The position numbers and the translations under genes were made by a program. 64,000 bases of DNA from positions 744,001 through 808,000 of the forward strand of contig OY253669.1 in NCBI GenBank assembly GCA_958009085.1. The letters run 5' to 3'. Positions 1 to 64,000 of the stretch are shown here, piece after piece. The notes beneath the pieces were generated by a model. That model had not been told where the DNA came from. It did no database searches and saw only the letters and a list, made by a program, of their open reading frames with translations. The stretch is from Protoeuglena noctilucae. Taxonomy: Eukaryota. Position 1 is the stretch's first letter; the number at the start of each line of letters is the position of its first letter.

Positions 1-498
1 TTGCTTGCTCTGTAGCGCGAGTGTGGATCGGGATTGCGCCCAACGGAAGGGTGCTTGGCTCACTGGACCCGTTGAACTGCTTTCGCGCCGCACGCATGAA
101 AACGGGAGAGCGACAGGTATCCCCGTGACTTCCGGGCAGTCCAAGCGTCTTGGCTGCCGCAGCCTGGCCTGGATGGCTGAGAGTGTGCCCTAGACGAGAA
201 CGAGATGGAGATCAATGTGTGCTCGCCCCCGTTGGGCCCGTGCGCGCGGCGACCGGGAGCACGTCTTCGAAATGCATACATCGGGATGAGGGCTCCGCCT
301 CTCCGCGCGGCTCGGGGTGAGGGGGCTCGGGGTGGTTGAGCGGCGCGGGCCGAGCAGTCCTGCCTCCCTGGTCGTTGGCCCGCACTCCCGCTCCGCCGGC
401 TGCGCACCGACGTCTCGCTTGACGTATGCTGTGCAGGAGCCAGCGGCCCGGCCCCCGTCGTCGCCAGCGATGCCCATTCGCAAGCGCGGCTCCAAGCC

Positions 499-3400
499 AT
501 GTTCGATTGGCTCAACTCGCCCCTGGTGAGAGGGCTGCGTCCACGTTCAAGCGCGCGATTTGCATGGTTCGGCCTCTTCTTCGAGCCGGATAGACGCCGA
601 GGGCCCGCGTCGGCCTCGCAACGCGCAAGGGCAAGGAGATCCCGCTTGCCCCCACAGTTCGCGCGCGCCGCGTCGACAGAGGCGCCCTCCCAGCTCATCG
701 GGGGCCGGCAGACGCTACAGAAACGCGAGCAGCCGTCGAGATCGCCGGCAGCGCAGCATCGCGGCAACGCGAAGGCGGGGACGAGCGATGCCGCCCGCAT
801 GGCCGCGGTTGGCGCCCCCGCGCCCTCCGCACGGCCCTCGCACCCCGCGGCGCGTGCGCTCGCTTCGCTGCGGGGCGCGATCACGGCCCGCACGCACGCC
901 GTCTGGAGCACGGCGCCCGCCGCGGTGCCCACCACGCCGCTGGCCGCGCAGGGGTGGGGCGCCCTGGCCATCTCCGCGGCCCTGGTGGGCAGCTGGGTGC
1001 GCGCAGCGCTGGCGAGCTGGTGGGCCTTCGACGCAGTGCAGCGTCTGTCGGGCCAGCGCATCGCCGGCGAGGCGGCTCTGGCCCAGGACGGCACTTCGTG
1101 GGCCCATGCGGCCCGCGCCAGCCTAGCATCAGCGAGCGCCGCCGCGACGCGGGCCGCGATGACGCTCCTCTCGGCGCTCTTCGGTGTGGGCCCCGCCGTC
1201 GCCGCCGTCGCCGCCGCCCGCGGCCGTGACGCCGCGTCGCGCGAGCGCTGGATGGTGGAGTCGCCGTCGTCGCCGGAGGCACCGCTCGCTCCCCCCGCGC
1301 CCGCCGGGATCTCGCCGGTGGAGCTCAGCCGTCTCCGCGACCGCCTGCGGTCCGAGGAGGCCCGCGTGCAGAAGCTCGTGTCTCAGCTGGCGGCCGAGCG
1401 TGACGTGTCCAACCGGCTGCGGGACAGGCTCGGGGAGGAGCGCTCCCGGCACCTGGAGGAGCGCCGTCTAGTGCTGCAGAACTCCCCGAGCCGCGTCGAG
1501 TTCGACATGCAGGCCGAGACGATTGCGTCGCTGCAGGCGAGCGTCGCGGCCGGGCGATTCCGCTGACAGAACAGTGGCGCCCGCAGGGTCTGAGCCCGCC
1601 GTTCTTTTTGCTAATCGCAGGCAGACTTGGCCCGGGCGAACGCGCTGATCAAGTCGCTGCCCTCCAAAGGCCAGTGGCAGGACGCGCTGCTGCAGATCGA
1701 CAAGCTGAAGGAGGAGCTGACGTCGCTGAAGGCCGAGCTCGTCCGCACGAAGAATGCGCGGGAGCAGGTGCGTGCCATCGCCGGCGCGGGTGGCGGTGCC
1801 GAGGGCACTGAGGGCTGGGTGGCGCGATGGGCGACGGGCGTGGTGTGCCGCTTTCCGCAGGCGGAGCAGGCGCTTCAGGCGGCGAAGCGCTCGGCCCAGG
1901 CGGACCTGGCGGACGTGAAGACCCGTTTGGGCCGGGAGGTGGAGGCGCGCGCGGAGCGGGAGCAGCAGGTGTCTGCGATGGAGGCAACGCACCGGCAGGA
2001 GACGGCGCGGCTGCAGGACGCCGTGACGCAGCTGGAGGCACAGCTGGCGGACGCGCGGGCGACGGGGACGGACGCGACGCGGCTGCAGGCGGCGGTGGCG
2101 GACCTCGAGTCGCGGCTGCAGGCGTCGGAGGAGCGCGCCCGGCAGGAGGCGCTGCAGCTGCGCTCGGCGGCGACGGCGCTGGAGGAGCAGCTGCGGGAGG
2201 CGCGGGCGGGGGACGAGGGGGAGGTGCAGCGGATGGGGGAGGTGATCCGCGAGCTGGAGGCGCAGGTGAAGGGGTCGCAGGAGGCCAGCCGGGCGGAGGT
2301 GGCGGGGCTGCAGCAGCTGGTGGCCACGCTGGAGGCGGAGGGCCGCGAGGCGCGGGCGTCGTTTGAGGCCCGGATGGGGGAGGTGGAGGCGGCGTACGTG
2401 CGGCAGATCGCGGAGCTGGAGGAGCGGGCGCGGGGGCTCGAGGCGGACCTCCGAGAGGCGCGGGCGGGGAAGGACGCGGGGCAGGAGCGGGGGGCGGAGA
2501 TGGAGGCGCGGGCGCGGGAGCTGGAGCAGCAGGTACGCGATATGTTCCGTGCGCTCTGTTGCTGACCATGTCACTCGCTTTGCTGATGCTTGCCCTGTCC
2601 TCCATCGTCGCCCGTGTGCAGCTCCGCTCTCCTCCCCCGCCGCAGCTCACGCAGCTCCAGGCGCTCCGGCAGGATGACGTGCAGTCCAGCGAAGCGTCGG
2701 GTGCCGCCAGCGCCGCGGCCATCGCGGATCTCAAGAGCCAGGCGAGGGGCCGGGGGACCTGGGCAGACTGCGTGCAGCTGCTGCCGTCCGGCGCGGCCGC
2801 AGCTCAGCGATCGTGGGCGCGCATGCAACGTTAACAGTCTCGTTTGGTTCTCGGTCCCAGATCGCCGCTCTCGAGCAGATGGCGGAGGAGGCGAACGCGC
2901 TCCACGCGGAGGAGATGGAGCAGCTGCGTGCGCATTACGAGTCGACGCTGGACGACGCGGCGATCGCCAAGGAAGAGATGGAGGTCGAGATGGAGCTGGC
3001 GTCGTCGCGATGGGAGGCAAGCGGGGGAGGGCGTGACGGGCGATGGCGGGCGCGTATTCCGCTTATGTGCACAGGGCTCACTGCGCTCTCGAGGCTTGTC
3101 CGCAGGTGGAAAAGGCGAGGCTCGAGACGCAGATGGCGACCATGAAGTCGCAGCTCGAGAAGGCCAAGGCGGAGCATGCGGTGAGGGCTGGGTGCCGATG
3201 AAAGGTTCATGTACCATTGGGCTAGACTAAAGGCTTTGTGCCGATGAGGGGGGGGAACCGCGCTCCCGTCTTAACCCTGCCTGTCGCGTGGAGCGGATGG
3301 GGACGCGCTAAACGTCTCGCGTGCAGGCGGAGACGACGCGCATGAACACCAAGCTGATGGAGGTCATGAAGGCTGTGTCGGAGGCGGCTGCCGAGAAGGA

Positions 3401-5613
3401 GGAGCTGGAGGGACTCGCGCTGAGCCTGAACACCCAAGTCAAGGAGCTGCGGGAGAGTCTGGTGAGCCCGCACAGGGGGGCGATGGGCATTGGTGCAAAC
3501 GCCGTTGTGCCTTGGGACTGTCGCAACCCCCGCCGCCCTCTGCCGCCCCGCAGAAGGCCATGAAGGTCACGCGATCGAACGGCAACGGCTCCCGGCCCCT
3601 GTCGCCGGGGACGGTGTTCCCCATCTCCGACACGCCCATGCCGATGCCCGGCCCCCCGGCGCCCGCGCCGGTGGTGGTGGCGGCGAAGCGCGTCGAGGAG
3701 CTGGCGCAGACGCGGACGGGCCGCACGACGCCCGCGGAGGCGGAAGCGGAGCTGGACGCGGGTGGCAGCGCCGTGCCTCTCCCGACCCAGGCGAGCGTCG
3801 CTGGGTGGGGTGCCATGCCACAGCGACCCATCTGCCCTGGTCCGGGCTCGCTCACGGCCCGCGTCGATGCAGCTGACCTCCGCCGCTGCGCCCGCCCTCT
3901 CTGCGCCTTTCCTTGTGCCACCCGCGTACACCTCCTCACACTTCCACACTCTGTGCCGGTGCCGCACATCGGTGGCTGTGCCAGACTCCCCCTCCCCGCC
4001 TCTGCTGCCTCGCAGACGGCGCCGCGCGCCCCTAGCGAGACCGTCCGCCGGGGTGTTTCTGACGAAGAGGAGTCGCTGACGGAGGGGGAGGAGACGCCCG
4101 GGTTTGACCCCGAGGACGTTCCCCTGGGGTGGGTGCGAGAGAAGGTGGTGCAGGCGTCTGCGCCGGGGCTGGTGATGCGCATGGCGGGGGTCATGGCGCC
4201 GCACGTCGAGAAGGAGGGCCGCGGGGAAGACGCCTTCTTTGTGGCGGCGCGAGGGCGGGGCGCGATTGGCGTGGCGGACGGCGTCGGGGGCTGGAACCAG
4301 GAGGGGGTCAATCCGGGCAACTTCTCGCGGATGCTGGCGCAGACAGCGCGGGGTATTATCGAGAAGGGCCCGGAGAAGGGGTGAGGGCGCGCGGAGGGCA
4401 CGGGCGCAGTGCGGGCGAGTCCGCGAGTTGGCTTAAGTGCGCGGGCATGCATGGGGCGGCCACGTTCTCACCGCCGCGCATCGCACGTCGCCCCCGCAGC
4501 AGCGACTTGCGTGTCGTGATGGACGCTGCCCACCGCGCCACAGACATCCCCGGGGGCGCCACCTTCGTGATGGCCCAGCTGGTGGCGCCGTCGGGCGGCG
4601 ACGCGGACGCCTCGGCGACCCTTCAGGGCCTCAACCTGGGCGACTCGGCCTTCATGGTCTTCCGCAACGGCCGGCGTGTGTTTGAGAGCCCCACGCAGAG
4701 CCACGGCTTCAACATGCCCTACCAGTTCACCCAAGTGTCCAGTGAGCAGCCGCTGCCGCACTCTATCGTGTTGACTTACTAGTAACTCGGCCACAGTGTT
4801 TTTCCAATAGCCCACTTCAGTGCACCCTCATCGTTCCTATCGCCTGACCAATCGCAGAGTACCTCACATGCTCACTCACCTCCCACCCCTCCTCTCCCCG
4901 CAGTGTACCCCGAGTCCGACACGGCCGACCGCGCCGAGGCAATGACCTTTGAGGTGCGGGAGGGCGACGTGGTGGTGGCGGGGTCCGACGGCCTCTTTGA
5001 CAACCTCTGGCACTACGAGATCGGGGACGAGATCGTCGCCCACGTGCGCCGCGCCACGGGCGTCGCGAACTACGGGCCCGACCCCGGCTCGCGCACCCCC
5101 AAGCGCCCCACGAGCCCCCTGGGCACCGTGGGCGATTCGCTGGGGCTCGGGAGCCTCTTCGGCACGCGGGGGTCGTATGAGGACCGGGAGACGACGGAGT
5201 CGGAGTCGGAAGAGGAGGTCGAGGGACCCGTCGTCGATCTCAGGTGAGTGGCATGGGTTGAGGGGCGTGGGTGTTGGGGCTCACTGTCGACGTCAGGTGT
5301 GGGACATGGGCTGATGGGGCGTGGAATGTGGGGCAGGAGTGATAAGAACGCCTTCATCCCCAAAACTTGCAAGTGAATCTGTCTCCTTCTTCACAGCTCC
5401 GTGGACCCCGAGCCTTTGGCCGAGCGCCTGGTGGACTTGGCGCAGAAGTACGCCTACGACGAGGGTCACTACAGCCCCATCCTGGACCGGGCCAAGGAGG
5501 AGGGGCAGCTGCCGTGGCAGATGTACCTGCGGCCCACCATGGGAGGCGGCAAGATGGACGACTGCACGGCAGTGGTGGCCATGATTGTGCGCAACGGCCC
5601 ACGCAAGGCCTGA
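499..5613 (+). CDS. Multi-exon gene (~13 exons): long coiled-coil N-terminal half fused to a C-terminal PTC7/PPTC7-type PP2C phosphatase
   Basis: Exons can be joined in frame from ATG 499 to TGA 5611-5613. PP2C motifs: GEDAFFV, GVADGVGGW, NLGDSAF, QSHGFNMPYQF, GDVVVAGSDGLFDNL, GGGKMDDCTAVV. E/Q/A/R-rich heptad exons lie at 1300-3460. Start codon is tentative. Confidence 0.8.
5233..5334 (+). repeat. Degenerate tandem duplication (period 53) of an exon end plus 5' splice site
   Basis: GTCGATCTCAG|GTGAGTGGCATGGGTTGAGGGGCGTGGGTGTTGGGG (5233) versus GTCGACGTCAG|GTGTGGGACATGGGCTGATGGGGCGTGGAATGTGGGG (5286). Confidence 0.75.
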
Positions 5614-5904
5614 GGGCGCGGCGAGCGTGCCGGCGCGGTCTCTCTCGCGCCTCGTCACGCCGCACGTCGCATGCAGCGACAGGTAGCAGCAGCGACCATT
5701 CCATCCCTGCGCGAGATGCGCGGGCATTCTTTCTCACTCCCGCGCCAGCCGCGAGCTCTAGCTCTTCAAGCGTGGGACATGGCACTGGCCCCGTATCACG
5801 GGCATCTAGTCCAACCCAGCGACACGAACTATAAGAAGCCGGGTGCGCAGGCTGAGAAGCTATCGACACGCCCAAATGCAGTTGGACTGCGGGCTCGTGT
5901 CAGG

Positions 5905-8900
5905 TCATCGTGCACCGTCCCCCCTGCCCAGCTCCTCCTCTAACTGCTCCATTTGCCGACTCAAGTCTCGGACATCCACGCCCAGCGCCTCCATCTCCGC
6001 CAGCAGCGAAGACTGGTCTAACGCATCCGCACCCGCAACGGCACCCGCCACCCCCGCCCCACCCGCCCCTTCCCCCCACCCACGCCCTGCCTCGTTCCCA
6101 TCCATGCTCTCCCCTTCTAGCAACTCCAACAGGTCTTGATTGCCACCCCCGGCACCCTCCAGGCACCCCAAACCCTCGCCGCCCAGCCCAGCCAACACCG
6201 CAGCGGACGTGTCACTGGACAGGCTCATTCCGCCCCATTCGCTCCAAGGGACGTCGTCACGCAACGAAGCCGAGTCCCCTGCGCTCCACGGCGCCTCCCC
6301 CGCATCACCCACCCACAACCCCGCACCGGCGCCCACACCACCACGACTGCCACGTGCAGGCCGCCCTGCATTTGCCACCCCGTGCCGCGCACCCCGTGCG
6401 TCAGCGCTGGCCCCGACTGCACCATGCACCACCGCCGCTCTGCCACTGTCAGGGCGCGGATGTGACCCACCCCGCCTCCCCGTGCCCTTCCCTGCGCCGT
6501 CGCCACTGCCCCGCAACGCAGTCCCGCCGCGACTCTCCCGCACCCGCGCGCCCCCAACCCCTCGCGCCCCACCCGGCGGTGCGGCTGCCACAGCAGCGCC
6601 TCTGCTCCCCGCCAGCGCCCGCGTCCCCGCCGTGCCGCAGTCATGAGCGCCCCCGACGCAGCCATCCGCCAGCCTCCCGCCCCACGCTTCGTCGACCCAC
6701 CCCGTCTCCTGCACCACCCCACAGTCGATCACCGCCAGCGCCTGTCGCACGCGGTGCCCCTGCGCCTCCCTCTCTCGTCTCCACGCCTCGGTGGCCTCTT
6801 CCAGCTGCCGCCGCCCCTCCTCCAACCCCCGCTGCGCTGCTGCCACCCTCTCCCTCTCCGCGCTCAGCTCTTGGCCTTTGCGTCTAACGCCCTCCTCGCG
6901 AGCAGCCACCTCCGCCTCCCGCTCCCGCATCGACGCCCCTGCCCGATGCACCTCCGCTTCGCGCCGCGCGACCGCGGCCTCCCGGTCCGCGCATGCCCGC
7001 GCCCGGTCGCGGAGCTGCCGCGCGGCACGCGCCAGCTTCGCCTTCTGCTCGCGCAGGTCTCTGGAACCCTCTGCATCGTCGCCCGGACTTCGCGGCTCCG
7101 GAGGAGGAGAGACGGGGGCCGCCAGGTCCGCCCTTGCCTCCCTCAGCTGAGCCTCGAGGGTCGCCACCTGAAAACACGGCACACGCTGTGGGAGTGAGAG
7201 CTGGCAGCACTGGGTGCGGTGGTAACTGCAATGGGGCCTGATGGTGCCAGCGGTGGGCACAGAGCTATGAAAGGTAGAGGCCCCTACTCCTGCTCGCCTG
7301 GGCGGCAGATTCGGAGAGAGCGCGGTCCATTGCTGCCACCCTCGCTCGCAGTCGCTCGGCCTCGGCCCTTGCGACCTCTGCCTGCCGCTCCACCGCCTCC
7401 GCCTGACGCCGCGCCACCTCCGCCTCCGCAGCGGCTGCAGCGGCGGTGCGGGCGTGCGCCGCGTCCTTTGCCACCGACGACCGCACGACCTGAGGGAGAG
7501 CGGCACGAATGCTGAGGTGGCTTGGGCTGACCAAACATGGACTCTCAGCGATGATGCATGTACCACTGCCAGGGTACCCAGGTCTTCCTCTAGGCATGAA
7601 CCCCACCCCTGGCACGTTGCGGCGCCACCGACAACCCTCTCACCTCCTCTCTGGCTACCCCCGCCGCCGCCTCTGCGTCCCTGGCCCTTGCAGCCGACCT
7701 CTCCGCTTCCTCTGCCAGCCGCCGCCCCTCGCCCCTCGCCGCCGACAGCCGCACCTCCAGGGCCTTCCTCGCGCTCTCCGACGCCTCAAGTGCTTTCTCC
7801 AACGCCTGCACCCTCGCCTGGAAGCCGCCCAGCTGCGCCTCGGACCGACGCACAACGTCGTCGACCTGCGCAGAAGCAATGACGATGATGAAGGATGCAA
7901 GAGGAGAGGAATTCCGTGCTTCAGAGACACGTCTTGCAGCAAAGGTGCCATGCCCCTTGCTGACGGTCACAAAGCTGCCCTCGCCTGCCTCGCAAGCCCC
8001 TGCGCCTGCCGCGCTGCCGCGCTCTCCCGCCGCAATCGCGTTGCCTCCTCTCTCAGCGATGCATTCTCGTCCATCAACGTCCTCAGCTTCTCTGCGAGTT
8101 GAGGGGCACCGCGAGGGAACCCTGCCGACTCAGCACAGCACATGTCACAACCACCACAGCACGATGCACCACCTTAGCCTCACCAGCCATCATCCCCGCC
8201 CCAGCTCCAGCCACCCCCGACTCCCACGACTCGCACGCACACCCCCGCGCCCCTGCACTCCTTCCTGGGGACCCCCCTGGGGACGATGCCCTGGGTCGGC
8301 AGCACGCGCAACGTGCTCTCCCGCCGCCTCGCGCCTGCCGCCCACCCCCGCCCACCAAGTCGTCATCCATATCGCTGTCCGTGTCGAAGGCCGGGCCCGG
8401 GTCCGCCTGATCGGACGCCGTGCCCGCCACCGCCGCCAGCAAGTCCGCCATCTGCAACGTGCTGCGGTCCAGATGCCTGCGAATACCATGGCACAGAGCT
8501 GGTAGCACCTGAATCACCCTTTCATGATGTCGTCTTTTGCAGACCTCATGCCAGGTTACTGTCGCTGTGCCACACAAAAACGCGACTCACCGCGTGGCCT
8601 CCGCGTGCACCTTGGTCAGCAGCGTGGCCGCTTCCGGAGTCACGGCTCCAGGCACGCGGGCGATCCCCGGGATCTCGGCCAGCACCGTCCCGGCCGCGTC
8701 CAGCAGTGCCTGGCACTGGGTGGCGCGTGCTGAGACCGCCTCTCGCAGCGCTGTCAGGTCCTCCCGAGCCGCCTGCAGGGACCAACAGCACACGGCATGG
8801 CCACACCGCACTCGCTGGCTGTGCCGGCCGAGCCTGGCAGTCCGCTGCGTGGCTCTGACACCGCCCAGTCAGGCTGGCAATTTGTGTTTGCCATGTCACC

Positions 8901-9835
8901 CCACCTCTGCAGCGGCCCTGGCTCGCGACTTCTCCTTGCTCGCCGCCTCCTGCAGTGACGACAGCTGCATGGCCATCTTCCGGTTGCTGTAGTTTGCCGC
9001 CCGGCCCCTGGCGTCTGCCTCCTTGAACATCCGCTCCAGCTCACGCTGCTTGTCCACAGCCCTGAGGCGAAGGGAGAGGGAGTCGGGGTGAGAGAAAGGC
9101 GGGAAAGGACCATCTTGCACACCACCGCGACGCATGGCGCCATGCACCCTCCTGCCAGCCACGGCTGTGACCCTTCCCAGGCTTACCTGATGCGTCGGCG
9201 CATCTCCCTCTCCAGCAACGTCTGCAGCTCCCCGACGTCTCTGGCCAACGTGCTTGCCATGCCCTTGGAGGCCCTCAGAGCCGCGTCCACCTTGCCGCCC
9301 CGGAGGATGCTCGAAATGCGGCCCGCCAGCGCCGTCTGCCGCGCCCTGCGGGAGGGCCGCGTAACGGCGAGGGTGGTCGGGTTCGTTCCGCGAGTCACTC
9401 CGGCGTTCCGTGCGAGTGATGGCGCCCTCACCTGTCCGCGGCCGAGTCATCCTCTGTGCTAGACTCCCACGCAGCACGTTTCGGTGACGTGTAGACGTTC
9501 CTCGCAGCACGAGAGGCGGGGCTGCGGTACGGCGACCGCGATCGGGACCTGCGGAGATACGACAGCGAGAGATTCCAAGACTCTGCGCTGCATCGGGATT
9601 CTTAGCTTGTCGCCCCAGCTCATCCGCCCTCGGCTGCGCACCTGCCCGGACTCGGCTCCCGTGAGCGGGTCGGGCTGGGCGAACGTGCGCCCCGTGATCC
9701 ATGGACCGTATACTTGAGATGCTGCGCACCCTGCCGGTGCTGGGGCGGGGGGCAAGGGCCCTCGACGGCAGAGCTTGCACGCCTCCGGCTGATGAGCACT
9801 GCGTGCGCTAGCAGGCACGAGTGCGTTGCGCACAT
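5905..9835 (-). CDS. Multi-exon coiled-coil protein of unknown function
   Basis: Heptad-rich exons (e.g. LQTLLEREMRRRIR, KLRTLMDENASLREEATRLRRE, VATLEAQLREARADL) join in phase. The last exon 7168-5905 is open to the stop. The 5' exons and start are uncertain. Confidence 0.6.
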
Positions 9836-10840
9836 CTGGAAAAAGCGTTTGGCTGCTGTTTGACGCGCATGTACGTCCCGGTGTCCAGGCAGCTACGAGT
9901 AATCAGCTGTTGAATGGTCACCTGGCATCGTGTGCTGGGTCAGCTCGGTGCGGTCCCGCTTGAGGAAGTCGTGTGGACTAGCGGGTCGAGGATTGTTGTC
10001 GGAAAGTCTCTTGCGGCCTGCAAGCGCGATGCCACGACGCATGGCGACGGCGCGATGGCCTGCAACACAGTGGTAACAACAGGGCTGCGCCTGCGCTCTC
10101 GGTCCATGGTGTCCGCCACCTCACTCACTGATGTAAGGTTCCAATGGTTTCTTGTCGGACAGCAGCCGCCTCGCCATTGAGAGCTTGGCCTCCACACCGC
10201 TGCGGCCCATTCCACAGCACGAGCTGAGCCCCAGGGACGCGTTAAATTGGACACCGAGTCACCCCGCGCCTAACACGCATCGGCATGGCGACGAAGAGCA
10301 GACGAAGCGTCAAGGCTGTAATGCAAACAGAAAAGTTCACGCGTGCATCACTTCAGCGAACAAAATCAACGCCAACACTGGACATGCGCAGGTGCTATCC
10401 AGCACTGCAAAACCATTCGCGTGCACAGGGAGCAGAGGATGGCATGGTCGCCCACTAGAGCAGCGACACCGTCCTCTGGCGAGGCGTCGACTCAGCATTC
10501 GCCGGCCCCCCTGCGCCGAGAAGGGTCAGCGCCTCGCTGACATATTCATGAGCGCCGACCTGTCCTAGCTCAGCACCGAAAAGCCGCGTCAAGGACTCTT
10601 TCCGCGCTGCAAGCCGCTGCCATAACCTGCGCATGTCGGGCCGAAGAGCGGCGCAGAGAGTCTTGGAACTGACGCAGGGACGTCTCCCCGCACGTAAAGT
10701 AAACCCAGAACTCCGGCGGTTTCGCCTGTGCCACCGAAATCGAGCCTCACTGGCCGCCTAGGGCCCTGGTTTGGTAGGCAGGGCGGGCGAGGGTTTAGGC
10801 ACGGCGGGGAGCCCCCCCAGGCTTTGGGAAGGGAGTCGTC

Positions 10841-13545
10841 ATGCCGCCAAAAAAGGATGACCCGGGGACGGCGCCAGAGGTGAGCTGTCGACGTGGCGCG
10901 GGGCCGTCCTGTCCCGTTGCAGGGCATCGTGGGGCCAGCAGCCCCGCACGCGTCGCCTGCGCGTTCGCTGGCCTTTCTTTCGGTACATTTTGCGACGCTT
11001 GTTCTCCCGCCGCGCGTGGATGCAGGGCGACGAGGGGGAGGAGGAGCGGGAGCTCATTGAGCGGGAGCTCGCCATCGCGTACCTCAAGAGCAAGCTCGGC
11101 AAGTACCAGCAGAGCCGGGACTCGCTCGCGGGAGAGGTGGCGTATCTCGTGGCGGAGCTGGAGAAGGAGAAGTCGGACCACCGGTGCGGGCCGCGTGAAG
11201 CCCGTCTCGCAGCATGGGATGCCGTCGCTTGCATGCGCACACGCCCGTCGCTCCCGCTCCCGCAGAGCCATCATCGATCTCTTGACGCAACAGGCGAAGG
11301 CATCCACCCAGAGGATGGAGGAGATGACGGCGCAGAAGGACAAGCTGACCAAGGAGCTCGAGGACGTGCGGAAGCAGATGAAAAAGGAGCTGGAGGAGCT
11401 TCGCGCGGAGAAGGTCCGGCGCGCCGCGAGCTATTTAGTTGCTATACGGCAGTTTGCAGCCCTCGGAGCGCCGCACGGGAGCGCCAGGCGCACGTTTGGG
11501 GACGTCGCCCTTTCTGCAGGACGCGAGGATTTCTGAGTTGGAGGATCAGACGGAGAAGCAGCAGCACAAGCTGAAGGAGTTGGAAGAGTTCACGCGTCAG
11601 AAGGAGACGCTTCAGAAGGAGCTGGAGACGGAGAAGCAGCAGCGTGCGCAGGACGAGCGCAAGTGGCGCGAGGAGAAGACCACGATGGAGCGACACTTTG
11701 TGCAGGAGAAGGACCGCTGGCAGAAGGAGCTGCAGCACCAGATCAAGGAGACGAAGGCGAGGAAGCGGAGACAGTCGGCTGATGGACGCCTGCCCTGCTG
11801 GGTGGCACATGTGTCGACGCTGCTGCGGGCGTCTGGCGTTCCGCTTGCAGGCCCAGATGATGAAGCTGATGGACAACCAGCTCGAGATCACGACGAAGCG
11901 GACCATCATGGAGAACGAGCAGATGCACGCCGAGCTGGCCTACCAGAGCCGCCAGAGCGAGAAGATCGCCGCGCGCAACAAGCAGCTGGGCGACGAGAAC
12001 GCCGACCTGAGGCGCCGCGTGGAGCTGGCCAAGCAGACCGAGGCGAGTAGAAGACGCGGGGTGGAGAACATGGTTTGTCGTGGCTTTGGCATGGGCCCTG
12101 CCATGTACTGCGCGACGAATGCCGTCGGCCCTGGCGCCTGGGTCACGCAGGTGGAGCTGGCCAAGCGCAACCACGTGTACCAGAAGACGATCAAGACGCT
12201 GCTGGCCAAGATCCGTAGCGAGACCAAGGTCGCGGAGACGGAACAGAAGGAGGCGCACGGCCTGCAGTCCCACGTCGAGGTGCGCGTCGCGCTTTGTGCT
12301 TTGTGCATCGTGCGCAGCACGTCGGCTGCGTGCGCCGCGCTCGTCTGTCTATGCAGCGCCTCTATGGAGCACCTCGTGGTGATTTACATGCACTCGACGC
12401 GGCACAGCTGCTCGGCGGGTCCCTGTGACCCATCCTGCATCGTTTCGGGCTCTCCCTGGACCGCAGCTGCTGGACAGCCGCGTCCACGCGCTGAGCATCA
12501 CGTGCCAGGAGCTGAACGACCAGCTGAGGGCGGCGAGGGACCACGCCGTCCAGCTCGAGGAGGAGCACGACCTCTGGATGCAGCGACAGGTGGGCAGGCC
12601 GTCACCACTGCTGTCACGATGGTACCGGACGCACCGCTCGGGTGCATCCTGATCATGCCCTATTTCATGGTAAACCAGAGCCTTATGTGCTTCTCCTCGA
12701 CCGCAGGGCGCCGCTGCGCTGTTCCTGATGCAGAGCATCGAGGACATTGCGTCTCTGGAGCCGGACCACGTGGACCATTCAATGCGGGACCTGGCCACGC
12801 GAGCCCAGGAGTCGTGGGCCTCCATGACGCCCGAGGACCGCACCGCGCTGCTGCGGAAGCTCCTGCTGTCGATGCAGGTGAGGGATGTGTGTACGGGAGC
12901 TGGGAGCAGGGCCAGCCTGGGCCGGTGGACTGCCGCGTGTGTGCCAGACCGGTGTGTGTGGTCGTACCTCGCAGGTGGTCGACCCCAGCATGGGCGGGGG
13001 AGGCGCCGGCAAGGCGGGCACGGTGGACCGACTGGTGCTGCCACCCGTGACTCATTCCCGGACCAAGATGTCGATGCGGCAGATCCGGGGCACGTCGCAG
13101 AAGGGTATGGGGGACGCAGGGGACACGGATGTGCGCAAGTCGTCGTCCAAGGCGAGTGAATGCGCGACGCCACCGCTCGCGGGGCTGGGTGCGGCGCGAG
13201 CGGGGCCGGGATGGCCTGTGTGTTCAACGCCTTGCAGAGAGTGGTGGCGACCAACAAGTGGCTGAAGGGGGAGCGTGGATCGGAGATCATGTACGGCACC
13301 GTTCCGGGCGTGGAGGACCTGCTGGAGGCCGTGACAAGTGGGAAGGCCGACTTTGCGCTGCTGGTGAGGGGCGCTATTTTTCGGGTGCCGTGGTGGATGG
13401 CAAACGCGCGTCGCGATGCCGACGACCACGCTCTTCTGGGTCCCTCTCCTTCCCACGCAGTCGATGCGCCATTCCACCACTCGGCCCCGCAGCGCCAACT
13501 CCATGGCATCGGGTCCCAAGAGCATCCGGAGGGGCGATGCGCTAA
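10841..13545 (+). CDS. CFAP157: Cilia- and flagella-associated protein 157 (11 exons)
   Basis: MPPKK start. Spliced product contains LEEFTRQKE, MERHFVQEKDRWQKEL, ITTKRTIMENEQMHAELAYQSRQ and KRNHVYQKTIKTLL, which match my recollection of the CFAP157 coiled-coil. Stop TAA 13543-13545. Confidence 0.8.
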
Positions 13546-13765
13546 AGGCGTAGCTGACATGCACGCGTCAGATAGCTGGCCAGCGAGCGAGCGAGATTAA
13601 TGGCTCGTCAGAGCGACCACGCTGCGCTTATTACGCTTGAAGCGAGGGGAGGGGCTAGGTCGGGCGTCACAGTGATCAGACGATAAAGGGGCGCTGGCGT
13701 GACCGATACGCCTTCCACCTTCGCCGTGTCCCGGCTCGAGACACCCAGTGGCCCCACCATCTACA

Positions 13766-16542
13766 ATGGGGACTCTCCACACAGCCACGGCCACCGTGCC
13801 TCCATCCGGTGCGCGCCAGGCAACAAAATCGCTCGTCTCGTCATCAGCAAACTTTGCGCGGTCCTTGGCGCACCCCGCGCTGCTCAGCAAGCACCTGGTA
13901 ATCGTGTTCCTCAAATACTCACAATCTCACGTGCCAGCTCGTGGTCGCAGCTGCCCTGCGCCTGGAGGCTGAGCGACTTTTGGAGCACTTGCGAGCGCAC
14001 CATGTCCTGCCGGATGCGGTGAAAGAAATCTCAATCCGACAGTTCGCCCACGGCCAATCGAATCCGACCTATCTGCTGACGCCGACCCTGTCGAATGGGT
14101 CGCTCGGGGCAGCGCTCGGTGAGCTGATTGCTGGGAGGGTGCCCTTCATCGCCCTCTTGCTGCTCGCAAACGCACCCTATGCGACACCACACCGTACCCT
14201 CGCGATGCAGTGCTCCGCAAGAAGCCTCCTGGAAAGCTTCTGGAGTCCGCGCACAACGTGGCGCGGGAGTTCAAGGTCATTGCAGCTGTGGGCCACGCGG
14301 GCGTGCCCGTGCCGCGAGCGATTTACCTGTGCCAGGACCCCAAGGTGCTCGGCACGGACTTCTATATCATGTCGCACGTGCGCGGCGTGGTGCACAAGGA
14401 CCCGTCGCTCCCCGGCGTGCCCCCGGGGGTGCGCAACGCCATCTACCGCAGCGCCATCAAGACGCTGGCTTCCATTCACGCCGTCGACCCCGAAGGCGTC
14501 GGCCTGGGCCAGTTCGGGCGCGCGCCAGGGTACGCCGGGCGGCAGGTGCAGCGGTGGCGGGAGCAGTACCTTCGGTCCGTGCCGCAGCCCATGCACGAGG
14601 TCATGCGCCTGGTGCAGTGGCTGGGAGCGCACGTGCCGGCCGCCTCGGACCTGGCGCCCTACGCGCACCCCGGGACGGGCGGCACCCTGGTGCACGGCGA
14701 CTTTCGTCTCGACAACGTCATCTATGAGGAGACGACGCCCTCCCGCGTCCTGGCCGTGCTCGACTGGGAGCTCTCCACCCTCGGGGACCCGCTCTCAGGT
14801 GCCGCTGCAGATGCCGGCGCAGCCAAGGTGCATCGAGACAGCAGCCCAGCGCCGGTCGCTGCGTGAGCGGCGCTGCCAGGCGCTGGGGTGTGAACCCCGC
14901 ACTTACCGCCTGGCTGCTCCTCGCCCCCAGACCTTGCCTACTTCTGCACGGTGTTCCACCTGCCCCATTCAAAGATCCTACCCAGCCTGACTCGGCCCGG
15001 TATGGACCTCCAGGGCATCCCCACAGAGGACGAGCTGGTGGATGCGTACTGTGAGGCACGGGGAGTGCCCAGGCCCCCGGAGCAAGTGTGGAGGTTCTAC
15101 CTTGGGCTGGTGAGGGCTGAAGGACGGCACGCATCCGAAACCTTGCTCGCTGTACTCAGTGGCTCGGCACCTGGGGTGGGCAAATTCACATCGCACTTAT
15201 CGTTCCTGAACAGGCGACGTGCTGCGTTGTCACTGAAACTCTGTCTCTGCAGTTTGTTCAACACCGTACAACACCGCGTGCCCGCGCCCGCAGTCCCTCT
15301 TCCGCGTCTGCGGCATCCTCGCGGGCGTGCACGCGCGGGCCTTGCAGGGTAACGCGTCCTCGGCCAGCGCCCTCGAGTTCGCTGCACCGAGCGTGCAGCG
15401 CGCCATCGCCGTCGCGGCGCTGGGGGTCGTGGGGATCGCCACGGGGGGCGGGGCCTGGGGCCGCGAGGAGCGGGGCCACGCGGCGATCCCCACGCCGACC
15501 CTGGCGTCGCAAGAGGCAGCGGCGGGCGGTGCGAGGGGCGCATTGAGGGGCCGCGAGCATGGGCAGGGTGCTGGGGCAGCGGGGGCCGTGGCAGGGGGGG
15601 CAGAAGGGCGTCACGGGGTCTTGGGTCGCGCCGTGGTGCGTCGGTGGTGGCACCACTGTTGGCGAAGCTTACAACAATGATCACATATGCATGCATGGCC
15701 CGGCTGGCGACCGCAGCGATGGCTTTGCAAGGTGGCTGTGAGACAGGGCCACATGACGTGCATGAATGACTGTAGCTCCCGCACCCCGTCTTGCCGCAGA
15801 TGAGCGCCCCTCCCGGTGTGCTGTCCGGTTCGACCGTCCTGGGAGCGCCACCCTCGCGCATCAAGCCCCTGCTGTCCCGACTCCGCCGCTTCCTCCAGGA
15901 GCACGTCTTGCCCGTCGAGAACACCCTCGCCGACCACGCGAGCGGGTGAGGGGCACCAGTCGCTGTGACAGTGCTAGGCAGCGCATGGGAAGGGGCCTTG
16001 CGGACGCCGGGCAGCACAGCGTGGCACGGCAGCTTTGCGTGACACGGAAAAGATCCACAATGCTTACCATGTCTCATATTTATGTGCATAACACAGCGCA
16101 GTGTGAGGTACCTCAGGCATCGCACCCTGCATGGCCCCCTGCCCGCAGGCCGGACCGGTGGACCATCCCTGCGGCCCAGGAGGCACTGAAAGAGGAGGCC
16201 AAGAGACTGGGACTCTGGAATTTGTGGATCAGCCCCGATCTGGCAGCAGCCATGGCGAACGGGGTGCCTGCATTGCAGTCGGACCTGGCCAGGGTGGAGC
16301 GCGGAGATGGTGGGGATGGCGAAGCGGCAGAGGGCCGGGGCGAGCCCTGGGGGGGTCTGCTGGGGGCCGGCTTGAGGCGAGAGGCAGCGGTGATGCTGGC
16401 TATGCCTTTCAAGCCCTCTCCATCACCCCCCATTCTTTGACAGTTAACACGCTGTCCCCATCTCCACTCCTCATCGCAGTAACGTCGAGTATGCGTTTTG
16501 CGCGGAAATCCTTGGGGAGTGCGGCCCGGCGAGCGAGGCGTG

Positions 16543-16581
<39 letters not shown>

Positions 16582-18050
16582 GGGGCGGTACGGCAGCCCG
16601 GCCCAGAAAGCCGCGTGGCTGCTGCCGCTGCTGCGGGGCGAGGTGCGTTCGTGTTTCGCCATGACGGAGCCGGCCGTGGCGAGCTCGGACGCCACCAACG
16701 TATGCGCCTCGATCCACTGGGACCCCTCGGGCGCCGCGGCGCCAGGCGAGGGCGGCCCGGGGGGCACGCTGACGCTGGACGGTGTCAAGTGGTGGATCTC
16801 GGGCGCTTGCGACCCCCGGTGTCGCGTGTGCCTCTTCATGGGGAAGAGCGACCCCCACGCCGCGCCCCACAAGCAGCAGAGCATCGTCGTTGTGCCCATG
16901 GACACCCCGGGGGTGCGCGTCGTGAGGCCACTCACCGTGGTGAGTGGAGAAGGGTGTGTCAATGCTGCACGACGTTGCACAGGACATGTGACGTGTGATG
17001 TGTCATGACCAAGGAACGCCTGCGTAGCTGCCTACCAAGTCAAACCACGCCCACCCCACACACCTACTCCTTCATGTCTGTTACCACCACCAGCATAGTC
17101 CGCCCGCTCTCTTCTTTACCCACAAAGCAACTCCCTCTCTCTCCCCATCCATCACCGCAGTTCGGCTTCGACGACGCCCCCCACGGCCACGCGGAGGTCC
17201 ATTTCCGGGAAGTCACCGTGCCGGCGTCCAACGTCGTCCTGGGCCTCGGCCGGGGCTTCGAGATCGCCCAGGGGAGGCTCGGCCCGGGCAGGCTGCACCA
17301 CTGCATGCGGCTGATCGGGGCGGGCAACCGCGCGCTGCGCCTCGGGGCCGAGCGGGCGCTGGGCAGGACGGCGTTCGGCAAGCGGCTGGCGGACCTGGGG
17401 AGCTTCCGGGAGAACCTCGCCAAGTGAGTGGAATGGGTCATTTGTGATGGTGATGGTGACTGTGAGGGATCTGTGAAGGGGTTGATCTCCCCACCCGGCC
17501 CTGTGCTCGCCTGTCCAAATCTCTTTGCCATGTCACATCTTGCCCTGCGCTCGCCCGTGCAGGGCGCGGGTGGAGCTGGACGCGGCCCGGCTGCTGGTGC
17601 TCCGTGCCGCCAGTGCCATCGACTGCCTGGGCTCCAAGGAGGCACGTGTCATGGTCGCGGCGGCCAAGGTCGCGGCCCCACAAGCGAGCCTCCGGTGAGG
17701 GGATGTGGGAATGGGTGTGTGAGGCAGGCAGTTTGCGAGGGAAGCGTGTCCGAGTGGTGCTTTTTGGAATGCTGAAGCACCAGAGAGGTACTGGGCTGTG
17801 ACGTGCGATGCAGGCTTGGCAGAGCGTGTTGTGGGACCGTGCACATATGCGTCACGCCAGCGTCGCCCGCCATCGTCTCTCCTGCAGGGCGATCGACGTG
17901 GCCATGCAGGTGCACGGCGGGGCAGGGGTGAGCGGGGACACCCCTTTGGCGTGGCTGTGGGCCCAGGCGCGAACGCTGCGGCTGGCGGATGGACCCGATG
18001 AGGTGCACTGGGGCACGATCGCCCAGGCGGAGCTGCGATCGAGGCTGTGA
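13766..18050 (+). CDS. Acyl-CoA dehydrogenase with N-terminal APH/kinase-like domain (ACAD10/ACAD11/IBR3-type), peroxisomal
   Basis: APH part: [43 protein letters not shown] part: [63 protein letters not shown]-terminal PTS1 SRL*. Confidence 0.92.
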
Positions 18051-18422
18051 GTGATCGCCAAATGCACTTCATGCAAATCACTAAGACGTCACAATCGCTT
18101 CAAGGACTGTTAATACGACTATCCTGTGAATCCGGCGGAACTAGGCTGGCTGGGCGAGTAGACGCTATGTGAATCGCATCGATGCGTGGGAAAGGGAGTG
18201 AAACACGGCAAGCCAAGTACTCTTGCTACCCAAGGATTGCCACAAAGTGTGGTTGCTTTGCTGAGGATCGTGGGGATCTGACGCACGCTGTGCCAGCACG
18301 CAGGGACTGCCAGCAGGCGTGCCGGGGTGCAACACCTACCACCGACCATGACACCACAGCATGGCGCATCGTCGGCTGTGACCAGACCACACCAGGCACG
18401 GCTACCCAACTCCAGCGCCGCT

Positions 18423-21400
18423 TCATGGTGCAACGGAGACGGGTGCGATGGAGTCCTTGCTGTTGGACTTCTGCAGCCACCCGGACGCCAGCACTCGGTC
18501 CTTGGCGTTGGCCAGGCTGTCCAAATGCTCTGCGACCCTGGCCCCGTTAATCACGATCATCACCCACTGCCGGATGCTCGCGAGCGTGGGCGAGGACTTC
18601 TGCGCCTCGGCGTGGGACACCCCGCTGAGCAAGGCCAGGGCCGTGGAGAGCTGCGAGGGCTTGATGGCCGTGACGGGCGCGCCGAGCTTGACATCGTTGG
18701 AACATTCGGACATGAGGACGAGGGCGTTGCGGGGCTCGCTCGACTCGAACGCAAGCTTGGACTTGATCAGCGACCACGCCTTCTCGCGGCCGGAGCCGTC
18801 CGTCAGGTCCAGCTGACCCAGGGCGCGCACGTCGCCCGCGAAGATGAGGCAGTGCATGGCCGCGAGGATCCGCGTCACCTTCTCCGTCGGCTCGCTGCGG
18901 ACGCAAACGGACGCCAACCGGGATATAGTACACTAATGAGTACTACCCAACGCACACAGAGCGAGTGCTAACACTGCGAGTCGTGTTGCAGACGCCCCTC
19001 CTCACGCCGCGTTCCTTGCCAAGGCGTTCTCGGGACTCACCGATGTCCCTTGATCTTCATGAGCTGCTCCTAGCCTCTCAACACTCACCGGTAGCTCTTG
19101 ATCTCCATCAGCTGCTTCTGGAGGTCCTGCAGCGCGCGCACTTGGAACACGACCAGCTTGCTGAGCGTGCCGTACAGGGCGCGGTTGCCGGGGAGGTCGT
19201 CCCGCAGCGTCACCAGCCCGTCCGGGCTCTCCTGCAGCTCCTTCTCCACGCGAACCATGTCCTCCGTGCGCCGCCCGCGCTGCTGCACCCACGTCGACAG
19301 CTCCTGGGCCAGCTGCTGCAGCAGCGCCCCGACGCGCCAGTCCACGTGGGGCTCCGGGTCGAGCTCGGGGTAGTGATCGGCGCGTTTCTGGCAGGCGCAG
19401 AGCTCGCAGGGATCGCGGCCCTCGTCCGCGGTCGCCACGACCCCGCCCAGGATCTGCAGGCCATCCGTGGCGTGCTTGGCCGTGCCCGGGCGGTGGCGCC
19501 AGATGGGCGCGATGGAGACGCCGTGGCGCACGGCCAGGCCCACGAACTCGTCCGACTCGATGCGCTTGGCCATTGTCTTGAAGACGCGGGGCACGTGCTG
19601 CGGGGCAAGCGCCGTTGGGAGCGTGTCTTGTCACACACAGTCACCACCGCACCCAACGCCACTGCATCCCACGCCGTGCCACCGCACCTGCATGCGCATC
19701 ATGGCGCCGTACAGGACCGTCAGCTCGTGCAGCCGGGCCACGCTCATGCCCCCGCCGCCGCCACCGCCGCCGCCGCCCTCTCCCCCGGACTGCCGCGCCT
19801 GCGCCACGGCCTGCGCCACTGCGCCCCCGAAGCCGCTGCCGTCCTTGTTGGGTGGCGTCGGGGGTGGCCCCGGTGTCTTGGTGCCCTGCGTGGACGCATC
19901 TGCCAGCGACCCGAGGCTCGCCGAGCTCCGCTGCCGGGCCTGCTTGCGATTCCACCGTGACTGCGAGCGGTGGGGCAGACACGCTTGTTGGACGACATCC
20001 GCTGTCACGAGGAGCCTGATAATACCAGCCCCGCCATGTTCAGCAACGTGTATAGCAGCGCAGCGGGCCACCCCCCCGCCACCGCCACCGCCACTGCCCG
20101 GGGGGGGGCAGGGACGCTGAGTGACTTGGCATGTCAGGCTCACCCGGTTACCGAACGAGGTGTCGAAGTCCCCCGGCAGCTCCTCCGCCGGCGTCAGCGC
20201 CGCGTTGAGCTCCTGCAAGAAGCGACGCGAGGGGAATGGGCTGGGCTCATGCGTGCGATTCACAGAAGCTGCGCCCGGCCCCGGCACTCCCCCGGCTGCG
20301 GTACCGACCGTCCTGCGCATTGCCAAGCCATCCGCATGCCCTACGCGCCAGGAACCTTGCTTTCATGCACAGTGACTCTCACCCGCGCACGTTTGGTGGA
20401 CACGGGAAGCAGCTCCCCCGTGTACATGACGTCCACCTCGGGCGCCACCTGCACCACGTCGGCAGGGTTCACGGCCGCGAGCCCCAGGCGCTGGGTCAGC
20501 TTGATGACCTCGGGGGGCGGCTTGCTGGGCACCAACTCCCCACGCAGCTTGGTGGTCGTGGCGCCGTCGACCGGCAGCTCCAGCACTGCGAGCGGGGTGG
20601 CAGAAGGACTTGTAGTATGCTCGCAAGAGTCTATGTTCGTCATATCTTAGTGCCATCCGCACGCCAACCTTGCCACACCACCCTTGCCAGCCCCAGCCAC
20701 GCCAACACCAACCCCAGCCCCGCCAGCACCAGCCCCGCCACACCAGCCACTCACCGGTGAGGCGCACGGAGAAGTCCCGCAGCATCTGCCTGGCGACGGC
20801 GTCGAGGTGCTCCAGCAGCAGCTGCGGCGAGGTGGCCTGCGACGTGGCTGCAATGAGCTGCTCCGTGGCGGTGAGGGCCGAGTCCTCTGCTGTGTCGCGG
20901 ACGAACCGCGAAAGCACCGACGAGCGCGCGCCGATCCATCCGTACACGCGGCCCTGCGAGGAGAGCGTCGCAGGGTGGATTACCGGCTGGGTTGGCGGGC
21001 GCAGTGTTGTGCGGGTGAGACACGCATCGACATTGATACTGGCATGCCAATGCTGCCCGAGTGGTATTCGTTGTGAGCGATCCGCCGACATGACGATTCT
21101 CGTCCGTCCGCTCGCCTGGAACTCCGAGGGCAGCCGGGTGAGCGTGAGGGCGGCGAGGTCCGGCCGCTTGCGCGCCAGGGACACGACGAACTCCGCAGCC
21201 ATCTCGGGGTCCATCTGGACCAGCGCGGAGCACATTTTCACCACGTGCTCCTGCACCATCTCCTGCGGGTCCCGCATCTCCCGCTCGCTGATGGCGCGGC
21301 GCATGGCACGGTCTGGCCCCGTTCGGATGGCCATGGACGTGACCTTGGCGAGCGGGGGGCGGCCCTTGCCGCCCGAGGAAGCCTGCGGGGAGCAAGCGGA

Positions 21401-24400
21401 GGCAGGTGGCGATCCAATGCCAGTGCTAGACGGGTTCCACGACAGTCACCCTTGCTCAACCAACTAATCGATCCCAGGGCAACTGAGTGGGCCACTCCAA
21501 GGTGGGAGTGCCAACGATTGGGCCATGGCAGGCAAGGAGTGGGCTAACTGTAAGTGATTAACAAGTGGGCTGCGATTGCGTTCGCGTCGCACCTTGGATG
21601 GCCTCGGCAGCGGCATCCCCTGGCCCGGGGTGGCGCTGGACATAGGCACGGGGCTCGGGGCGCCACTGCGGGAGCTGGGGGTCGTGTCGCCGACTTGGGA
21701 GTTGGAGTGGGAGGACGACTTGCGGACGATGATGCGCTCGGGGACGGAGACCTGGGGGCGGGGGCGGAGGGAGCGAGTCTAGGGAGGTGTCTGCGACAAT
21801 CACAGCGCGACAGTGACCGGTCACGGGCGCTGCAAGCAGCGGCGCCCGGGTGTCTGTCTCGCCTGCGACTCCTTGGCGAGTTTCGTGACTCGGAATTCGA
21901 TCTCCTCCGCCACGCGCACCGCCTCCGCGATCTCTCCCGACGTGACCAGGTCCCGCAGCATCATCTGCGTGGCCTCCTCGGGGGTCATGTCCTTCTCCGC
22001 CCTGAGGGAGAGGATGGTGCGGGTTATATCACATTTGCATCATACGCAAGAGTCGTGTCCTTGTCCTTCCTGAGAGGATGGGGTGCGGACATCCCATCTG
22101 CTCATATCGCATCTGCTCTATGCAAGTCATGTCCTTCTCCGCTATCTGCAGAAGCGCACCGCTGACTTGGGGGTACCCAAGCGACTCCACCCAGCGGCAA
22201 GGGTCAACGGCAGCCCGTCACACACCCGCACCTACACGAGCACCCCGGCAGTCCTCACTGGGGTCCAAGCATCAGCAGAGGTCAAGCGCAGCCTGTCACA
22301 CACCCACACGCACAGAAACACCCCGGCGGACCAGTTGGCTCACTTGGGGTCCACGCGCCGGTTGGTCTTCTTCTTCCCCACGGCCGCGAGGAACTTCTGC
22401 AGGCTCTCCTGCACCGACATGCGCTTGTTGAGGTCGGTGAGGGACACGCGCGCACGCAGGGCCGCCTCCGCGTCCAAGTCTCTCAAAATGCGGTTGTGCT
22501 TCCCGGTGTCCACGATCGCCTCGCAGGCCTGCGCCACGTCGCGCGCCGCGATCCACAGGCGCATCGCCATGTCCACCTCCTCCACGAAGCGCGTGGGGGC
22601 GTCCGAGCGCTGCGGCGGGGGCAAACGGTGCGGTTGAGGACGGCACCAGCTGGTCAGGAATGCGACATAGCGCTGCACGCTGGTCCCCGGCAGCCCAGCG
22701 TTGCGGGCAAGGGAAGGCACGACGATGGCCGGGTCTGCTGCGCCCTGCCCGGCGTGATTGACTGCATGCGGGCAGCATGCGCGTGCAACACCAACGAGTC
22801 TCTCACGTGGAGGGTCATGAGGATTTGCGAGGTCCAGTTGGGTCCGATGAGGTTATGCATCTCCGCGAGCAGAGAGCCGACGCGCGCGGGCTTCATCTGC
22901 CGCATAACCCACACCGCGCGGTCGATGGGCCACTCGCGGGCGAAGGTGACGTCGGACAGCCGGAAGAAGGACAGCATCTGGAGCAGCAGCGTCTCTGCGG
23001 GAAACGAGAGGAGGATAGGGTCAGCAGTAGTGGTTAGCAAAGTAGCGAAGAAGGTGTCGCAATCGCAATTTGTGGTCTTTCGACAGAAGAGAGGCCAGGC
23101 CATCGCGCAGTGCCACTCTGGCTCCGGTGCGTGGCTCACCGGGCAGGGACATGAGGGCGCTGGCCACCATGGTCTGGGTCCGGCAGTTGCGAATGGCGAG
23201 GACGGACGCCACGGGGCCGTTTTCGAGCATCCACACGGCCATCTCGTTCGCGCTCCCCATGTCGTCCAGCGCCGCGCGGTACTGCGTCTCCAGCGACGCC
23301 TCGCTCGCCGTCATCGTCGCCATCACCGCCGGCAGCTCCACCTTCGCCTTCACGCCCTCTGCGCGGGGCAGGGGCAGGGGTGAGAGATGAGAGATGACAT
23401 AGAAGATAAGAGATTAGCAGTAGCCATTCTTCTCGGCGCCGAGTGTGGGCTGAGAGAGTCGCCGTGAGGGACGCCAAAGAACCAAGGAACCCCCACGCAA
23501 GCACTAACAAGGCCCCTCACGTAAGCACTCCGATTACGTGGATCCACCGTCGCTCACCGGACGTCGCGGGTGGCTTGGTGTCGAATATCTTGGTGAGCTG
23601 GCCGAGGATCTTGTGGTGCGTGGCCCGGTAGAGCCCCTTGCGCGCGTGCTGGTACTCGGCGCACGCCGCAAACACCTTCTGCAGGTTGCTCTCGTCGCTC
23701 TCCGCGAGTCCCCGCACCACGGCGTGCACGCGCGCCTCCTCCATCTCCACCAGCGTGTGGCCCACAAGCTGCTCGTCCATGTGCTGCGGAGGAGGGCGCA
23801 GAGAGCGCAGCGTGAGCCGAACAGCGTGAGCCGAGGCGCTCTGGCCGACAGCATGGGCATTCAGCACCAACTGCAACATGGCATTATCGGCCGCGGATGC
23901 AAGCTGGCATGGACAAGTATCCCGCAACCACCTCAATGGCGGGTGCACTTGAACTGTGCCAGGCCGAGTCGCCCACACCACTGCCACTGCCTCCTCACCT
24001 TCAGCACCTCCGCAGCCACTGCCTCCTCACCTTCAGCACCTCCACCGCCTCCGCGTCCTCGACCCTCGCCAGCACCGCCGAGCGCAGGCTGGCCGGCAAG
24101 GGCTGCAGCAGCTGCGCCACGATCGGCGGGTCCGTGCCCTTGGCAGCCGAGTGGATGGCGTAGAACTGGCCCCCTTTCCACGCGGCGATGGTGAACAGCG
24201 GCGCGTGCGGCACGCCCCCCGTCGACCCCGGCAGCCACCGGCGCAGATCCTTGAGATTCTTTCCCCTAGCCACCTGCTCCGCCAGCTCCGCGGCGTTGAC
24301 GGCCACGGCAACCGCCTGCAACACGCCCACGCTCGAGGACGTCTGGCTCTGGGCGAGCCTGGGGTGGAGGGGCGGAGGGGCGCGGGTCAGAGGGCCGGCG

Positions 24401-27400
24401 GCATGGGGAGTGCGGTGGTTGCAGCCAAGGGCCGGGAATGGCGGGCTATGGAGCGCACTGTCTGGCACAAACAGTACTTAATGTACAGGAGTCGTGGGCA
24501 GGCGAGGCTGAGGCCTGCATTGCACGCGTGCATGCGTGCGGGCATGGGTGCATGTGTGCACTCGCCTGTGGTCGAGCAAGCTGAAGAGCTGCTTGTCCTT
24601 GACGAGGAAGAAGCTGGCGATGGCCTCCACGTTGAGACTCGACACGATTTCCTCAAACACGTTGACGTCGATGGAGAGGAGGAGGCGGCAGGCGTCGCCC
24701 GGGTTGCTCTGGGCCACGATGTGGCAGGCGGTGCCGGGGCCCAGGATGGCCAGGAGATCGCGCATGTTCTTCAGGGACAGCTGCGGGCGGGAGGGGATGC
24801 GGCGGTGAGGGGTCAGGGCCCGGTGTTGGCTGGGGCCAAGGGTGTGGTGTGGCTGTGTGCGGGGCAGCCAATCTTCAGGTGGTGAGCAGCGCGGTCGGCA
24901 GGCTGGCCACTTGCCTCCGAGTAGTCGAAATCGAACGACGTCGGGTCGAACTCCTTCACCCACGCCGCCAGCTCCTCCTCGGATAGCCGCTTGAGCGCGT
25001 GCGACACGGACACGTCGCTCTGGGATGCCAGCTTCTGCAGCTGCTCGTTCAGGTGCTCCAGCTCCCGCAGGCGCGCCTTCAGGGCCTTCCTGCGAGTTGC
25101 ACAACAGGTACAGGCGGTCATGACCATAGCTTTCTGCTCAGTAATCCCTTCTGGGGCGCAACCACTGCAACACCGTGCACCGGCTGTGATGCACCGGCCG
25201 TGATCCAGGCACGTGATGGCATGACCCCGCCTGTGTCAGCACCCTGCCTGTGTTAGCACCCAAAAGTCACCTCTGTGCATCGAATTCCTCTGCCTCTCGT
25301 GCCTTCAGCTCCCGGAGCTTCTCTGCCGCCGCCACCCGGGCCTCCATGTTGGCCTTGGCCTGCGCCATCTGCAGTGACACCCAGGAAGTCGAAGGTGGTT
25401 AAGGAAACGAATCCTTGCAGGGAACTGTGCGACCGCGTGGTCAGTCGATGTCCGCCCACCTCCATCGCCCCTGCAGCCACCCCGTCCCATTCATGTCCAG
25501 CATCCCCGCACCTCCCACTCCATCCGCAGCCATCCCCACCCTCACCTCCACCCTCCCACCTCATCCACAGTTATCCCCGCACCCTCACCTCCCACCACAT
25601 CCGCAGCCACCCCGCACGCTCACCTCCTCCACGGCCTTCTTCTCCTGCCTCAGCTGCGTGGACAGGTGCTTGATGCGCGCCAGGGCGTCCTTGAGCTCCT
25701 CGCTCTGCATCACGCGGTGCACGCTGATGCCCTTGTGGCTGGGCTGGCGGCGCACGAGACGGCCCTCGAGCGACTGCACGTTGCTGATCAGGTCCTGCAT
25801 GTCCATGCGCAGACGGGCATTGAGCTCGTCCTCGTCGTACGCGTCCGCCTCACTCAGCCCGTCTGCGAGCAAAGACAAGCAGACGCTGGGGTCAGAGCGC
25901 AGCGTCATGGTCGCCACACGACCGTCTGACAAGCAGCACAGGTGCAGCACCCCCACACTCCTGGCTGCGACGGACGACGACCTAATCAATGCGCTCCATC
26001 ACACGCACCCCCCCCCCCCCCCCCCCCCCATCACGCACCTGACCCCAGTGCCCCCGAGTCCCCCGACCTCCACACGCTCCCGCGCCCCGCGCTGCGCCCG
26101 CTCCGCAGCGACAACTCCTTGTTCGATTTGGACTGCGGCTTCAGCACCCCCAGCCCGCTGCTGATGCTTCTGAGGCCCAGGGAAGCCTCGCCCACTGAAG
26201 GCGCCCCCTCCGACCCCTCCCCATCGCCCCCGAGCGCACCGCTCCGAGACTCCCACCCGCCCGACTTCCGGCCCAGCCCCGCCGCGCCCGTTTGGCTCGA
26301 GGGCCGCGACCGAGGCTCCACGATCGGCGCAGTTCGGAACGCCACCTCCTTCGCCACCCCGCGTGACCCCTCAGGCACTGCACCCCCGCTCACGTCCCCC
26401 CGGCTCGCAGGCGCCTCCTCGCCGCCCCCGTCTGCAGCCTCCGCCTCGCTTGCAGGCTTCTGAGCCGATGCCGCGTCGGCGCTGCGGGCGGCCTCGCTCG
26501 GTGCCGCCCTTGCAGCCGCGCTCTCCTCTCCAGCCCCGCCGTCCCCCGCTGCAGCGGCCGCACCGCTCGCCGCCCTCCCCACCCCCGCGGCCCCTCCCTC
26601 CGCGCCCGCGCTTGCGTTGTGAGACGGCTGCCGGCCCATGTCAGCCACCTTCCCCGACCCCGGCCCTGACCCCGCCCTCTGTACTGGCTCTGGCATCTTG
26701 GTGCTTTTGGATCTATCCGCCCCGGCCTCCTTGTCCTTCGAGCTCTTGGGCCGACCCCGCCCCTGCGCCGCCTCCCCGCTGGCAGTGCGATCTGCCTGGT
26801 CACCCACAGCGCTGTGCAGCTCCTGCTCATGGTGGGACTTGGACTCCAATTCCCTGCGTCGGTATGACGTCATATCATCGGAGCATGCCAGTGAGGGCAC
26901 ACACGCTGCTTGCACAGCTCATCCAAGTCAAGGTGACGAGCACGCCCGCAGTGAGCGAGGGTCGAACGTGATTGCTGCTCCCCACTAAACGGCGCACGAG
27001 GCCTGGCTGCGAAGTGACCTGGCAGGCGCGGTCGCGCCTCACCGGTTGCGGTTCTGCAGCTGCTCCACGAGCGCAGACGTGGACTGGAGCTTCTCAAAGG
27101 TCTCGTGCACGCGCTCGCGCAGGCCCTCCAACTCGGCGCGCAGGATGACGTTGTCCGCGTTGTACGTGCGCAGCTGATGACCGATGATCTGCGAGGGCGC
27201 CTCGCATGCGAATGGGCAGAGAGCATTGGCCTTGCCGCATGAGGGGCAAGGCACGGTGCGATGCAACGTGCTGCGCGGTGCAGCTGCCGAAACACGGAGG
27301 AAGCTCCGGCATAAGGGTGTCTCATCCGGTGCCCTCGTCGTGCTCAGCACCTTGGTGAGGAGGCCTTGGCAGAGCAGGAGCAGGGGCTTGAGGTCCATGA

Positions 27401-28091
27401 CGCTGCGTGGCTTAATGTTTGACACGAAGGTGGCGAGGTCCGAGAGACTCACGGGGTCCTCCACGCTCACGTCCGCGGGGCCCACGGTGCTGGGGTTGCG
27501 CATGGTGAACGGCACCGTGGCCTTCAGGCTGTGCCTCAGCCCGCTGCCCTCGTCTCCGGGCTCAGGTGAGGCCGCTGCGAGGGCGGCACCGGTGGGGCTG
27601 ATGAGTAAGACAGCACTGATGGGGGCGACGACACGGGCAGCGCGCCTAGGACGCACCGCCCGGGGTCGAAGGCCCAGCGACCTTGGCCACTTTGAGACGC
27701 ATGAAGCGCAGGTGGGGCGAGAGGGCGCTCGTGTCCAGGTCGTCCGCGTCCGGATCCCACTGCAGCCATCGCGGGGCGAAAGGCGTCAAAACGCGGCGCG
27801 GGCGGGGCGGCCAAAGGGTACAAGCCAGGGTACGCGGGAATGCGAAAGTGGCACCTGGGGAACCACGTCGAAGTACGCCATCTCAGGGACCCCGACCGCG
27901 GACCCTCGAGACGGCCGCAGGACATAGGTCTTCTCAGTAGCGCGGGCGCCGGGCGCGCCGCCCGAGAGTCGGATCTTCGGCAGGGTAAACCGCGCGTCGG
28001 CCTGGCTCGGGCTGCCGTGGACGACGGCGCTGCTCTCGGCGTGGATTGAATGCGTGGAAGGGTCCGGCTCGAGGTACGGGGGCGCGGTCAT
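18423..28091 (-). CDS. Large (~23 exon) coiled-coil / helical-repeat protein of unknown function
   Basis: A chain of phase-compatible exons runs from ATG 28091 (MTAPPYLEPD) to TGA 18425-18423. Contains coiled-coil exons and several ~12-residue helical repeat blocks. Could be more than one gene. Confidence 0.6.
19035..19121 (-). repeat. Tandem duplication (period 48) of exon 3' end plus 5' splice site
   Basis: + strand ACTCACCGATGTCCCTTGATCTTCATGAGCTGCTCCTAG (19035) versus ACTCACCGGTAGCTCTTGATCTCCATCAGCTGCTTCTGG (19083). Confidence 0.8.
21984..22353 (-). repeat. Intron 22343-22002 built largely of degenerate copies of its own donor and acceptor junctions
   Basis: Donor-side units 22202-22266 and 22280-22353, plus a partial copy at 22157-22176. 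Acceptor-side units start ~21984, ~22052 and ~22126 (GTCATGTCCTTCTCCGC-like). Confidence 0.75.
23983..24043 (-). repeat. Exact 29-nt direct repeat (period 32) spanning a 5' splice site
   Basis: GCCACTGCCTCCTCACCTTCAGCACCTCC at 23983-24011 and 24015-24043. Confidence 0.9.
25501..25630 (-). repeat. Three to four degenerate ~35-43 nt repeats, each beginning with the donor GGAG|GTGAG
   Basis: + strand units CATCC(G/A)CAG...CTCACCTCC at ~25521, ~25562 and ~25598. Confidence 0.7.
26008..26029. repeat. C22 homopolymer (G22 on the sense strand), just inside an intron 5' end
   Basis: Direct read of the sequence. Confidence 0.9.
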
Positions 28092-28965
28092 GCGCCTGCG
28101 GGGCGGGGCCGCCGGGGTGGAGGTGCGCCCCAAGCGACAGCTGCCCCCAGCGCCGAGAGGGACTAGGGCTGAGGGCTTGGCCGCTCCCAAGCATCCGCGG
28201 CGCACCTGGGATCCTGTGCTACATTCGCGCGCTGTCTGGCCTGGGCTCCTGGGGAGAAAAAACCCTCCGCGGCCGCATCCCGGACGGGGAAGTAGTACCG
28301 CAGAAGCTTGCTGCGGTGGGAAGGGGAAAGGGCGCGATATGTTTGACAGCAGCGAAAAGAGCTCGTGGGTGTCGGGAGATGCGGGGCGCGATCCCCCGAT
28401 GCCCCGGACCATTTGCGGCGACGCAAACATGCAGGCCACCCGCGCAGCCCGCGACATGCCGCGGGCGCGAGTGACTCGGCGATGAGATCAAAGCCCCACC
28501 GCACCCCGCCTGGACGACACCGCCCTTTGGGGATGCCGTGGCTCCAGGGGACGTGGTGCGTGGCTGCGGCACACGTCACCTGGAACCCCCCGGATCCCCC
28601 GGTGTGCCGTCCTTCGGGCCCTGCATGCTGGCAAGTCAACAGGACATGGACTCCAGCGTCGTTGTCGAGCTCTCGCCCCGGCGAGAGCAGAGCCCCGGAT
28701 GCGCCCCCTGCCGGCTCGCCCGCGGGGACTGACGAGCTTTGTTTGTGAACGAATCGGAATGGAGGGTTCGCGAGGGGCGCCCCTGAAGCTAAGCCCTTTT
28801 CTGGCAGACATGCCAGAATTGGGTGTCACGTCGGTCGTCGGAGCCCCCGCGCCGCTCCGTGGCCGGCAAGTCCACGAGGGCGCCCTCCGCAACTTCCGTC
28901 TGCGACCGACAGCACCTCCTGGCCCCTGGGACTGCGGGCGCGCCGTTTGGAGCGCGGCCAACATC

Positions 28966-30393
28966 ATGAACCGCGAGCAGCAGCCGGAGCCGGCCAACGA
29001 GCCGAAGCTCTGCGTCAAGGGCTGCGGGTTCTTCGCGTGAGTGTGGTGGGGGGGGACCCTCGCGCCCTGCTCGCGCCGCTTGGCCCGGTAACGCTGTCGC
29101 GGGCTTTGGCCGGGTGGTTCTGCTCTCGGCCAGCCGCAACCGCTCGAAGCCCGCGGTATACTGGATCGTATTGTCGTCCTAGACGCCCTGGGAACGCCTC
29201 TCGCCGTCCCGGGGCCCTCCCGCGGGCAGTCGGGGGCCCCCAGTCGTGGACGGGGGCCGGAGCGCGCCCGCAGCGCATTGGGCCCCTTAGCGAGGGATTC
29301 CGGCGCGTTGACGTTGCGTCGATCGGTCGCGTCGCGAAGGATTCCCCTCTCGCCCCCCTCCCGGCGCCTGGGCGGGTTCTCTCTGCCCTGGGGCCTTGGA
29401 CGCGCCGGTGCGCGTCGGTGGGGGCCCCGGCTTTCCCAGCGGCATCTCCGGCCTCACGCGCGCCCTTTTGCCGCACCGCGCGCCCCCCCTTTGGCCGGCG
29501 CGGGCGCGAGGGCCTCGGGGAGGGGCACGACAGGGGGAGGGGCCCCTGCGCGCGCGCCCGCCGGCCTGGCCGCGAGCCCGCCACGCCGACCGAAAGCTTT
29601 CGACTCTTCGTCGCGCAGGAATCCGGCGTGCATGGAAATGTGCTCCAAGTGCTTCCGGGACGCGACGGAAGGGGTCGGGATGGTGCAGGCCGAGCAGCCC
29701 GCTGCGGTGCCCTCTCCCTTAGCCGAGGTGGCGCAGCTGGAATCGGCGATTCTCGTACCGAAGGCCGACACGAACTCCGAGGCGACGCCCTCGCGCGAGG
29801 CGTCCGCGGGGCTTGAGGTGAGTCTTGGGGCCCGACGCCCGCGCGGCCCGGGCTCGGGGCCTCCCGTCTTTGTGCGATACGGGTCCTTCACGCGTGTCTG
29901 GGGTGTTTGGGAATGCCGGGAGGCCCGATCCCTGCTCGCGCCCGCTGGCTTTCCAGGTCGCGTCGCCCAAGCCCGAGACTCGGGCCTCGGCCGACGCCGA
30001 GGACGCCAAGAAGGGGAAGAACCGGAACCGGTGTTTCGAGGTGAGCGCGTGCGCGGCCTGCCACCTCGCCGACGGCTCGCGCCCTCGGGCCTGCCGAACC
30101 CATGGCTCGCGTGGTGCCCGCAGTGCCGCAAGAAGGTCGGCCTGGTGGGGGGGTTCGAGTGCAAGTGCGGCTACGTCTTCTGCAGCAGCCACAGGATGCC
30201 AGACGAGCACAACTGCGCGTACGGTGAGCGGGCGGGAGGGCCTGCTATGCAGTGCAGCGCGTCGAGCTCCCTGCCAGCGCTCGAGCCCTGAGCCCTGCCC
30301 GTCGCGTCGCCCGCAGATTTCAAGGCCGAGGGGAAGCAGCGACTTGCAGAGGAGAATCAGGAGGTCCGCGCCGCGCGCATCGAGAAGATATGA
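28966..30393 (+). CDS. A20/AN1 zinc-finger stress-associated protein (SAP), 5 exons
   Basis: A20 finger LCVKGCGFFANPACMEMCSKCFR. AN1 finger [40 protein letters not shown]. Ends EENQEVRAARIEKI*. Confidence 0.93.
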
Positions 30394-30546
30394 CGCAGCC
30401 ATGTTCGCGCTGCGTGCATGTATGCTTGCTCCCAGGGGGCATCCTTTTGTCCTACGTCTCCCCCGTTCCTCAGTTCCAGTCGTAGCCCACTTCAGTAGAG
30501 GGAAATAAGCTTTGAAACCGCCACGTCGGACCCGCGCTGCCCGCGC

Positions 30547-33316
30547 CTAGTGCTGGTGGGGCTGCCCCAATTCGAGCTCCAGCTGCACGACGGCCATCTT
30601 GGTCTTGGACCCGCCCCGCAGGCCGGCGATGTAGCGGAGCTTCTTGGGCATGCTCTGCCCCTTGTCCGCCCTCGTCATCGTGCTCTGGCTCTTGGGGAGG
30701 TACACCTGTGTCTCGTTCTCTCTCCGGAAGTGGCTGAGCACTGCGGAGGGAGGAAGCAGGGCGCGCAGCGTCACAGCACCGGCAGAGAGTGACATCGCCG
30801 CCCCGGGCCCCACACGCTGCGCCGTGGGCGGTTCGTTCGCGCACGCCCGGCGGTGCGCACGCACCCGTCTGGCCCGACTTGGTTTGCTTGTTCTCCAGGT
30901 TGGCGAGGTTGAGCGCGCGGCGCCGCAGGGACCACACGTTCCAGTCGTAGTTGACGTCGACGTTGCGGTCCTTGACGTGCCGCAGCGTCTGCGTCCCGAA
31001 GTCGCACTTGGTCCCCTTGTCCGCCAGCGACACCAGGTGCGCCAGAGACAGGGACGGGAAGAGCTCGCTCATGCCCAGGAGCTTGACGAGCTGCGAGAAA
31101 GATGCACGGCGGCGGGGTAACTCGAACGCCCCGCTGGGTAGCAGAGACGTGCGCGGCGGCCGCCCTAATTTTGTCACCTCCGGCGATGACCGCACGGCGA
31201 GCTCGACCGCCGCGATGTACTCCATGGGCTGCGCCATGAACAGGCGTTGCGCCTCTCGCGTCGAGCACCCGAACACACGCCCCTGCACGTCCACCGCGCC
31301 CAGGCTCGCGTCTGCCGGGATCAACACGCCTGCGCACGCACAGAGCAGGGAGCGGCGTGAGTCTGATGCCACGCGTGGCTCCCGCGCATGCTTGCGTGCA
31401 TGGCGCACGCACCCGCGCGTTGCACGAGGCTGACGGGGCAGTAGCCGCCCAGCTGCAGTGCGGGGGCGTCTGCGTCGGGCGGAACCAGGACGGCGCCGGA
31501 CTTGGCCGCGGCGGCCTCAAGGTCCTCGGGAGGGGCGGGCGCACGGTCCCAGAGCTTGACGGGTGGGTCCGGGTTGCCCCTGTTGGCGGAGAGAGGACGC
31601 GCGCATGGGTCCCGGGGTCACGCCAGCACTGCAGTGCGAACGAGCAACCTCCGCCAAGCTCGACGGCGAACCATTTGCATGCGGCAAACCCTTTCGGCAA
31701 TCTCGCCTGAGGAAGTCCTGTGCCTTGTCGACGTCGATGGGGCGCAAGGACCGGGAGTAGCCGCCGATGAGGCCCAGGAGCGCGTGGAAGAGTTTGGCCC
31801 GGACCTCGAGGAGCTTGGACTGCTCGATGAGGGAGAGCGTCACGCCGCCGAGCTGGTCGAAAAGCGGGTAAATCTCCTCCTTAGGCACGGCCTGCTTGCC
31901 GCTGACGACCCCGCGCAGCTGCGCCAGGAGCTGCTGCCGGTCCGCGTCGTAGTGCGCGACGACGTCCATGCCGCCGAGGATGTCCTCCCGGAGCTGCATC
32001 AGGTACGCCAGCTCCTGCTGCAGGTTGGTGAGTTCCTGCCGCAGGCGCGCCACCCGGGGGGTCCGCGGAGGGTTAGACGCGCCTTCCATGCGGACCAGCG
32101 CCAAGTACTCCTGGATGGCTTTGTGGGAGTCGGACGCCTTGCCCTCCACCTCGTTCGCGAGGCGGTTTGCCTGGTGCATATAGGTGCTGCGAGGCAGATG
32201 AACACGGGACATCTGAGGAGCCTCGCAGCACGGCGTGTGCCCCCGCAGCTCCCCGGCAACGCGCGGCGCGGCACCTGACGGAAGCCAGGCTGGGAAGGCA
32301 GAGACCCCCGCGGCCTATGCTCTGGTTGAAGGCGCAAATGCCCAGGACGATGGAGCAGACCTCCTCCAAGTGCCCGGCCTTCTCCTCCGAGGGCATCCCC
32401 ACGAACCGCGGCATCGAGTACTGCACATGAGCGTCCATGGCATCGTTTGGAACGAGCCGGGGTCGGATGGGAGCGGGCGACGTGGGTCCCCATGCAGCGC
32501 TCCCAGCAGTGCCAACGCGCTCCCACCTGGGGCAGGACCGACTCCAGGGCCGCAGAAACCTCGGCGCGGGCCTCTTGGTTGTCCAGGGCCGTGTCCATGC
32601 TGCATTGCACGCAGACGTAGTCGACCACCTTCTGCCACAGGCGCTCAAAGTCGTGTGGCGCCATGTCCTGATGCAGGTGCGGGTCTGCGGGCGAGAAGTC
32701 TCCGCAGATCAGTTTCCGCACGCGAGACCGACGAGTCTGGTTGCCACCAAGCGCAAGCCCCCAGCCAGCGACGCCTGACCCGTGATGGCGCGCAGCACTT
32801 TGTCCAGCTGGTTGTCCCTCTCCGTGAGCTCTCCCTCCACGAAGGCCTTTTCCGCACGAATCGTTTGCTCCATGCCGATCTGCGGGCGGCGGGCACGCGA
32901 TGCGTCCGGCGCCGGCGTCGCCGCGAGCAGTCCCTCCCTGGACCCGGGTCTGCGACGCACCTGCATGCGGACGGTGCACAGGAACGGAGAGTCCGCGACC
33001 AGGAGCTCTCGTGCCGCCACTCGCGCCATCAGAGTGACGTCCCGGTCCGTCAGGGAGGGGCTGTTGAGCCGGCATTGCTCCCCACACTCGACGCGGAAGG
33101 TCCCGACGAGGTCCAGAGCCCTGGCCAGGAACGCCGCGATTGCCTGATCTACCTGCATAGCGTCACAAGCACGGGCATGTCAACCACGACCCTCGCGGCG
33201 GCGCGGGGCCCTGCAGAAAGGCGACCAAGCTGCTTTTGCACCTTGAACCCCTCCTCGCGGCATATCCGGACAGTCTCCCCTACGGTCTTGAGCGTGTTCG
33301 AGTCCGTGACGTCCAT
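30547..33316 (-). CDS. CFAP206: Cilia- and flagella-associated protein 206 (10 exons)
   Basis: DSPFLCTVRMQ, AALESVLPQ, LEEVCSIVLGICAFN, LRQELTNLQQ, AVPKEEIYPLF, LQLGGYCPVSL, YDWNVWSLRRRALNLANL, SHFRRENETQVYLPK, YIAGLRG. Confidence 0.88.
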
Positions 33317-34036
33317 AGCGGGCTGCACGGAGCGACGTTGCCATGCTTGAGCAGAGCAGTGGGCCATTACATGTGAAGGGCTCCCACGCTCCCGGCCAGC
33401 GCAGCCGCGTCCAGTTTCCGTACGCGAACATTCCTCCTCACCTAAGAGAGGACGTTTGACCCCCCGGTCGGGGAAGGCGCGCCGCCAGCGCCGTGCCCTC
33501 CCCCCCCACCGTCTCGTCTATGCCAATCCCCACGAGGGTGGCTCTGCAAGAGCAGCCTCAGCCTGTGTGATTATACGTGTACACGACTGATGGAAACGGC
33601 GCGGTCCGCCACGGTGTTAAGCGCTGCTGCTAGGTGCTAGACATGTGCACCACGAAAGCGCGAGTCAGAGCGCTCTCCCTTCCGTGAAGTGGTGCGCGGG
33701 GATACGGTCACTCCATCCGAATGCGTGCGGGCAGCTCCTTCGCGTCAATTTCCCGGCAGCCTGAGCAGGACGGCGGTGCCGGGGCACTGGCAGATGTCGT
33801 CCGGGGAACGCCGTCGTCTCCTCCGTGGATGCGCTTGCATCGTCTCAGTTTCTCTCCGTGCACACCTAGCCTTAGAGGAGCGACCCGATAGGAGCTAAAT
33901 GTGCATATAGGAGCACCGTGTGGACACCGCTAGCTCGCAGCTAAAAATGGAACGTCTACCCGCGTAGAAGTGCTAGCTAGAGCTGGGACGCAGCGCTCTG
34001 CGGAAGGTCGTGGGCCAGGGGCGAGCGGGGTGGAGC

Positions 34037-37000
34037 ATGAGGGCCGGGAGGTGTTACGCCCTGCTGGGCGTCGCGCTCGCCCTCTCGCTGCTGTGGACGG
34101 GCGCGGCGCAGACCTCCCTGCTCGAGTTTGACGCCGTGGAGAACGGGCCCGCCATCACCGGCAGAATTCCCATCCCGTCCGGTGCTGATGGAGTGAGGTG
34201 CGGAACGCGGACGCTGTGGGGCTCGTGGCTGAGTCTTCTAACGAAAGCGCTTCCAGCGGTAAGCCTGCTCTCGCGCGAGACCCTCGCCAACTCCCAGCGA
34301 CAAGTGCCCTTTTCGTTCCGAGGCCGACCACTGACCAGCGCCGAGGCTTCTGCCCTCCAGCGATTGTTCAGCGACGTTTTGACCGGGTCGCGTCGTCGTT
34401 TCGCGCCACGCCCGTCAGCCACTTCGCAGTGCCGAGAAATGCCATTCCTCCGGCGCCTGCCAGCCCGCAGGAGCCTCTCCCGCAGCGCTCCGCATGATCG
34501 TTTGATAAATAACGTGGCTGGTGTCCCGCAGGCTGGTCTGCGCCCCCCTCAAGTGCGAGGGGTGCCCAAACGCGTTCAGCGTGGCGCGCAACGGCACCTT
34601 CACGTACCTCCCGGGCAAGAACATGAACACGCTGACCAAGGACGTCATGGACCTTATTGGAGGTGAGGCGGCGCGGCCCACCTCGCCCCCGCGAGCGCGA
34701 TGTTGCCCCGCTTCACGTGCGCGACATCCGACCCGCCCGCAGTGGCCGGCGTCAAGTCCGTCACTGCCTCGGACGGCACCACGAGCGACGTCCAGGTCAC
34801 GGACGTTAGCAAGAGCTACGTGTACATCAAGCCGGTCAACCAGGCGCCGCAGTTTGACGCGCCCTTTGTGACGACGGATGGGAAGGCGCAGCTGTGGATC
34901 AACTCCGCGAGCCAGGCGGTGCCCATCAACGGCACGAAGGTCTACGAGCTCCCGGCGTCGGACGTGGACGGCGACGCGCTCACCTTCACCCTGACCGCCG
35001 CCCCGAAGCATGGCACGGTCACCATCCTCAACTCCCAGAGCTTCTCGTACAAGGCGGACCAGGGCTTCTCCGGCATCGACCAGTTCGACATCACCGTCGA
35101 CGACCACCTGGGCACCCCGGGGCATCCCCACACCACCGACGCCCTCAGCACCGTGTCCACGGTCTTCATCCAGGCACGCGCGCGGCTGCCCCGGGCCCTG
35201 GCAGGCGCCATGAGCGCGGCCGCTGACCACCCCGCGCCCGATCCGCCGTGAGCCGTCGACCCTCGACCCCTCTCCGCAGGTGGGGCAGTACTTCACAGTC
35301 CCCATGGTAATGCCGTACAGCGGCGTGGCCATCATGGGCAAGTCGTACCAGATCGCCATCCAGCGCACGAGCATGACGGACGAGACCAAGAGCACCTCGC
35401 TCGTCTACGCCATCACCACGCCGCCCTCCCTGGGCATCGCCCAGCTGGCATGCAACGGATTCGAGGTCACAGACCCAGTCGAGTGTACGCCGCCGACAAA
35501 CTTCAGCGGCAGCGGCCCGCGCGCCTCGGCGTACCTGCGCTACGTGCCCATCCCGAACAAGGACGGCCTCGACTCGCTGACGCTGTCGGTGTCCAACCTC
35601 TCCGGCAGTAACACGGCCGTCTTCACCTTCCAGGTCCACTCGGTCCCCGTCCCGCCCGTCATCATCAGCGCCCCCACCCTCCGCGCCCCCGTCTTCATCA
35701 ACCCCAACGGCGTCCCCAACAACGCCTACGCCGACATCCCCCTGAATCTCTCTAATGTCTCCTCCATGGACACCACGGGTCCGCTGCAAGTGGTCGTCAA
35801 CGTCGGTGACACCCTCTCCCTGGGCTTCCGCGGCAACATGGCGAGTGGCCCCAGCGTCGCAGCGTCCGCCCGAACGTGTCTGGACGTGCGAGCCGCCCCT
35901 GGTCCATCACTATCGCACACACTTGCTTCGTTGTCACCTGCGGGCACCCAGGGGTGGCGGGTGGTGTGAATTTCGCTGACCCGCGACCCCCCGCTCCTTC
36001 CTCCGCAGTACGCTGGGCTCATGCCCAACCCCTCCCGGCGGCGTGGGCTGCAGCAGGTGCAGGCTCCCGACGTGGCGGCGGGGAGCGCGGCATACGTGCC
36101 CGACCCCTCCACGAACCTCCTCAGCCTCGCGGACTCGAACGGGCTCGTGTACCTCACGACGCAGTCGGACAACGCCGTCCACGTCTACTACCAGGCGAGC
36201 CGTTGCCTGTTTTGGTATGCCTCTCATGCATTGCACATACCATGCGCATCCCTGCCACCAACCCGCCAGCCTGCCCCCCGCTGCGCCGATGACCACATCC
36301 TTGCCCCTCTGTCGCCCTCGCAGTCGCCCGTGGGGGCCAAGATCGACACGGGGATCGTGTTCCAGGTGGCCAGCAGCAACGCCATCTCCGCGCCCGCCAC
36401 GGCCAAGATCTCCGTCACCTGCACCCCGGGCACCAAGGCCGTGGTGCAGCAGGAGGTCATCGGGTCGGGCTCCTCCCAGCAGAGCCTCTCCATCACCGTG
36501 TGCGAGCCCTGCCCCGCCGGCACCTACTCCGTCGCCGGCTCGAGCGTCTGCGAGAAGTGCCCCACCGGCCAGTACAACCCCCTCACCGGCCAGTCCGCGT
36601 GCGTGGACTGCCCCGCGAACGCCACCTCTAACGAGGGTGCCGCGGACGTCTCCCAGTGCTTCTGCCTGGCCGGCTACTTCGGCCTCGTGCGCACCGTGGA
36701 TGCCCTCTCGCTCCGGCCCCAGTGCCAGGCCTGCCAGGACGACGGCCTCACCGGCCGCGTCATCTGCGACGCCGAGGGGCAGCAGCTGCCGCGCCCCCAG
36801 CCGGGCATCTGGCTCGACAAGTGGGCCACCTGGCAGACGCGCCAGCAGGTGCTCCGGAGCTGCATACCCCCCGAGGCCTGCCGCGGCGGCAGCGACGTGA
36901 CGGCCACCGATGTGTGGAAGGAGGACACGTGCGCGGTCTCGGGCAGCCAGGGCTACCAGGGCCGCGCCTGCTCCCAGTGCCGCGAGGGCCACTTCCGCAC

Positions 37001-40000
37001 CGGCGGCAGCTGCACCCGCTGCCCGGCCGTGCCCCTGCTGGTGCTGTACTATGCGGTGCTGGCGGCCCTGGCGCTGGCCCCCATCGTCTTCCGCGTCTAC
37101 ATGTCAGAGACGGGCAAGGAGTGGGCCTACTTCCACGTCGCCCTCATCTTCATGCAGTTCAACGGCCTCCTGCAGAAGCTCAGGTGAGCAGCAGGGGCGG
37201 CAGGCGTGCCGCGTGCTGTTGCATCACGCTGAGTGACGATGGGTCTTCATGCCACAGGGCCTGGGAGGCTAACTCCCTTCACCGATGCCCCCCGCGTGCC
37301 CCCAGGGTCGGCTACCCCACCAAGCTCATGGCCCTGCTGCAGTTCCAGTCGCTCTTCATGTTCGATGTCGAAGCATTCCACCTCGAGTGCAGTGAGTGGC
37401 GCGACAGTGCGCTTCCTGCTGTGTCTCTTACATTGGTGTTTCTACCAGCTGTAGTGGGTTCAGGTTGGTGCAACCAACCTGCACTCGATGCCAAACCAAC
37501 CGCACCGACTGCACTGACCATCATATGTCGGTGCTCTGCACCCGTCACCGACCCCACCTCCGCCTCCGCCCGCAGTCTTCGGCCCCGCGGTGGACGCCAG
37601 GACCAAGATCACGGTGGCCTACGCCATCCCCGTCCTGTGCCTGGGCCTGTCGGTGGTCGGCGCCTTTGCCAAGATCCTGCACATCCGCGTGCAGCGCCGC
37701 CGCCTCGACTTCATGCGCACCGACGAGACGCAGCGCTTCAAGTACCTCCTCCTCACCATCCAGAAGCGCAAGGGTGGCCGGGTCGAGGACTACCGCCTGA
37801 GTCACATCAACCCGCCCTTCGTTCCGCTGGCCCTGGGCATCTTCCTCATGTACGTCCAGATCATCTACCCGGGCGTCGCGAGGCAGGTCCTCAGCCCCTA
37901 CGACTGCGTACGCGGTGAGGGCCGTGGGGTGCTACGTGCGCATGGCCGACGCGGCTGCCACATGACCCTCGCTTGCCCAATACTGCACCCACACCGCAGC
38001 CCGGAGCCCTGCCCTGCTGTGGTCCGCCTGGCTGCAGCGACACATGCCGCCTCGTGCAGCGTTGTGTGTTGTCGATGTTCCCTATGCAGCCAACTCAAGG
38101 TCTCGCCATCGCCCCTTCCTCCAGACCCCCTGACCGGGGAGCACTTCATGGAGTCTGCGCCCTACATCCGGTGCAGCCCGCCCTCCCCCGCGGAGGTCGA
38201 GGCCCGGCAGTCCCTCCTCTGGGGATACGGCATCCGGGCGGAGTTCGACGGCGACTGGCGGATACTCCAGCGGTACACGTGGATCATGGTGAGTGGCAGA
38301 GAGAGGGCACGCATGCCAAGTAACGCACCTGGACATGATCCAACCAGTGAACTGCCGTCCCACTTTGCCGTAGCGGGTGGGACATTGTCGCACTCGCCCC
38401 CGCCCCACCGCCCCACCCCGCGCCCCTGTCCCGCAGCTCCCCGCCCTGGTGGCCGGCATGCCGCTCCTGATGGTGTCGTGCTGGCTCGTGGGCGCGTGCC
38501 TGGGCCGGCAGGACCAGACGTTCGTGTGGCGCAGTCGCCGCCACAAGGACCGAATTAAGAAGGCCGCGGGCGACCGCCCCGACCACCACCTGTGGTACAA
38601 GGCGATGCTGGCGCAGTTCTCCTTCTTCTACTCCCCCCGCTGGACCGGCTTCTTCGCCCTGGCCACCGTCCTGCAGTTCCTGGCGCTCCTGTGCCAGACG
38701 CTCGGCAACTCCCTCCGCACTGAGGGCATCACCCTGCAGCTCCTCGCCATGTTCTTCCTCAGCGTCTTCCCCTACTTCCTCCTCGAGTCCTTCTCGAACC
38801 CCTTCCTGGACGACAAGCTCCAGTACCTCCACCAGTTCTTCAACTTCACCAACGCCCTCTCGGTCTGGAATTCCACCGCCCTCCTCGGGGCCACCAGCCA
38901 GGTCTCGGTGCTGGTGTCCGTGGTGGCCTTCGCGGAGAGCGCCGTGGCCTTCGCCGTCGGCATCCTCACCGTGTGGAGTGTGGCGTACGAGTACCTGGAG
39001 CAGCGCATCCAGCGACTGCGCACAAGGGCGTTCTTCTTCTTCAGCATGCTGCAGTACCGGTACCGCACGGTGAGAGATGGGTGGGGGTGTTGGGTGGTTG
39101 CAGAACTTGACATTCAGGGGTGGAGTGATTGCAGAACTTGACATTAAGGGATGGGGGTAACTGTCGCACCTTTAAATGAAGGGTGGGGTTGGAGTTACAC
39201 GGTCTCAGACCTGACGTCCCCTCGTCACCCCCAGATGGTCCGCGCGCGGAGGTCCCTGGCGGCGCAGCGCTGGGCGGCCGCCATCTCCAAGGCCCGCTTC
39301 ATCGCCCGCATGCGCATCTCAGAACGTGACACCGAGAGCGCCGCGCACAAGCTGGCCGACCTCATGGGGGCACCCCAGGGAGCCCAGGCGCCGCAGGCGC
39401 AGGCGAGTGGAGGGTTGAGGGGCAGCGGAACGATCGCAGCGAGGGGGGGCGTGGTTGGTTGCTTGTGCAGCAACACGACGCATGCGTGTCCGGCTCATCG
39501 CCCAGGCCCCTGCGATGACCCAAGTGAAGTTGCTGACCAGAGCCTCATCGCCCCCGCATCTGCAGTTCAACCCGCTTTCGTGGCTGTACAAGGACACTCC
39601 GCTGAGCGGGGTGGTGGGCGGCGGGGGCAGCGTGGCGGGCGGGGGCGGCATGTCGTCGGCGTTCGGGGGCGGGACGACGGGCGTGGGGGCGCTGGGCCGG
39701 GAGATGGGGGTGCTGGACGCGGCGGTAGACGACGCGATCGATGCGCAGGGGCGTCCGCTCAAGCCCACCACGCACATGGCGGACCTGGTCTTCAAGGCCT
39801 TCTCCCAGGCGTTCTTTGTGCCGCATGTGGCGGACGCCATGGACCAGCTGCTGTCGTGGGCGGTGCTGAAGGACACCTGGAGCAACTACGGGGTCCTGGT
39901 CGACAAGGCGTGGGTGGGCAAGACGCTGTTGAAGGTCCTGAAGTATCGGGACTTCAAGATGCGCGTGGACAAGGAGAACGCGGCGGTCACGTCCATGGAA

Positions 40001-41275
40001 AGCAAGCTGAGGAAGAACGTGCGGGGGCCTCTCCTGCGGTTCATGATCGAGCGGGAGTCGCGCGCGGACAACGTCGAGGCGGCGCAGGCGAGGAATGGGG
40101 TGGGAATGGGGTGTTGGGTGGTGCTGATGGCGGGGGTAGGGGCAGGGGAGCTGTGGGCAGCATGAGACCTCCCAAGAAGCCGCTTGACTGTGACTATGTG
40201 TTGGTTGATCCCTATGCAGGTGTTGGAGATGGTGGATGATTTGCTGGGGGACACGCTGGACCCGGACCTGTGGAACTACGGGGAGGCGATTCGGAACGCG
40301 GCGACGGGGAAGACGGCAGAGGAGCAGTTCCTGGAGGTGAGGGGTGGGATATGGGTGGGTAGCATGTCCATCTTGTCGTGCGTTGTAATTGTAATTTGCA
40401 AAGGGGTAGTGGTGGTGGAAGGCACACATGGGTAGGGGGTAAGCGGGGCCGCGAGGGCTCCAGCCCCGCCACGCCAAGACACCAAGACCTTCGCCGCTGT
40501 GCCTGCAGGGAGGTGCGCCGGACGTGGATGCTGGGGACGGGGAGGAAGGGGCCGAGAGGCACCAGGCCCGCGTGGACCAGGTGCAGCAAGTCCTGCAGAA
40601 GTACCTGCTGCAGTTCCGGGCGAGAAGGGCCGCGGAGCGCGTGCAGGTGAGACGCGGCGCGACGCAGTGCCTGTGCCGTGCGCATAGGGTGCTTGCCTGC
40701 GTCATGTGCCGTGCGCCGTGCGTCATGCCACCTCCGCTCATGTCGTACCGCCCGGTGCACCCACCGCTCCCCGCTTTGCTATCTCGCAGCTGGAGGAGGG
40801 CGAACTGGAGCCCATCGACGAGGAGGGGCTCGACATGGAGGAGGCGGACCCTCCGCTGGGGGACTCGGAGGCTGGAGGGTCTGGGTACACGCCAAACATG
40901 GAAGACCCGTACAACCCCGTCTACAACCCGGCGGCGCGCGCGGGGGGTTCCGTGGGCAGCCTGGGCCGCACCCGCAGCACCGCCAGCGACCGGTGGGTCC
41001 GGGCTTCGTCAGAGGTGTCCTCGGTGGCCCGAAGCCGGCTGGCGCGGGTGCGGCGGGGGTCGCGCGGGGACAGCACGCCGCCGGACGGCGGGGCGGGCGA
41101 CGACGCCTCGGAGCTGGGCGTGGCTGGGTACGGACCGCGGGCGGGGGGCGGCGGGCCTGGGTCTGTGGCCTCGGGGGCTCCCTCGCGGCTCGCGGCCTCG
41201 GTCGTGTCTGGCGTGGCCACGCGGGTGTCGCAGTTCCTGGGCGGGGGCGGGGGCGGGGACTCCTCCATTGGATGA
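34037..41275 (+). CDS. Large cell-surface multi-pass membrane protein: signal peptide, Ig/cadherin-like domains, Cys-rich (GCC2/GCC3, ephrin-receptor-like) repeats, ~8-9 TM helices, cytoplasmic tail (15 exons)
   Basis: Signal peptide MRAGRCYALLGVALALSLLWTGAA. Ig-like segment VNQAPQF...SDVDGDALTFTLTAAPKHGTVT...FSYKADQGFSGIDQFDITVDD. Cys repeats CEPCPAGTYS...CEKCPTGQYNPLTGQSACVDCP and YQGRACSQCREGHFR. Hydrophobic segments at 37030-38990. Confidence 0.8.
39098..39158 (+). repeat. Intronic tandem repeat, period ~31
   Basis: TTGCAGAACTTGACATT occurs twice (39098, 39129). Confidence 0.85.
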
Positions 41276-41758
41276 CTTGGTTTTACTGCTCCCACTGCCC
41301 TGCGTGATTCTTCGTGACTGTCTACACTTTCCCTTTCCGCGACGACGTGTGCCTTGTGTCGTGTTACAGCCATCTCTGCCCTCGAGGGGCCTTTTCTTGC
41401 CTGGAAAAGTGCCGAGGGTTTTGCTAGCGTCGTGCTGCCATCGGACACTGGTCAGCAATCGGGATTTTGCACAGCAATGCAGCCACTGACGCCACCCTTT
41501 TGTCAGTCTCAGAGTTTGACGTGAAACTCGCCAGCATCCGTTTGAAGGGATGCGTCCTCGTGTTGTGTCAAGTACTGCACGGCTCGTTCCACAAAACAGT
41601 CCTCCGCTCGATCAAACCTGCCTACGCACTTCAACGCCCTCCTAGCTGCCCATCTCTGATCCCTTCTCGCACCGCTTCCGCCGCTAACTGAGCCCCTGGG
41701 CGTTGTCTTGCTTGTGGGGCATTCACCCGCGTGGAAGGCGCGTCTCGCTGTCGACATC

Positions 41759-43110
41759 ATGGCCGGAGCTCTCAGCGGCGCAGGTGGGCGTTACGCGGCC
41801 TTGCGCGACCGTGGCGGAGCTGATCTGAACTATTTGTCGCCGTTGAGAGAGTATGCGCAAATTTACGTGACCTGGCGAGCGACGGGCGCGGCGTCGCGGC
41901 CGCGACAGCAGTTTGCTGTCTCGCCGAATGGTCCGCATGGGGCGCCCCGGCTCGCTCAGCAGCTGCCGTCCCAATCCTCCGTCCGCAGTTCCTCGCGCCG
42001 CGCCGGGGCCATCGCTGACCGAGCGGAGCGGGCCCACGGTCTCCCTTGTGCCCTCGTCGACGTGGAGGGGCGCCGCGGTGCCACGCTTGCGGCGTGGCGC
42101 GGCGTCCGCAGTCGGCAGGGACCATCGTAGCGTCTTCTGTCGCGCTAAGGGCGACGCGTGGCGTTCGGCGCTCTATACGGGGATGTGGGAGGCGTCGATG
42201 GAGGTGCGGATTCTCGTGCCCGGGGTCGCGTCGGGAGCCCGCCGCGCGGGCCGCCCCTCTCCCAGCGCCTTTATCGTGTGTCGCAGGAGGATTTTCTGGT
42301 GGAGGAGGCCATGAACCCGGACGTGGTGCTGCTGCCCGAGGGTTCTTCCGTGCGCAATGCGACCCACGAGTTCGTCACCCACAACATCTCAGGTGCCCCC
42401 GTCGTCGCGGCGGACGGGCAGGTGCGCGGCGTCCTCTGCAAGTCCGACCTCACGGTGCCCTTCATGGCGCCGGACGGCCGAGAGATTCAGGTCAGCGCGA
42501 GCTCGGCGCCAATACTCACTTGTTGAAGCGCTCGAGCATCGCGAACACGCGCTCTCCTCGTACCGCTCGCAGATAAATGCCATGCATATTCCATTTATGG
42601 AGAATCGGTCAAAGGAGATGCTGGAGGTGGGAGTCGGGTGGGGGTCGAACGCACGACGTGCCGGGGAACAATGCAGAGGGGGCCGAGAGGGCTCGGGTGC
42701 AACCCAGCACCCGGTCACGTGGGTGTGGCTTTGTCGAAAGCCCTCTGCGACGGTGCGACCTTGGTTGTGATGCTCGCAGGCGTTTGAGCAGGTGCTGGAT
42801 CAGCCTGTCGAGGCCTACATGGTCCGGGACCCTCTGCTGGTGGTGAGACTCGTCGGTCGTGGGCAGGGCGTGACGCGATGTGTGCATGCGTGGCACAGCG
42901 CACGCGCATCCACCCACCCAATCGCCATCCTTCCTGCAGCCACCGACCATGACCATCAGCAAGGCCATGGCGCTGATGGTGGAGCACCACGTGAATCGCC
43001 TGCCTGTGGTGGAGAATGGCGAAGTGGTCGGCATCCTGACTCGGTACGATATCCTCAGGGCACTGACCCGGATCGCGGCGCCCGGCAGCAAGGACGGGGC
43101 CGTCTTGTGA
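41759..43110 (+). CDS. CBS-pair protein (CBSX-like) with probable plastid transit peptide, 6 exons
   Basis: CBS1 HNISGAPVVAADGQVRGVLCKSDL. CBS2 HHVNRLPVVENGEVVGILTRYDILRAL. S/R/A-rich leader ends in SVFCRA. Confidence 0.82.
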
Positions 43111-43535
43111 CACGACGTCAGCGAGCTTGTGCCCCTCTCTCTGTTTCACGGCGCTCTATGTTAGTCGTGGCGTCTGGCATAGGGCGAAGCTAAGGACTAG
43201 GCAATGGTGAACGTCTATTACACAAAGAGGAGCGAGTCGCAGCCTAGCAGTCGTGGAATGCAGTTGGATATCGATGCCTAGCTAAGGTGTTGGGTTCTTG
43301 GCGGCAAGAAAAACGCGCAGAGCACGTCGGAAAAGCGCACTCAAGCCTGGAAACCGCATCAAAACGCGGTGGTGCGCCCCAGGCGCAACGGCAATGTGCG
43401 GTGCCGCGCTGGGGCCCCGCTGAAGAGATGGCTAATAAGTCATATCGACGAAGCACTCACGTGGAGGCCGAGGAGGGACCGCTCGAGCCAGACAAGGACC
43501 CTGCAGACCACTCCCTCGCCTCCCTAATTGGCAAG

Positions 43536-43565
43536 CCCAAAACCCCAAAACCCAAAACCCCAAAA
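43536..43565. repeat. Telomere-like (C3-4A4)x4 tract
   Basis: CCCAAAACCCCAAAACCCAAAACCCCAAAA. Confidence 0.9.
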
Positions 43566-43569
43566 GCAT

Positions 43570-43603
43570 TTCATCCTCCTCAGTGTATACTGAGGAGGAT
43601 GAA
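43570..43603. other. Perfect 15-bp inverted repeat with 4-nt loop
   Basis: TTCATCCTCCTCAGT-GTAT-ACTGAGGAGGATGAA. Confidence 0.9.
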
Positions 43604-43702
43604 GACGACAGAAAACTGCGTCACAAAATTCGTGGCGAATGAGTCTGCGGGAGCCCTGGAGCTGAGGTCAGTCCCAGCCACGGACGTTCCCAGGGACTAC
43701 TC

Positions 43703-46700
43703 CTAGCCCCGCCCTCGCACGCGGTCGCCGCTCGCCGTCCCGTGCTCCTGGCCGGCGGCAGCCATCGCCAGCATCCCCGCCTGCCCCTCCCCGTGCACCC
43801 CTCTGCTCTCAAGCGACGCCAGCACGGCTGCCAGGACCTCGGGAGCAATGCTCTGACGCAGCAGCGCCAGGGCCTCAGGGGGCAGAGCACTGCTCTGCGG
43901 CACGCTGCTCTGCGGCACGCTGCTGTGTGGCGCGCTGCCCTGCGGCATGCTGCCCTGCGGCGCCCAGCGAGAGTCCGCGCCCCTCGCGACCCCCTCCCCT
44001 CCCTCCTCCTTGCCCACCATCTCCCCCACCGCACCATCCGCCGCCTTCGCTGCCCCCGGCGCCTCCATGGATGCCCTCGGCCGGCCCATCCCCGACTGAG
44101 CCGCCGCCGCGTCGCCAGGCTCGCCCCCCGTCACGCAGGCCCCCTGCCCCCGCGGCGCCACTTGGCTCAGCCGCTGCACCTCCGGGTGCGACAGGAGCCG
44201 GGACTCAAGCGCCGCCGCTGCGTCCTCGAGCGCCACCTGCTCCGACCGCACCTCCCTTAGCACATGCGCCAACTGCGGAAAGGGGCAAAGCACAACAAAG
44301 GTGAAGTGCGCACAATAGCATGCGGGCTGCAAAGAATTGCAAACTACTGTACACCTGCCTTCATCTAGAGTAATTGCAGAGGGGCAGCTGAGGGGCATCC
44401 CTCCCCCCAGGCGCCTTGTGCCTCCTCGGCAGCCGCTCCACCCCGCTCCCTCACCTGCATCAGGTGCCCGAGGTAGGCCTCGCCGCCCCGGGACAGCGAG
44501 TTGAGCTCCACGGTGCGGCGGAGCAGCAGGTCCGCTTCGGCAGACACCGCGGACAGCCGTGTGCGTGCCCGGTGAAGCGCCACCACGTCTCCCGCCACCT
44601 CCTCCGAAAGGTCCCCCGTGGCCGCCGCGGCCAGGATGCGCTCTAACATCGCGCCGACGGCCTCGCGGCGCTCGCGGGCGGGGTCGAGGGCAGAGTCAGC
44701 GGCAGGGTCGCTTGGGACCTGGGGCGTCGTGTGGGCACTGCCACGCCCAGGCACAGGGCTGCCGCCCGCGGGGCCGCCCGCAGCCCCGGTCCCCGAGACG
44801 ATGACGCCGTTGCCGCTCGGCGCGCGCTGGGGCGGCGCGCCGTGCATGGCCAGGGCGGCCAGGGCCTCCGGGTGGGTCGTCTGCCCCGCTGCGCTCAGGA
44901 GGGCCAGGAGCGGGCCCAGCTGCAGGCAGGGAAGTGGGGGGTTGATGATATAGCGAAAGCGGCCACTCGCGGAAACGGGGAGGGCACGCGAATGGCGCCT
45001 CACCTGTCCCGTGGACTGCGCAAAGTGCACGGCCATCTCCACATCTGTGGGGTAGCCGCCCCACATCGCCTGCGCTGCGTGGGCGGCTTGCGCTGCATGA
45101 GCCGCTTGTGCTGCGTGTGCCGCTTGGGCTGCGCGGGCCGCGTAATCGGGGTAGTAACCCCCGTTGGGGATGCCCTGCATGAACCCCTGGGAGTAGCCAC
45201 CCCCTGGCGCCTGGCCGCCGTAGAGACCGTAGTGAGAGGGGACACTGCGGGAAGGACACGGCCACGACACGTCTACGACATCCACCTAACCCAAGCCCAG
45301 CGTCCACACCCAACGCCTCCAAGCACGCGGCGAGGACCGACGGCGCCACCCTCGCCCTCCACGCACCCGGCATGCGGGTGCCAGAACCCAGGGTTCGGAG
45401 GGCCGTGAAAGCTCGGCATGCCCACGGTGCCTGGAGGCCACCCCATCCGCGCGGAGTGCTCTGCCTCCGCTGGGTCCTCGCCCGCACCCACGCACGCCCG
45501 GCCGCGCTTCAGTGTGCCAGGGTTGTTTGGGTGGGGCACCTCGGGGGAGAGCGTCCCGTTGATGCGACTGGGAATGGGCGGCGTGCCTGGCGGGGCCATT
45601 GTGCGTGCGCCGCGGTGCGGCTCTGCGTGCGGGTGCAGCGCCTCCCCCCGCGCCATGCTGCGGGCGTGCTCTGCGCGGGACGTAGGGACGCTCCGCCTGG
45701 CCTCCTCGCCCTGCCCGACCGACCTGCGGGCAGCCACGGCGTGATGTCGCGCCATCTGGCCAGGTAAGAAATGAAAGAGGACCAGAGGTCCATAGCAGTG
45801 GGGCACTGGGTTCCGATTGCTTGGACTTGCTTCCAACAAGACACGAGTCCCCAGCCCTCTGCAGGAACGCCACTCACCCGCGGCGCGGGCGTAGGGACAT
45901 GGTGTGCGTGGGCTGGGGCGGGTGGAGGATGCCCTTGATGACGTCGGAAATGGCCTGGGACGGGCCGGGGGCGGCGGGCGTGAAGTTGGGGATGTTGACG
46001 CCCAGGGCCGCGAGCTTGTGCCCCGACATGCGGCGCCGGCCCCGCTTCTTGAGGCCCTCGCTGCGCTCCTGCTCGGCTCGGCGGCTCAGCAGCTCCGCGA
46101 GGGGGTTGAAGTCGTCGCCCTCGTCGCCCTCGCCGCCGCCGTCCGCCAGAGGGGCCGCGGGGCCCGGCGCTGGCACGGGCGCAGGGCTGGCGGCCGCCTG
46201 GGGCACCGGCGCCGGCGCCTCCGGGACAGACGGCGATGCAGCCGCCATGCCGGTCGCGACGGCGTCCTCGTAGGAGTTTTTCCTCGACACGATGCCCCTT
46301 GACCGAAGGTACGCGGACATGGCAGCCGCAAGCTCGAAGTTGGCAGCACGCTCGCCCGTCCGCGGGAAGTTCAGCTTGGCGGAGGGGCCTCGGATGCGCC
46401 GCGCCGCCTCGTCTGCGGCGAGGGGCCCAGAGCAGGGTCTGCATCAGCGGCCAGCATGTGCGACAGCCGCAGCGGAATGCGTGGGGCCCGGGACGCACCG
46501 TACGCGAGCGCGGCCTCCTCCGGGGTGTCAAACGTGCCCAGCCAGTGCCGGCGCCCGGTCGTCTTGTCGCGGATTTCCGCCGCCCAGGTGCCCCACTGCC
46601 GCTGCCGGACCCTGCGAGGGGAAAATTGGCGAGCTCCTTCCCCACGGCAGGTACCAAGGCGCCACAGGCCCGTGACAGTTCGGAAACATCGTCTTAAGAC

Positions 46701-47323
46701 CAGTTGCGGCGGCTGCGGCGGGTGCGGCTACGGCGGCGGCCCTCTGCGCTCCGGTCAGCGCCTCACCCCAAGTACTTCGAGCTCTTGGACTGGCCGCCAT
46801 GGCGGCCGTTGGAGTGCTTCCCTGCCGTCGAGCGCGGCGCACGCGCGCTCCGCGGGCGCTGGGCGGCCACGCGGGCCGCGCGCTTGACCCCGACGAGGAT
46901 CTCCGCGACGTCCAGAAAGTCGCCATCCTCATCCTCGTCCTCTTCACCCGGGCCGGGTCCTCCCGGTTGATTCACGACCTCTCCGGATCCTGCGCCTTGC
47001 TGCGCGGCCTCCGAGCTCGACGAGTCGGCTCCTCCAGAGGAGCCAGACCTGGACGCGGACGCAGACGAGCCGGGCCCGGGCCCAGCGCCCGCGTGTCCCT
47101 CCGGAGGACCCCGCAGCCCATTGTCGGTCCTTTCCGCGTCCTCGGCGCGGAGGCTCGCCGGCGGAGCTCGCTTGTGTTGCGCCGCCGGTCGCGTGGGGCG
47201 GTCCGCGGGCGCCGCGGCCCCCGCGGGCATCACTTCCGCCTGCAAGTCATCTCGGCTCGTGCCAGGGGCGGTCGAAATGTCGTCGCGCTTACTTCGGGAA
47301 GCAAAACCAGGTGAGGTGTCCAT
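43703..47323 (-). CDS. AP2/ERF-domain transcription factor
   Basis: Spliced AP2 domain [60 protein letters not shown] (46790-46360), flanked by low-complexity regions. Middle exons are approximate. Confidence 0.88.
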
Positions 47324-47589
47324 ATCTGAGGGAGTAGCCCTTCGCTCCTCCAGTGCAGCGGAAAAGGTGTGCGTCACCGGGGTCGTCGGGGTGACGGTCG
47401 GCCAAAATTTGCCCAACTGCCACTCCTGACACGTTTGACCCAGCGCTGAGGACCCGATCAAGGCGATTTCAAGCTAGGGACAAATGCATCTAGACTATTC
47501 CGGCAGACTCGCTCCGCTGGCGCGCCGGCAAGGCCGCCCTTTTGCTACATGCGGGGGCACATGTCACGCACTGCCTCACGCAACTGCGT

Positions 47590-48904
47590 CTACCACGCGT
47601 AGTACGAGCCGGGCCCCGGCGTGTCCGACTTGCCCATGCCCATGCGCACCGACGTGCCGAAGTTGGCGCTCGGCGCGGTCTGCGCGCGGCTCTGGGCCTG
47701 CTTGCCGAACGTCGTCTCGTAGGCGTGGTATCCCCCCGGCCCGGGCGTGCCGCGGCCCGAGAACTGATGCTTCTCGTGCCGGTTTGAGATGAAGATCTTG
47801 GAGGCCGAGTCCCTGGTGACGCCACCGAACGAGTAGGCAGCTGCGGCACGCGACGCAGGGGCCTCCTCCGTGCCCCTCCTCGCGCAAAGCAGAGCAGAGC
47901 AGTCGTGGCTTCGCGGCGTCGCACCTGTGTTGACCTTCTGGCTCTCCTTCTGGGGCCCGATGGACCCGCCGGCCTCGTACGTCCCAGCACCAGGCACCTC
48001 CCGCGCCCGCCTGATGTAGTCGTACACAAACCGGCCCTCGCTCCCGATCCTGCGGCAACGAACCACAGCGCGGGCTCACGAGCCGCCCACGCTGCGGGGG
48101 ACGCATGGGACAACATCCGGCCGGCCGTTCACGCGCCCCTCACCTCCACGACGGCGACGACGGGCGGTTGCTCTCCGCCATCTTGCCGATGCTCCCGGTC
48201 GAGGTGTACGCCCCAGGGCCCGGGGACACCCTCCCAGCGAACTGCGACTTCTCGTGGCGCGAGGAGATGAACACGGCCGCCGACTGGTCGCGTGTCGATG
48301 TCCCAAAGGCGCTCTTGGGCTCGTTCTTAACTGCGAGGGACGAGGCGGCGGGCTTGTGAGACACGGCGGTGACCGCGCGAGCCTACCCTACCCAGCAAGC
48401 GGGCAGGCCCCTGCACGCGGCGCTCACTGTTGGACACGGGGGCCCCGCCCAGGGTGCCCATCGAGTTGTAGGCGCCGGGTCCGGGAGACTCGGAGCGGGG
48501 CCTGTGAGGATCGTCGCGGGCGGTCTCCGTCTGCGCCGTCCCTCCAGACCCGCGCCCAAGGCTTGCAGGTGACCCCAGGGTGCGAGTGCCCGCGCTCCGA
48601 GGTCTCACCTGCGGCCGCGCTCCTCCGTCCCGAAGCTCGTGGTCATCGCCGTCTTGGTGTTGGAGAGGGTCTGGCGACCGAAGGACGACACGTTCGGGTT
48701 GAAGGCGGGCCCGATCGAGTTGTTGCCGCCGCGGGACCGCCGCACGGACTTGTCCGCTGCCGGCGAGGCGTACGTCCGGGAGTAGGCCTCGCGGTCCGAG
48801 GAGCCGAAGCTGTAGCCGGGAGACGTCTTCATGTTGGAGAGCGGCTGCTTCGTGAAGCTGCTCCGAAGCGAGGGCACGCGGAACTGCGAGTCGTCCCGCA
48901 TCAT
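47590..48904 (-). CDS. SHIPPO/ODF3-like PGP-repeat axonemal protein
   Basis: Repeats SPGPGAY (x2), VPGAGTY, TPGPGGY and TPGPGSY alternate with (Y/A)SFG..R motifs. An acceptor-like CCGCAG just upstream of the ATG suggests a further 5' exon. Confidence 0.82.
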
Positions 48905-50644
48905 GTCGCCTGCGGGGATGGGGCGGGCCTAGGGTACGGGTGCTATTTCCGGCATCGCTTGCGAGGAAACGATGGGCGGAGCTCGCCGCCATCGAGCGCG
49001 CGGAGCGCGCCACGGTGCGGGTCACGTCGTCCGCGGGACCCCTGGCGGCCGGGAGCCCGCGGAAACCCGGCCGGGACGCCGCATGCGGATATTAAGGAGA
49101 CAATTCGACTAAGGTATGGCTTATGCCCGGGAAACATCGGTAGAATCGCCCGCAAGGGGCGCCAGCTGGCGTGAGATGCCATGCAATGCGCTGCTGGAAC
49201 GGGCATCCTGGCCCCGTACCCCGCTATCTGGGTCAGCCGCGAATGTGTGTCGCGACAAAATGGGCAGGAGGGAACGGAGGGAGGGTTTCCCTCGCTTGCG
49301 CAAGCGGCGATCGTGGGTCAGCGGGGAGGGAAGCGACCCGGGGGCCGTGTGAGGCTCGCGGTCGACACGAGGTCAATGTGCGAGAAAAGAACTGGCACCG
49401 AGCGTCGTCGCGGGCCCATCGCCCCAAAGCCCTCACCAACTCGAGCGCGGGAAGCGTGGGAGGGGTCCCCGTGGCCGATTGCGCGACGCCAGCGAACGAT
49501 ACGGAACTCAGATAGTGGACTCAGTCGGGGAGGGGGGCCTTGTTGCCGCTGGAAAGTGTCCCTGGTCCAGTTCTCTTAAAGGGATGGCAAAGAGGGTGTC
49601 CAACCGCGAGCACTCGTAACGGGGTATCCGAGACTGCCTGTCGGAGGTCCTGGGATGCCCAATCCGGGAAAGACGCCGGCAAGGCTGACTCAGTTCGCTC
49701 TTTCTTGCAAGCCCCCGAGTCACGGCGAGTGGCTTCTGCTCTTCAGGTGCCTGACGTGTAACCCTGTATCAATTCCTCGCTCCTCCGCTGCTCCGTCCCC
49801 TCCCGGCGGTCAGGGGCTTTCCACGCGGGTGGCGGCCACCAAACGACTGGCTTTCTCGTGCCAACAAGGCGTTCCCCTGGAAGATTATACGCATCTTGTC
49901 TTGTGCCCGTGCCGTGACCGCTTACGTGCCAGCAAAAATGGACGCGGCGTCCCCAACTCTCCATGCGACGCCTGGGCCTGGGGAAGCGGCGGCCGTTGCC
50001 CCCTCGAGGTGAAGCTCCGCGGACGTGATGAGGCAGTAGAGTGGGATCGCGCAAAGGGAGCCCTCGCGAGTGCAAACTGCTCGTGTCGGAGGAGGTTTGG
50101 CCCTGGGCACCCGCTTGCGCCGTCCCGCGCCGCCGATGGCCAGCTTCTTGCCGCACACATGCCGCGTGCGCACAGTTCCATGCATATCGGTAGCGCAGGG
50201 AGGTCTGGGACCGGGGTTCGCTCTCTGTGGCGGCCGCCACGGCAGCCGTCGTCGTCGCTGGTGGAAGCGCCTTTTCTGCGCCCCCGCAGCGGCAAACCCG
50301 GCTGGCGCAGGGCGGACGGAACGGATTGGATCCCATGCGACTGGACGTGCGCCAAGAGGTGCGGCGTGGGGGCGCCGCATCGCGCCGCGGCAGGCACTGC
50401 TGCGGGCCAGTCGGGCCCTGTCCCCGCGCCGCGCCGCGCCGTCTCGTCGCGGCCGGGTCGCTGCTCGGCGGACGCGAGATGTCTTGGCTTCTTGCGCCTG
50501 ATCGTGGCGCATCGCACCCGCAGACCCGACGACGACGACGCATCGTCCAACGAGACGCAGCCGTTAACGAGAGCGGAGCTCCGGGCACAGAACCCGGGGG
50601 CGCCCTCCGCCCAGTCTTGCCCTATCCCCCGAGGTCGCCCGGAA

Positions 50645-52328
50645 ATGGGCGCGGACGGGTGGATGGACCGGCAGGAGCCCGCCGGACCCCCACCAAGGGC
50701 CCCGGGCTCGAGAGCTGCCGGGGGGTCAGAGGCTTGGGGCCCGCGCCCGCAGCCCCACGCGGCGCGCATGAGCGGGGGCGCGCCGGCGGCGTGGGCCGGG
50801 GGCCCGGAGGATGGGGGGTCCGGAGGGGAGGGCGACGTGGCGTGGGTGCGGTCGTGGGACGAGGGCAGCGCGGGGTGCGACGAGGCGCGGCCGTCCGCGT
50901 CGAGGGAGCGGGACGAGGGCGAGGAGCTGTTGCGTGAGAACCCGGACCGCTTCAGCATGTTCCCGGTCCACCACGCGGACGTTTGGGAGATGTACAAGCA
51001 GGCGGTGGCGAGCTTCTGGACGGTGGAGGAGGTGGACCTGAGTCAGGACCTGCGGGACTGGGAGGGCCTGGCGGACAGCGAGCGCCACTTCATCGCCTGG
51101 GTCCTGGCCTTCTTCGCCGGCAGCGATGGGATCGTGCTGGAGAACCTCGCCCTGCGTTTCATGCAGGAGGTGCAGATACCCGAGGCCCGCGCCTTCTACG
51201 GGTTCCAGATCGCGATCGAGAACGTCCATTCCGAGATGTATTCCTTGGTGAGGCGCCCTTCGGCGGGTGCGGGCACGGTTACCACGGGCGCAAGGGGCGT
51301 GCGCTCGTGACGTGAAGGGACCCCGCCGTCGCCCGCAGCTGTTAGACACGTACATCAAGGACGCCCAGTACCGCGGGCACCTCCTGCGCGCCATCCACAC
51401 CATTCCGTGCGTCCAGAAGAAGGCGCAGTGGGCCCTCAAGTGCGTGACTGGGGGGGCGCTTGCGGGGCCTGTGCCTGCCCCTGCGGTCTGGCACCTGCCC
51501 CCGTCCGACGCGTTTGATAGGTCCTTCACTTGTCATTTGAGCCCCGCGCGCCCTCGCAGGTGGATTGGGTCCCAGCGCTCCTTCGCAGAGCGGCTCGTCG
51601 CGTTTGCTTGCGTCGAGGGCATTTTCTTCTCCGGTTCCTTCTGCGCCATCTTCTGGCTCAAGAAGCGCCTCCTCATGCCCGGCCTCACCTTCTCCAACGA
51701 GCTCATCTCCCGCGACGAGGGGCTCCACACCGACTTCGCCTGCCTGCTCTACCGCAAGCTGACACGGCCCCTCGCCCAGGCCGAGGTGAGCCGCTGTGCC
51801 CGCTCTGGTCTCCGCAACCGGCCGTGGGAGACTTTTTTGATAGCAAAGGGCCGTCGCACCAGCTGCTGCGGCTGCATTTACCCTGTCTTCTGGACCCGCT
51901 GCACTGCTGCGCTGCAGGTGGAGGAGATTGTTCGGGACGCCGTGGACCTGGAGCGCGAGTTCTGTTGCGACGCCCTTTCCGTTTCGCTGGTCGGCATGAA
52001 CGCGGACCTCATGGCCAAGTACATTGAGTTTGTCGCGGACCGACTCCTGGTCGTGCTTGGGCACGACAAGGTGTACCACACGCGCAACCCGTTCGACTGG
52101 ATGGAGATGATTTCGCTGCAGGGCAAGGTGCGATCGATGCCGCCGCGGTACGCGACAGGCCCGGGGCGCACGCCAGCGTCCGCAGCTAGCACAGCCGCCC
52201 CGTCGTCCCTCTCGCAGACGAACTTCTTTGAGCGGCGGGTCGGGGACTACCAGCGCGCCGGAGTCATGGCGGCCCTTCGGGACGGAGCAGGCCGCCAGCA
52301 CGTCTTCACCACGGAAGAGGACTTTTAG
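50645..52328 (+). CDS. RNR2: Ribonucleotide reductase class Ia small subunit (R2), 5 exons
   Basis: [34 protein letters not shown] (radical Tyr), [36 protein letters not shown]-terminal FTTEEDF*. Start codon is uncertain because the frame is open far upstream. Confidence 0.96.
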
Positions 52329-52770
52329 CAACGTACGGACCGGAACTGGGTAGGGTTGGGTAAACCCCCCTCTGTTGAACTGTCGAGTGGCAAACCGAAC
52401 AGGGGATCCGCGCAGCAAAGGCTCGGATTTGCCTCTCAGCAACTGCGGATCGCCGTGGTGGGCGGCAGGTTTGAAATAACCCGTGCGACAATGAGGGAAG
52501 AAGGCAACCCCTCGGCCGCTCGCTGCCAGACGGCTGACGGCCCGTCCGTCTCGCAACCATCTTTCATCTCTTTGGCGCGTGCGGCAGGCGAGTCCGCGAC
52601 CCTCTCCAGCATCGCGTGGCTTCAGGGGTTGCCTGCGAAGGACGTCACGGTCTATTGCTGTCGACCAAGCGATTGATTGCAGCCGTATCTGATCCATACT
52701 TGCACTTTTTTCATCAACAGTGAACCTGGCGTCAAGACGGAAGAGGTTTCTCCACTCCGCTCTCCTCCAG

Positions 52771-55700
52771 CGCGACACTTTGGGCCTGTACTACATCGCC
52801 AAAGCCAGGCTTCGGAACCGCGGCATCCTGAGCAGCGATTCCTCTTCCAGCGACGAGGACGTTGCGTCGCTCGGCGAGCCGGTGGTGCGGGACCGCAGCG
52901 CCGCGCACGCCCCGCTCGGAGATCCGCCGGGCCAGCCGAGTGCGTCGACGGGTGCTGCGAAGGACGGCGCGTTGCGGTCCACCGGACCCGCCACCGGCTC
53001 CTCCGAGCAGGCCAATGGCGGCGCCGGGCCTCACAAAGGCGCGGGTCCCGGCCGCCCGCGGCCTCTGCTCCGGGCCAGCTCCTCGCGCCGCGTGTACCAC
53101 CCTGCGAGCCGCGTGTCTGGGGTCATCGAAGAGCCATTCGCAGACGCGACGAACGCGGATGGCAACCTCGTGCGGCCCGAGCCAGCCAAGCCCGCAGGGG
53201 CGCGCCAAGCTGCGAGGGCCGATGCTGCCGCTGTGCCTGCGGGCGCCCCGCCAACCTCGCCTGCCAAGCAGGGCTCTCCAGGCAATGCACCGTCGCCTTG
53301 CGCGACCTCACCGACCGAGGGTAAACCGCGGGCCTTTCCTCCCGTCGCACACGGCGGATCGGCAGGGATCGACGCCGTGAGTGGGGCAGCGGGGGGGAAG
53401 GGCGGGCGGCCGGGCCGCCGCCGGTGGGGCGCCCGCATCGGTGGTCGGACTGCGGTGTTCACGGAGGGCGGCATGCGCGCAACGGTGGAGTTCCTGCCCG
53501 GCTGGTCCCGCCCGATGTCGTCTGCCAGTGATGGCAGCAGCGGCTGGAGCGATGGGGAGGGTGCCCGTGCGCCGATGCCGTCGGCCAGCGATGATCGCGG
53601 CCGCAGCATCGGTGACAGGGGCGTGGGGCACAGCAACAGGGCCGCACGCAGGGTGGCTGTGGGAGCAGCAGGGAATTCTAACCCAACGGCGACTGCGCTG
53701 GGGCCGAGCACAGGAGCGGAGCGGCAGGGGGCGGGCGGAGGTGGTGGGGAGGCAACCGGGACGACGGGAGCACCGGCACCGATTACTGCTCGTGCCCCGC
53801 ACGAGGGCAGCACGTTGCGGGAGCGCATTGACCGCATCCTCCGGTGAGCGTCGCGATGCACCACGCTGCAGCTGAGATCCTCCCTAGCACACGCGTAACT
53901 GAGTCCCTTTCATGTCGGTGACACCGACACAGTGGATGCATGTCCCCATCCCTCCCCTTCCCCGCGCCCCCTTGTGCCCCTCTCATCCGCCCCCATGTTT
54001 GTCAAGACTCCCCTCCCTTCCCTGCGTATGCAGGGACTCGTCATCCTCGGATGCCTCGAATGGTAGTCGTGCACCGTCCCTGGAATCGTCGTTAAAGAGG
54101 ACTGTGGAGGGATCAAGCGAGCGTGGGGATCGCGCCATGGGACACCGCCATCGCCGACGCGTGCTGCCATCCCATTCCATTCAGGGCCAGACGAACGGCC
54201 CGAGCGACGTGGGGTGCAACGTCCCAGGCGAGGCCAACGGAGTTTCCACCGCGGTGCATGGGCGGTCTCGCGATGGCGTCGACTGGGCTGCGGCGCCGAG
54301 CGGCGAGGTCGGGGTTCTGGCATGGGGCTCCGGCGGTGGGCAGGACGAGACTCCAAGGGTCGCATCTACGGGAGAAGGGTGGAGCGGCGCAGCGGCCCAG
54401 GACGGCGCAGCGGAGGGGCCTTTGATTCCCGAAGCATTGGGGCCGGGAGGGTCGCCTGGCCGAGCGGATGGGGCGCATGGGAGGGCACCTGACGACCTGG
54501 GTGCGGTCGCGGCACCACGGGCAAGTCCCAGTGCTGCAGACGAAGACGCAGCGGCGGCACTGCTGGGAGAGGGCGGGCAGCACCTGGCATCGCCCTTGAG
54601 GGCGCCGGGGGGCAAGCACGGTGCAAGCGGGGCGCATCGCGTTGCAGGGCACAGCGCGTCCCTCCCTGCGACGCCCGCGGCGGCGCGTCCGGGCCGCGGT
54701 GGGCGCGTGGCGACGATGTCAGCGGCATGGGAGAGTCCCCGCGGGGTTGCGGGAGCCAAGGCGCATGCGCACAGTCGCGCGCTTGTGGGTCGCGACGGAA
54801 GTGGCGGCGTGCGGAGGTCGGTGCGCCGCCTTGAGTCCACATGGGCAAGTGGGGACGGCGTTGGCATCCCTGTTACGGGGGAGCAGGGACCGCAGCGCCG
54901 GACCGTCACTGGGTCCGCCAGCCATGGTGCGGGGGGCAGGGCATGGGCCACGTTGGGGCCCGCGGCCTCGCCATCCAGCTCTGAGAGCTCTTCGGATGCT
55001 TTCGAGGAGGCGGCGCTAGCGGCCCTGCGTGAGCGCGGTGAGGGCGGTCGCTGCGGGGTGGCACGGAGCGACGCGCAATGCTGGGCAAGAAAGCATTGCT
55101 AGGCAGGGGAGCGTTTGCGTGTGACGTCGCCCGCAGGCCGTGCGCATGGCTTCTTGGTGTCTCCCTCCGGCAGCAAAGGCGACCGTGGCACCCCGCAGCG
55201 AGGGCAGGCAGTGGAGCGGTGGCGGCGCGCCGCGGAGGCCTCCCTGGTCCCCCAGGCCCCTGCCGGGTCGCCCGGTGCAGCGCCGGGGCCCCGCCGATCC
55301 CCCGGCAGCGCGGTGGCGGGGTGGGTGAGGGCGGGGCAAGCGCCCGGGGGTAGCGGGGGCCCTGCGGCTGCAGGGGGGGGGGCCAGCAAGGCTGACAGCT
55401 CCGGAGATGAGCTGGAGGTGGTGATGAGGACGATGGCGCGGTTCGCGGCGGAGGGGTCGCCGGCGTGGAAGCTCGCGCACGGCGAGGAGGACCGCGGCAG
55501 CGCGAGGGAAATGGGCAGCGCGCAGAGGTGCGTGGGAGGGGTCACCTGGCGCGTCAGTGCTGTGATGTCGTGTCCACGTGTTTGTGCATGTGTACCTGTA
55601 ATAATTGACCTAAAAGCTGCTGCCGCTTGCCTGCAGAAGGCTCGACTTCGGCAGCGAGTCCCCGCGTCCGCTCCCGGGGTCCGGGTCGAGGGTCGCTCGG

Positions 55701-58700
55701 GCGTCGCCCTCCGCACGGCCGGGGTTCGGGTGGCCAGGGCCCAGGCCAGCATCACCGGGGAGCGGCTCTTATGCGGCACGGGTGCGGGGTGCGGACGGAG
55801 TTGCAATGCTGACTCGGGGGCAGGGGAGCGGCGGGGTCGGGAGCGGGGTGGCTGCGGTGACGCAGGCGGCGCGAGGGGTGGCAGGCCCGGGGGCGGTCGC
55901 GGAGGCTGGGAGTGGGGGTGGTGTGGGGGCTGGGTCGGGAGAGGGGCTTGGATGGGAGGGGCTTGGTGGGAAGGAGCCGGCGGACTTGGCGAGCCTCTTG
56001 GCACTGCTAGAGGGTGAAGGGTCGGGCAGTGGGTCGGGCACGAGGGCGGGTGGCGGCGCGGGGGGTGGGGCGGTGGGGCTGCCGGTGTTTGTGGGTGCAG
56101 AGAGGGAAGGGGCGGCTGGTGGCGTGCCAGCAAGGAACGTAACGGAAGGGTTTGAGGGTTGTAGTTTGAGGCCTGGCAGTGGCAAAGTCGCTGGTTCAGG
56201 AGCTGGGGACCTAGGGACCGTCGTAAGCGGGGACAGCGCGCTTGACAAGAGGGTCGTCGACACGGGGAGTGGGGAGCGCGTCGTTGGTGTGGGCAGCGGG
56301 CGGGATGCCGGGACTGGGGACGCAGATGTGGGGCCCGAGAGCACAGGCGGACGAGCAGTTGCGAAGAGGGAAGGGGAGGTGGTGGGGGCCGGCAATATGC
56401 AGGGAACGGGGCCTGAGCCGGGGAAGCAAGGGCACGTCTCTGATCATCGCGTGGGTGTTGTGCAGGCGGGTCGTGGGCCTGAGCTTGGGGATGGCACTGA
56501 CCGCGTCGGGGCCTCCGAGTCACGGCAGCTCCTGAGCTTGGCCAATGGGGGTCACGTAGACATAACGGGAGGGTCCCATGTGGGCGTAACTGGAGGGTCC
56601 CATGTGGGCGTAACTGGAGGGTCCCATGTGGGCGTAACTGGAGGGGCTCATATGGATTCCGAGGAGCTGGGCTCTCTGGGCTCTACGGTACCCACCAATG
56701 CAGTCCACGGGGGTTCAACCGACTCAGTCCGTCTGAGCTTAGTTGGGGGCACGCATGTGGACTCTGCGGCCCCAGCGCAACCCCACGAGGCTTCGTCCTT
56801 GGCCCCGGCTGGTGCAGTCAAAACCACTGCCCTCGGGATGGCGTCTCTTTCCCGGCCAGCGGGTGGCAGCTCGGCGCTGTCTGAGCAGGCAGGGGGCCGA
56901 GGAGGACCGTTCAGGACGCCGAGCGTAGACAGGGGAGTGGGCGGGGTGTCTCCTGGGATGGGAATGGGCGGTGGGGCATTGAGTGGCCTAGCGGTGGGTG
57001 CAGAGGCGGTGGCGGGACAGGCAGTGGCTGCAAGAGCGGTGGGTGTAGAGGTGGTGGGCGTAGAGACGATGATGACTGGTGATGCGGTGGCCGTAGGGCC
57101 CGTGGCTGCAGAGGCAGTGGTGGCTGGAGAGGTGGTGGTTGGGGAGGCGGTGGCGGGTGCAGAGGATGTGGCGGGTGCAGAGGCGGCGGGCGCAGACCCC
57201 AATCCGGGTGCCCATGCAGATCAGGCGCCCCCAGGCACCGTCAAGGGTGTCGCCCCGGATGCCGGCGCACGCATGCTGGGGCAGCCCGGGTCGATGCTGG
57301 CGGTCCTGCTGAGGCTGCCGAGCAGGGCCAAAGGCGAGGGCACGCGGACCCGTGCGGTGGAGGAGGGCGCAGAGGGCGTGGAACGAGCATCCATCCACGT
57401 CACGGGGAACGGGGCTGCGGCCGCAGAAGGCACCACGCGGCCCTCACCCGCGCCCGCGGCGCCGCCGCTGCCGTCACGCCTGGCATCGATGGTCGCCGCA
57501 CGGACGGGCCCAAACGTATCAGGGGCGCTCGGCACTTCATCCGACCATGCAGCTGCCAGTGGCCGGGCTACAGTGACTGGAGAGGGTCCGAGTGCGGACT
57601 CTGCGGTCCCGGCCACAGCAGAGGCGAGGGCAGCCGCAGGGGTCCCACCCGCACCGCCACTGCCCGCTGGCCTCATGCGCCACAGCGGTCGCGCGGGCGG
57701 CGGCGGAACTGAGCCCGGGGCGCCGGCGCCTGGTGGGGAGGGCGCGTATTCGTCAGCGGTGGACGGTGATAAGGGGCTTGCGCTTGTTGCACTGGGTGCA
57801 CAGCCATCTACGGATGCCCAGCCACCCCCGGCAGCTCCCCCGGATGTCGCCTCCGCGACGACTGTGCACCCAGCGCCGCCCACGTCTCAGGCGACGAGTA
57901 ATGGACCGGACTCTGAACGCAGTCCCGGGCTGGCACCGCCCCTGCCGCCCCACTTGCAGCCGGGAGGGGCTCAGAAGGGCGACAAGCCCGCATCACCACC
58001 CGTGCCACCGGGCCTCAAGCCCGCACCGCCACCCGTGCCACCGAGCCTGAAGCCCTCGCCACCGCCACCACCCGTGCCACCGGGCCTCAAGCCCCCACCA
58101 CCACCCGTGCCACCGGGCCTCAAGCCCTCGCCAGCAAAGGCCGAGGACGCTGCGCCTGCACGTGGCACGCCTCCAGCTCCGCCCAAGGCCCCGCCGCCAC
58201 CCTTGGCCCTGGCGCGGGGTAAGGGTGGCCCCATGGCACCCAGCCCCGCAGCGCCCAGGGCCCAGGACGCGGACGACGAGGATGGCGATCCCAAGACACC
58301 AAACACGGCGCCCGACGCCCCAGAGGTGTTCCTCAGGGACCCCCGGGGGCTGCTGTCGGGCGTTTCGCGGCGCACGCTGCACTGGGAGCCCGTGCGCCCC
58401 AGTGAGCTCCCCAAGACCTTCTGGGCCCTCGTGCAGGTGAGGCAGCTCGTGCCAGGCATTCGCCAGGCATGCAAGGGCACGTAGATGCCTGCACGCCATC
58501 GGCAGAGGACCCCTGGGCTCAGTGCTGCACTTCACATGGTTGCTGCGACGCGGCCCGTTCTTTGCTTGCCCGCAGGCGTCCCCGCCCCCGCCCGGCAGCG
58601 CAGAGACGCCGCCAGGTCCGGACTCCGCGTCACCGGCGCCCGCCGTCAGCGACTCGGCCGTCACGCTTCTCTTCACGAAGCTGTCGGGGGAGAAGCCGGG

Positions 58701-60599
58701 CGGGCCCCAGTCCAGCCGCTCCCGCCGCAGCCTGACCCCGACCGGCCGCAGGTCCCGCACCAGCGTGGCAGACGAGGCGAGGCGGCACGCACGCCGCGTC
58801 GCAGCACGTTCTGTTCACATGCGCAGCGCCGCCCCTCCTCGCACCCAGCTGCGCCAAGGGAGGTGGGCACTGCGAGTTGGCCGGTATCGGCGTTGCCGCA
58901 AGCAAGGCCGTTGTGTCGGTGTGCGCTCGCAGGACGCGTCTGGCGAGGGCACCAGTGGAGACGAGGGCGCGGCCACCCCCCGGCCCAGGGTGTGCCTGCT
59001 GGACATGGCGCGTGCCAGAAACGTGGAGATCGTGCTGAGGCGCATCAAGCTCTCCGCCCGGGAGATCGTCGACGCCGTGGCGGCCATGGACTCGGACGGT
59101 GCGTTTGCCCACGCTGTGAAGCGGCCCTACTCAGTCACAGAAAGCCTCATCAGTCTCAGCCACAGCTCCGTCACGACCTCGGTTGGGTGGTTGCAGAGGC
59201 TGCAGAGACCATCTAGAGACACGAGCGCGCGTGCGCCATCGCCCCAGCACCCGCTCCACTCGGCCTTCGCAGAGCTGGGCCCGGACGTGATATCCCGGCT
59301 GATGGCGGCGGTGCCGACGTTAGATGAGCTCAGCCTGGTCAAGACGTGGTCGACGCGGGAGGGCAACGACCCCTCGTCCCTGGGCCTGGCAGAGCGGTTT
59401 TTCCTGGAGTGCGCGCGGGTCAAGCGCCTGGCCGGGAAGCTCCGTGCGCTGGAGTTCAAGGCGGGAGTGATGGAGGCGTCGCGGTCGGTGATGCAGGCGT
59501 GCGAGCTGGTGGACGCGGCCCGGTCGCAGGTCCGGGCGTCGCTGGAAGGAGGCCGCCTGGGCCGGCTGCTGGCGCTCGTGCTGCAGGTTGGCAACTCGCT
59601 CAACGTGCGTGCACAGAACAAGGCACGCGGGTTCAAGCTGGCCACCCTGCTCAAGCTCGGCGACACGCGCACTTTCGCCAACGCCCAGGCAAGCAATCGA
59701 GTGCGCTGAGAGAGACGCCTTGGGGCCTTGCAGACGCGAGGCGGTCTGCTTTGTCAGGTGCACCTTCCGGTGTGAGACACCCAAGGTGGTCAGTCACCCA
59801 GCGAGCCCACGTGGTGATGCGACGCTACCCCTCTCCCGTGTGTTCCTGGCAGGTGTCGCTGCTGCACTTCTTGGTGGCCCAGGCCCAGGTGGCCGACGCC
59901 TCGCTGCTGGATGCCGAGGAGGACATGCCCGCGCTGACGAGGGCGGCACGGGTGGTCTTCGCGGGGACGGCAGACGAGCTGCGGCGCCTCGAGGCGGGGC
60001 TCCGGGCGCTGGAGGTCGAAGTGGAGAGCATGAGTAGGGACGCCCGAGATGCGGCGAGCGCGGCTGCAGCCAAGGTGGGCCGTGCGACGCGGGGGCGTGG
60101 CGGAGGGGTCGGGAGAGGGTGAACTGCGCACACGCGACGCCTGGGGAGCGCTGACCCGTCCGCCACGGCGCTGCTCGCAGGGTGTGCCCCTGGCTGCCAG
60201 CGAGACATGCGTGGCGGAGGAGCTCGCGGACTTCCAGGCCCTGGCGGCGCGCGTGGTTCGAGAGAAACTGCGAGCCAAATTCCAGTCCAGCGTAGACGGC
60301 TTCCTTTCGTTGGCGGAGTTCCTCAGCGAAGGTGCGAGCGGTCGTGAGCTGGACGTCGTTGCAAGGCTCGTTCATGTCTGTACCTCTGCCCGCGTTCCCT
60401 GTCCCCAGACCCTGGATCGGGCCCGAAGATGGAGGCGGAGCAACCGGCGCGCCTCTTCACCGTCCTGCACAAGTTCCTGCACAGCATCCGCACCGCACGC
60501 CTCCGTGACGGCCACCTCGTGCAGCAGTGCCTGGATGCCATTGCCAGCGCGGACGAGCAGCTGCGGCGGCGTCTCTCCGAGGAGGAGTCGCAGAATTAA
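52771..60599 (+). CDS. Formin (FH1 + FH2) with very long low-complexity N-terminal region; 5' end not resolved
   Basis: FH1 polyproline at 57930-58210. FH2 motifs RRTLHWEPV...TFW, LLDMARARNVEIVL, LGLAERFF, LVLQVGNSLN, ARGFKLATLLKLGDTR, VSLLHFLV. Stop TAA 60597-60599. Confidence 0.85.
56568..56655 (+). repeat. 24-nt coding minisatellite (GGSHVGVT x3.5) in the formin giant exon
   Basis: GGAGGGTCCCATGTGGGCGTAACT x3 plus degenerate flanking copies. Confidence 0.9.
57997..58126 (+). repeat. FH1 tandem repeats (PPVPPGLKP x4)
   Basis: CCACCCGTGCCACCG(G/A)GCCT(C/G)AAGCCC x4 with variable Pro spacers. Confidence 0.9.
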
Positions 60600-60741
60600 G
60601 CCGCTTTTTGAAGGCGAGTCCCTCTGACGTGTCACTGATGTGCCAGGGGCGGCAGATCCAGCCCAAACCGTGGTCGCGGGGCCCGTTCGGGGCGTGAATT
60701 CCACTACCACTTGTTCGTCGGGATCCCTCGCATTGGCAACC

Positions 60742-62406
60742 ATGTCGTTCGCCGCCCAGTCCTCCTTCCTCGGGGCTGCGGTCCAGTCCAAGGCCGTGAG
60801 GTGGGTCCCCGCAGCCTCACCCTGCACTTCCTTACCGGTTGCGATATCTTCGTTGCGAAACCGAGCCTCCTGGGGGATCCGGCGGGCCCGGAGCGACGGG
60901 CTCGCTCAGCAGTGGATCTGCCCCCCTCGATGGCGATGTTCCGGCCTGCCCGGGCCCTGGGCCCGCCTCCGGGGATTCTCCGCTCCCGATGTTTCGCTTC
61001 CTCCATCGTTTGCGCCGCTCCGGACGCCCCCACGCGCCGCGCGCGACCGCAACCCGTCGGGATTCGAGTTTCGCCTTCCCCGGGCCGGGGAGCCCCGCCC
61101 TGGCCTCGCGACCGCCCTTCCCGTGGTCTTTTGTGACTGAACAACCCGGCATGATCGCGTCGGGGCCCGCCGTCCTTTCGCGGGGCCGCAGGGGACCCCC
61201 CGAGCTTGCCCCCTGCATGCGAGCGCGGGGGTCCCAGGACCCGCCGAGGAGGTGCTCCGCGCGTTCCTCGGCCTCGTTTATCGCACGCGGCGTGCTCGAC
61301 GCGGTCGCGCGGATCGGATCGCGCGCGGTCGTGTCGGGGCCGGGGCCGTGATCCGCCCCCTCGACACCTCCGCGGCCGCGGGGCGCCCCCGCCGGTGTAC
61401 CTTGTGGTGCCGCCGGCGAGAGCGATCGCGGATTACGCCGAATCGCTCGGGCGCGCGGCCTGCCCCGTCCCGGGCGCTTCCCGGGGGGCAGAATCTGCCC
61501 GATGCGAGCGCCCTGCTCCGCCCGGGCGGCCCCGGGGGTCTCCGAGGGATTTCCTCGCCGCGTTTCGTTCGTTTCGATCGTGGGCTTTCCGGGCGCCGCG
61601 TCGCACGCTCGCCATAGCCGGGGGGAGTCGCGTCCCTCTGTAACCCGCGCGGGGGCGGGCAGAGCGTGCGTCGTTGTGGGCGGCGGGCCCCGCGGCGGAT
61701 CGTTGACGCGGTGTCTGGCCAAAGCATCCAGTCGCTCGCGGCGCTCCCGCGGAGGCGGGGGCGCAGCGTTGCGCGGAGGCCTGGGGGACCGTGTCAGGCC
61801 GGTGACGGACCAGCACAACCCGGCGCTGTTTGCAGTTGGCAGACAGCATCGCCGAGATCCCAGCCGCGGGCCCCCCGTCGTTCCTGGCGGCGTGCGTGAG
61901 CCACACCCCCCTCTGCTCCCCGCAGCCGCCGCACCCAGGTCAACACCCAGGTCGTGGCGACGAAGGTCAAGAAGATCTCCATCAAGGGCCTCGACAGCAT
62001 CGACAACGATGTCGTCCGCAAGAACCTGGTGAGTTGCCGCGGTGATCGGGACCTATCCAATCGAGCGTGCAGCGCCGTGCTGGGCTGTCGCTCGCCAGCC
62101 GCTGCATCCCGGTTGTCAACCCCCAACCCCACCCGCTCCCCGCAGCGCGGTGAGTCCGAGTCGATGAAGAAGGCCGGCTGGACGGACCCCCAGGGCCGCA
62201 AGGGCAAGGGCTACGGGGTGTACCGCTACGCGGACAAGTACGGGGCGAACGTGGACGGCTACTCGCCCATCTACACCCCGGACATCTGGTCCGAGACGGG
62301 TGACACGTACACGCTGGGGACCAAGGGCCTGATCGCCTGGGCGGGGCTCATCGTGGTCCTCCTGGCCATCAGCGTGAACCTCATCGTCTCCACCTCCGCC
62401 CTCTGA
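60742..62406 (+). CDS. psbR: Photosystem II 10-kDa subunit PsbR precursor, 3 exons
   Basis: Transit peptide MSFAAQSSFLGAAVQSKAVS|RRTQVNTQVVA. Mature region GRKGKGYGVYRYADKYGANVDGYSPIY and a C-terminal TM GLIAWAGLIVVLLAI. Confidence 0.95.
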
Positions 62407-62698
62407 GCCGGGTTTTGCGTGGGACGGGCCGCGCACGCGCCGGCCCCAGTGCTTCTTTCGCCCAGGCGTTCCGCCTCTAGACCTGTGTAGATACCCAAAC
62501 CTCCCGTCCGTGCACGCGGCGACGCTCGAGCGCCCGTGAACCAACCGCCCCTTCAAAATGGCCGGCGATGTCTGCCGTGGCATAGCCGGCCGAATTATGA
62601 AAAGTGAGAAGAGAGCAACGCCACGGTTGTCAGCTATGAGAAAAAACAATAAGAAGCAGCGCTGCGGTGTCCCAGCTCGGGAGCTGTGAAACGTGTAA

Positions 62699-64000
62699 CT
62701 ACTCGTCGTCCCACCCGACCTCTTTCCAGCTGCGGACCATGATGTCCACCGCGCGCCGCAAGAGCTCCACGTCGCGCCGCGGCGACGCCTCGCTCCGCCG
62801 CACCGCCGCCCGCATCCGCGTGCTCTCGGGCTGCGAGGGCGGTTGAGTGTGGGTGTGGGTGGCGTCTCGACAAAGGACATTGCCGGCCAGCGTCCCTCCG
62901 CATCCCTCCCAGCAAAGCCACGGACCTCGCTCGCGGGTGACGTGCCCAGCGACCCCGTGTACGCTCCCACCAAGCCCCCCACGTCCCAGTGCCCCCCGTG
63001 CGCCGCTGGACCCGCCGCAGTCGGAGCGCACGTGTCGCGGGGACCGCGGGCACTCGGTGCGTCGGCGAGCGCCACGTGGCTGTGGCTCATGGCCCGGGCA
63101 GGGGCCACGCTGGGGTCCTGGGTGGCTGGCAAGGAGGCGAGTTGCGATTGCACCCAGGTGAAAAAGCCTCGGTAGGAGCTCCACTGCCGCCTGCCCACGT
63201 CGATGGCCTGCGTATTCGAGAGAAGGGCTGAACGCGGTCGTCATCGTGGCACGTGCGGTCGCCGCCCCGCGCGACTGCACGTGGTGGCGCCTGCGCCATG
63301 GGCAGGCGGGCTGTGAAAGGCCCAGCCAGTGACCCCTCGCCTGGAGCTCTGGGCACGAAGAGACGAGTTTGAGGAGCGGCTGCCACTGCTCCTGCTCGCT
63401 CAGACGACTGCAGTCGAAGACCTTCAGGGAGCGTAGACGGCGGCAGGACGACAGCTGGCTCAGGCCCGCCACGGTGATGCCGTCGGCGCTCTGCAGCTCT
63501 GCGAGGGGCGGTGCGGGGCAGGTGAGGTGGTAAGCCGTGCCGGGTGTGCACCATGCATCGAGCGTCGCCCAAGCGTCAGGCATGCACCCTGCGTGCTGGC
63601 GCGTGGGAAGCAAGTCCCGAGTGCTCACCAAGTGACTCAAGGTGCTTGCAGCGCGCGAGGTGTGCGAGGCCTTCGTCAGTCGCCCTGCTCGCCTGCAGGA
63701 AGGGCCGGGGCCACGCATTTGGTACATGCAAGTGACACTGACCCGCACTCGCGCTTGCCACTGACAGCCAGCCACTCACCAGCACGGAGAGGTGCTTGAG
63801 GGACTGCGCCCTGGAGAGCGCCTCCAACGCCGCGTCTGTGATGCCAGAGGACATGCTGGGGCCCCCGGGAAGCACGAGCGTCTCCAACGACGGAGCGGCA
63901 GCCAGGTACTGCACGCCTGCAAGCGAGGCACCGTAGCGACCGAAGTCAGCGCCGAGACAAGATTGCCAGCGCGGTCGTGGCACCTGACGTGTGCACCGGC
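62699..64000 (-). CDS. Leucine-rich repeat (RNI-like / F-box-LRR type) protein, 3' part; continues beyond the window
   Basis: ITDAALEALSRAQSLKHLSV, ATDEGLAHLARCKHLESL, ITVAGLSQLSSCRRLRSLKVFDCSRL. Stop TAG 62701-62699. Confidence 0.8.

Follow-up and report, generated by a model that had tools for sequence, protein, structure and literature searches.

In the available passages of a preprint on pelagophytes, an ordinary share of GC-AG introns in other organisms is cited as 0.3-2% (bioRxiv 10.1101/2024.10.30.620910). Chlamydomonas, with 532 GC-AG versus 25,053 GT-AG introns, i.e., 2.1% (Table 2, PMC2846911), is the only green alga for which a figure was found; full-text searches found no GC-AG share for other chlorophytes, which is weak evidence since subscription journals are thinly covered. 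Two described systems lie far above these values. In the haptophyte Emiliania huxleyi GC was the donor in 135 of 241 curated junctions, or 56% (Feldmesser et al., 2014, BMC Genomics 15:148, PMC4028052), and 14-17% GC-AG introns are predicted for Aureococcus anophagefferens and Pelagomonas calceolata in the same passages of the pelagophyte preprint.

The DNA analysed here is a stretch of 64 kb (the window), to which, and not to the whole genome, all shares and counts below refer. The host is a green alga, since PsbR is present, and in protein comparisons the named taxa closest to it are Pedinophyceae sp. YPF-701 (45-47% identity) and Chlorellales (55% identity). About 22-29% of the introns, roughly one in four or five, start with GC. 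The alga thereby resembles the other GC-rich algae for which a high GC-AG share is already published. The likeness to E. huxleyi, as described in the available passages of that paper, extends to a GC-rich nuclear genome (65% there, 67.9% in the window, where all 4-kb bins fall between 65 and 71%), to unchanged AG acceptors, to GC donors verified in RNA, to gene models misled by GT-biased prediction and to the cause, as its authors also ascribe the shift to high G+C. GC is, however, the majority donor in the haptophyte and a minority donor in the green alga, and flank dependence is not described in those passages. The pelagophytes have a similar GC-AG share, which the preprint, in the passages available, ascribes to high genomic G+C, a relative of lower G+C having 0.32%. 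In contrast to the present alga they are stramenopiles, their shares come from gene predictions, and they are intron-poor, with 0.14-0.92 introns per gene compared with about 8 here (134 introns in 17 models). The present introns resemble ordinary U2-type GC-AG introns, as found in plants, animals and Chlamydomonas, in that the donor departs from the consensus only by its C at +2 and the acceptors are normal, but they are about ten times commoner than in Chlamydomonas.

The original prediction had listed 22 GC donors among some 125 manually counted introns and had put their share at one in six, against about 1% in well-studied organisms. The latter figure agrees with the 0.3-2% and the 2.1% given above. 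At all 22 coordinates the intron opens with GC on the strand given; exonic AG precedes 21 of them, the exception being 35841, which follows TG. The donor pentamers are GCGAG in 19 cases, GCAAG in two (3017, 24914) and GCACG in one (35174). The gene finder paired an AG acceptor with each listed donor, and its totals of 132-136 introns are close to the manual count. The observation that GC-AG introns are frequent in the window is thus confirmed, while one in six was a slight underestimate. The introns and the evidence for each are collected in Table 1.

Contigs from four marine metatranscriptome runs (X1-X4) provided the RNA evidence; their origin from mRNA is evident from a poly(A) loose end at 5784. 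The best-supported 15 of 39 joints were examined, and stretches without RNA cover among them were counted neither for nor against any site. Joint 8449>20072 (AT..AC, 21 letters on the shorter side), which leaps over 11.6 kb, was regarded as spurious, the product of a chimeric contig, and set aside. Five of the remaining 14 joints, the five at which a listed donor occurs, resolved only as GC..AG and nine as GT..AG, a proportion which is not that of a random sample because the joints are the best-supported 15 of 39. The introns confirmed in RNA measure 84 to 225 nt. For intron 1537..1620 the GC..AG placement is the sole canonical one inside a 6-base ambiguity, and an unspliced X2 contig covers 3503-4000 with 0 differences, so the GC at 3791 is also present in the sampled population.

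Protein comparisons extended the evidence to further sites. The spliced model of CFAP206, where the original prediction had relied on a GC intron to restore the reading frame, has 10 exons and is identical, letter for letter, to P0121 (629 residues, from a 3167-nt contig). The splice claimed to restore a motif in the ACAD gene does so, with a junction free of gaps against all eight homologues; no same-organism protein was found for this gene (best match 55% identical), hence the homologue alignment only. The same search for the gene at 34-41 kb gave a best match 54% identical and no same-organism protein. An automated criterion, hereafter the strict test, required a gapless homologue alignment over the junction. 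Altogether the 22 sites comprise five RNA joints, one identical protein and six junctions that passed the strict test. Donors 21115 and 35841 are gapless by eye and failed the strict test, the latter because of an indel region nearby. Support is weak at 21862 and 39403; at the former the homologous stretch shows low conservation, with a 3-residue gap 12 residues upstream. Six donors (7297, 7984, 11757, 12043, 58777 and 63340) were called by the gene finder alone, each with a possible GT-based alternative. That for 11757 would be an intron of 49 nt, below every RNA-confirmed intron. For 63340 and 58777 a Pfam search of the neighbouring exons gave no decisive match, at 58777 because the junction precedes the FH2 domain. 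At the other formin intron in Table 1 (59689..59852) the FH2 profile reaches position 238 at residue 133 of 138 of the exon before the junction and is taken up again with position 243 at residue 1 of the exon after it. P0142, the sole 100% match for the gene at 18-28 kb, proved to be an unspliced read-through fragment, uninformative on GC donors, and a metagenome scan with exon 36324-37181 returned no close relatives or transcripts, only relatives of 25-26%.

Table 1. GC-AG introns in the window, with position, strand and evidence (^ marks the splice junction).
Intron	Strand	Original list	Gene or donor	Evidence	GT-based alternative
1537..1620	+	claimed		RNA joint X1, X3, X4; gene finder	
2742..2860	+	claimed		RNA joint X1, X3, X4; gene finder	
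3017..3105	+	claimed	GCAAG donor	RNA joint X1, X3, X4; gene finder	
3791..4015	+	claimed		RNA joint X1, X3, X4	
7045..7137	-	absent	context ggag^GCAAGG	predicted; gene finder, both runs	
7168..7297	-	claimed		predicted; gene finder, both training runs	7168-7339
7866..7984	-	claimed		predicted; gene finder	7866-8355, exon skipped
11757..11850	+	claimed		predicted; gene finder	11802-11850
12043..12150	+	claimed		predicted; gene finder	read through
13152..13237	+	claimed		RNA joint in X1-X4 (4/4 runs)	
16377..16479	+	claimed	APH+ACAD (ACAD10/IBR3-like)	gapless vs 8/8 homologues; strict test passed	
20954..21115	-	claimed		gene finder; gapless and conserved vs P0144 by eye; strict test failed	
21752..21862	-	claimed		gene finder; weak outside support	
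24359..24565	-	claimed		gapless conserved junction vs P0144; strict test passed	
24781..24914	-	claimed	GCAAG donor	gapless conserved junction vs P0144; strict test passed	
31580..31706	-	claimed	CFAP206	model = P0121, 629 residues	
35174..35279	+	claimed	GCACG donor	gapless vs P0123, P0124; strict test passed	
35841..36008	+	claimed	after TG	matches P0123 by eye; strict test failed	
36195..36323	+	claimed		gapless vs P0123; strict test passed	
39403..39565	+	claimed		moderate support; at most 1 residue from P0123 alignment, upstream side variable; strict test failed	
40088..40219	+	claimed		gapless, highly conserved vs P0123, P0124; strict test passed	
58777..58932	+	claimed	formin	predicted; gene finder	58765, in frame, 12 nt upstream
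59689..59852	+	absent	formin, FH2 domain	gene finder, both runs; FH2 profile	
63208..63340	-	claimed		predicted; gene finder; no Pfam match, flanking exons	63126-63333

The share of GC donors was estimated with a self-trained gene finder in a four-way run, in which GT, GC, GA and GG donors had equal prior. It placed 134 introns, 103 with GT, 29 with GC and one each with GA and GG. When the prior for T at +2 was set to 0.5 or to 0.97, GC donors numbered 31 of 132 and 28 of 136, respectively, and 14 of 14 RNA joints were recovered in both cases. About five of the 29 predicted GC donors are dubious (9613, 15522, 45696, 47075 and 61755), the last of them lying inside the SRP RNA. Of the 16 multi-exon gene models, 11 contain GC donors; without the dubious calls the number is nine. 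Among introns with outside evidence 12 of 41 are GC, and in the transcript-only set six of 24; at the Chlamydomonas rate of 2.1% the probability of at least 12 in 41 is 3e-11.

At 68% G+C, GC dinucleotides are abundant, and the calls could be an artefact of splicing by hand if nearby GT donors were truly used. The GT alternatives at the six sites without outside evidence would agree with this, as would the 14 occurrences of AGGCGAG outside donor use. We consider the artefact very improbable as a general account, and it is already refuted at no fewer than 12 of the 22 sites: five are spliced at GC in RNA contigs that leave no GT option within the ambiguity, one is fixed by the identical 629-residue protein and six pass the strict test. 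The composition-matched decoy GG was chosen once among the 134 introns of the four-way run, compared with 29 times for GC. A GT-only model can by construction recover at most nine of the 14 RNA joints; it lost 240 log-odds units, altered about 30 of 133 introns and split two genes that are single according to RNA or homologues. Controls in which only GT+GG (22 of 135 GG) or only GT+GA (14 of 139 GA) were allowed recovered just nine of 14 RNA joints and were rejected, because in them the decoys replace the forbidden real GC introns; the four-way run was used instead. The GC introns are therefore real, frequent and spread over many genes. Their absence from mature RNA was seen for six (five contig joints and the identical protein) and is deduced for the others from homologues or prediction.

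GC donors also depend on their flanks. Exonic AG precedes 25 of 29 GC donors and 50 of 103 GT donors among the predicted introns (p=0.00025), and the mean number of flank matches there is 6.38 for GC and 5.64 for GT (p=0.00035); these statistics are biased because the gene finder, using one donor matrix for all donors, is less able to call GC donors in a weak context. In the evidence-backed set, which lessens the bias and does not remove it, exonic AG precedes 12 of 12 GC and 13 of 29 GT donors, and 11 of 12 GC and two of 29 GT donors have the complete AG^G.RAG context (p=3e-7). The more flank positions match, the larger the GC share, from 5% at five matches through 16% at six and 44% at seven to 67% at eight. 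The GC donor consensus has A at -2 (86%), G at -1 (100%), G/A at +3 (96%), A at +4 (83%) and G at +5 (93%). A strengthened flanking consensus is reportedly found at ordinary GC-AG donors too, as Thanaraj and Clark are said to have described in 2001. None of the listed GC donors bears any resemblance to the U12-type ATCCTT box, 28 of 29 GC introns end in CAG, and neither acceptors nor pyrimidine tracts set GC introns apart from GT introns. The GC-AG introns of the window are thus probably U2-type introns of the major spliceosome, with C for T at +2.

Introner elements occur in other marine picoalgae, and the GC-AG introns could in principle be copies of a spreading family of this kind that carries a GC donor, to which the 11 bases common to donors 1537 and 3791 might point. 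This origin is scarcely credible and is refuted within the window, as comparison of the 134 predicted introns with one another by blastn gave only eight weak matches (four pairs, 15-33 nt), and GC and GT introns are equal in median length (130 nt) and in G+C content.

Probably, the GC-AG introns arise as ordinary U2-type introns from standard U1/U6 recognition combined with a mutation bias. A GC-biased mutation or biased gene conversion would repeatedly convert T to C at +2. The C would be tolerated, nearly neutrally, only where all other positions that pair with the U1 5' end are optimal, i.e., exonic AG at -2/-1 and G/A, A and G at +3 to +5, while selection would keep T at weaker donors; acceptors, nearly all CAG, would stay unchanged. 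The counts of heptamers are consistent with this. AGGCGAG and AGGTGAG are each used as a donor 18 times, while AGGGGAG and AGGAGAG are used at none of their 13 occurrences each. Among all full-consensus heptamers used as donors, C occupies +2 in 22 and T in 19, near the C/(C+T) of 0.62 measured in intron interiors. That part of the original interpretation which invoked tolerated GC-biased substitution at donors fits both the flank concentration and the +2 C:T ratio.

The near-neutral T:C ratio at full-context donors also bears on whether GC donors are selected as deliberately weak sites for regulated intron retention or alternative splicing, since it leaves no need for selection for C. Non-canonical donors are tied to frequent intron retention in passages of the E. 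huxleyi study (PMC4028052), and run X2 contains unspliced contigs. These contigs, however, span GT and GC introns alike (e.g., 3503-4000, 17203-17717 and 19105-19737), contigs give no measure of splicing efficiency, and GC donors carry the strongest flanks rather than weak ones. Such selection therefore appears improbable.

The other alternative in the original interpretation, a variant U1/U6, belongs to a further possibility to be weighed, namely that early recognition of 5' splice sites has changed in this lineage, which would make C at +2 less costly and GC a second regular donor class. Candidates would be a variant U1 snRNA 5' end, an additional U1 paralogue or an altered U6, U5, Prp8 or U1C; a search of the 64-kb window found no snRNA genes, the SRP RNA being the sole Rfam match there. 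The genome of Chlamydomonas has a similar G+C of about 64% and only 2.1% GC-AG introns, so G+C alone may not explain the ten-fold gap, and AGGCGAG is as frequent a donor as AGGTGAG. Yet GC donors need more flank matches, the opposite of what a U1 with better pairing to C would predict, and acceptors and pyrimidine tracts are alike in both classes. That GC donors almost always have the full AG^GC(G/A)AG flanks and GT donors mostly lack them fits conventional U1-type recognition with compensation plus GC-biased mutation and not a C-adapted U1. We therefore regard changed recognition as unlikely, if worth keeping in mind. Were it true, strong donors could carry C at +2 at almost no cost, a share about ten times that of Chlamydomonas at similar G+C would be accounted for, and the alga would be a natural system in which to measure the fitness threshold for the strength of a 5' splice site.

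The chief importance of the finding is that GT-only prediction gets many genes wrong here, and GC donors must be admitted whenever this genome, or a metagenome bin related to it, is annotated. In addition, as donors with perfect flanks have T and C at +2 near the neutral ratio and weaker donors almost lack C, the alga is a clean example from nature of a strength-threshold model of 5' splice sites under GC-biased mutation, which is the probable cause of its GC-AG introns.

The dinucleotide GC was read at intron positions +1 and +2, on the expected strand, at all 22 coordinates that the original prediction had named as GC donors, and 21 of them were preceded by AG, in agreement with its statement that all but one follow exonic AG. 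The motifs GCGAG and GCAAG predominated as described (19 GCGAG, 2 GCAAG and 1 GCACG). Strict outside evidence was obtained for 12 of these sites, support by eye for two and weak support for two, and six come from gene prediction only, with GT alternatives present for the latter. At no fewer than 12 sites, an artefact of splicing by hand can be excluded.

RNA evidence was taken from four marine metatranscriptome runs (X1 to X4) of one study, in which 32-50% of sampled words of window 14001-24000 were present. Run contigs were compared with positions 1400-21399, and joints were taken from the contigs (the best 15 of 39 examined). One joint, 8449>20072, was discarded, as its shorter side comprised 21 letters and 11.6 kb were skipped; for the remaining 14 the positional ambiguity was resolved. 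Among the joints listed, five were resolvable only as GC..AG, and these are exactly the claimed sites occurring among them. The other nine, of which one lies on the minus strand, were GT..AG, and the contig table implied an extra GT..AG joint at 18895-19088 (-). A poly(A) loose end was found in run X4 at 5784 (+), 171 nt past the stop of gene 499-5613, and it probably marks the polyadenylation site of this gene; the contigs therefore derive from mRNA. With a single base difference between contigs and assembly listed across 20 kb, the population sampled hardly differs from the assembled sequence, and the GC at 3791 also stands in an unspliced contig from run X2 (3503-4000, 0 differences). The unspliced X2 contigs, which are pre-mRNA or DNA carried over into the RNA library, crossed GT and GC introns alike (3503-4000, 6329-7178, 17203-17717, 19105-19737 and 20881-21267), and the database fragment P0142 likewise reads unspliced through the GT donor at 24030. 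Low-depth X2 contigs (2202-2418 and 12242>2130) contained odd joints with inserted letters, linking coiled-coil-coding regions of two different genes; such joints probably arose as chimeras during assembly, where the coding sequence is repetitive and Glu/Ala/Gln-rich.

Claimed GC donors with RNA joints, support by eye or weak support
Position	Feature	Support
1537-1620	claimed site	GC..AG RNA joint
2742-2860	claimed site	GC..AG RNA joint
3017-3105	claimed site	GC..AG RNA joint
3791-4015	claimed site	GC..AG RNA joint
13152-13237	claimed site	GC..AG RNA joint
21115	claimed GC donor	by eye
35841	claimed GC donor	by eye
21862	claimed GC donor	weak
39403	claimed GC donor	weak

A single-exon search with the CFAP206 gene returned a protein of 629 residues (P0121), 100% identical and encoded on a contig of 3167 nt, which must therefore stem from spliced RNA. 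The 10-exon model of this gene, 30547-33316 (-), is letter-for-letter equal to P0121, which fixes eight GT introns together with the GC intron 31580-31706; the donor at 31706 does restore the CFAP206 frame, as had been proposed. Junctions in other genes were compared with homologues by a strict test, in which the 8 residues flanking a junction on either side had to be free of gaps and each side had to show at least 3 identities. It was passed by six claimed GC sites (16377, 24565, 24914, 35174, 36195 and 40088). The intron 16377-16479 had been placed on the strength of an ACAD motif; its junction 16376|16480, in an ACAD-type gene, was gapless against 8/8 homologues, with the conserved motif restored. 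Gene 34037-41275 (+), with 15 exons and a model of 1660 residues, was alignable along its length with P0123 (55% identity), a protein of 1611 residues, as well as with P0124 from a pedinophyte. Conserved, gapless junctions were obtained at 35174, 36195 and 40088, the one at 35841 matched P0123, and that at 39403 agreed within one residue. The encoded protein carries Big_9/cadherin-like and ephrin-receptor-like cysteine-rich domains, and a pedinophyte protein and marine metagenome proteins are among its homologues. Gene 18423-28626 (-), with 26 exons and a model of 1931 residues, could be aligned along P0144 (1744 residues, 44% identity, conserved along the length); junctions 24914, 24565 and 21115 were gapless, and conservation is poor around 21862. 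A Pfam scan of seven ORFs of this gene gave no match.

The share of GC donors was estimated with a gene finder based on dynamic programming, which scores codons by log-odds, splice sites by donor and acceptor matrices, and intron length by a log-normal distribution. It was self-trained on its own predictions, with no RNA joint serving as a label, and conflicts between strands were settled by score. Setting the prior for T at +2 to 0.5 gave 31 GC among 132 introns, and setting it to 0.97 gave 28 among 136; both runs recovered 14/14 RNA joints, predicted all 22 claimed donors and had 5 further GC donors in common. A control with GT plus one decoy (GG 22/135, GA 14/139, 9/14 RNA joints recovered) was rejected as uninformative, because the decoys replaced forbidden real introns. 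When GT, GC, GA and GG were given equal prior, they took 103, 29, 1 and 1 of 134 introns, with 14/14 RNA joints; since GG is as common as GC in the sequence, composition does not account for the GC class. A GT-only model lost 240 log-odds units, had 103 introns in common with the GT+GC model and split two genes, each of which is single by RNA or homologues. About 5 of the 29 predicted GC donors are dubious by context, one of them inside an SRP RNA, and the share without them is 24/129. At 61617-61904 (+), directly upstream of the PsbR gene, this SRP RNA matches Rfam RF00017 over its full length (78.5 bits), and the gene finder erroneously covered it with two small 5' exons and two "introns", one GG and one GC. 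GC donors made up 12 of 41 introns with outside evidence and 6 of 24 in the transcript-defined set. All estimates fall within 19-29%, with wide intervals, and each greatly exceeds the 2.1% of Chlamydomonas (p at most 1e-5). Frequent GC-AG introns in the window are thus confirmed, at a share slightly higher than the predicted one in six.

GC donors have a stronger flanking consensus than GT ones: exonic AG preceded 25/29 GC vs 50/103 GT donors among the predicted introns, and mean matches to CAG|G.RAGT outside +2 were 6.38 and 5.64, respectively. As the shared donor matrix may bias this comparison, it was repeated on the 41 evidence-backed introns, where exonic AG was found at 12/12 GC vs 13/29 GT donors and the full AG|G.RAG context at 11/12 vs 2/29 (p=3e-7). 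Stronger flanks at GC donors were reportedly described elsewhere by Thanaraj and Clark in 2001. The GC share rose with the number of flank matches, from 5% at five to 16% at six, 44% at seven and 67% at eight. The heptamers used as donors were AGGCGAG (18), AGGTGAG (18), AGGCAAG (4) and AGGTAAG (1), and AGGGGAG and AGGAGAG had zero donor uses in the window. GT donors favoured GTGAG or GTGCG, with G at +3 in 92% of the predicted set. Phase 0 was found for 22/29 GC vs 47/103 GT donors, probably because A is needed at -2 while third codon positions are almost all G/C. GC and GT introns were alike in acceptors, pyrimidine tracts, length (median 130 nt) and G+C, and 131/132 predicted GT/GC introns end in CAG. 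A mobile intron family carrying GC donors is excluded within the window, where only 8 weak matches occurred among 134 introns.

The G+C content of the window is 67.9% (65-71% across all 4-kb bins); C stands at +2 in 54% of full-context donors, and intron interiors have a C/(C+T) of 0.62. Conventional 5' splice-site recognition is most likely at work. A C-A mismatch with U1 at +2 would be affordable only if every other pair forms, and GC-biased mutation would then fill full-context donors with C toward equilibrium. A GC-AG share ten-fold higher than in Chlamydomonas (532 GC-AG vs 25,053 GT-AG introns, both defined by ESTs; Table 2 of PMC2846911) would agree with adaptation of the spliceosome to C at +2, but such adaptation would not require better flanks at GC donors, and we consider it improbable. 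No support was obtained for selection for weak, regulated donors, and this reading is improbable; the contigs give no measure of splicing efficiency.

By its Pfam matches (PsbR, APH+ACAD fusion, FAP206, ribonucleotide reductase small chain, FH2 and CBS) the window belongs to the green lineage, and the closest named relatives in protein searches were Chlorellales (55% identity) and Pedinophyceae sp. YPF-701 (45-47%). In the full-text literature no chlorophyte GC-AG figure was found except that of Chlamydomonas; subscription journals lay mostly outside the search, and supplementary tables (e.g., PMC6310983) may hold per-species counts. The phenomenon is of a known kind, the GC-AG enrichment of GC-rich algal genomes. 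Feldmesser et al. 2014 (PMC4028052) give GC at 56% of 241 curated junctions in Emiliania huxleyi, nine being verified by RT-PCR, and ascribe the shift to 65% G+C. A 2024 preprint (10.1101/2024.10.30.620910) gives predicted GC-AG shares of 14-17% in Aureococcus and ~14% in Pelagomonas, whereas a relative with lower G+C has 0.32%, and it cites 0.3-2% for plants and metazoans. In the present window the enrichment occurs in a green alga whose genes carry many introns, and it clearly depends on the flanking context. The main practical consequence of the GC donors concerns gene annotation.

Follow-up and report, generated by a model that had tools for sequence, protein, structure and literature searches.

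Copies of their own exon/intron junctions in five introns of Protoeuglena noctilucae and their probable origin by ordinary tandem duplication

Introduction

Five introns lying within 20 kb of DNA from Protoeuglena noctilucae carry tandem copies of their own exon/intron junctions, exonic bases included, and the question is how these copies arose. A preliminary description of this DNA had offered two answers, namely that ordinary tandem duplications survive where one intact junction remains, or that a splicing-coupled mutational process targets the junctions. In our analysis ordinary tandem duplications of about 30–85 bp, straddling an exon/intron boundary by chance, probably explain all the cases. 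The kind of structure is already known, as in human F7 intron 7, and the present introns appear to be a further case that ordinary duplication would explain well enough.

Materials and Methods

All statistics were derived from one window, by which we mean the whole 64-kb stretch analyzed, with gene models from an HMM built in this analysis. The intron set consists of the 126 introns predicted in the window (median length 128 nt); outside the introns shown by RNA the models include at least two false intron calls, 26549–26563 and 45075–45158. The RNA evidence consists of contigs, which cannot show rare splice forms; 25 joints beyond those listed, and the parts of the stretch lacking RNA cover, count neither for nor against any reading. 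A nuclear PsbR gene is present in the window. To our knowledge PsbR is confined to the green line, and from this gene the organism looks like a green alga.

Gene 1 (499–5613, forward strand) is modeled with 13 exons encoding a coiled-coil protein, and its last intron bears site 1; the gene lies outside the stretch covered by the comparison reads. A designation as phosphatase-like would rest on motifs picked out by eye and is not claimed. Gene 2 (18423–28091, reverse strand; 24 exons, about 1918 aa) bears sites 2–5, and at least six of its introns are shown by RNA joints among the joints listed. Its product aligns with the orthologue P0004 over 1676 columns, 749 of them identical. Single exons of both genes matched no Pfam family, and the gene 2 exon 19089–19595 used as query found no match among longer proteins. 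A protein search with exon 22346–22609 returned as its sole match an ORF called without splicing from this very DNA, which is uninformative on splicing. A metagenome scan with an exon of the window found no relative, and the scan with P0004 found three contigs on which the gene is intronless and so offers no counterpart of the junction copies from which to read their age or conservation.

Junction copies in five introns

In one intron of gene 1 and in four of gene 2, the intron's own exon/intron junction is copied one to three times nearby. The copies include 7–35 exonic bases, and identity ranges from an exact match over 28–29 nt down to 74%. In six of six events the alignments place the copy on the intron side of the true junction and directly adjoining it. 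According to our own arithmetic the copies make up about 13–66% of the length of the five introns. The preliminary description had reported at least five such introns in two genes, and all five were recovered within a few bases of where it had placed them.

The intron of site 1 (5244–5396, forward strand) has its donor at 5243/5244. A decayed copy of the unit at about 5284–5336 carries a donor-like GT at 5297; the offset is 53 and 42 of 57 positions are identical (donor probe z=7.4). The true donor has a PWM score of 9.1 and the copy one of 4.2; splicing at the copy would add 53 nt and run into a stop two codons on. The basis for this junction consists of the HMM gene model and an in-frame stop directly after the donor.

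At site 2 (intron 18895–19088, reverse strand, donor 19089/19088) the exon end and the donor are copied at about 19029–19076 with the copy donor at 19040. The copy lies at offset 48, is identical at 43 of 54 positions, and takes in about 35 exonic bases, and the exon-to-intron similarity reaches z=5.5. The true donor scores 7.1 and the copy 5.0, and the 48-nt insert resulting from use of the copy has an immediate in-frame stop. This junction is given by an RNA joint connecting 18894 with 19089, and the alignment with P0004 is gap-free across 19089.

Site 3 (intron 22002–22343, reverse strand, junctions from the HMM model) has copies on both sides, and about two thirds of the intron consist of them. 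A copy of the donor unit at about 22180–22270 contains a donor-like site at 22258 (70 of 92 positions identical, donor probe z=3.5). Two copies of the acceptor unit (acceptor probe z=8.1) are found at about 22050–22112, with an AG at 22070 and 46 of 58 identical positions, and at about 22126–22150, with an AG at 22146, 31 of 46 identical positions and an exact 17-mer. All copies have PWM scores below those of the true sites, and use of every one of them leads to an early stop. The orthologue alignment shows a four-residue indel near 22344.

In the intron of site 4 (23784–24030, reverse strand, donor 24031/24030) an exact 28–29-nt copy provides a second donor at 23998. The repeat 23984–24011 against 24016–24043 has offset 32, reported by Tandem Repeats Finder as period 32 with 2.6 copies, and this copy is the youngest of the set. 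Both donors score 8.0; splicing at the copy would add 32 nt and cause a frameshift, with a stop 10 codons on. A piece of an RNA contig begins exactly at 24031, and the orthologues P0003 and P0004 align gap-free.

Site 5 (intron 25369–25623, reverse strand, donor 25624/25623) shows a small array of 35–43-nt units behind the donor, for which Tandem Repeats Finder gives periods 36 and 41. The copy donors are at 25588 (37 of 43 identical), 25545 (40 of 47) and 25511 (26 of 37) and score 8.0, 8.0 and 6.5 against 7.8 for the true donor (donor probe z=5.1). The exonic part shared is 7–9 bases, the weakest among the five sites. P0004 is gap-free across 25624 and across the next exon of 98 nt.

Two further candidates were rejected. 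The 18-nt unit present four times at the predicted acceptor of a sixth intron (45075–45158) reads on the minus strand as an in-frame six-residue coding repeat, and this HMM intron is probably false. At 39086–39154 a 31-nt unit with acceptor-like motifs is duplicated in the interior, away from the true acceptor at 39234, and every reading frame that follows these motifs runs into stops.

Placement and reading frame of the duplications

Such duplications are likely to stem from slippage during replication or from repair between short direct repeats. After a duplication across a boundary one of the two junctions would keep its old surroundings, the upstream one in the case of a donor and the downstream one in the case of an acceptor, and for this reason normal mRNA could still be made. 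The second copy would turn into intron and so lengthen it. Duplications of the same size inside an exon would disrupt the reading frame except where their length is a multiple of three, and would be removed. Since the introns are short (median 128 nt) and placement would be random, a large share of the surviving duplications of this size, about half on geometric grounds, is expected to span junctions. The inner copies would then be silent or unproductive pseudo splice sites which decay by mutation, and mis-spliced RNA would presumably be removed by nonsense-mediated decay.

The periods of the repeats follow this pattern. After re-classing of three loci, the period is divisible by three in 9 of the 11 exon-classed repeat loci with a score of at least 13, the two exceptions being the weakest (score 13.5), and in 4 of the 12 loci in introns or at junctions, the third expected by chance. 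The locus 26417–26570 was dropped as a junction locus; its class was due solely to a 15-nt false intron in the model. With the copies on the intron side, the stops behind the decoy sites, this period filter and the geometry described below, the first answer of the preliminary description fits throughout. If it holds, short introns grow by local duplication and selection shapes where duplications are seen.

For the geometric test the seven duplications of at least 30 nt (30–85 nt) were placed at random on the 126 predicted introns. Under this placement 3.28 of the seven would be expected to span a junction, and six do (P=0.036; the expected share depends on size and is 0.29–0.71). This nominal excess over a uniform expectation counts against ordinary duplication and for a mutational process aimed at the junctions, in which breaks or slippage via transcription- or splicing-linked structures at G-rich intron starts would let duplications arise preferentially at junctions, mainly donors, so that introns grow from their ends. 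The same holds for the predominance of the donor side, with five donor-side events and one acceptor-side intron (two copies), and for the clustering of four of the five affected introns in gene 2, which holds 23 of the 126 introns (post-hoc binomial about 0.004, own arithmetic). In their first 50 nt the introns are rich in G on the sense strand (G 0.375, C 0.296), and in two species of green algae tandem repeats are reported to be significantly more frequent near intron–exon junctions, which could reflect a real bias at intron ends (Zhao et al. 2014, G3, PMC3887541, in the part cited here).

Against this stands that the sample is seven events from 64 kb, and that P rises to 0.18 under the modest correction that junction copies, one of them being constrained, stay detectable twice as long. 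Counted per probe there is no excess: with probes of 40 nt each, a local copy at z≥5 turned up for 6 of 238 at junctions and for 7 of 246 in the interior, or for five and six after removal of the false intron 45075–45158. The junction enrichment for which the preliminary description had proposed to search genome-wide is, within the window, nominal in the geometric comparison (P=0.036), gone after the detectability correction (P=0.18) and absent from the probe counts. A donor bias is also predicted by selection, because a duplicated acceptor upstream of the true one would more likely be used, and G-runs are abundant, as judged by eye, in just two of the five donor units. We conclude that a junction-targeted process is not needed for the data, which lend it weak support, and we regard it as an unlikely cause of the copies.

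In its wider form, that small tandem duplications arise preferentially at junctions and mainly at donors in this alga, perhaps in GC-rich green algae generally, through transcription- or splicing-linked fragility of intron starts, we would give the proposal a small chance. If it were true, introns would lengthen at their ends and be supplied all the time with fresh competing splice sites, a mechanism would be at hand for the published repeat excess near intron–exon junctions, and this might be of importance in a lineage in which a relative has an intronless version of the same gene. Likewise, a genome-wide excess at junctions, if true, would indicate mutational events linked to splicing or transcription and would explain the pile-up of repeats at green-algal intron ends.

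Use and fate of the copied splice sites

At sites 2 and 4 the outer donor is the one spliced in the main RNA contigs, and among the joints listed there is no RNA joint at sites 1, 3 and 5. The orthologous protein is collinear and gap-free across the junctions of sites 2, 4 and 5. Use of any donor- or acceptor-like copy leads to a stop 2–33 codons past the junction. No shifted junction was seen at the five sites, where all alternative sites lead either out of frame or into a stop; the copies could in principle supply the raw material for one.

A reading in which the copies are kept for a function, as extra sites for U1 snRNP or another factor or as unproductive sites that tune expression via nonsense-mediated decay, would accommodate several of these observations. 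Regulated unproductive splicing calls for a stop whenever a copy is used, and this is the case here; the first three intron positions are GTG in seven of seven donor copies, and the young copies at sites 4 and 5 equal the true donor in strength (8.0 against 8.0 and 8.0 against 7.8). The older copies, however, are decayed at the splice site as in the rest of the unit (4.2 against 9.1, 5.0 against 7.1 and 4.7 against 6.5 for copy and true site), the units differ between sites, and the orthologue of the relative has no introns at all. Moreover, donor-like motifs are depleted in the intron interiors of the window (8 against 16.0 ± 4.0 in dinucleotide shuffles; 3 against 16 when the interiors of the five introns are left out), which argues for selection against rather than for such motifs. 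We therefore consider a retained function very unlikely. Under ordinary duplication sites 4 and 5 are natural test cases for how the alga chooses between identical neighboring donors.

GC donors occur in 3 of 12 RNA-shown introns among the joints listed and in 27 of the 126 predicted introns. Although GC donors are common, GT is found at each of the five true donors and at every one of their copies, and the suggested link between the copies and the relaxed (GT or GC) donor rule found no support.

Occurrence of the copies in other data sets and relation of the units

An ungapped offset scan (offsets 16–300, score at least 16) gave 36 matches, compared with 2, 0, 0, 1, 0, 0, 0 and 0 in eight block shuffles. 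Donor probes on sites 1, 2, 4 and 5 and the acceptor probe on site 3 reached z=5.1–14.9 relative to the same probes on other introns. Of the five sites, Tandem Repeats Finder alone detects two, sites 4 and 5, together with a fragment of 14 nt from site 1. A contig of 124,495 nt from run X1 covers 6200–25994, a span that leaves out site 1, with no differences and no gaps, and pieces from run X7 are identical over 17925–19322, 21542–22020 and 24975–25734 (sites 2 and 5 and part of 3). That the copies are chance similarities or assembly artefacts is hardly credible given the scan, the probes (z=5–15) and the recurrence of the same sequence in the 124-kb contig of a second data set and in pieces of a third, even though the exonic part of site 5 is just 7–9 nt and purine-rich and site 1 lies outside the read check.

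Among the three DNA sources, compared as contigs only, no difference in presence/absence or copy number of the copies was seen. The loose ends at 24012 and 24044 in run X7 and the back-joint from 25553 to 25530 in run X1 were not accepted as alleles; the letters attached to them are unrelated, and the matches are about one unit long. The preliminary description had inferred an ongoing process from the spread of identities. The spread does make this plausible, and since the three sources show no copy-number difference we do not take it as established.

The units of different sites are not related to each other. Their pairwise scores do not exceed 8, which for most units lies under the 95th percentile of the null and for all units far under its maximum. 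Within the window no dispersed copies of the units were found, and an all-against-all comparison of the 126 introns revealed no intron families, with 10 matches (five pairs) of 14–18 nt as its only yield. Within the window this bears out the earlier statement that the copies do not derive from one transposon family.

Comparison with known systems

Introner elements and other introns born from transposons, known from Micromonas, Aureococcus and others, form multi-copy families with target-site duplications at both intron ends. The likeness lies in the marine GC-rich alga and in the repeated sequence at intron borders that includes the splice signal. Here, in contrast, the units are mutually unrelated and tandemly repeated at one end of the intron, and within the window there are no similar copies in many different introns. 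The in-frame sites 3–12 nt apart that characterize NAGNAG and GYNGYN tandem splice sites differ as well from the present copies, which are 32–144 nt away and all lead to stops.

The original model of intron gain by tandem duplication is reportedly that of Rogers. Intron gain by tandem duplication of an exonic AG/GT proto-splice site, and intron sliding, are treated by Lehmann et al. (2010, PMC2891723), whose pertinent passages share with our case the local tandem duplication that creates a second splice signal and the possible buffering of the mis-spliced or unspliced form by nonsense-mediated decay. In that model the new intron is as long as the duplication; its 5′ part repeats the beginning of the exon that follows it, and its 3′ part the last bases of the exon that precedes it. 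In our case, by contrast, the duplication extends an intron that already exists, and the copied exon end is situated near the 5′ end of that intron. Similarity between intron and exon at z≥5, as expected for intron birth by duplication, was present in just 3 of the 126 introns, and all three cases are the junction copies themselves. The exact 16-mer at 12019 and 12151 flanking the intron 12043–12150 was also discarded as a trace of intron birth, the offset being 132 and the intron 108 nt, and was left as a coding repeat.

The survey of Zhao et al. (PMC3887541) deals with GC-rich, intron-rich green algae. In the parts cited here, the density of tandem repeats is highest in introns, and 3- and 6-nt motifs dominate in coding sequences. 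It counts repeats inside annotated introns, mostly short motifs, and these parts describe neither units that combine exonic bases with a splice site nor decoy sites. A literature search for tandem repeats or duplication at splice donors of Chlamydomonas gave nothing relevant.

The closest system is intron 7 of human F7, where according to the passages cited a 37-bp VNTR minisatellite has its first unit across the exon 7/intron 7 boundary and supplies pseudo donor sites that are functional yet silent (Borensztajn et al. 2006, PMC1557585). As far as these passages go, the differences are that we find five introns within 20 kb instead of one locus, in another organism and in other genes, that one case is on the acceptor side, that most copies are old and decayed, and that the copy-number polymorphism of the VNTR was not seen here among three DNA sources, compared as contigs. 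In both systems, as described there, a unit of a few tens of bases takes in the exon end and the donor, one or more identical or nearly identical donor copies follow the true donor inside the intron, and the most upstream site is used, in our case by the main RNA contigs at sites 2 and 4. The outermost unit spans the boundary and carries the splice site at all five of our sites, on the basis of RNA for sites 2 and 4, of the orthologue for sites 2, 4 and 5, and of the gene model for sites 1 and 3. Site 4 with its exact copy and site 5 with its three extra units of 35–43 nt look alike in anatomy to the F7 intron as described in the passages cited.

Junction copies in five introns

At all five places named in the preliminary description the sequence and the alignments confirm that an intron carries adjacent copies of its own exon/intron junction, the copy being the inner, intron-side one. 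In gene 1 (499–5613, plus strand) intron 5244–5396 (site 1) has its donor at 5243/5244 and a donor-like GT at 5297, 53 nt further on, with 42 of 57 positions identical. The other four sites are in gene 2 (18423–28091, minus strand). At site 2 (intron 18895–19088, donor 19089/19088) about 35 nt of the exon end were copied together with the donor, the copied donor lying at 19040 (43/54 identical). Site 3 (intron 22002–22343) is affected on both sides, the donor 22344/22343 having a copy at 22258 (70/92) and the acceptor 22002/22001 having copies at 22070 (46/58) and 22146 (31/46, with an exact 17-mer), and roughly two thirds of this intron consist of junction copies. Site 4 (intron 23784–24030, donor 24031/24030) has an identical donor at 23998, where 28–29 nt are exact at an offset of 32 (35/40 overall). 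Site 5 (intron 25369–25623, donor 25624/25623) has copies at 25588 (37/43), 25545 (40/47) and 25511 (26/37); only 7–9 exonic bases are shared there, and the claim that exonic bases were copied is therefore weakest at this site. By arithmetic from the alignments the share of added material in the intron ranges from about 13% at site 4 to 66% at site 3, and without it all five introns would come near the median length in the window. Tandem Repeats Finder missed sites 2 and 3 and reported site 1 only as a 14-nt fragment.

The true junctions are backed by several kinds of data. For site 2 there is an RNA joint 18894>19089, and at site 4 a piece of an RNA contig begins exactly at 24031. A protein search with the exon adjoining site 4 returned a pair of related proteins: P0003, with 55% identity, and P0004, which is 1744 aa long. 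The predicted gene 2 protein is identical to P0004 in 749 of 1676 columns, and in this alignment the 18 residues before and after each of the junctions 19089, 24031 and 25624 align without a gap, as does the 98-nt exon following the 25624 junction; near 22344 (site 3) there is a four-residue indel. The junction of site 1 is based on the gene model and on a stop codon met in frame immediately after the donor.

An ungapped scan (offsets 16–300, score at least 16) gave 36 matches against 2, 0, 0, 1, 0, 0, 0 and 0 in eight block shuffles. When 40-nt junction probes were scored against the remainder of the intron from which they came, other introns serving as the null for each probe, the donors of sites 1, 2, 4 and 5 and the acceptor of site 3 reached z = 5.1–14.9. 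An assembly artefact is ruled out for sites 2–5 by a 124,495-nt contig from a further DNA data set (run X1), which shows no difference over 6200–25994; pieces from another (run X7) match at sites 2 and 5 and in part of site 3. Both RNA and DNA contigs break at a 22-nt C run (26008–26029, in intron 25863–26038) and at a GCC repeat (19738–19788). A contig of the RNA library X10 over 19105–19737 is unspliced through intron 19598–19687; either this intron was retained or the library contained DNA.

Gene structure

The window has a G+C content of 63–72% and holds nuclear genes with many short introns. Marine metatranscriptome contigs define 12 introns in the stretch compared, nine GT-AG and three GC-AG. 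A small hidden Markov gene finder, trained on the exons and introns shown by RNA, was applied to both strands and yielded 15 gene models with 126 internal introns (median 128 nt); of the 12 introns shown by RNA it recovered 11, the missing one lying before the start of a model. Throughout the gene models the donor sequence is G[T/C]GAG, and most acceptors have GCAG as their last bases. GC donors occur in 27 of the 126 predicted and 3 of the 12 RNA-shown introns. At least two modelled introns are false, 26549–26563 (15 nt) and 45075–45158, the latter judged probably so: at 45067–45141 an 18-nt unit present 4.2 times forms an in-frame six-residue coding repeat on the minus strand.

Pfam matches on single exons agree with the models; they comprise a phosphotransferase and acyl-CoA dehydrogenase gene, FAP206, three consecutive pieces of the ribonucleotide reductase small chain, a formin FH2 domain and PsbR. 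PsbR is not known outside the green line, and the nuclear PsbR gene together with the flagellar protein suggests a flagellate green alga. In other marine algae GC-AG frequencies of 14–17% are tied to high G+C in the relevant passages of a preprint (bioRxiv 10.1101/2024.10.30.620910).

Consequences of using a copied site

Use of any donor- or acceptor-like copy would add 14–256 nt and lead to a stop 2–33 codons after the junction, and copies at in-frame offsets would also meet a stop. The inner donors may be silent, or may be used in transcripts that are then degraded. Scored with a matrix built on the predicted introns, the old copies fall below the true sites (4.2 versus 9.1, 5.0 versus 7.1 and 4.7 versus 6.5), whereas the young copies equal the true donor (8.0 versus 8.0 at site 4; 8.0, 8.0 and 6.5 versus 7.8 at site 5). 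Only five motifs within introns score as high as the median real donor, four of them in sites 4 and 5. Counting motifs that score no lower than the 25th percentile for real donors, we find the interiors of all predicted introns depleted of donor-like motifs, with 8 where 200 dinucleotide shuffles give 16.0 ± 4.0. The five introns contain five of these eight, leaving 3 against 16 outside them. Selection therefore seems to act against donor-like motifs in introns, and duplications seem to be their main source here. The suggested connection with the relaxed GT/GC donor rule did not appear, since every donor at the five sites, whether true or copied, is GT.

Origin of the copies

The best reading is that ordinary small tandem duplications together with a selective filter account for the five sites. 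The outer junction would retain its context and normal mRNA would still be made; the inner copy would turn into intron, lengthen it and decay. At site 4 about 8 nt before the unit resemble its end, as would be expected had the unit arisen by slippage between short direct repeats. This first of the two explanations offered in the preliminary description draws support from the outer site in its context, the period filter and the geometry.

The filter is visible in the repeat periods. Among 32 repeat loci at a score of at least 13, three were re-classed, 12019 (exon to exon), 26417 (a model artefact and hence rejected as a junction locus) and 45067 (coding). The period is divisible by three in 9 of 11 loci classed as exon, the two exceptions being the weakest (score 13.5), and in 4 of the 12 remaining intron or junction loci, which is the chance third.

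A splicing-coupled process that targets junctions is not needed, though it keeps a low probability. The test for a junction excess proposed in the preliminary description was run on the window. In our geometry model a randomly placed duplication of length d is retained when it falls within an intron or across a junction; the inputs were the 126 intron lengths minus duplicated material and at least 5 nt on each side of the junction. The chance of spanning a junction is then 0.29–0.71 for d = 31–82. For the seven events of at least 30 nt in the window 3.28 junction-spanning ones are expected and six are observed (P = 0.036), the seventh (39086–39154) being in an intron interior. However, if junction events are assumed to be detectable twice as long, one copy being under selection (a factor taken as an upper bound), the expectation rises to 4.36 and P to 0.18. 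Nor is there an excess per probe: z of at least 5 was reached by 6 of 238 junction probes and 7 of 246 interior probes (5 versus 6 without the false intron 45075–45158), most interior matches being intronic parts of the same duplication events. Gene 2 holds four of the five affected introns but only 23 of all 126, and donor-side events outnumber acceptor-side events; both are odd, but the counts are small and the comparison is post hoc. Selection, too, would produce a donor-side bias, because a copied acceptor that lies upstream is likely to be used.

That the units do not belong to one transposon family stands within the window, and introners are likewise excluded there: between-site unit scores are at most 8, under the null 95th percentile for most units and well under the null maximum for all, no further copies of the units occur elsewhere in the window, and the 126 introns have only 14–18-nt matches in common.

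Relation to known systems

The five sites are real and well-placed new examples of an already known phenomenon. The closest anatomical match, as far as the published passages describe it, is intron 7 of human F7, where the first unit of a 37-bp minisatellite spans the exon/intron boundary and identical pseudo-sites, functional but normally silent, come after the true donor, the most upstream site being chosen (PMC1557585). In Chlamydomonas and Volvox tandem-repeat density is, according to passages of a survey, highest in introns, with significantly more repeats near intron–exon junctions and 3- and 6-nt motifs dominating coding sequence; unlike the copies in the window, the repeats in these passages do not include units with exonic bases and splice sites (PMC3887541). 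Intron birth by tandem duplication is a related idea whose defining geometry the copies in the window do not share. Word searches of the open-access literature, which prove little, found no description of recurrent junction duplications in an alga.

An intronless orthologue and minor loci

In a relative whose G+C content (69%) is close to that of the window the gene 2 orthologue encoding P0004 is one uninterrupted reading frame of 5232 nt on three metagenome contigs (L001:2658–7889, L002:1265–6496 and L003:3001–8231), and a neighbouring 708-residue RCC1-repeat frame in L002 is likewise uninterrupted. Gene 2 in the window has 23 predicted introns, six of them RNA-shown; many introns were either gained in its lineage or lost in the relative. 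Because its orthologue has no introns the relative cannot be used for dating the duplications.

The 31-nt duplication at 39086–39154 (84–90% identical) has an acceptor-like TTGCAG in each unit and stops in all frames behind; it was rejected as an acceptor copy, as it starts 16 nt inside intron 39070–39234 and is interior. An exact 16-mer at 12019–12034, 8 nt before the donor of intron 12043–12150, recurs at 12151–12166 directly after the acceptor; the offset of 132 against an intron of 108 nt speaks against intron birth by duplication, and the 16-mer probably represents a repeat in coding sequence. Between the site 3 donor unit (22262–22356) and the gene 1 exon at 4043–4061 there is an exact 19-nt match (E = 3e-5 for the window), which may be due to chance in low-complexity sequence. 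A 33/72-nt repeat at 57977–58133, with 94% identity over 68 nt, lies shortly before the exons of the FH2 domain (59275–60074); it is probably the proline-rich FH1 part of the formin, and the modelled gene start at 58233 is therefore likely too late. In DNA without a gene model a 24-nt unit occurs 3.5 times at 56563–56645 with 98% identity; beside it lies a G-rich array (56990–57196) whose offsets are all divisible by three and which may be unannotated coding sequence.
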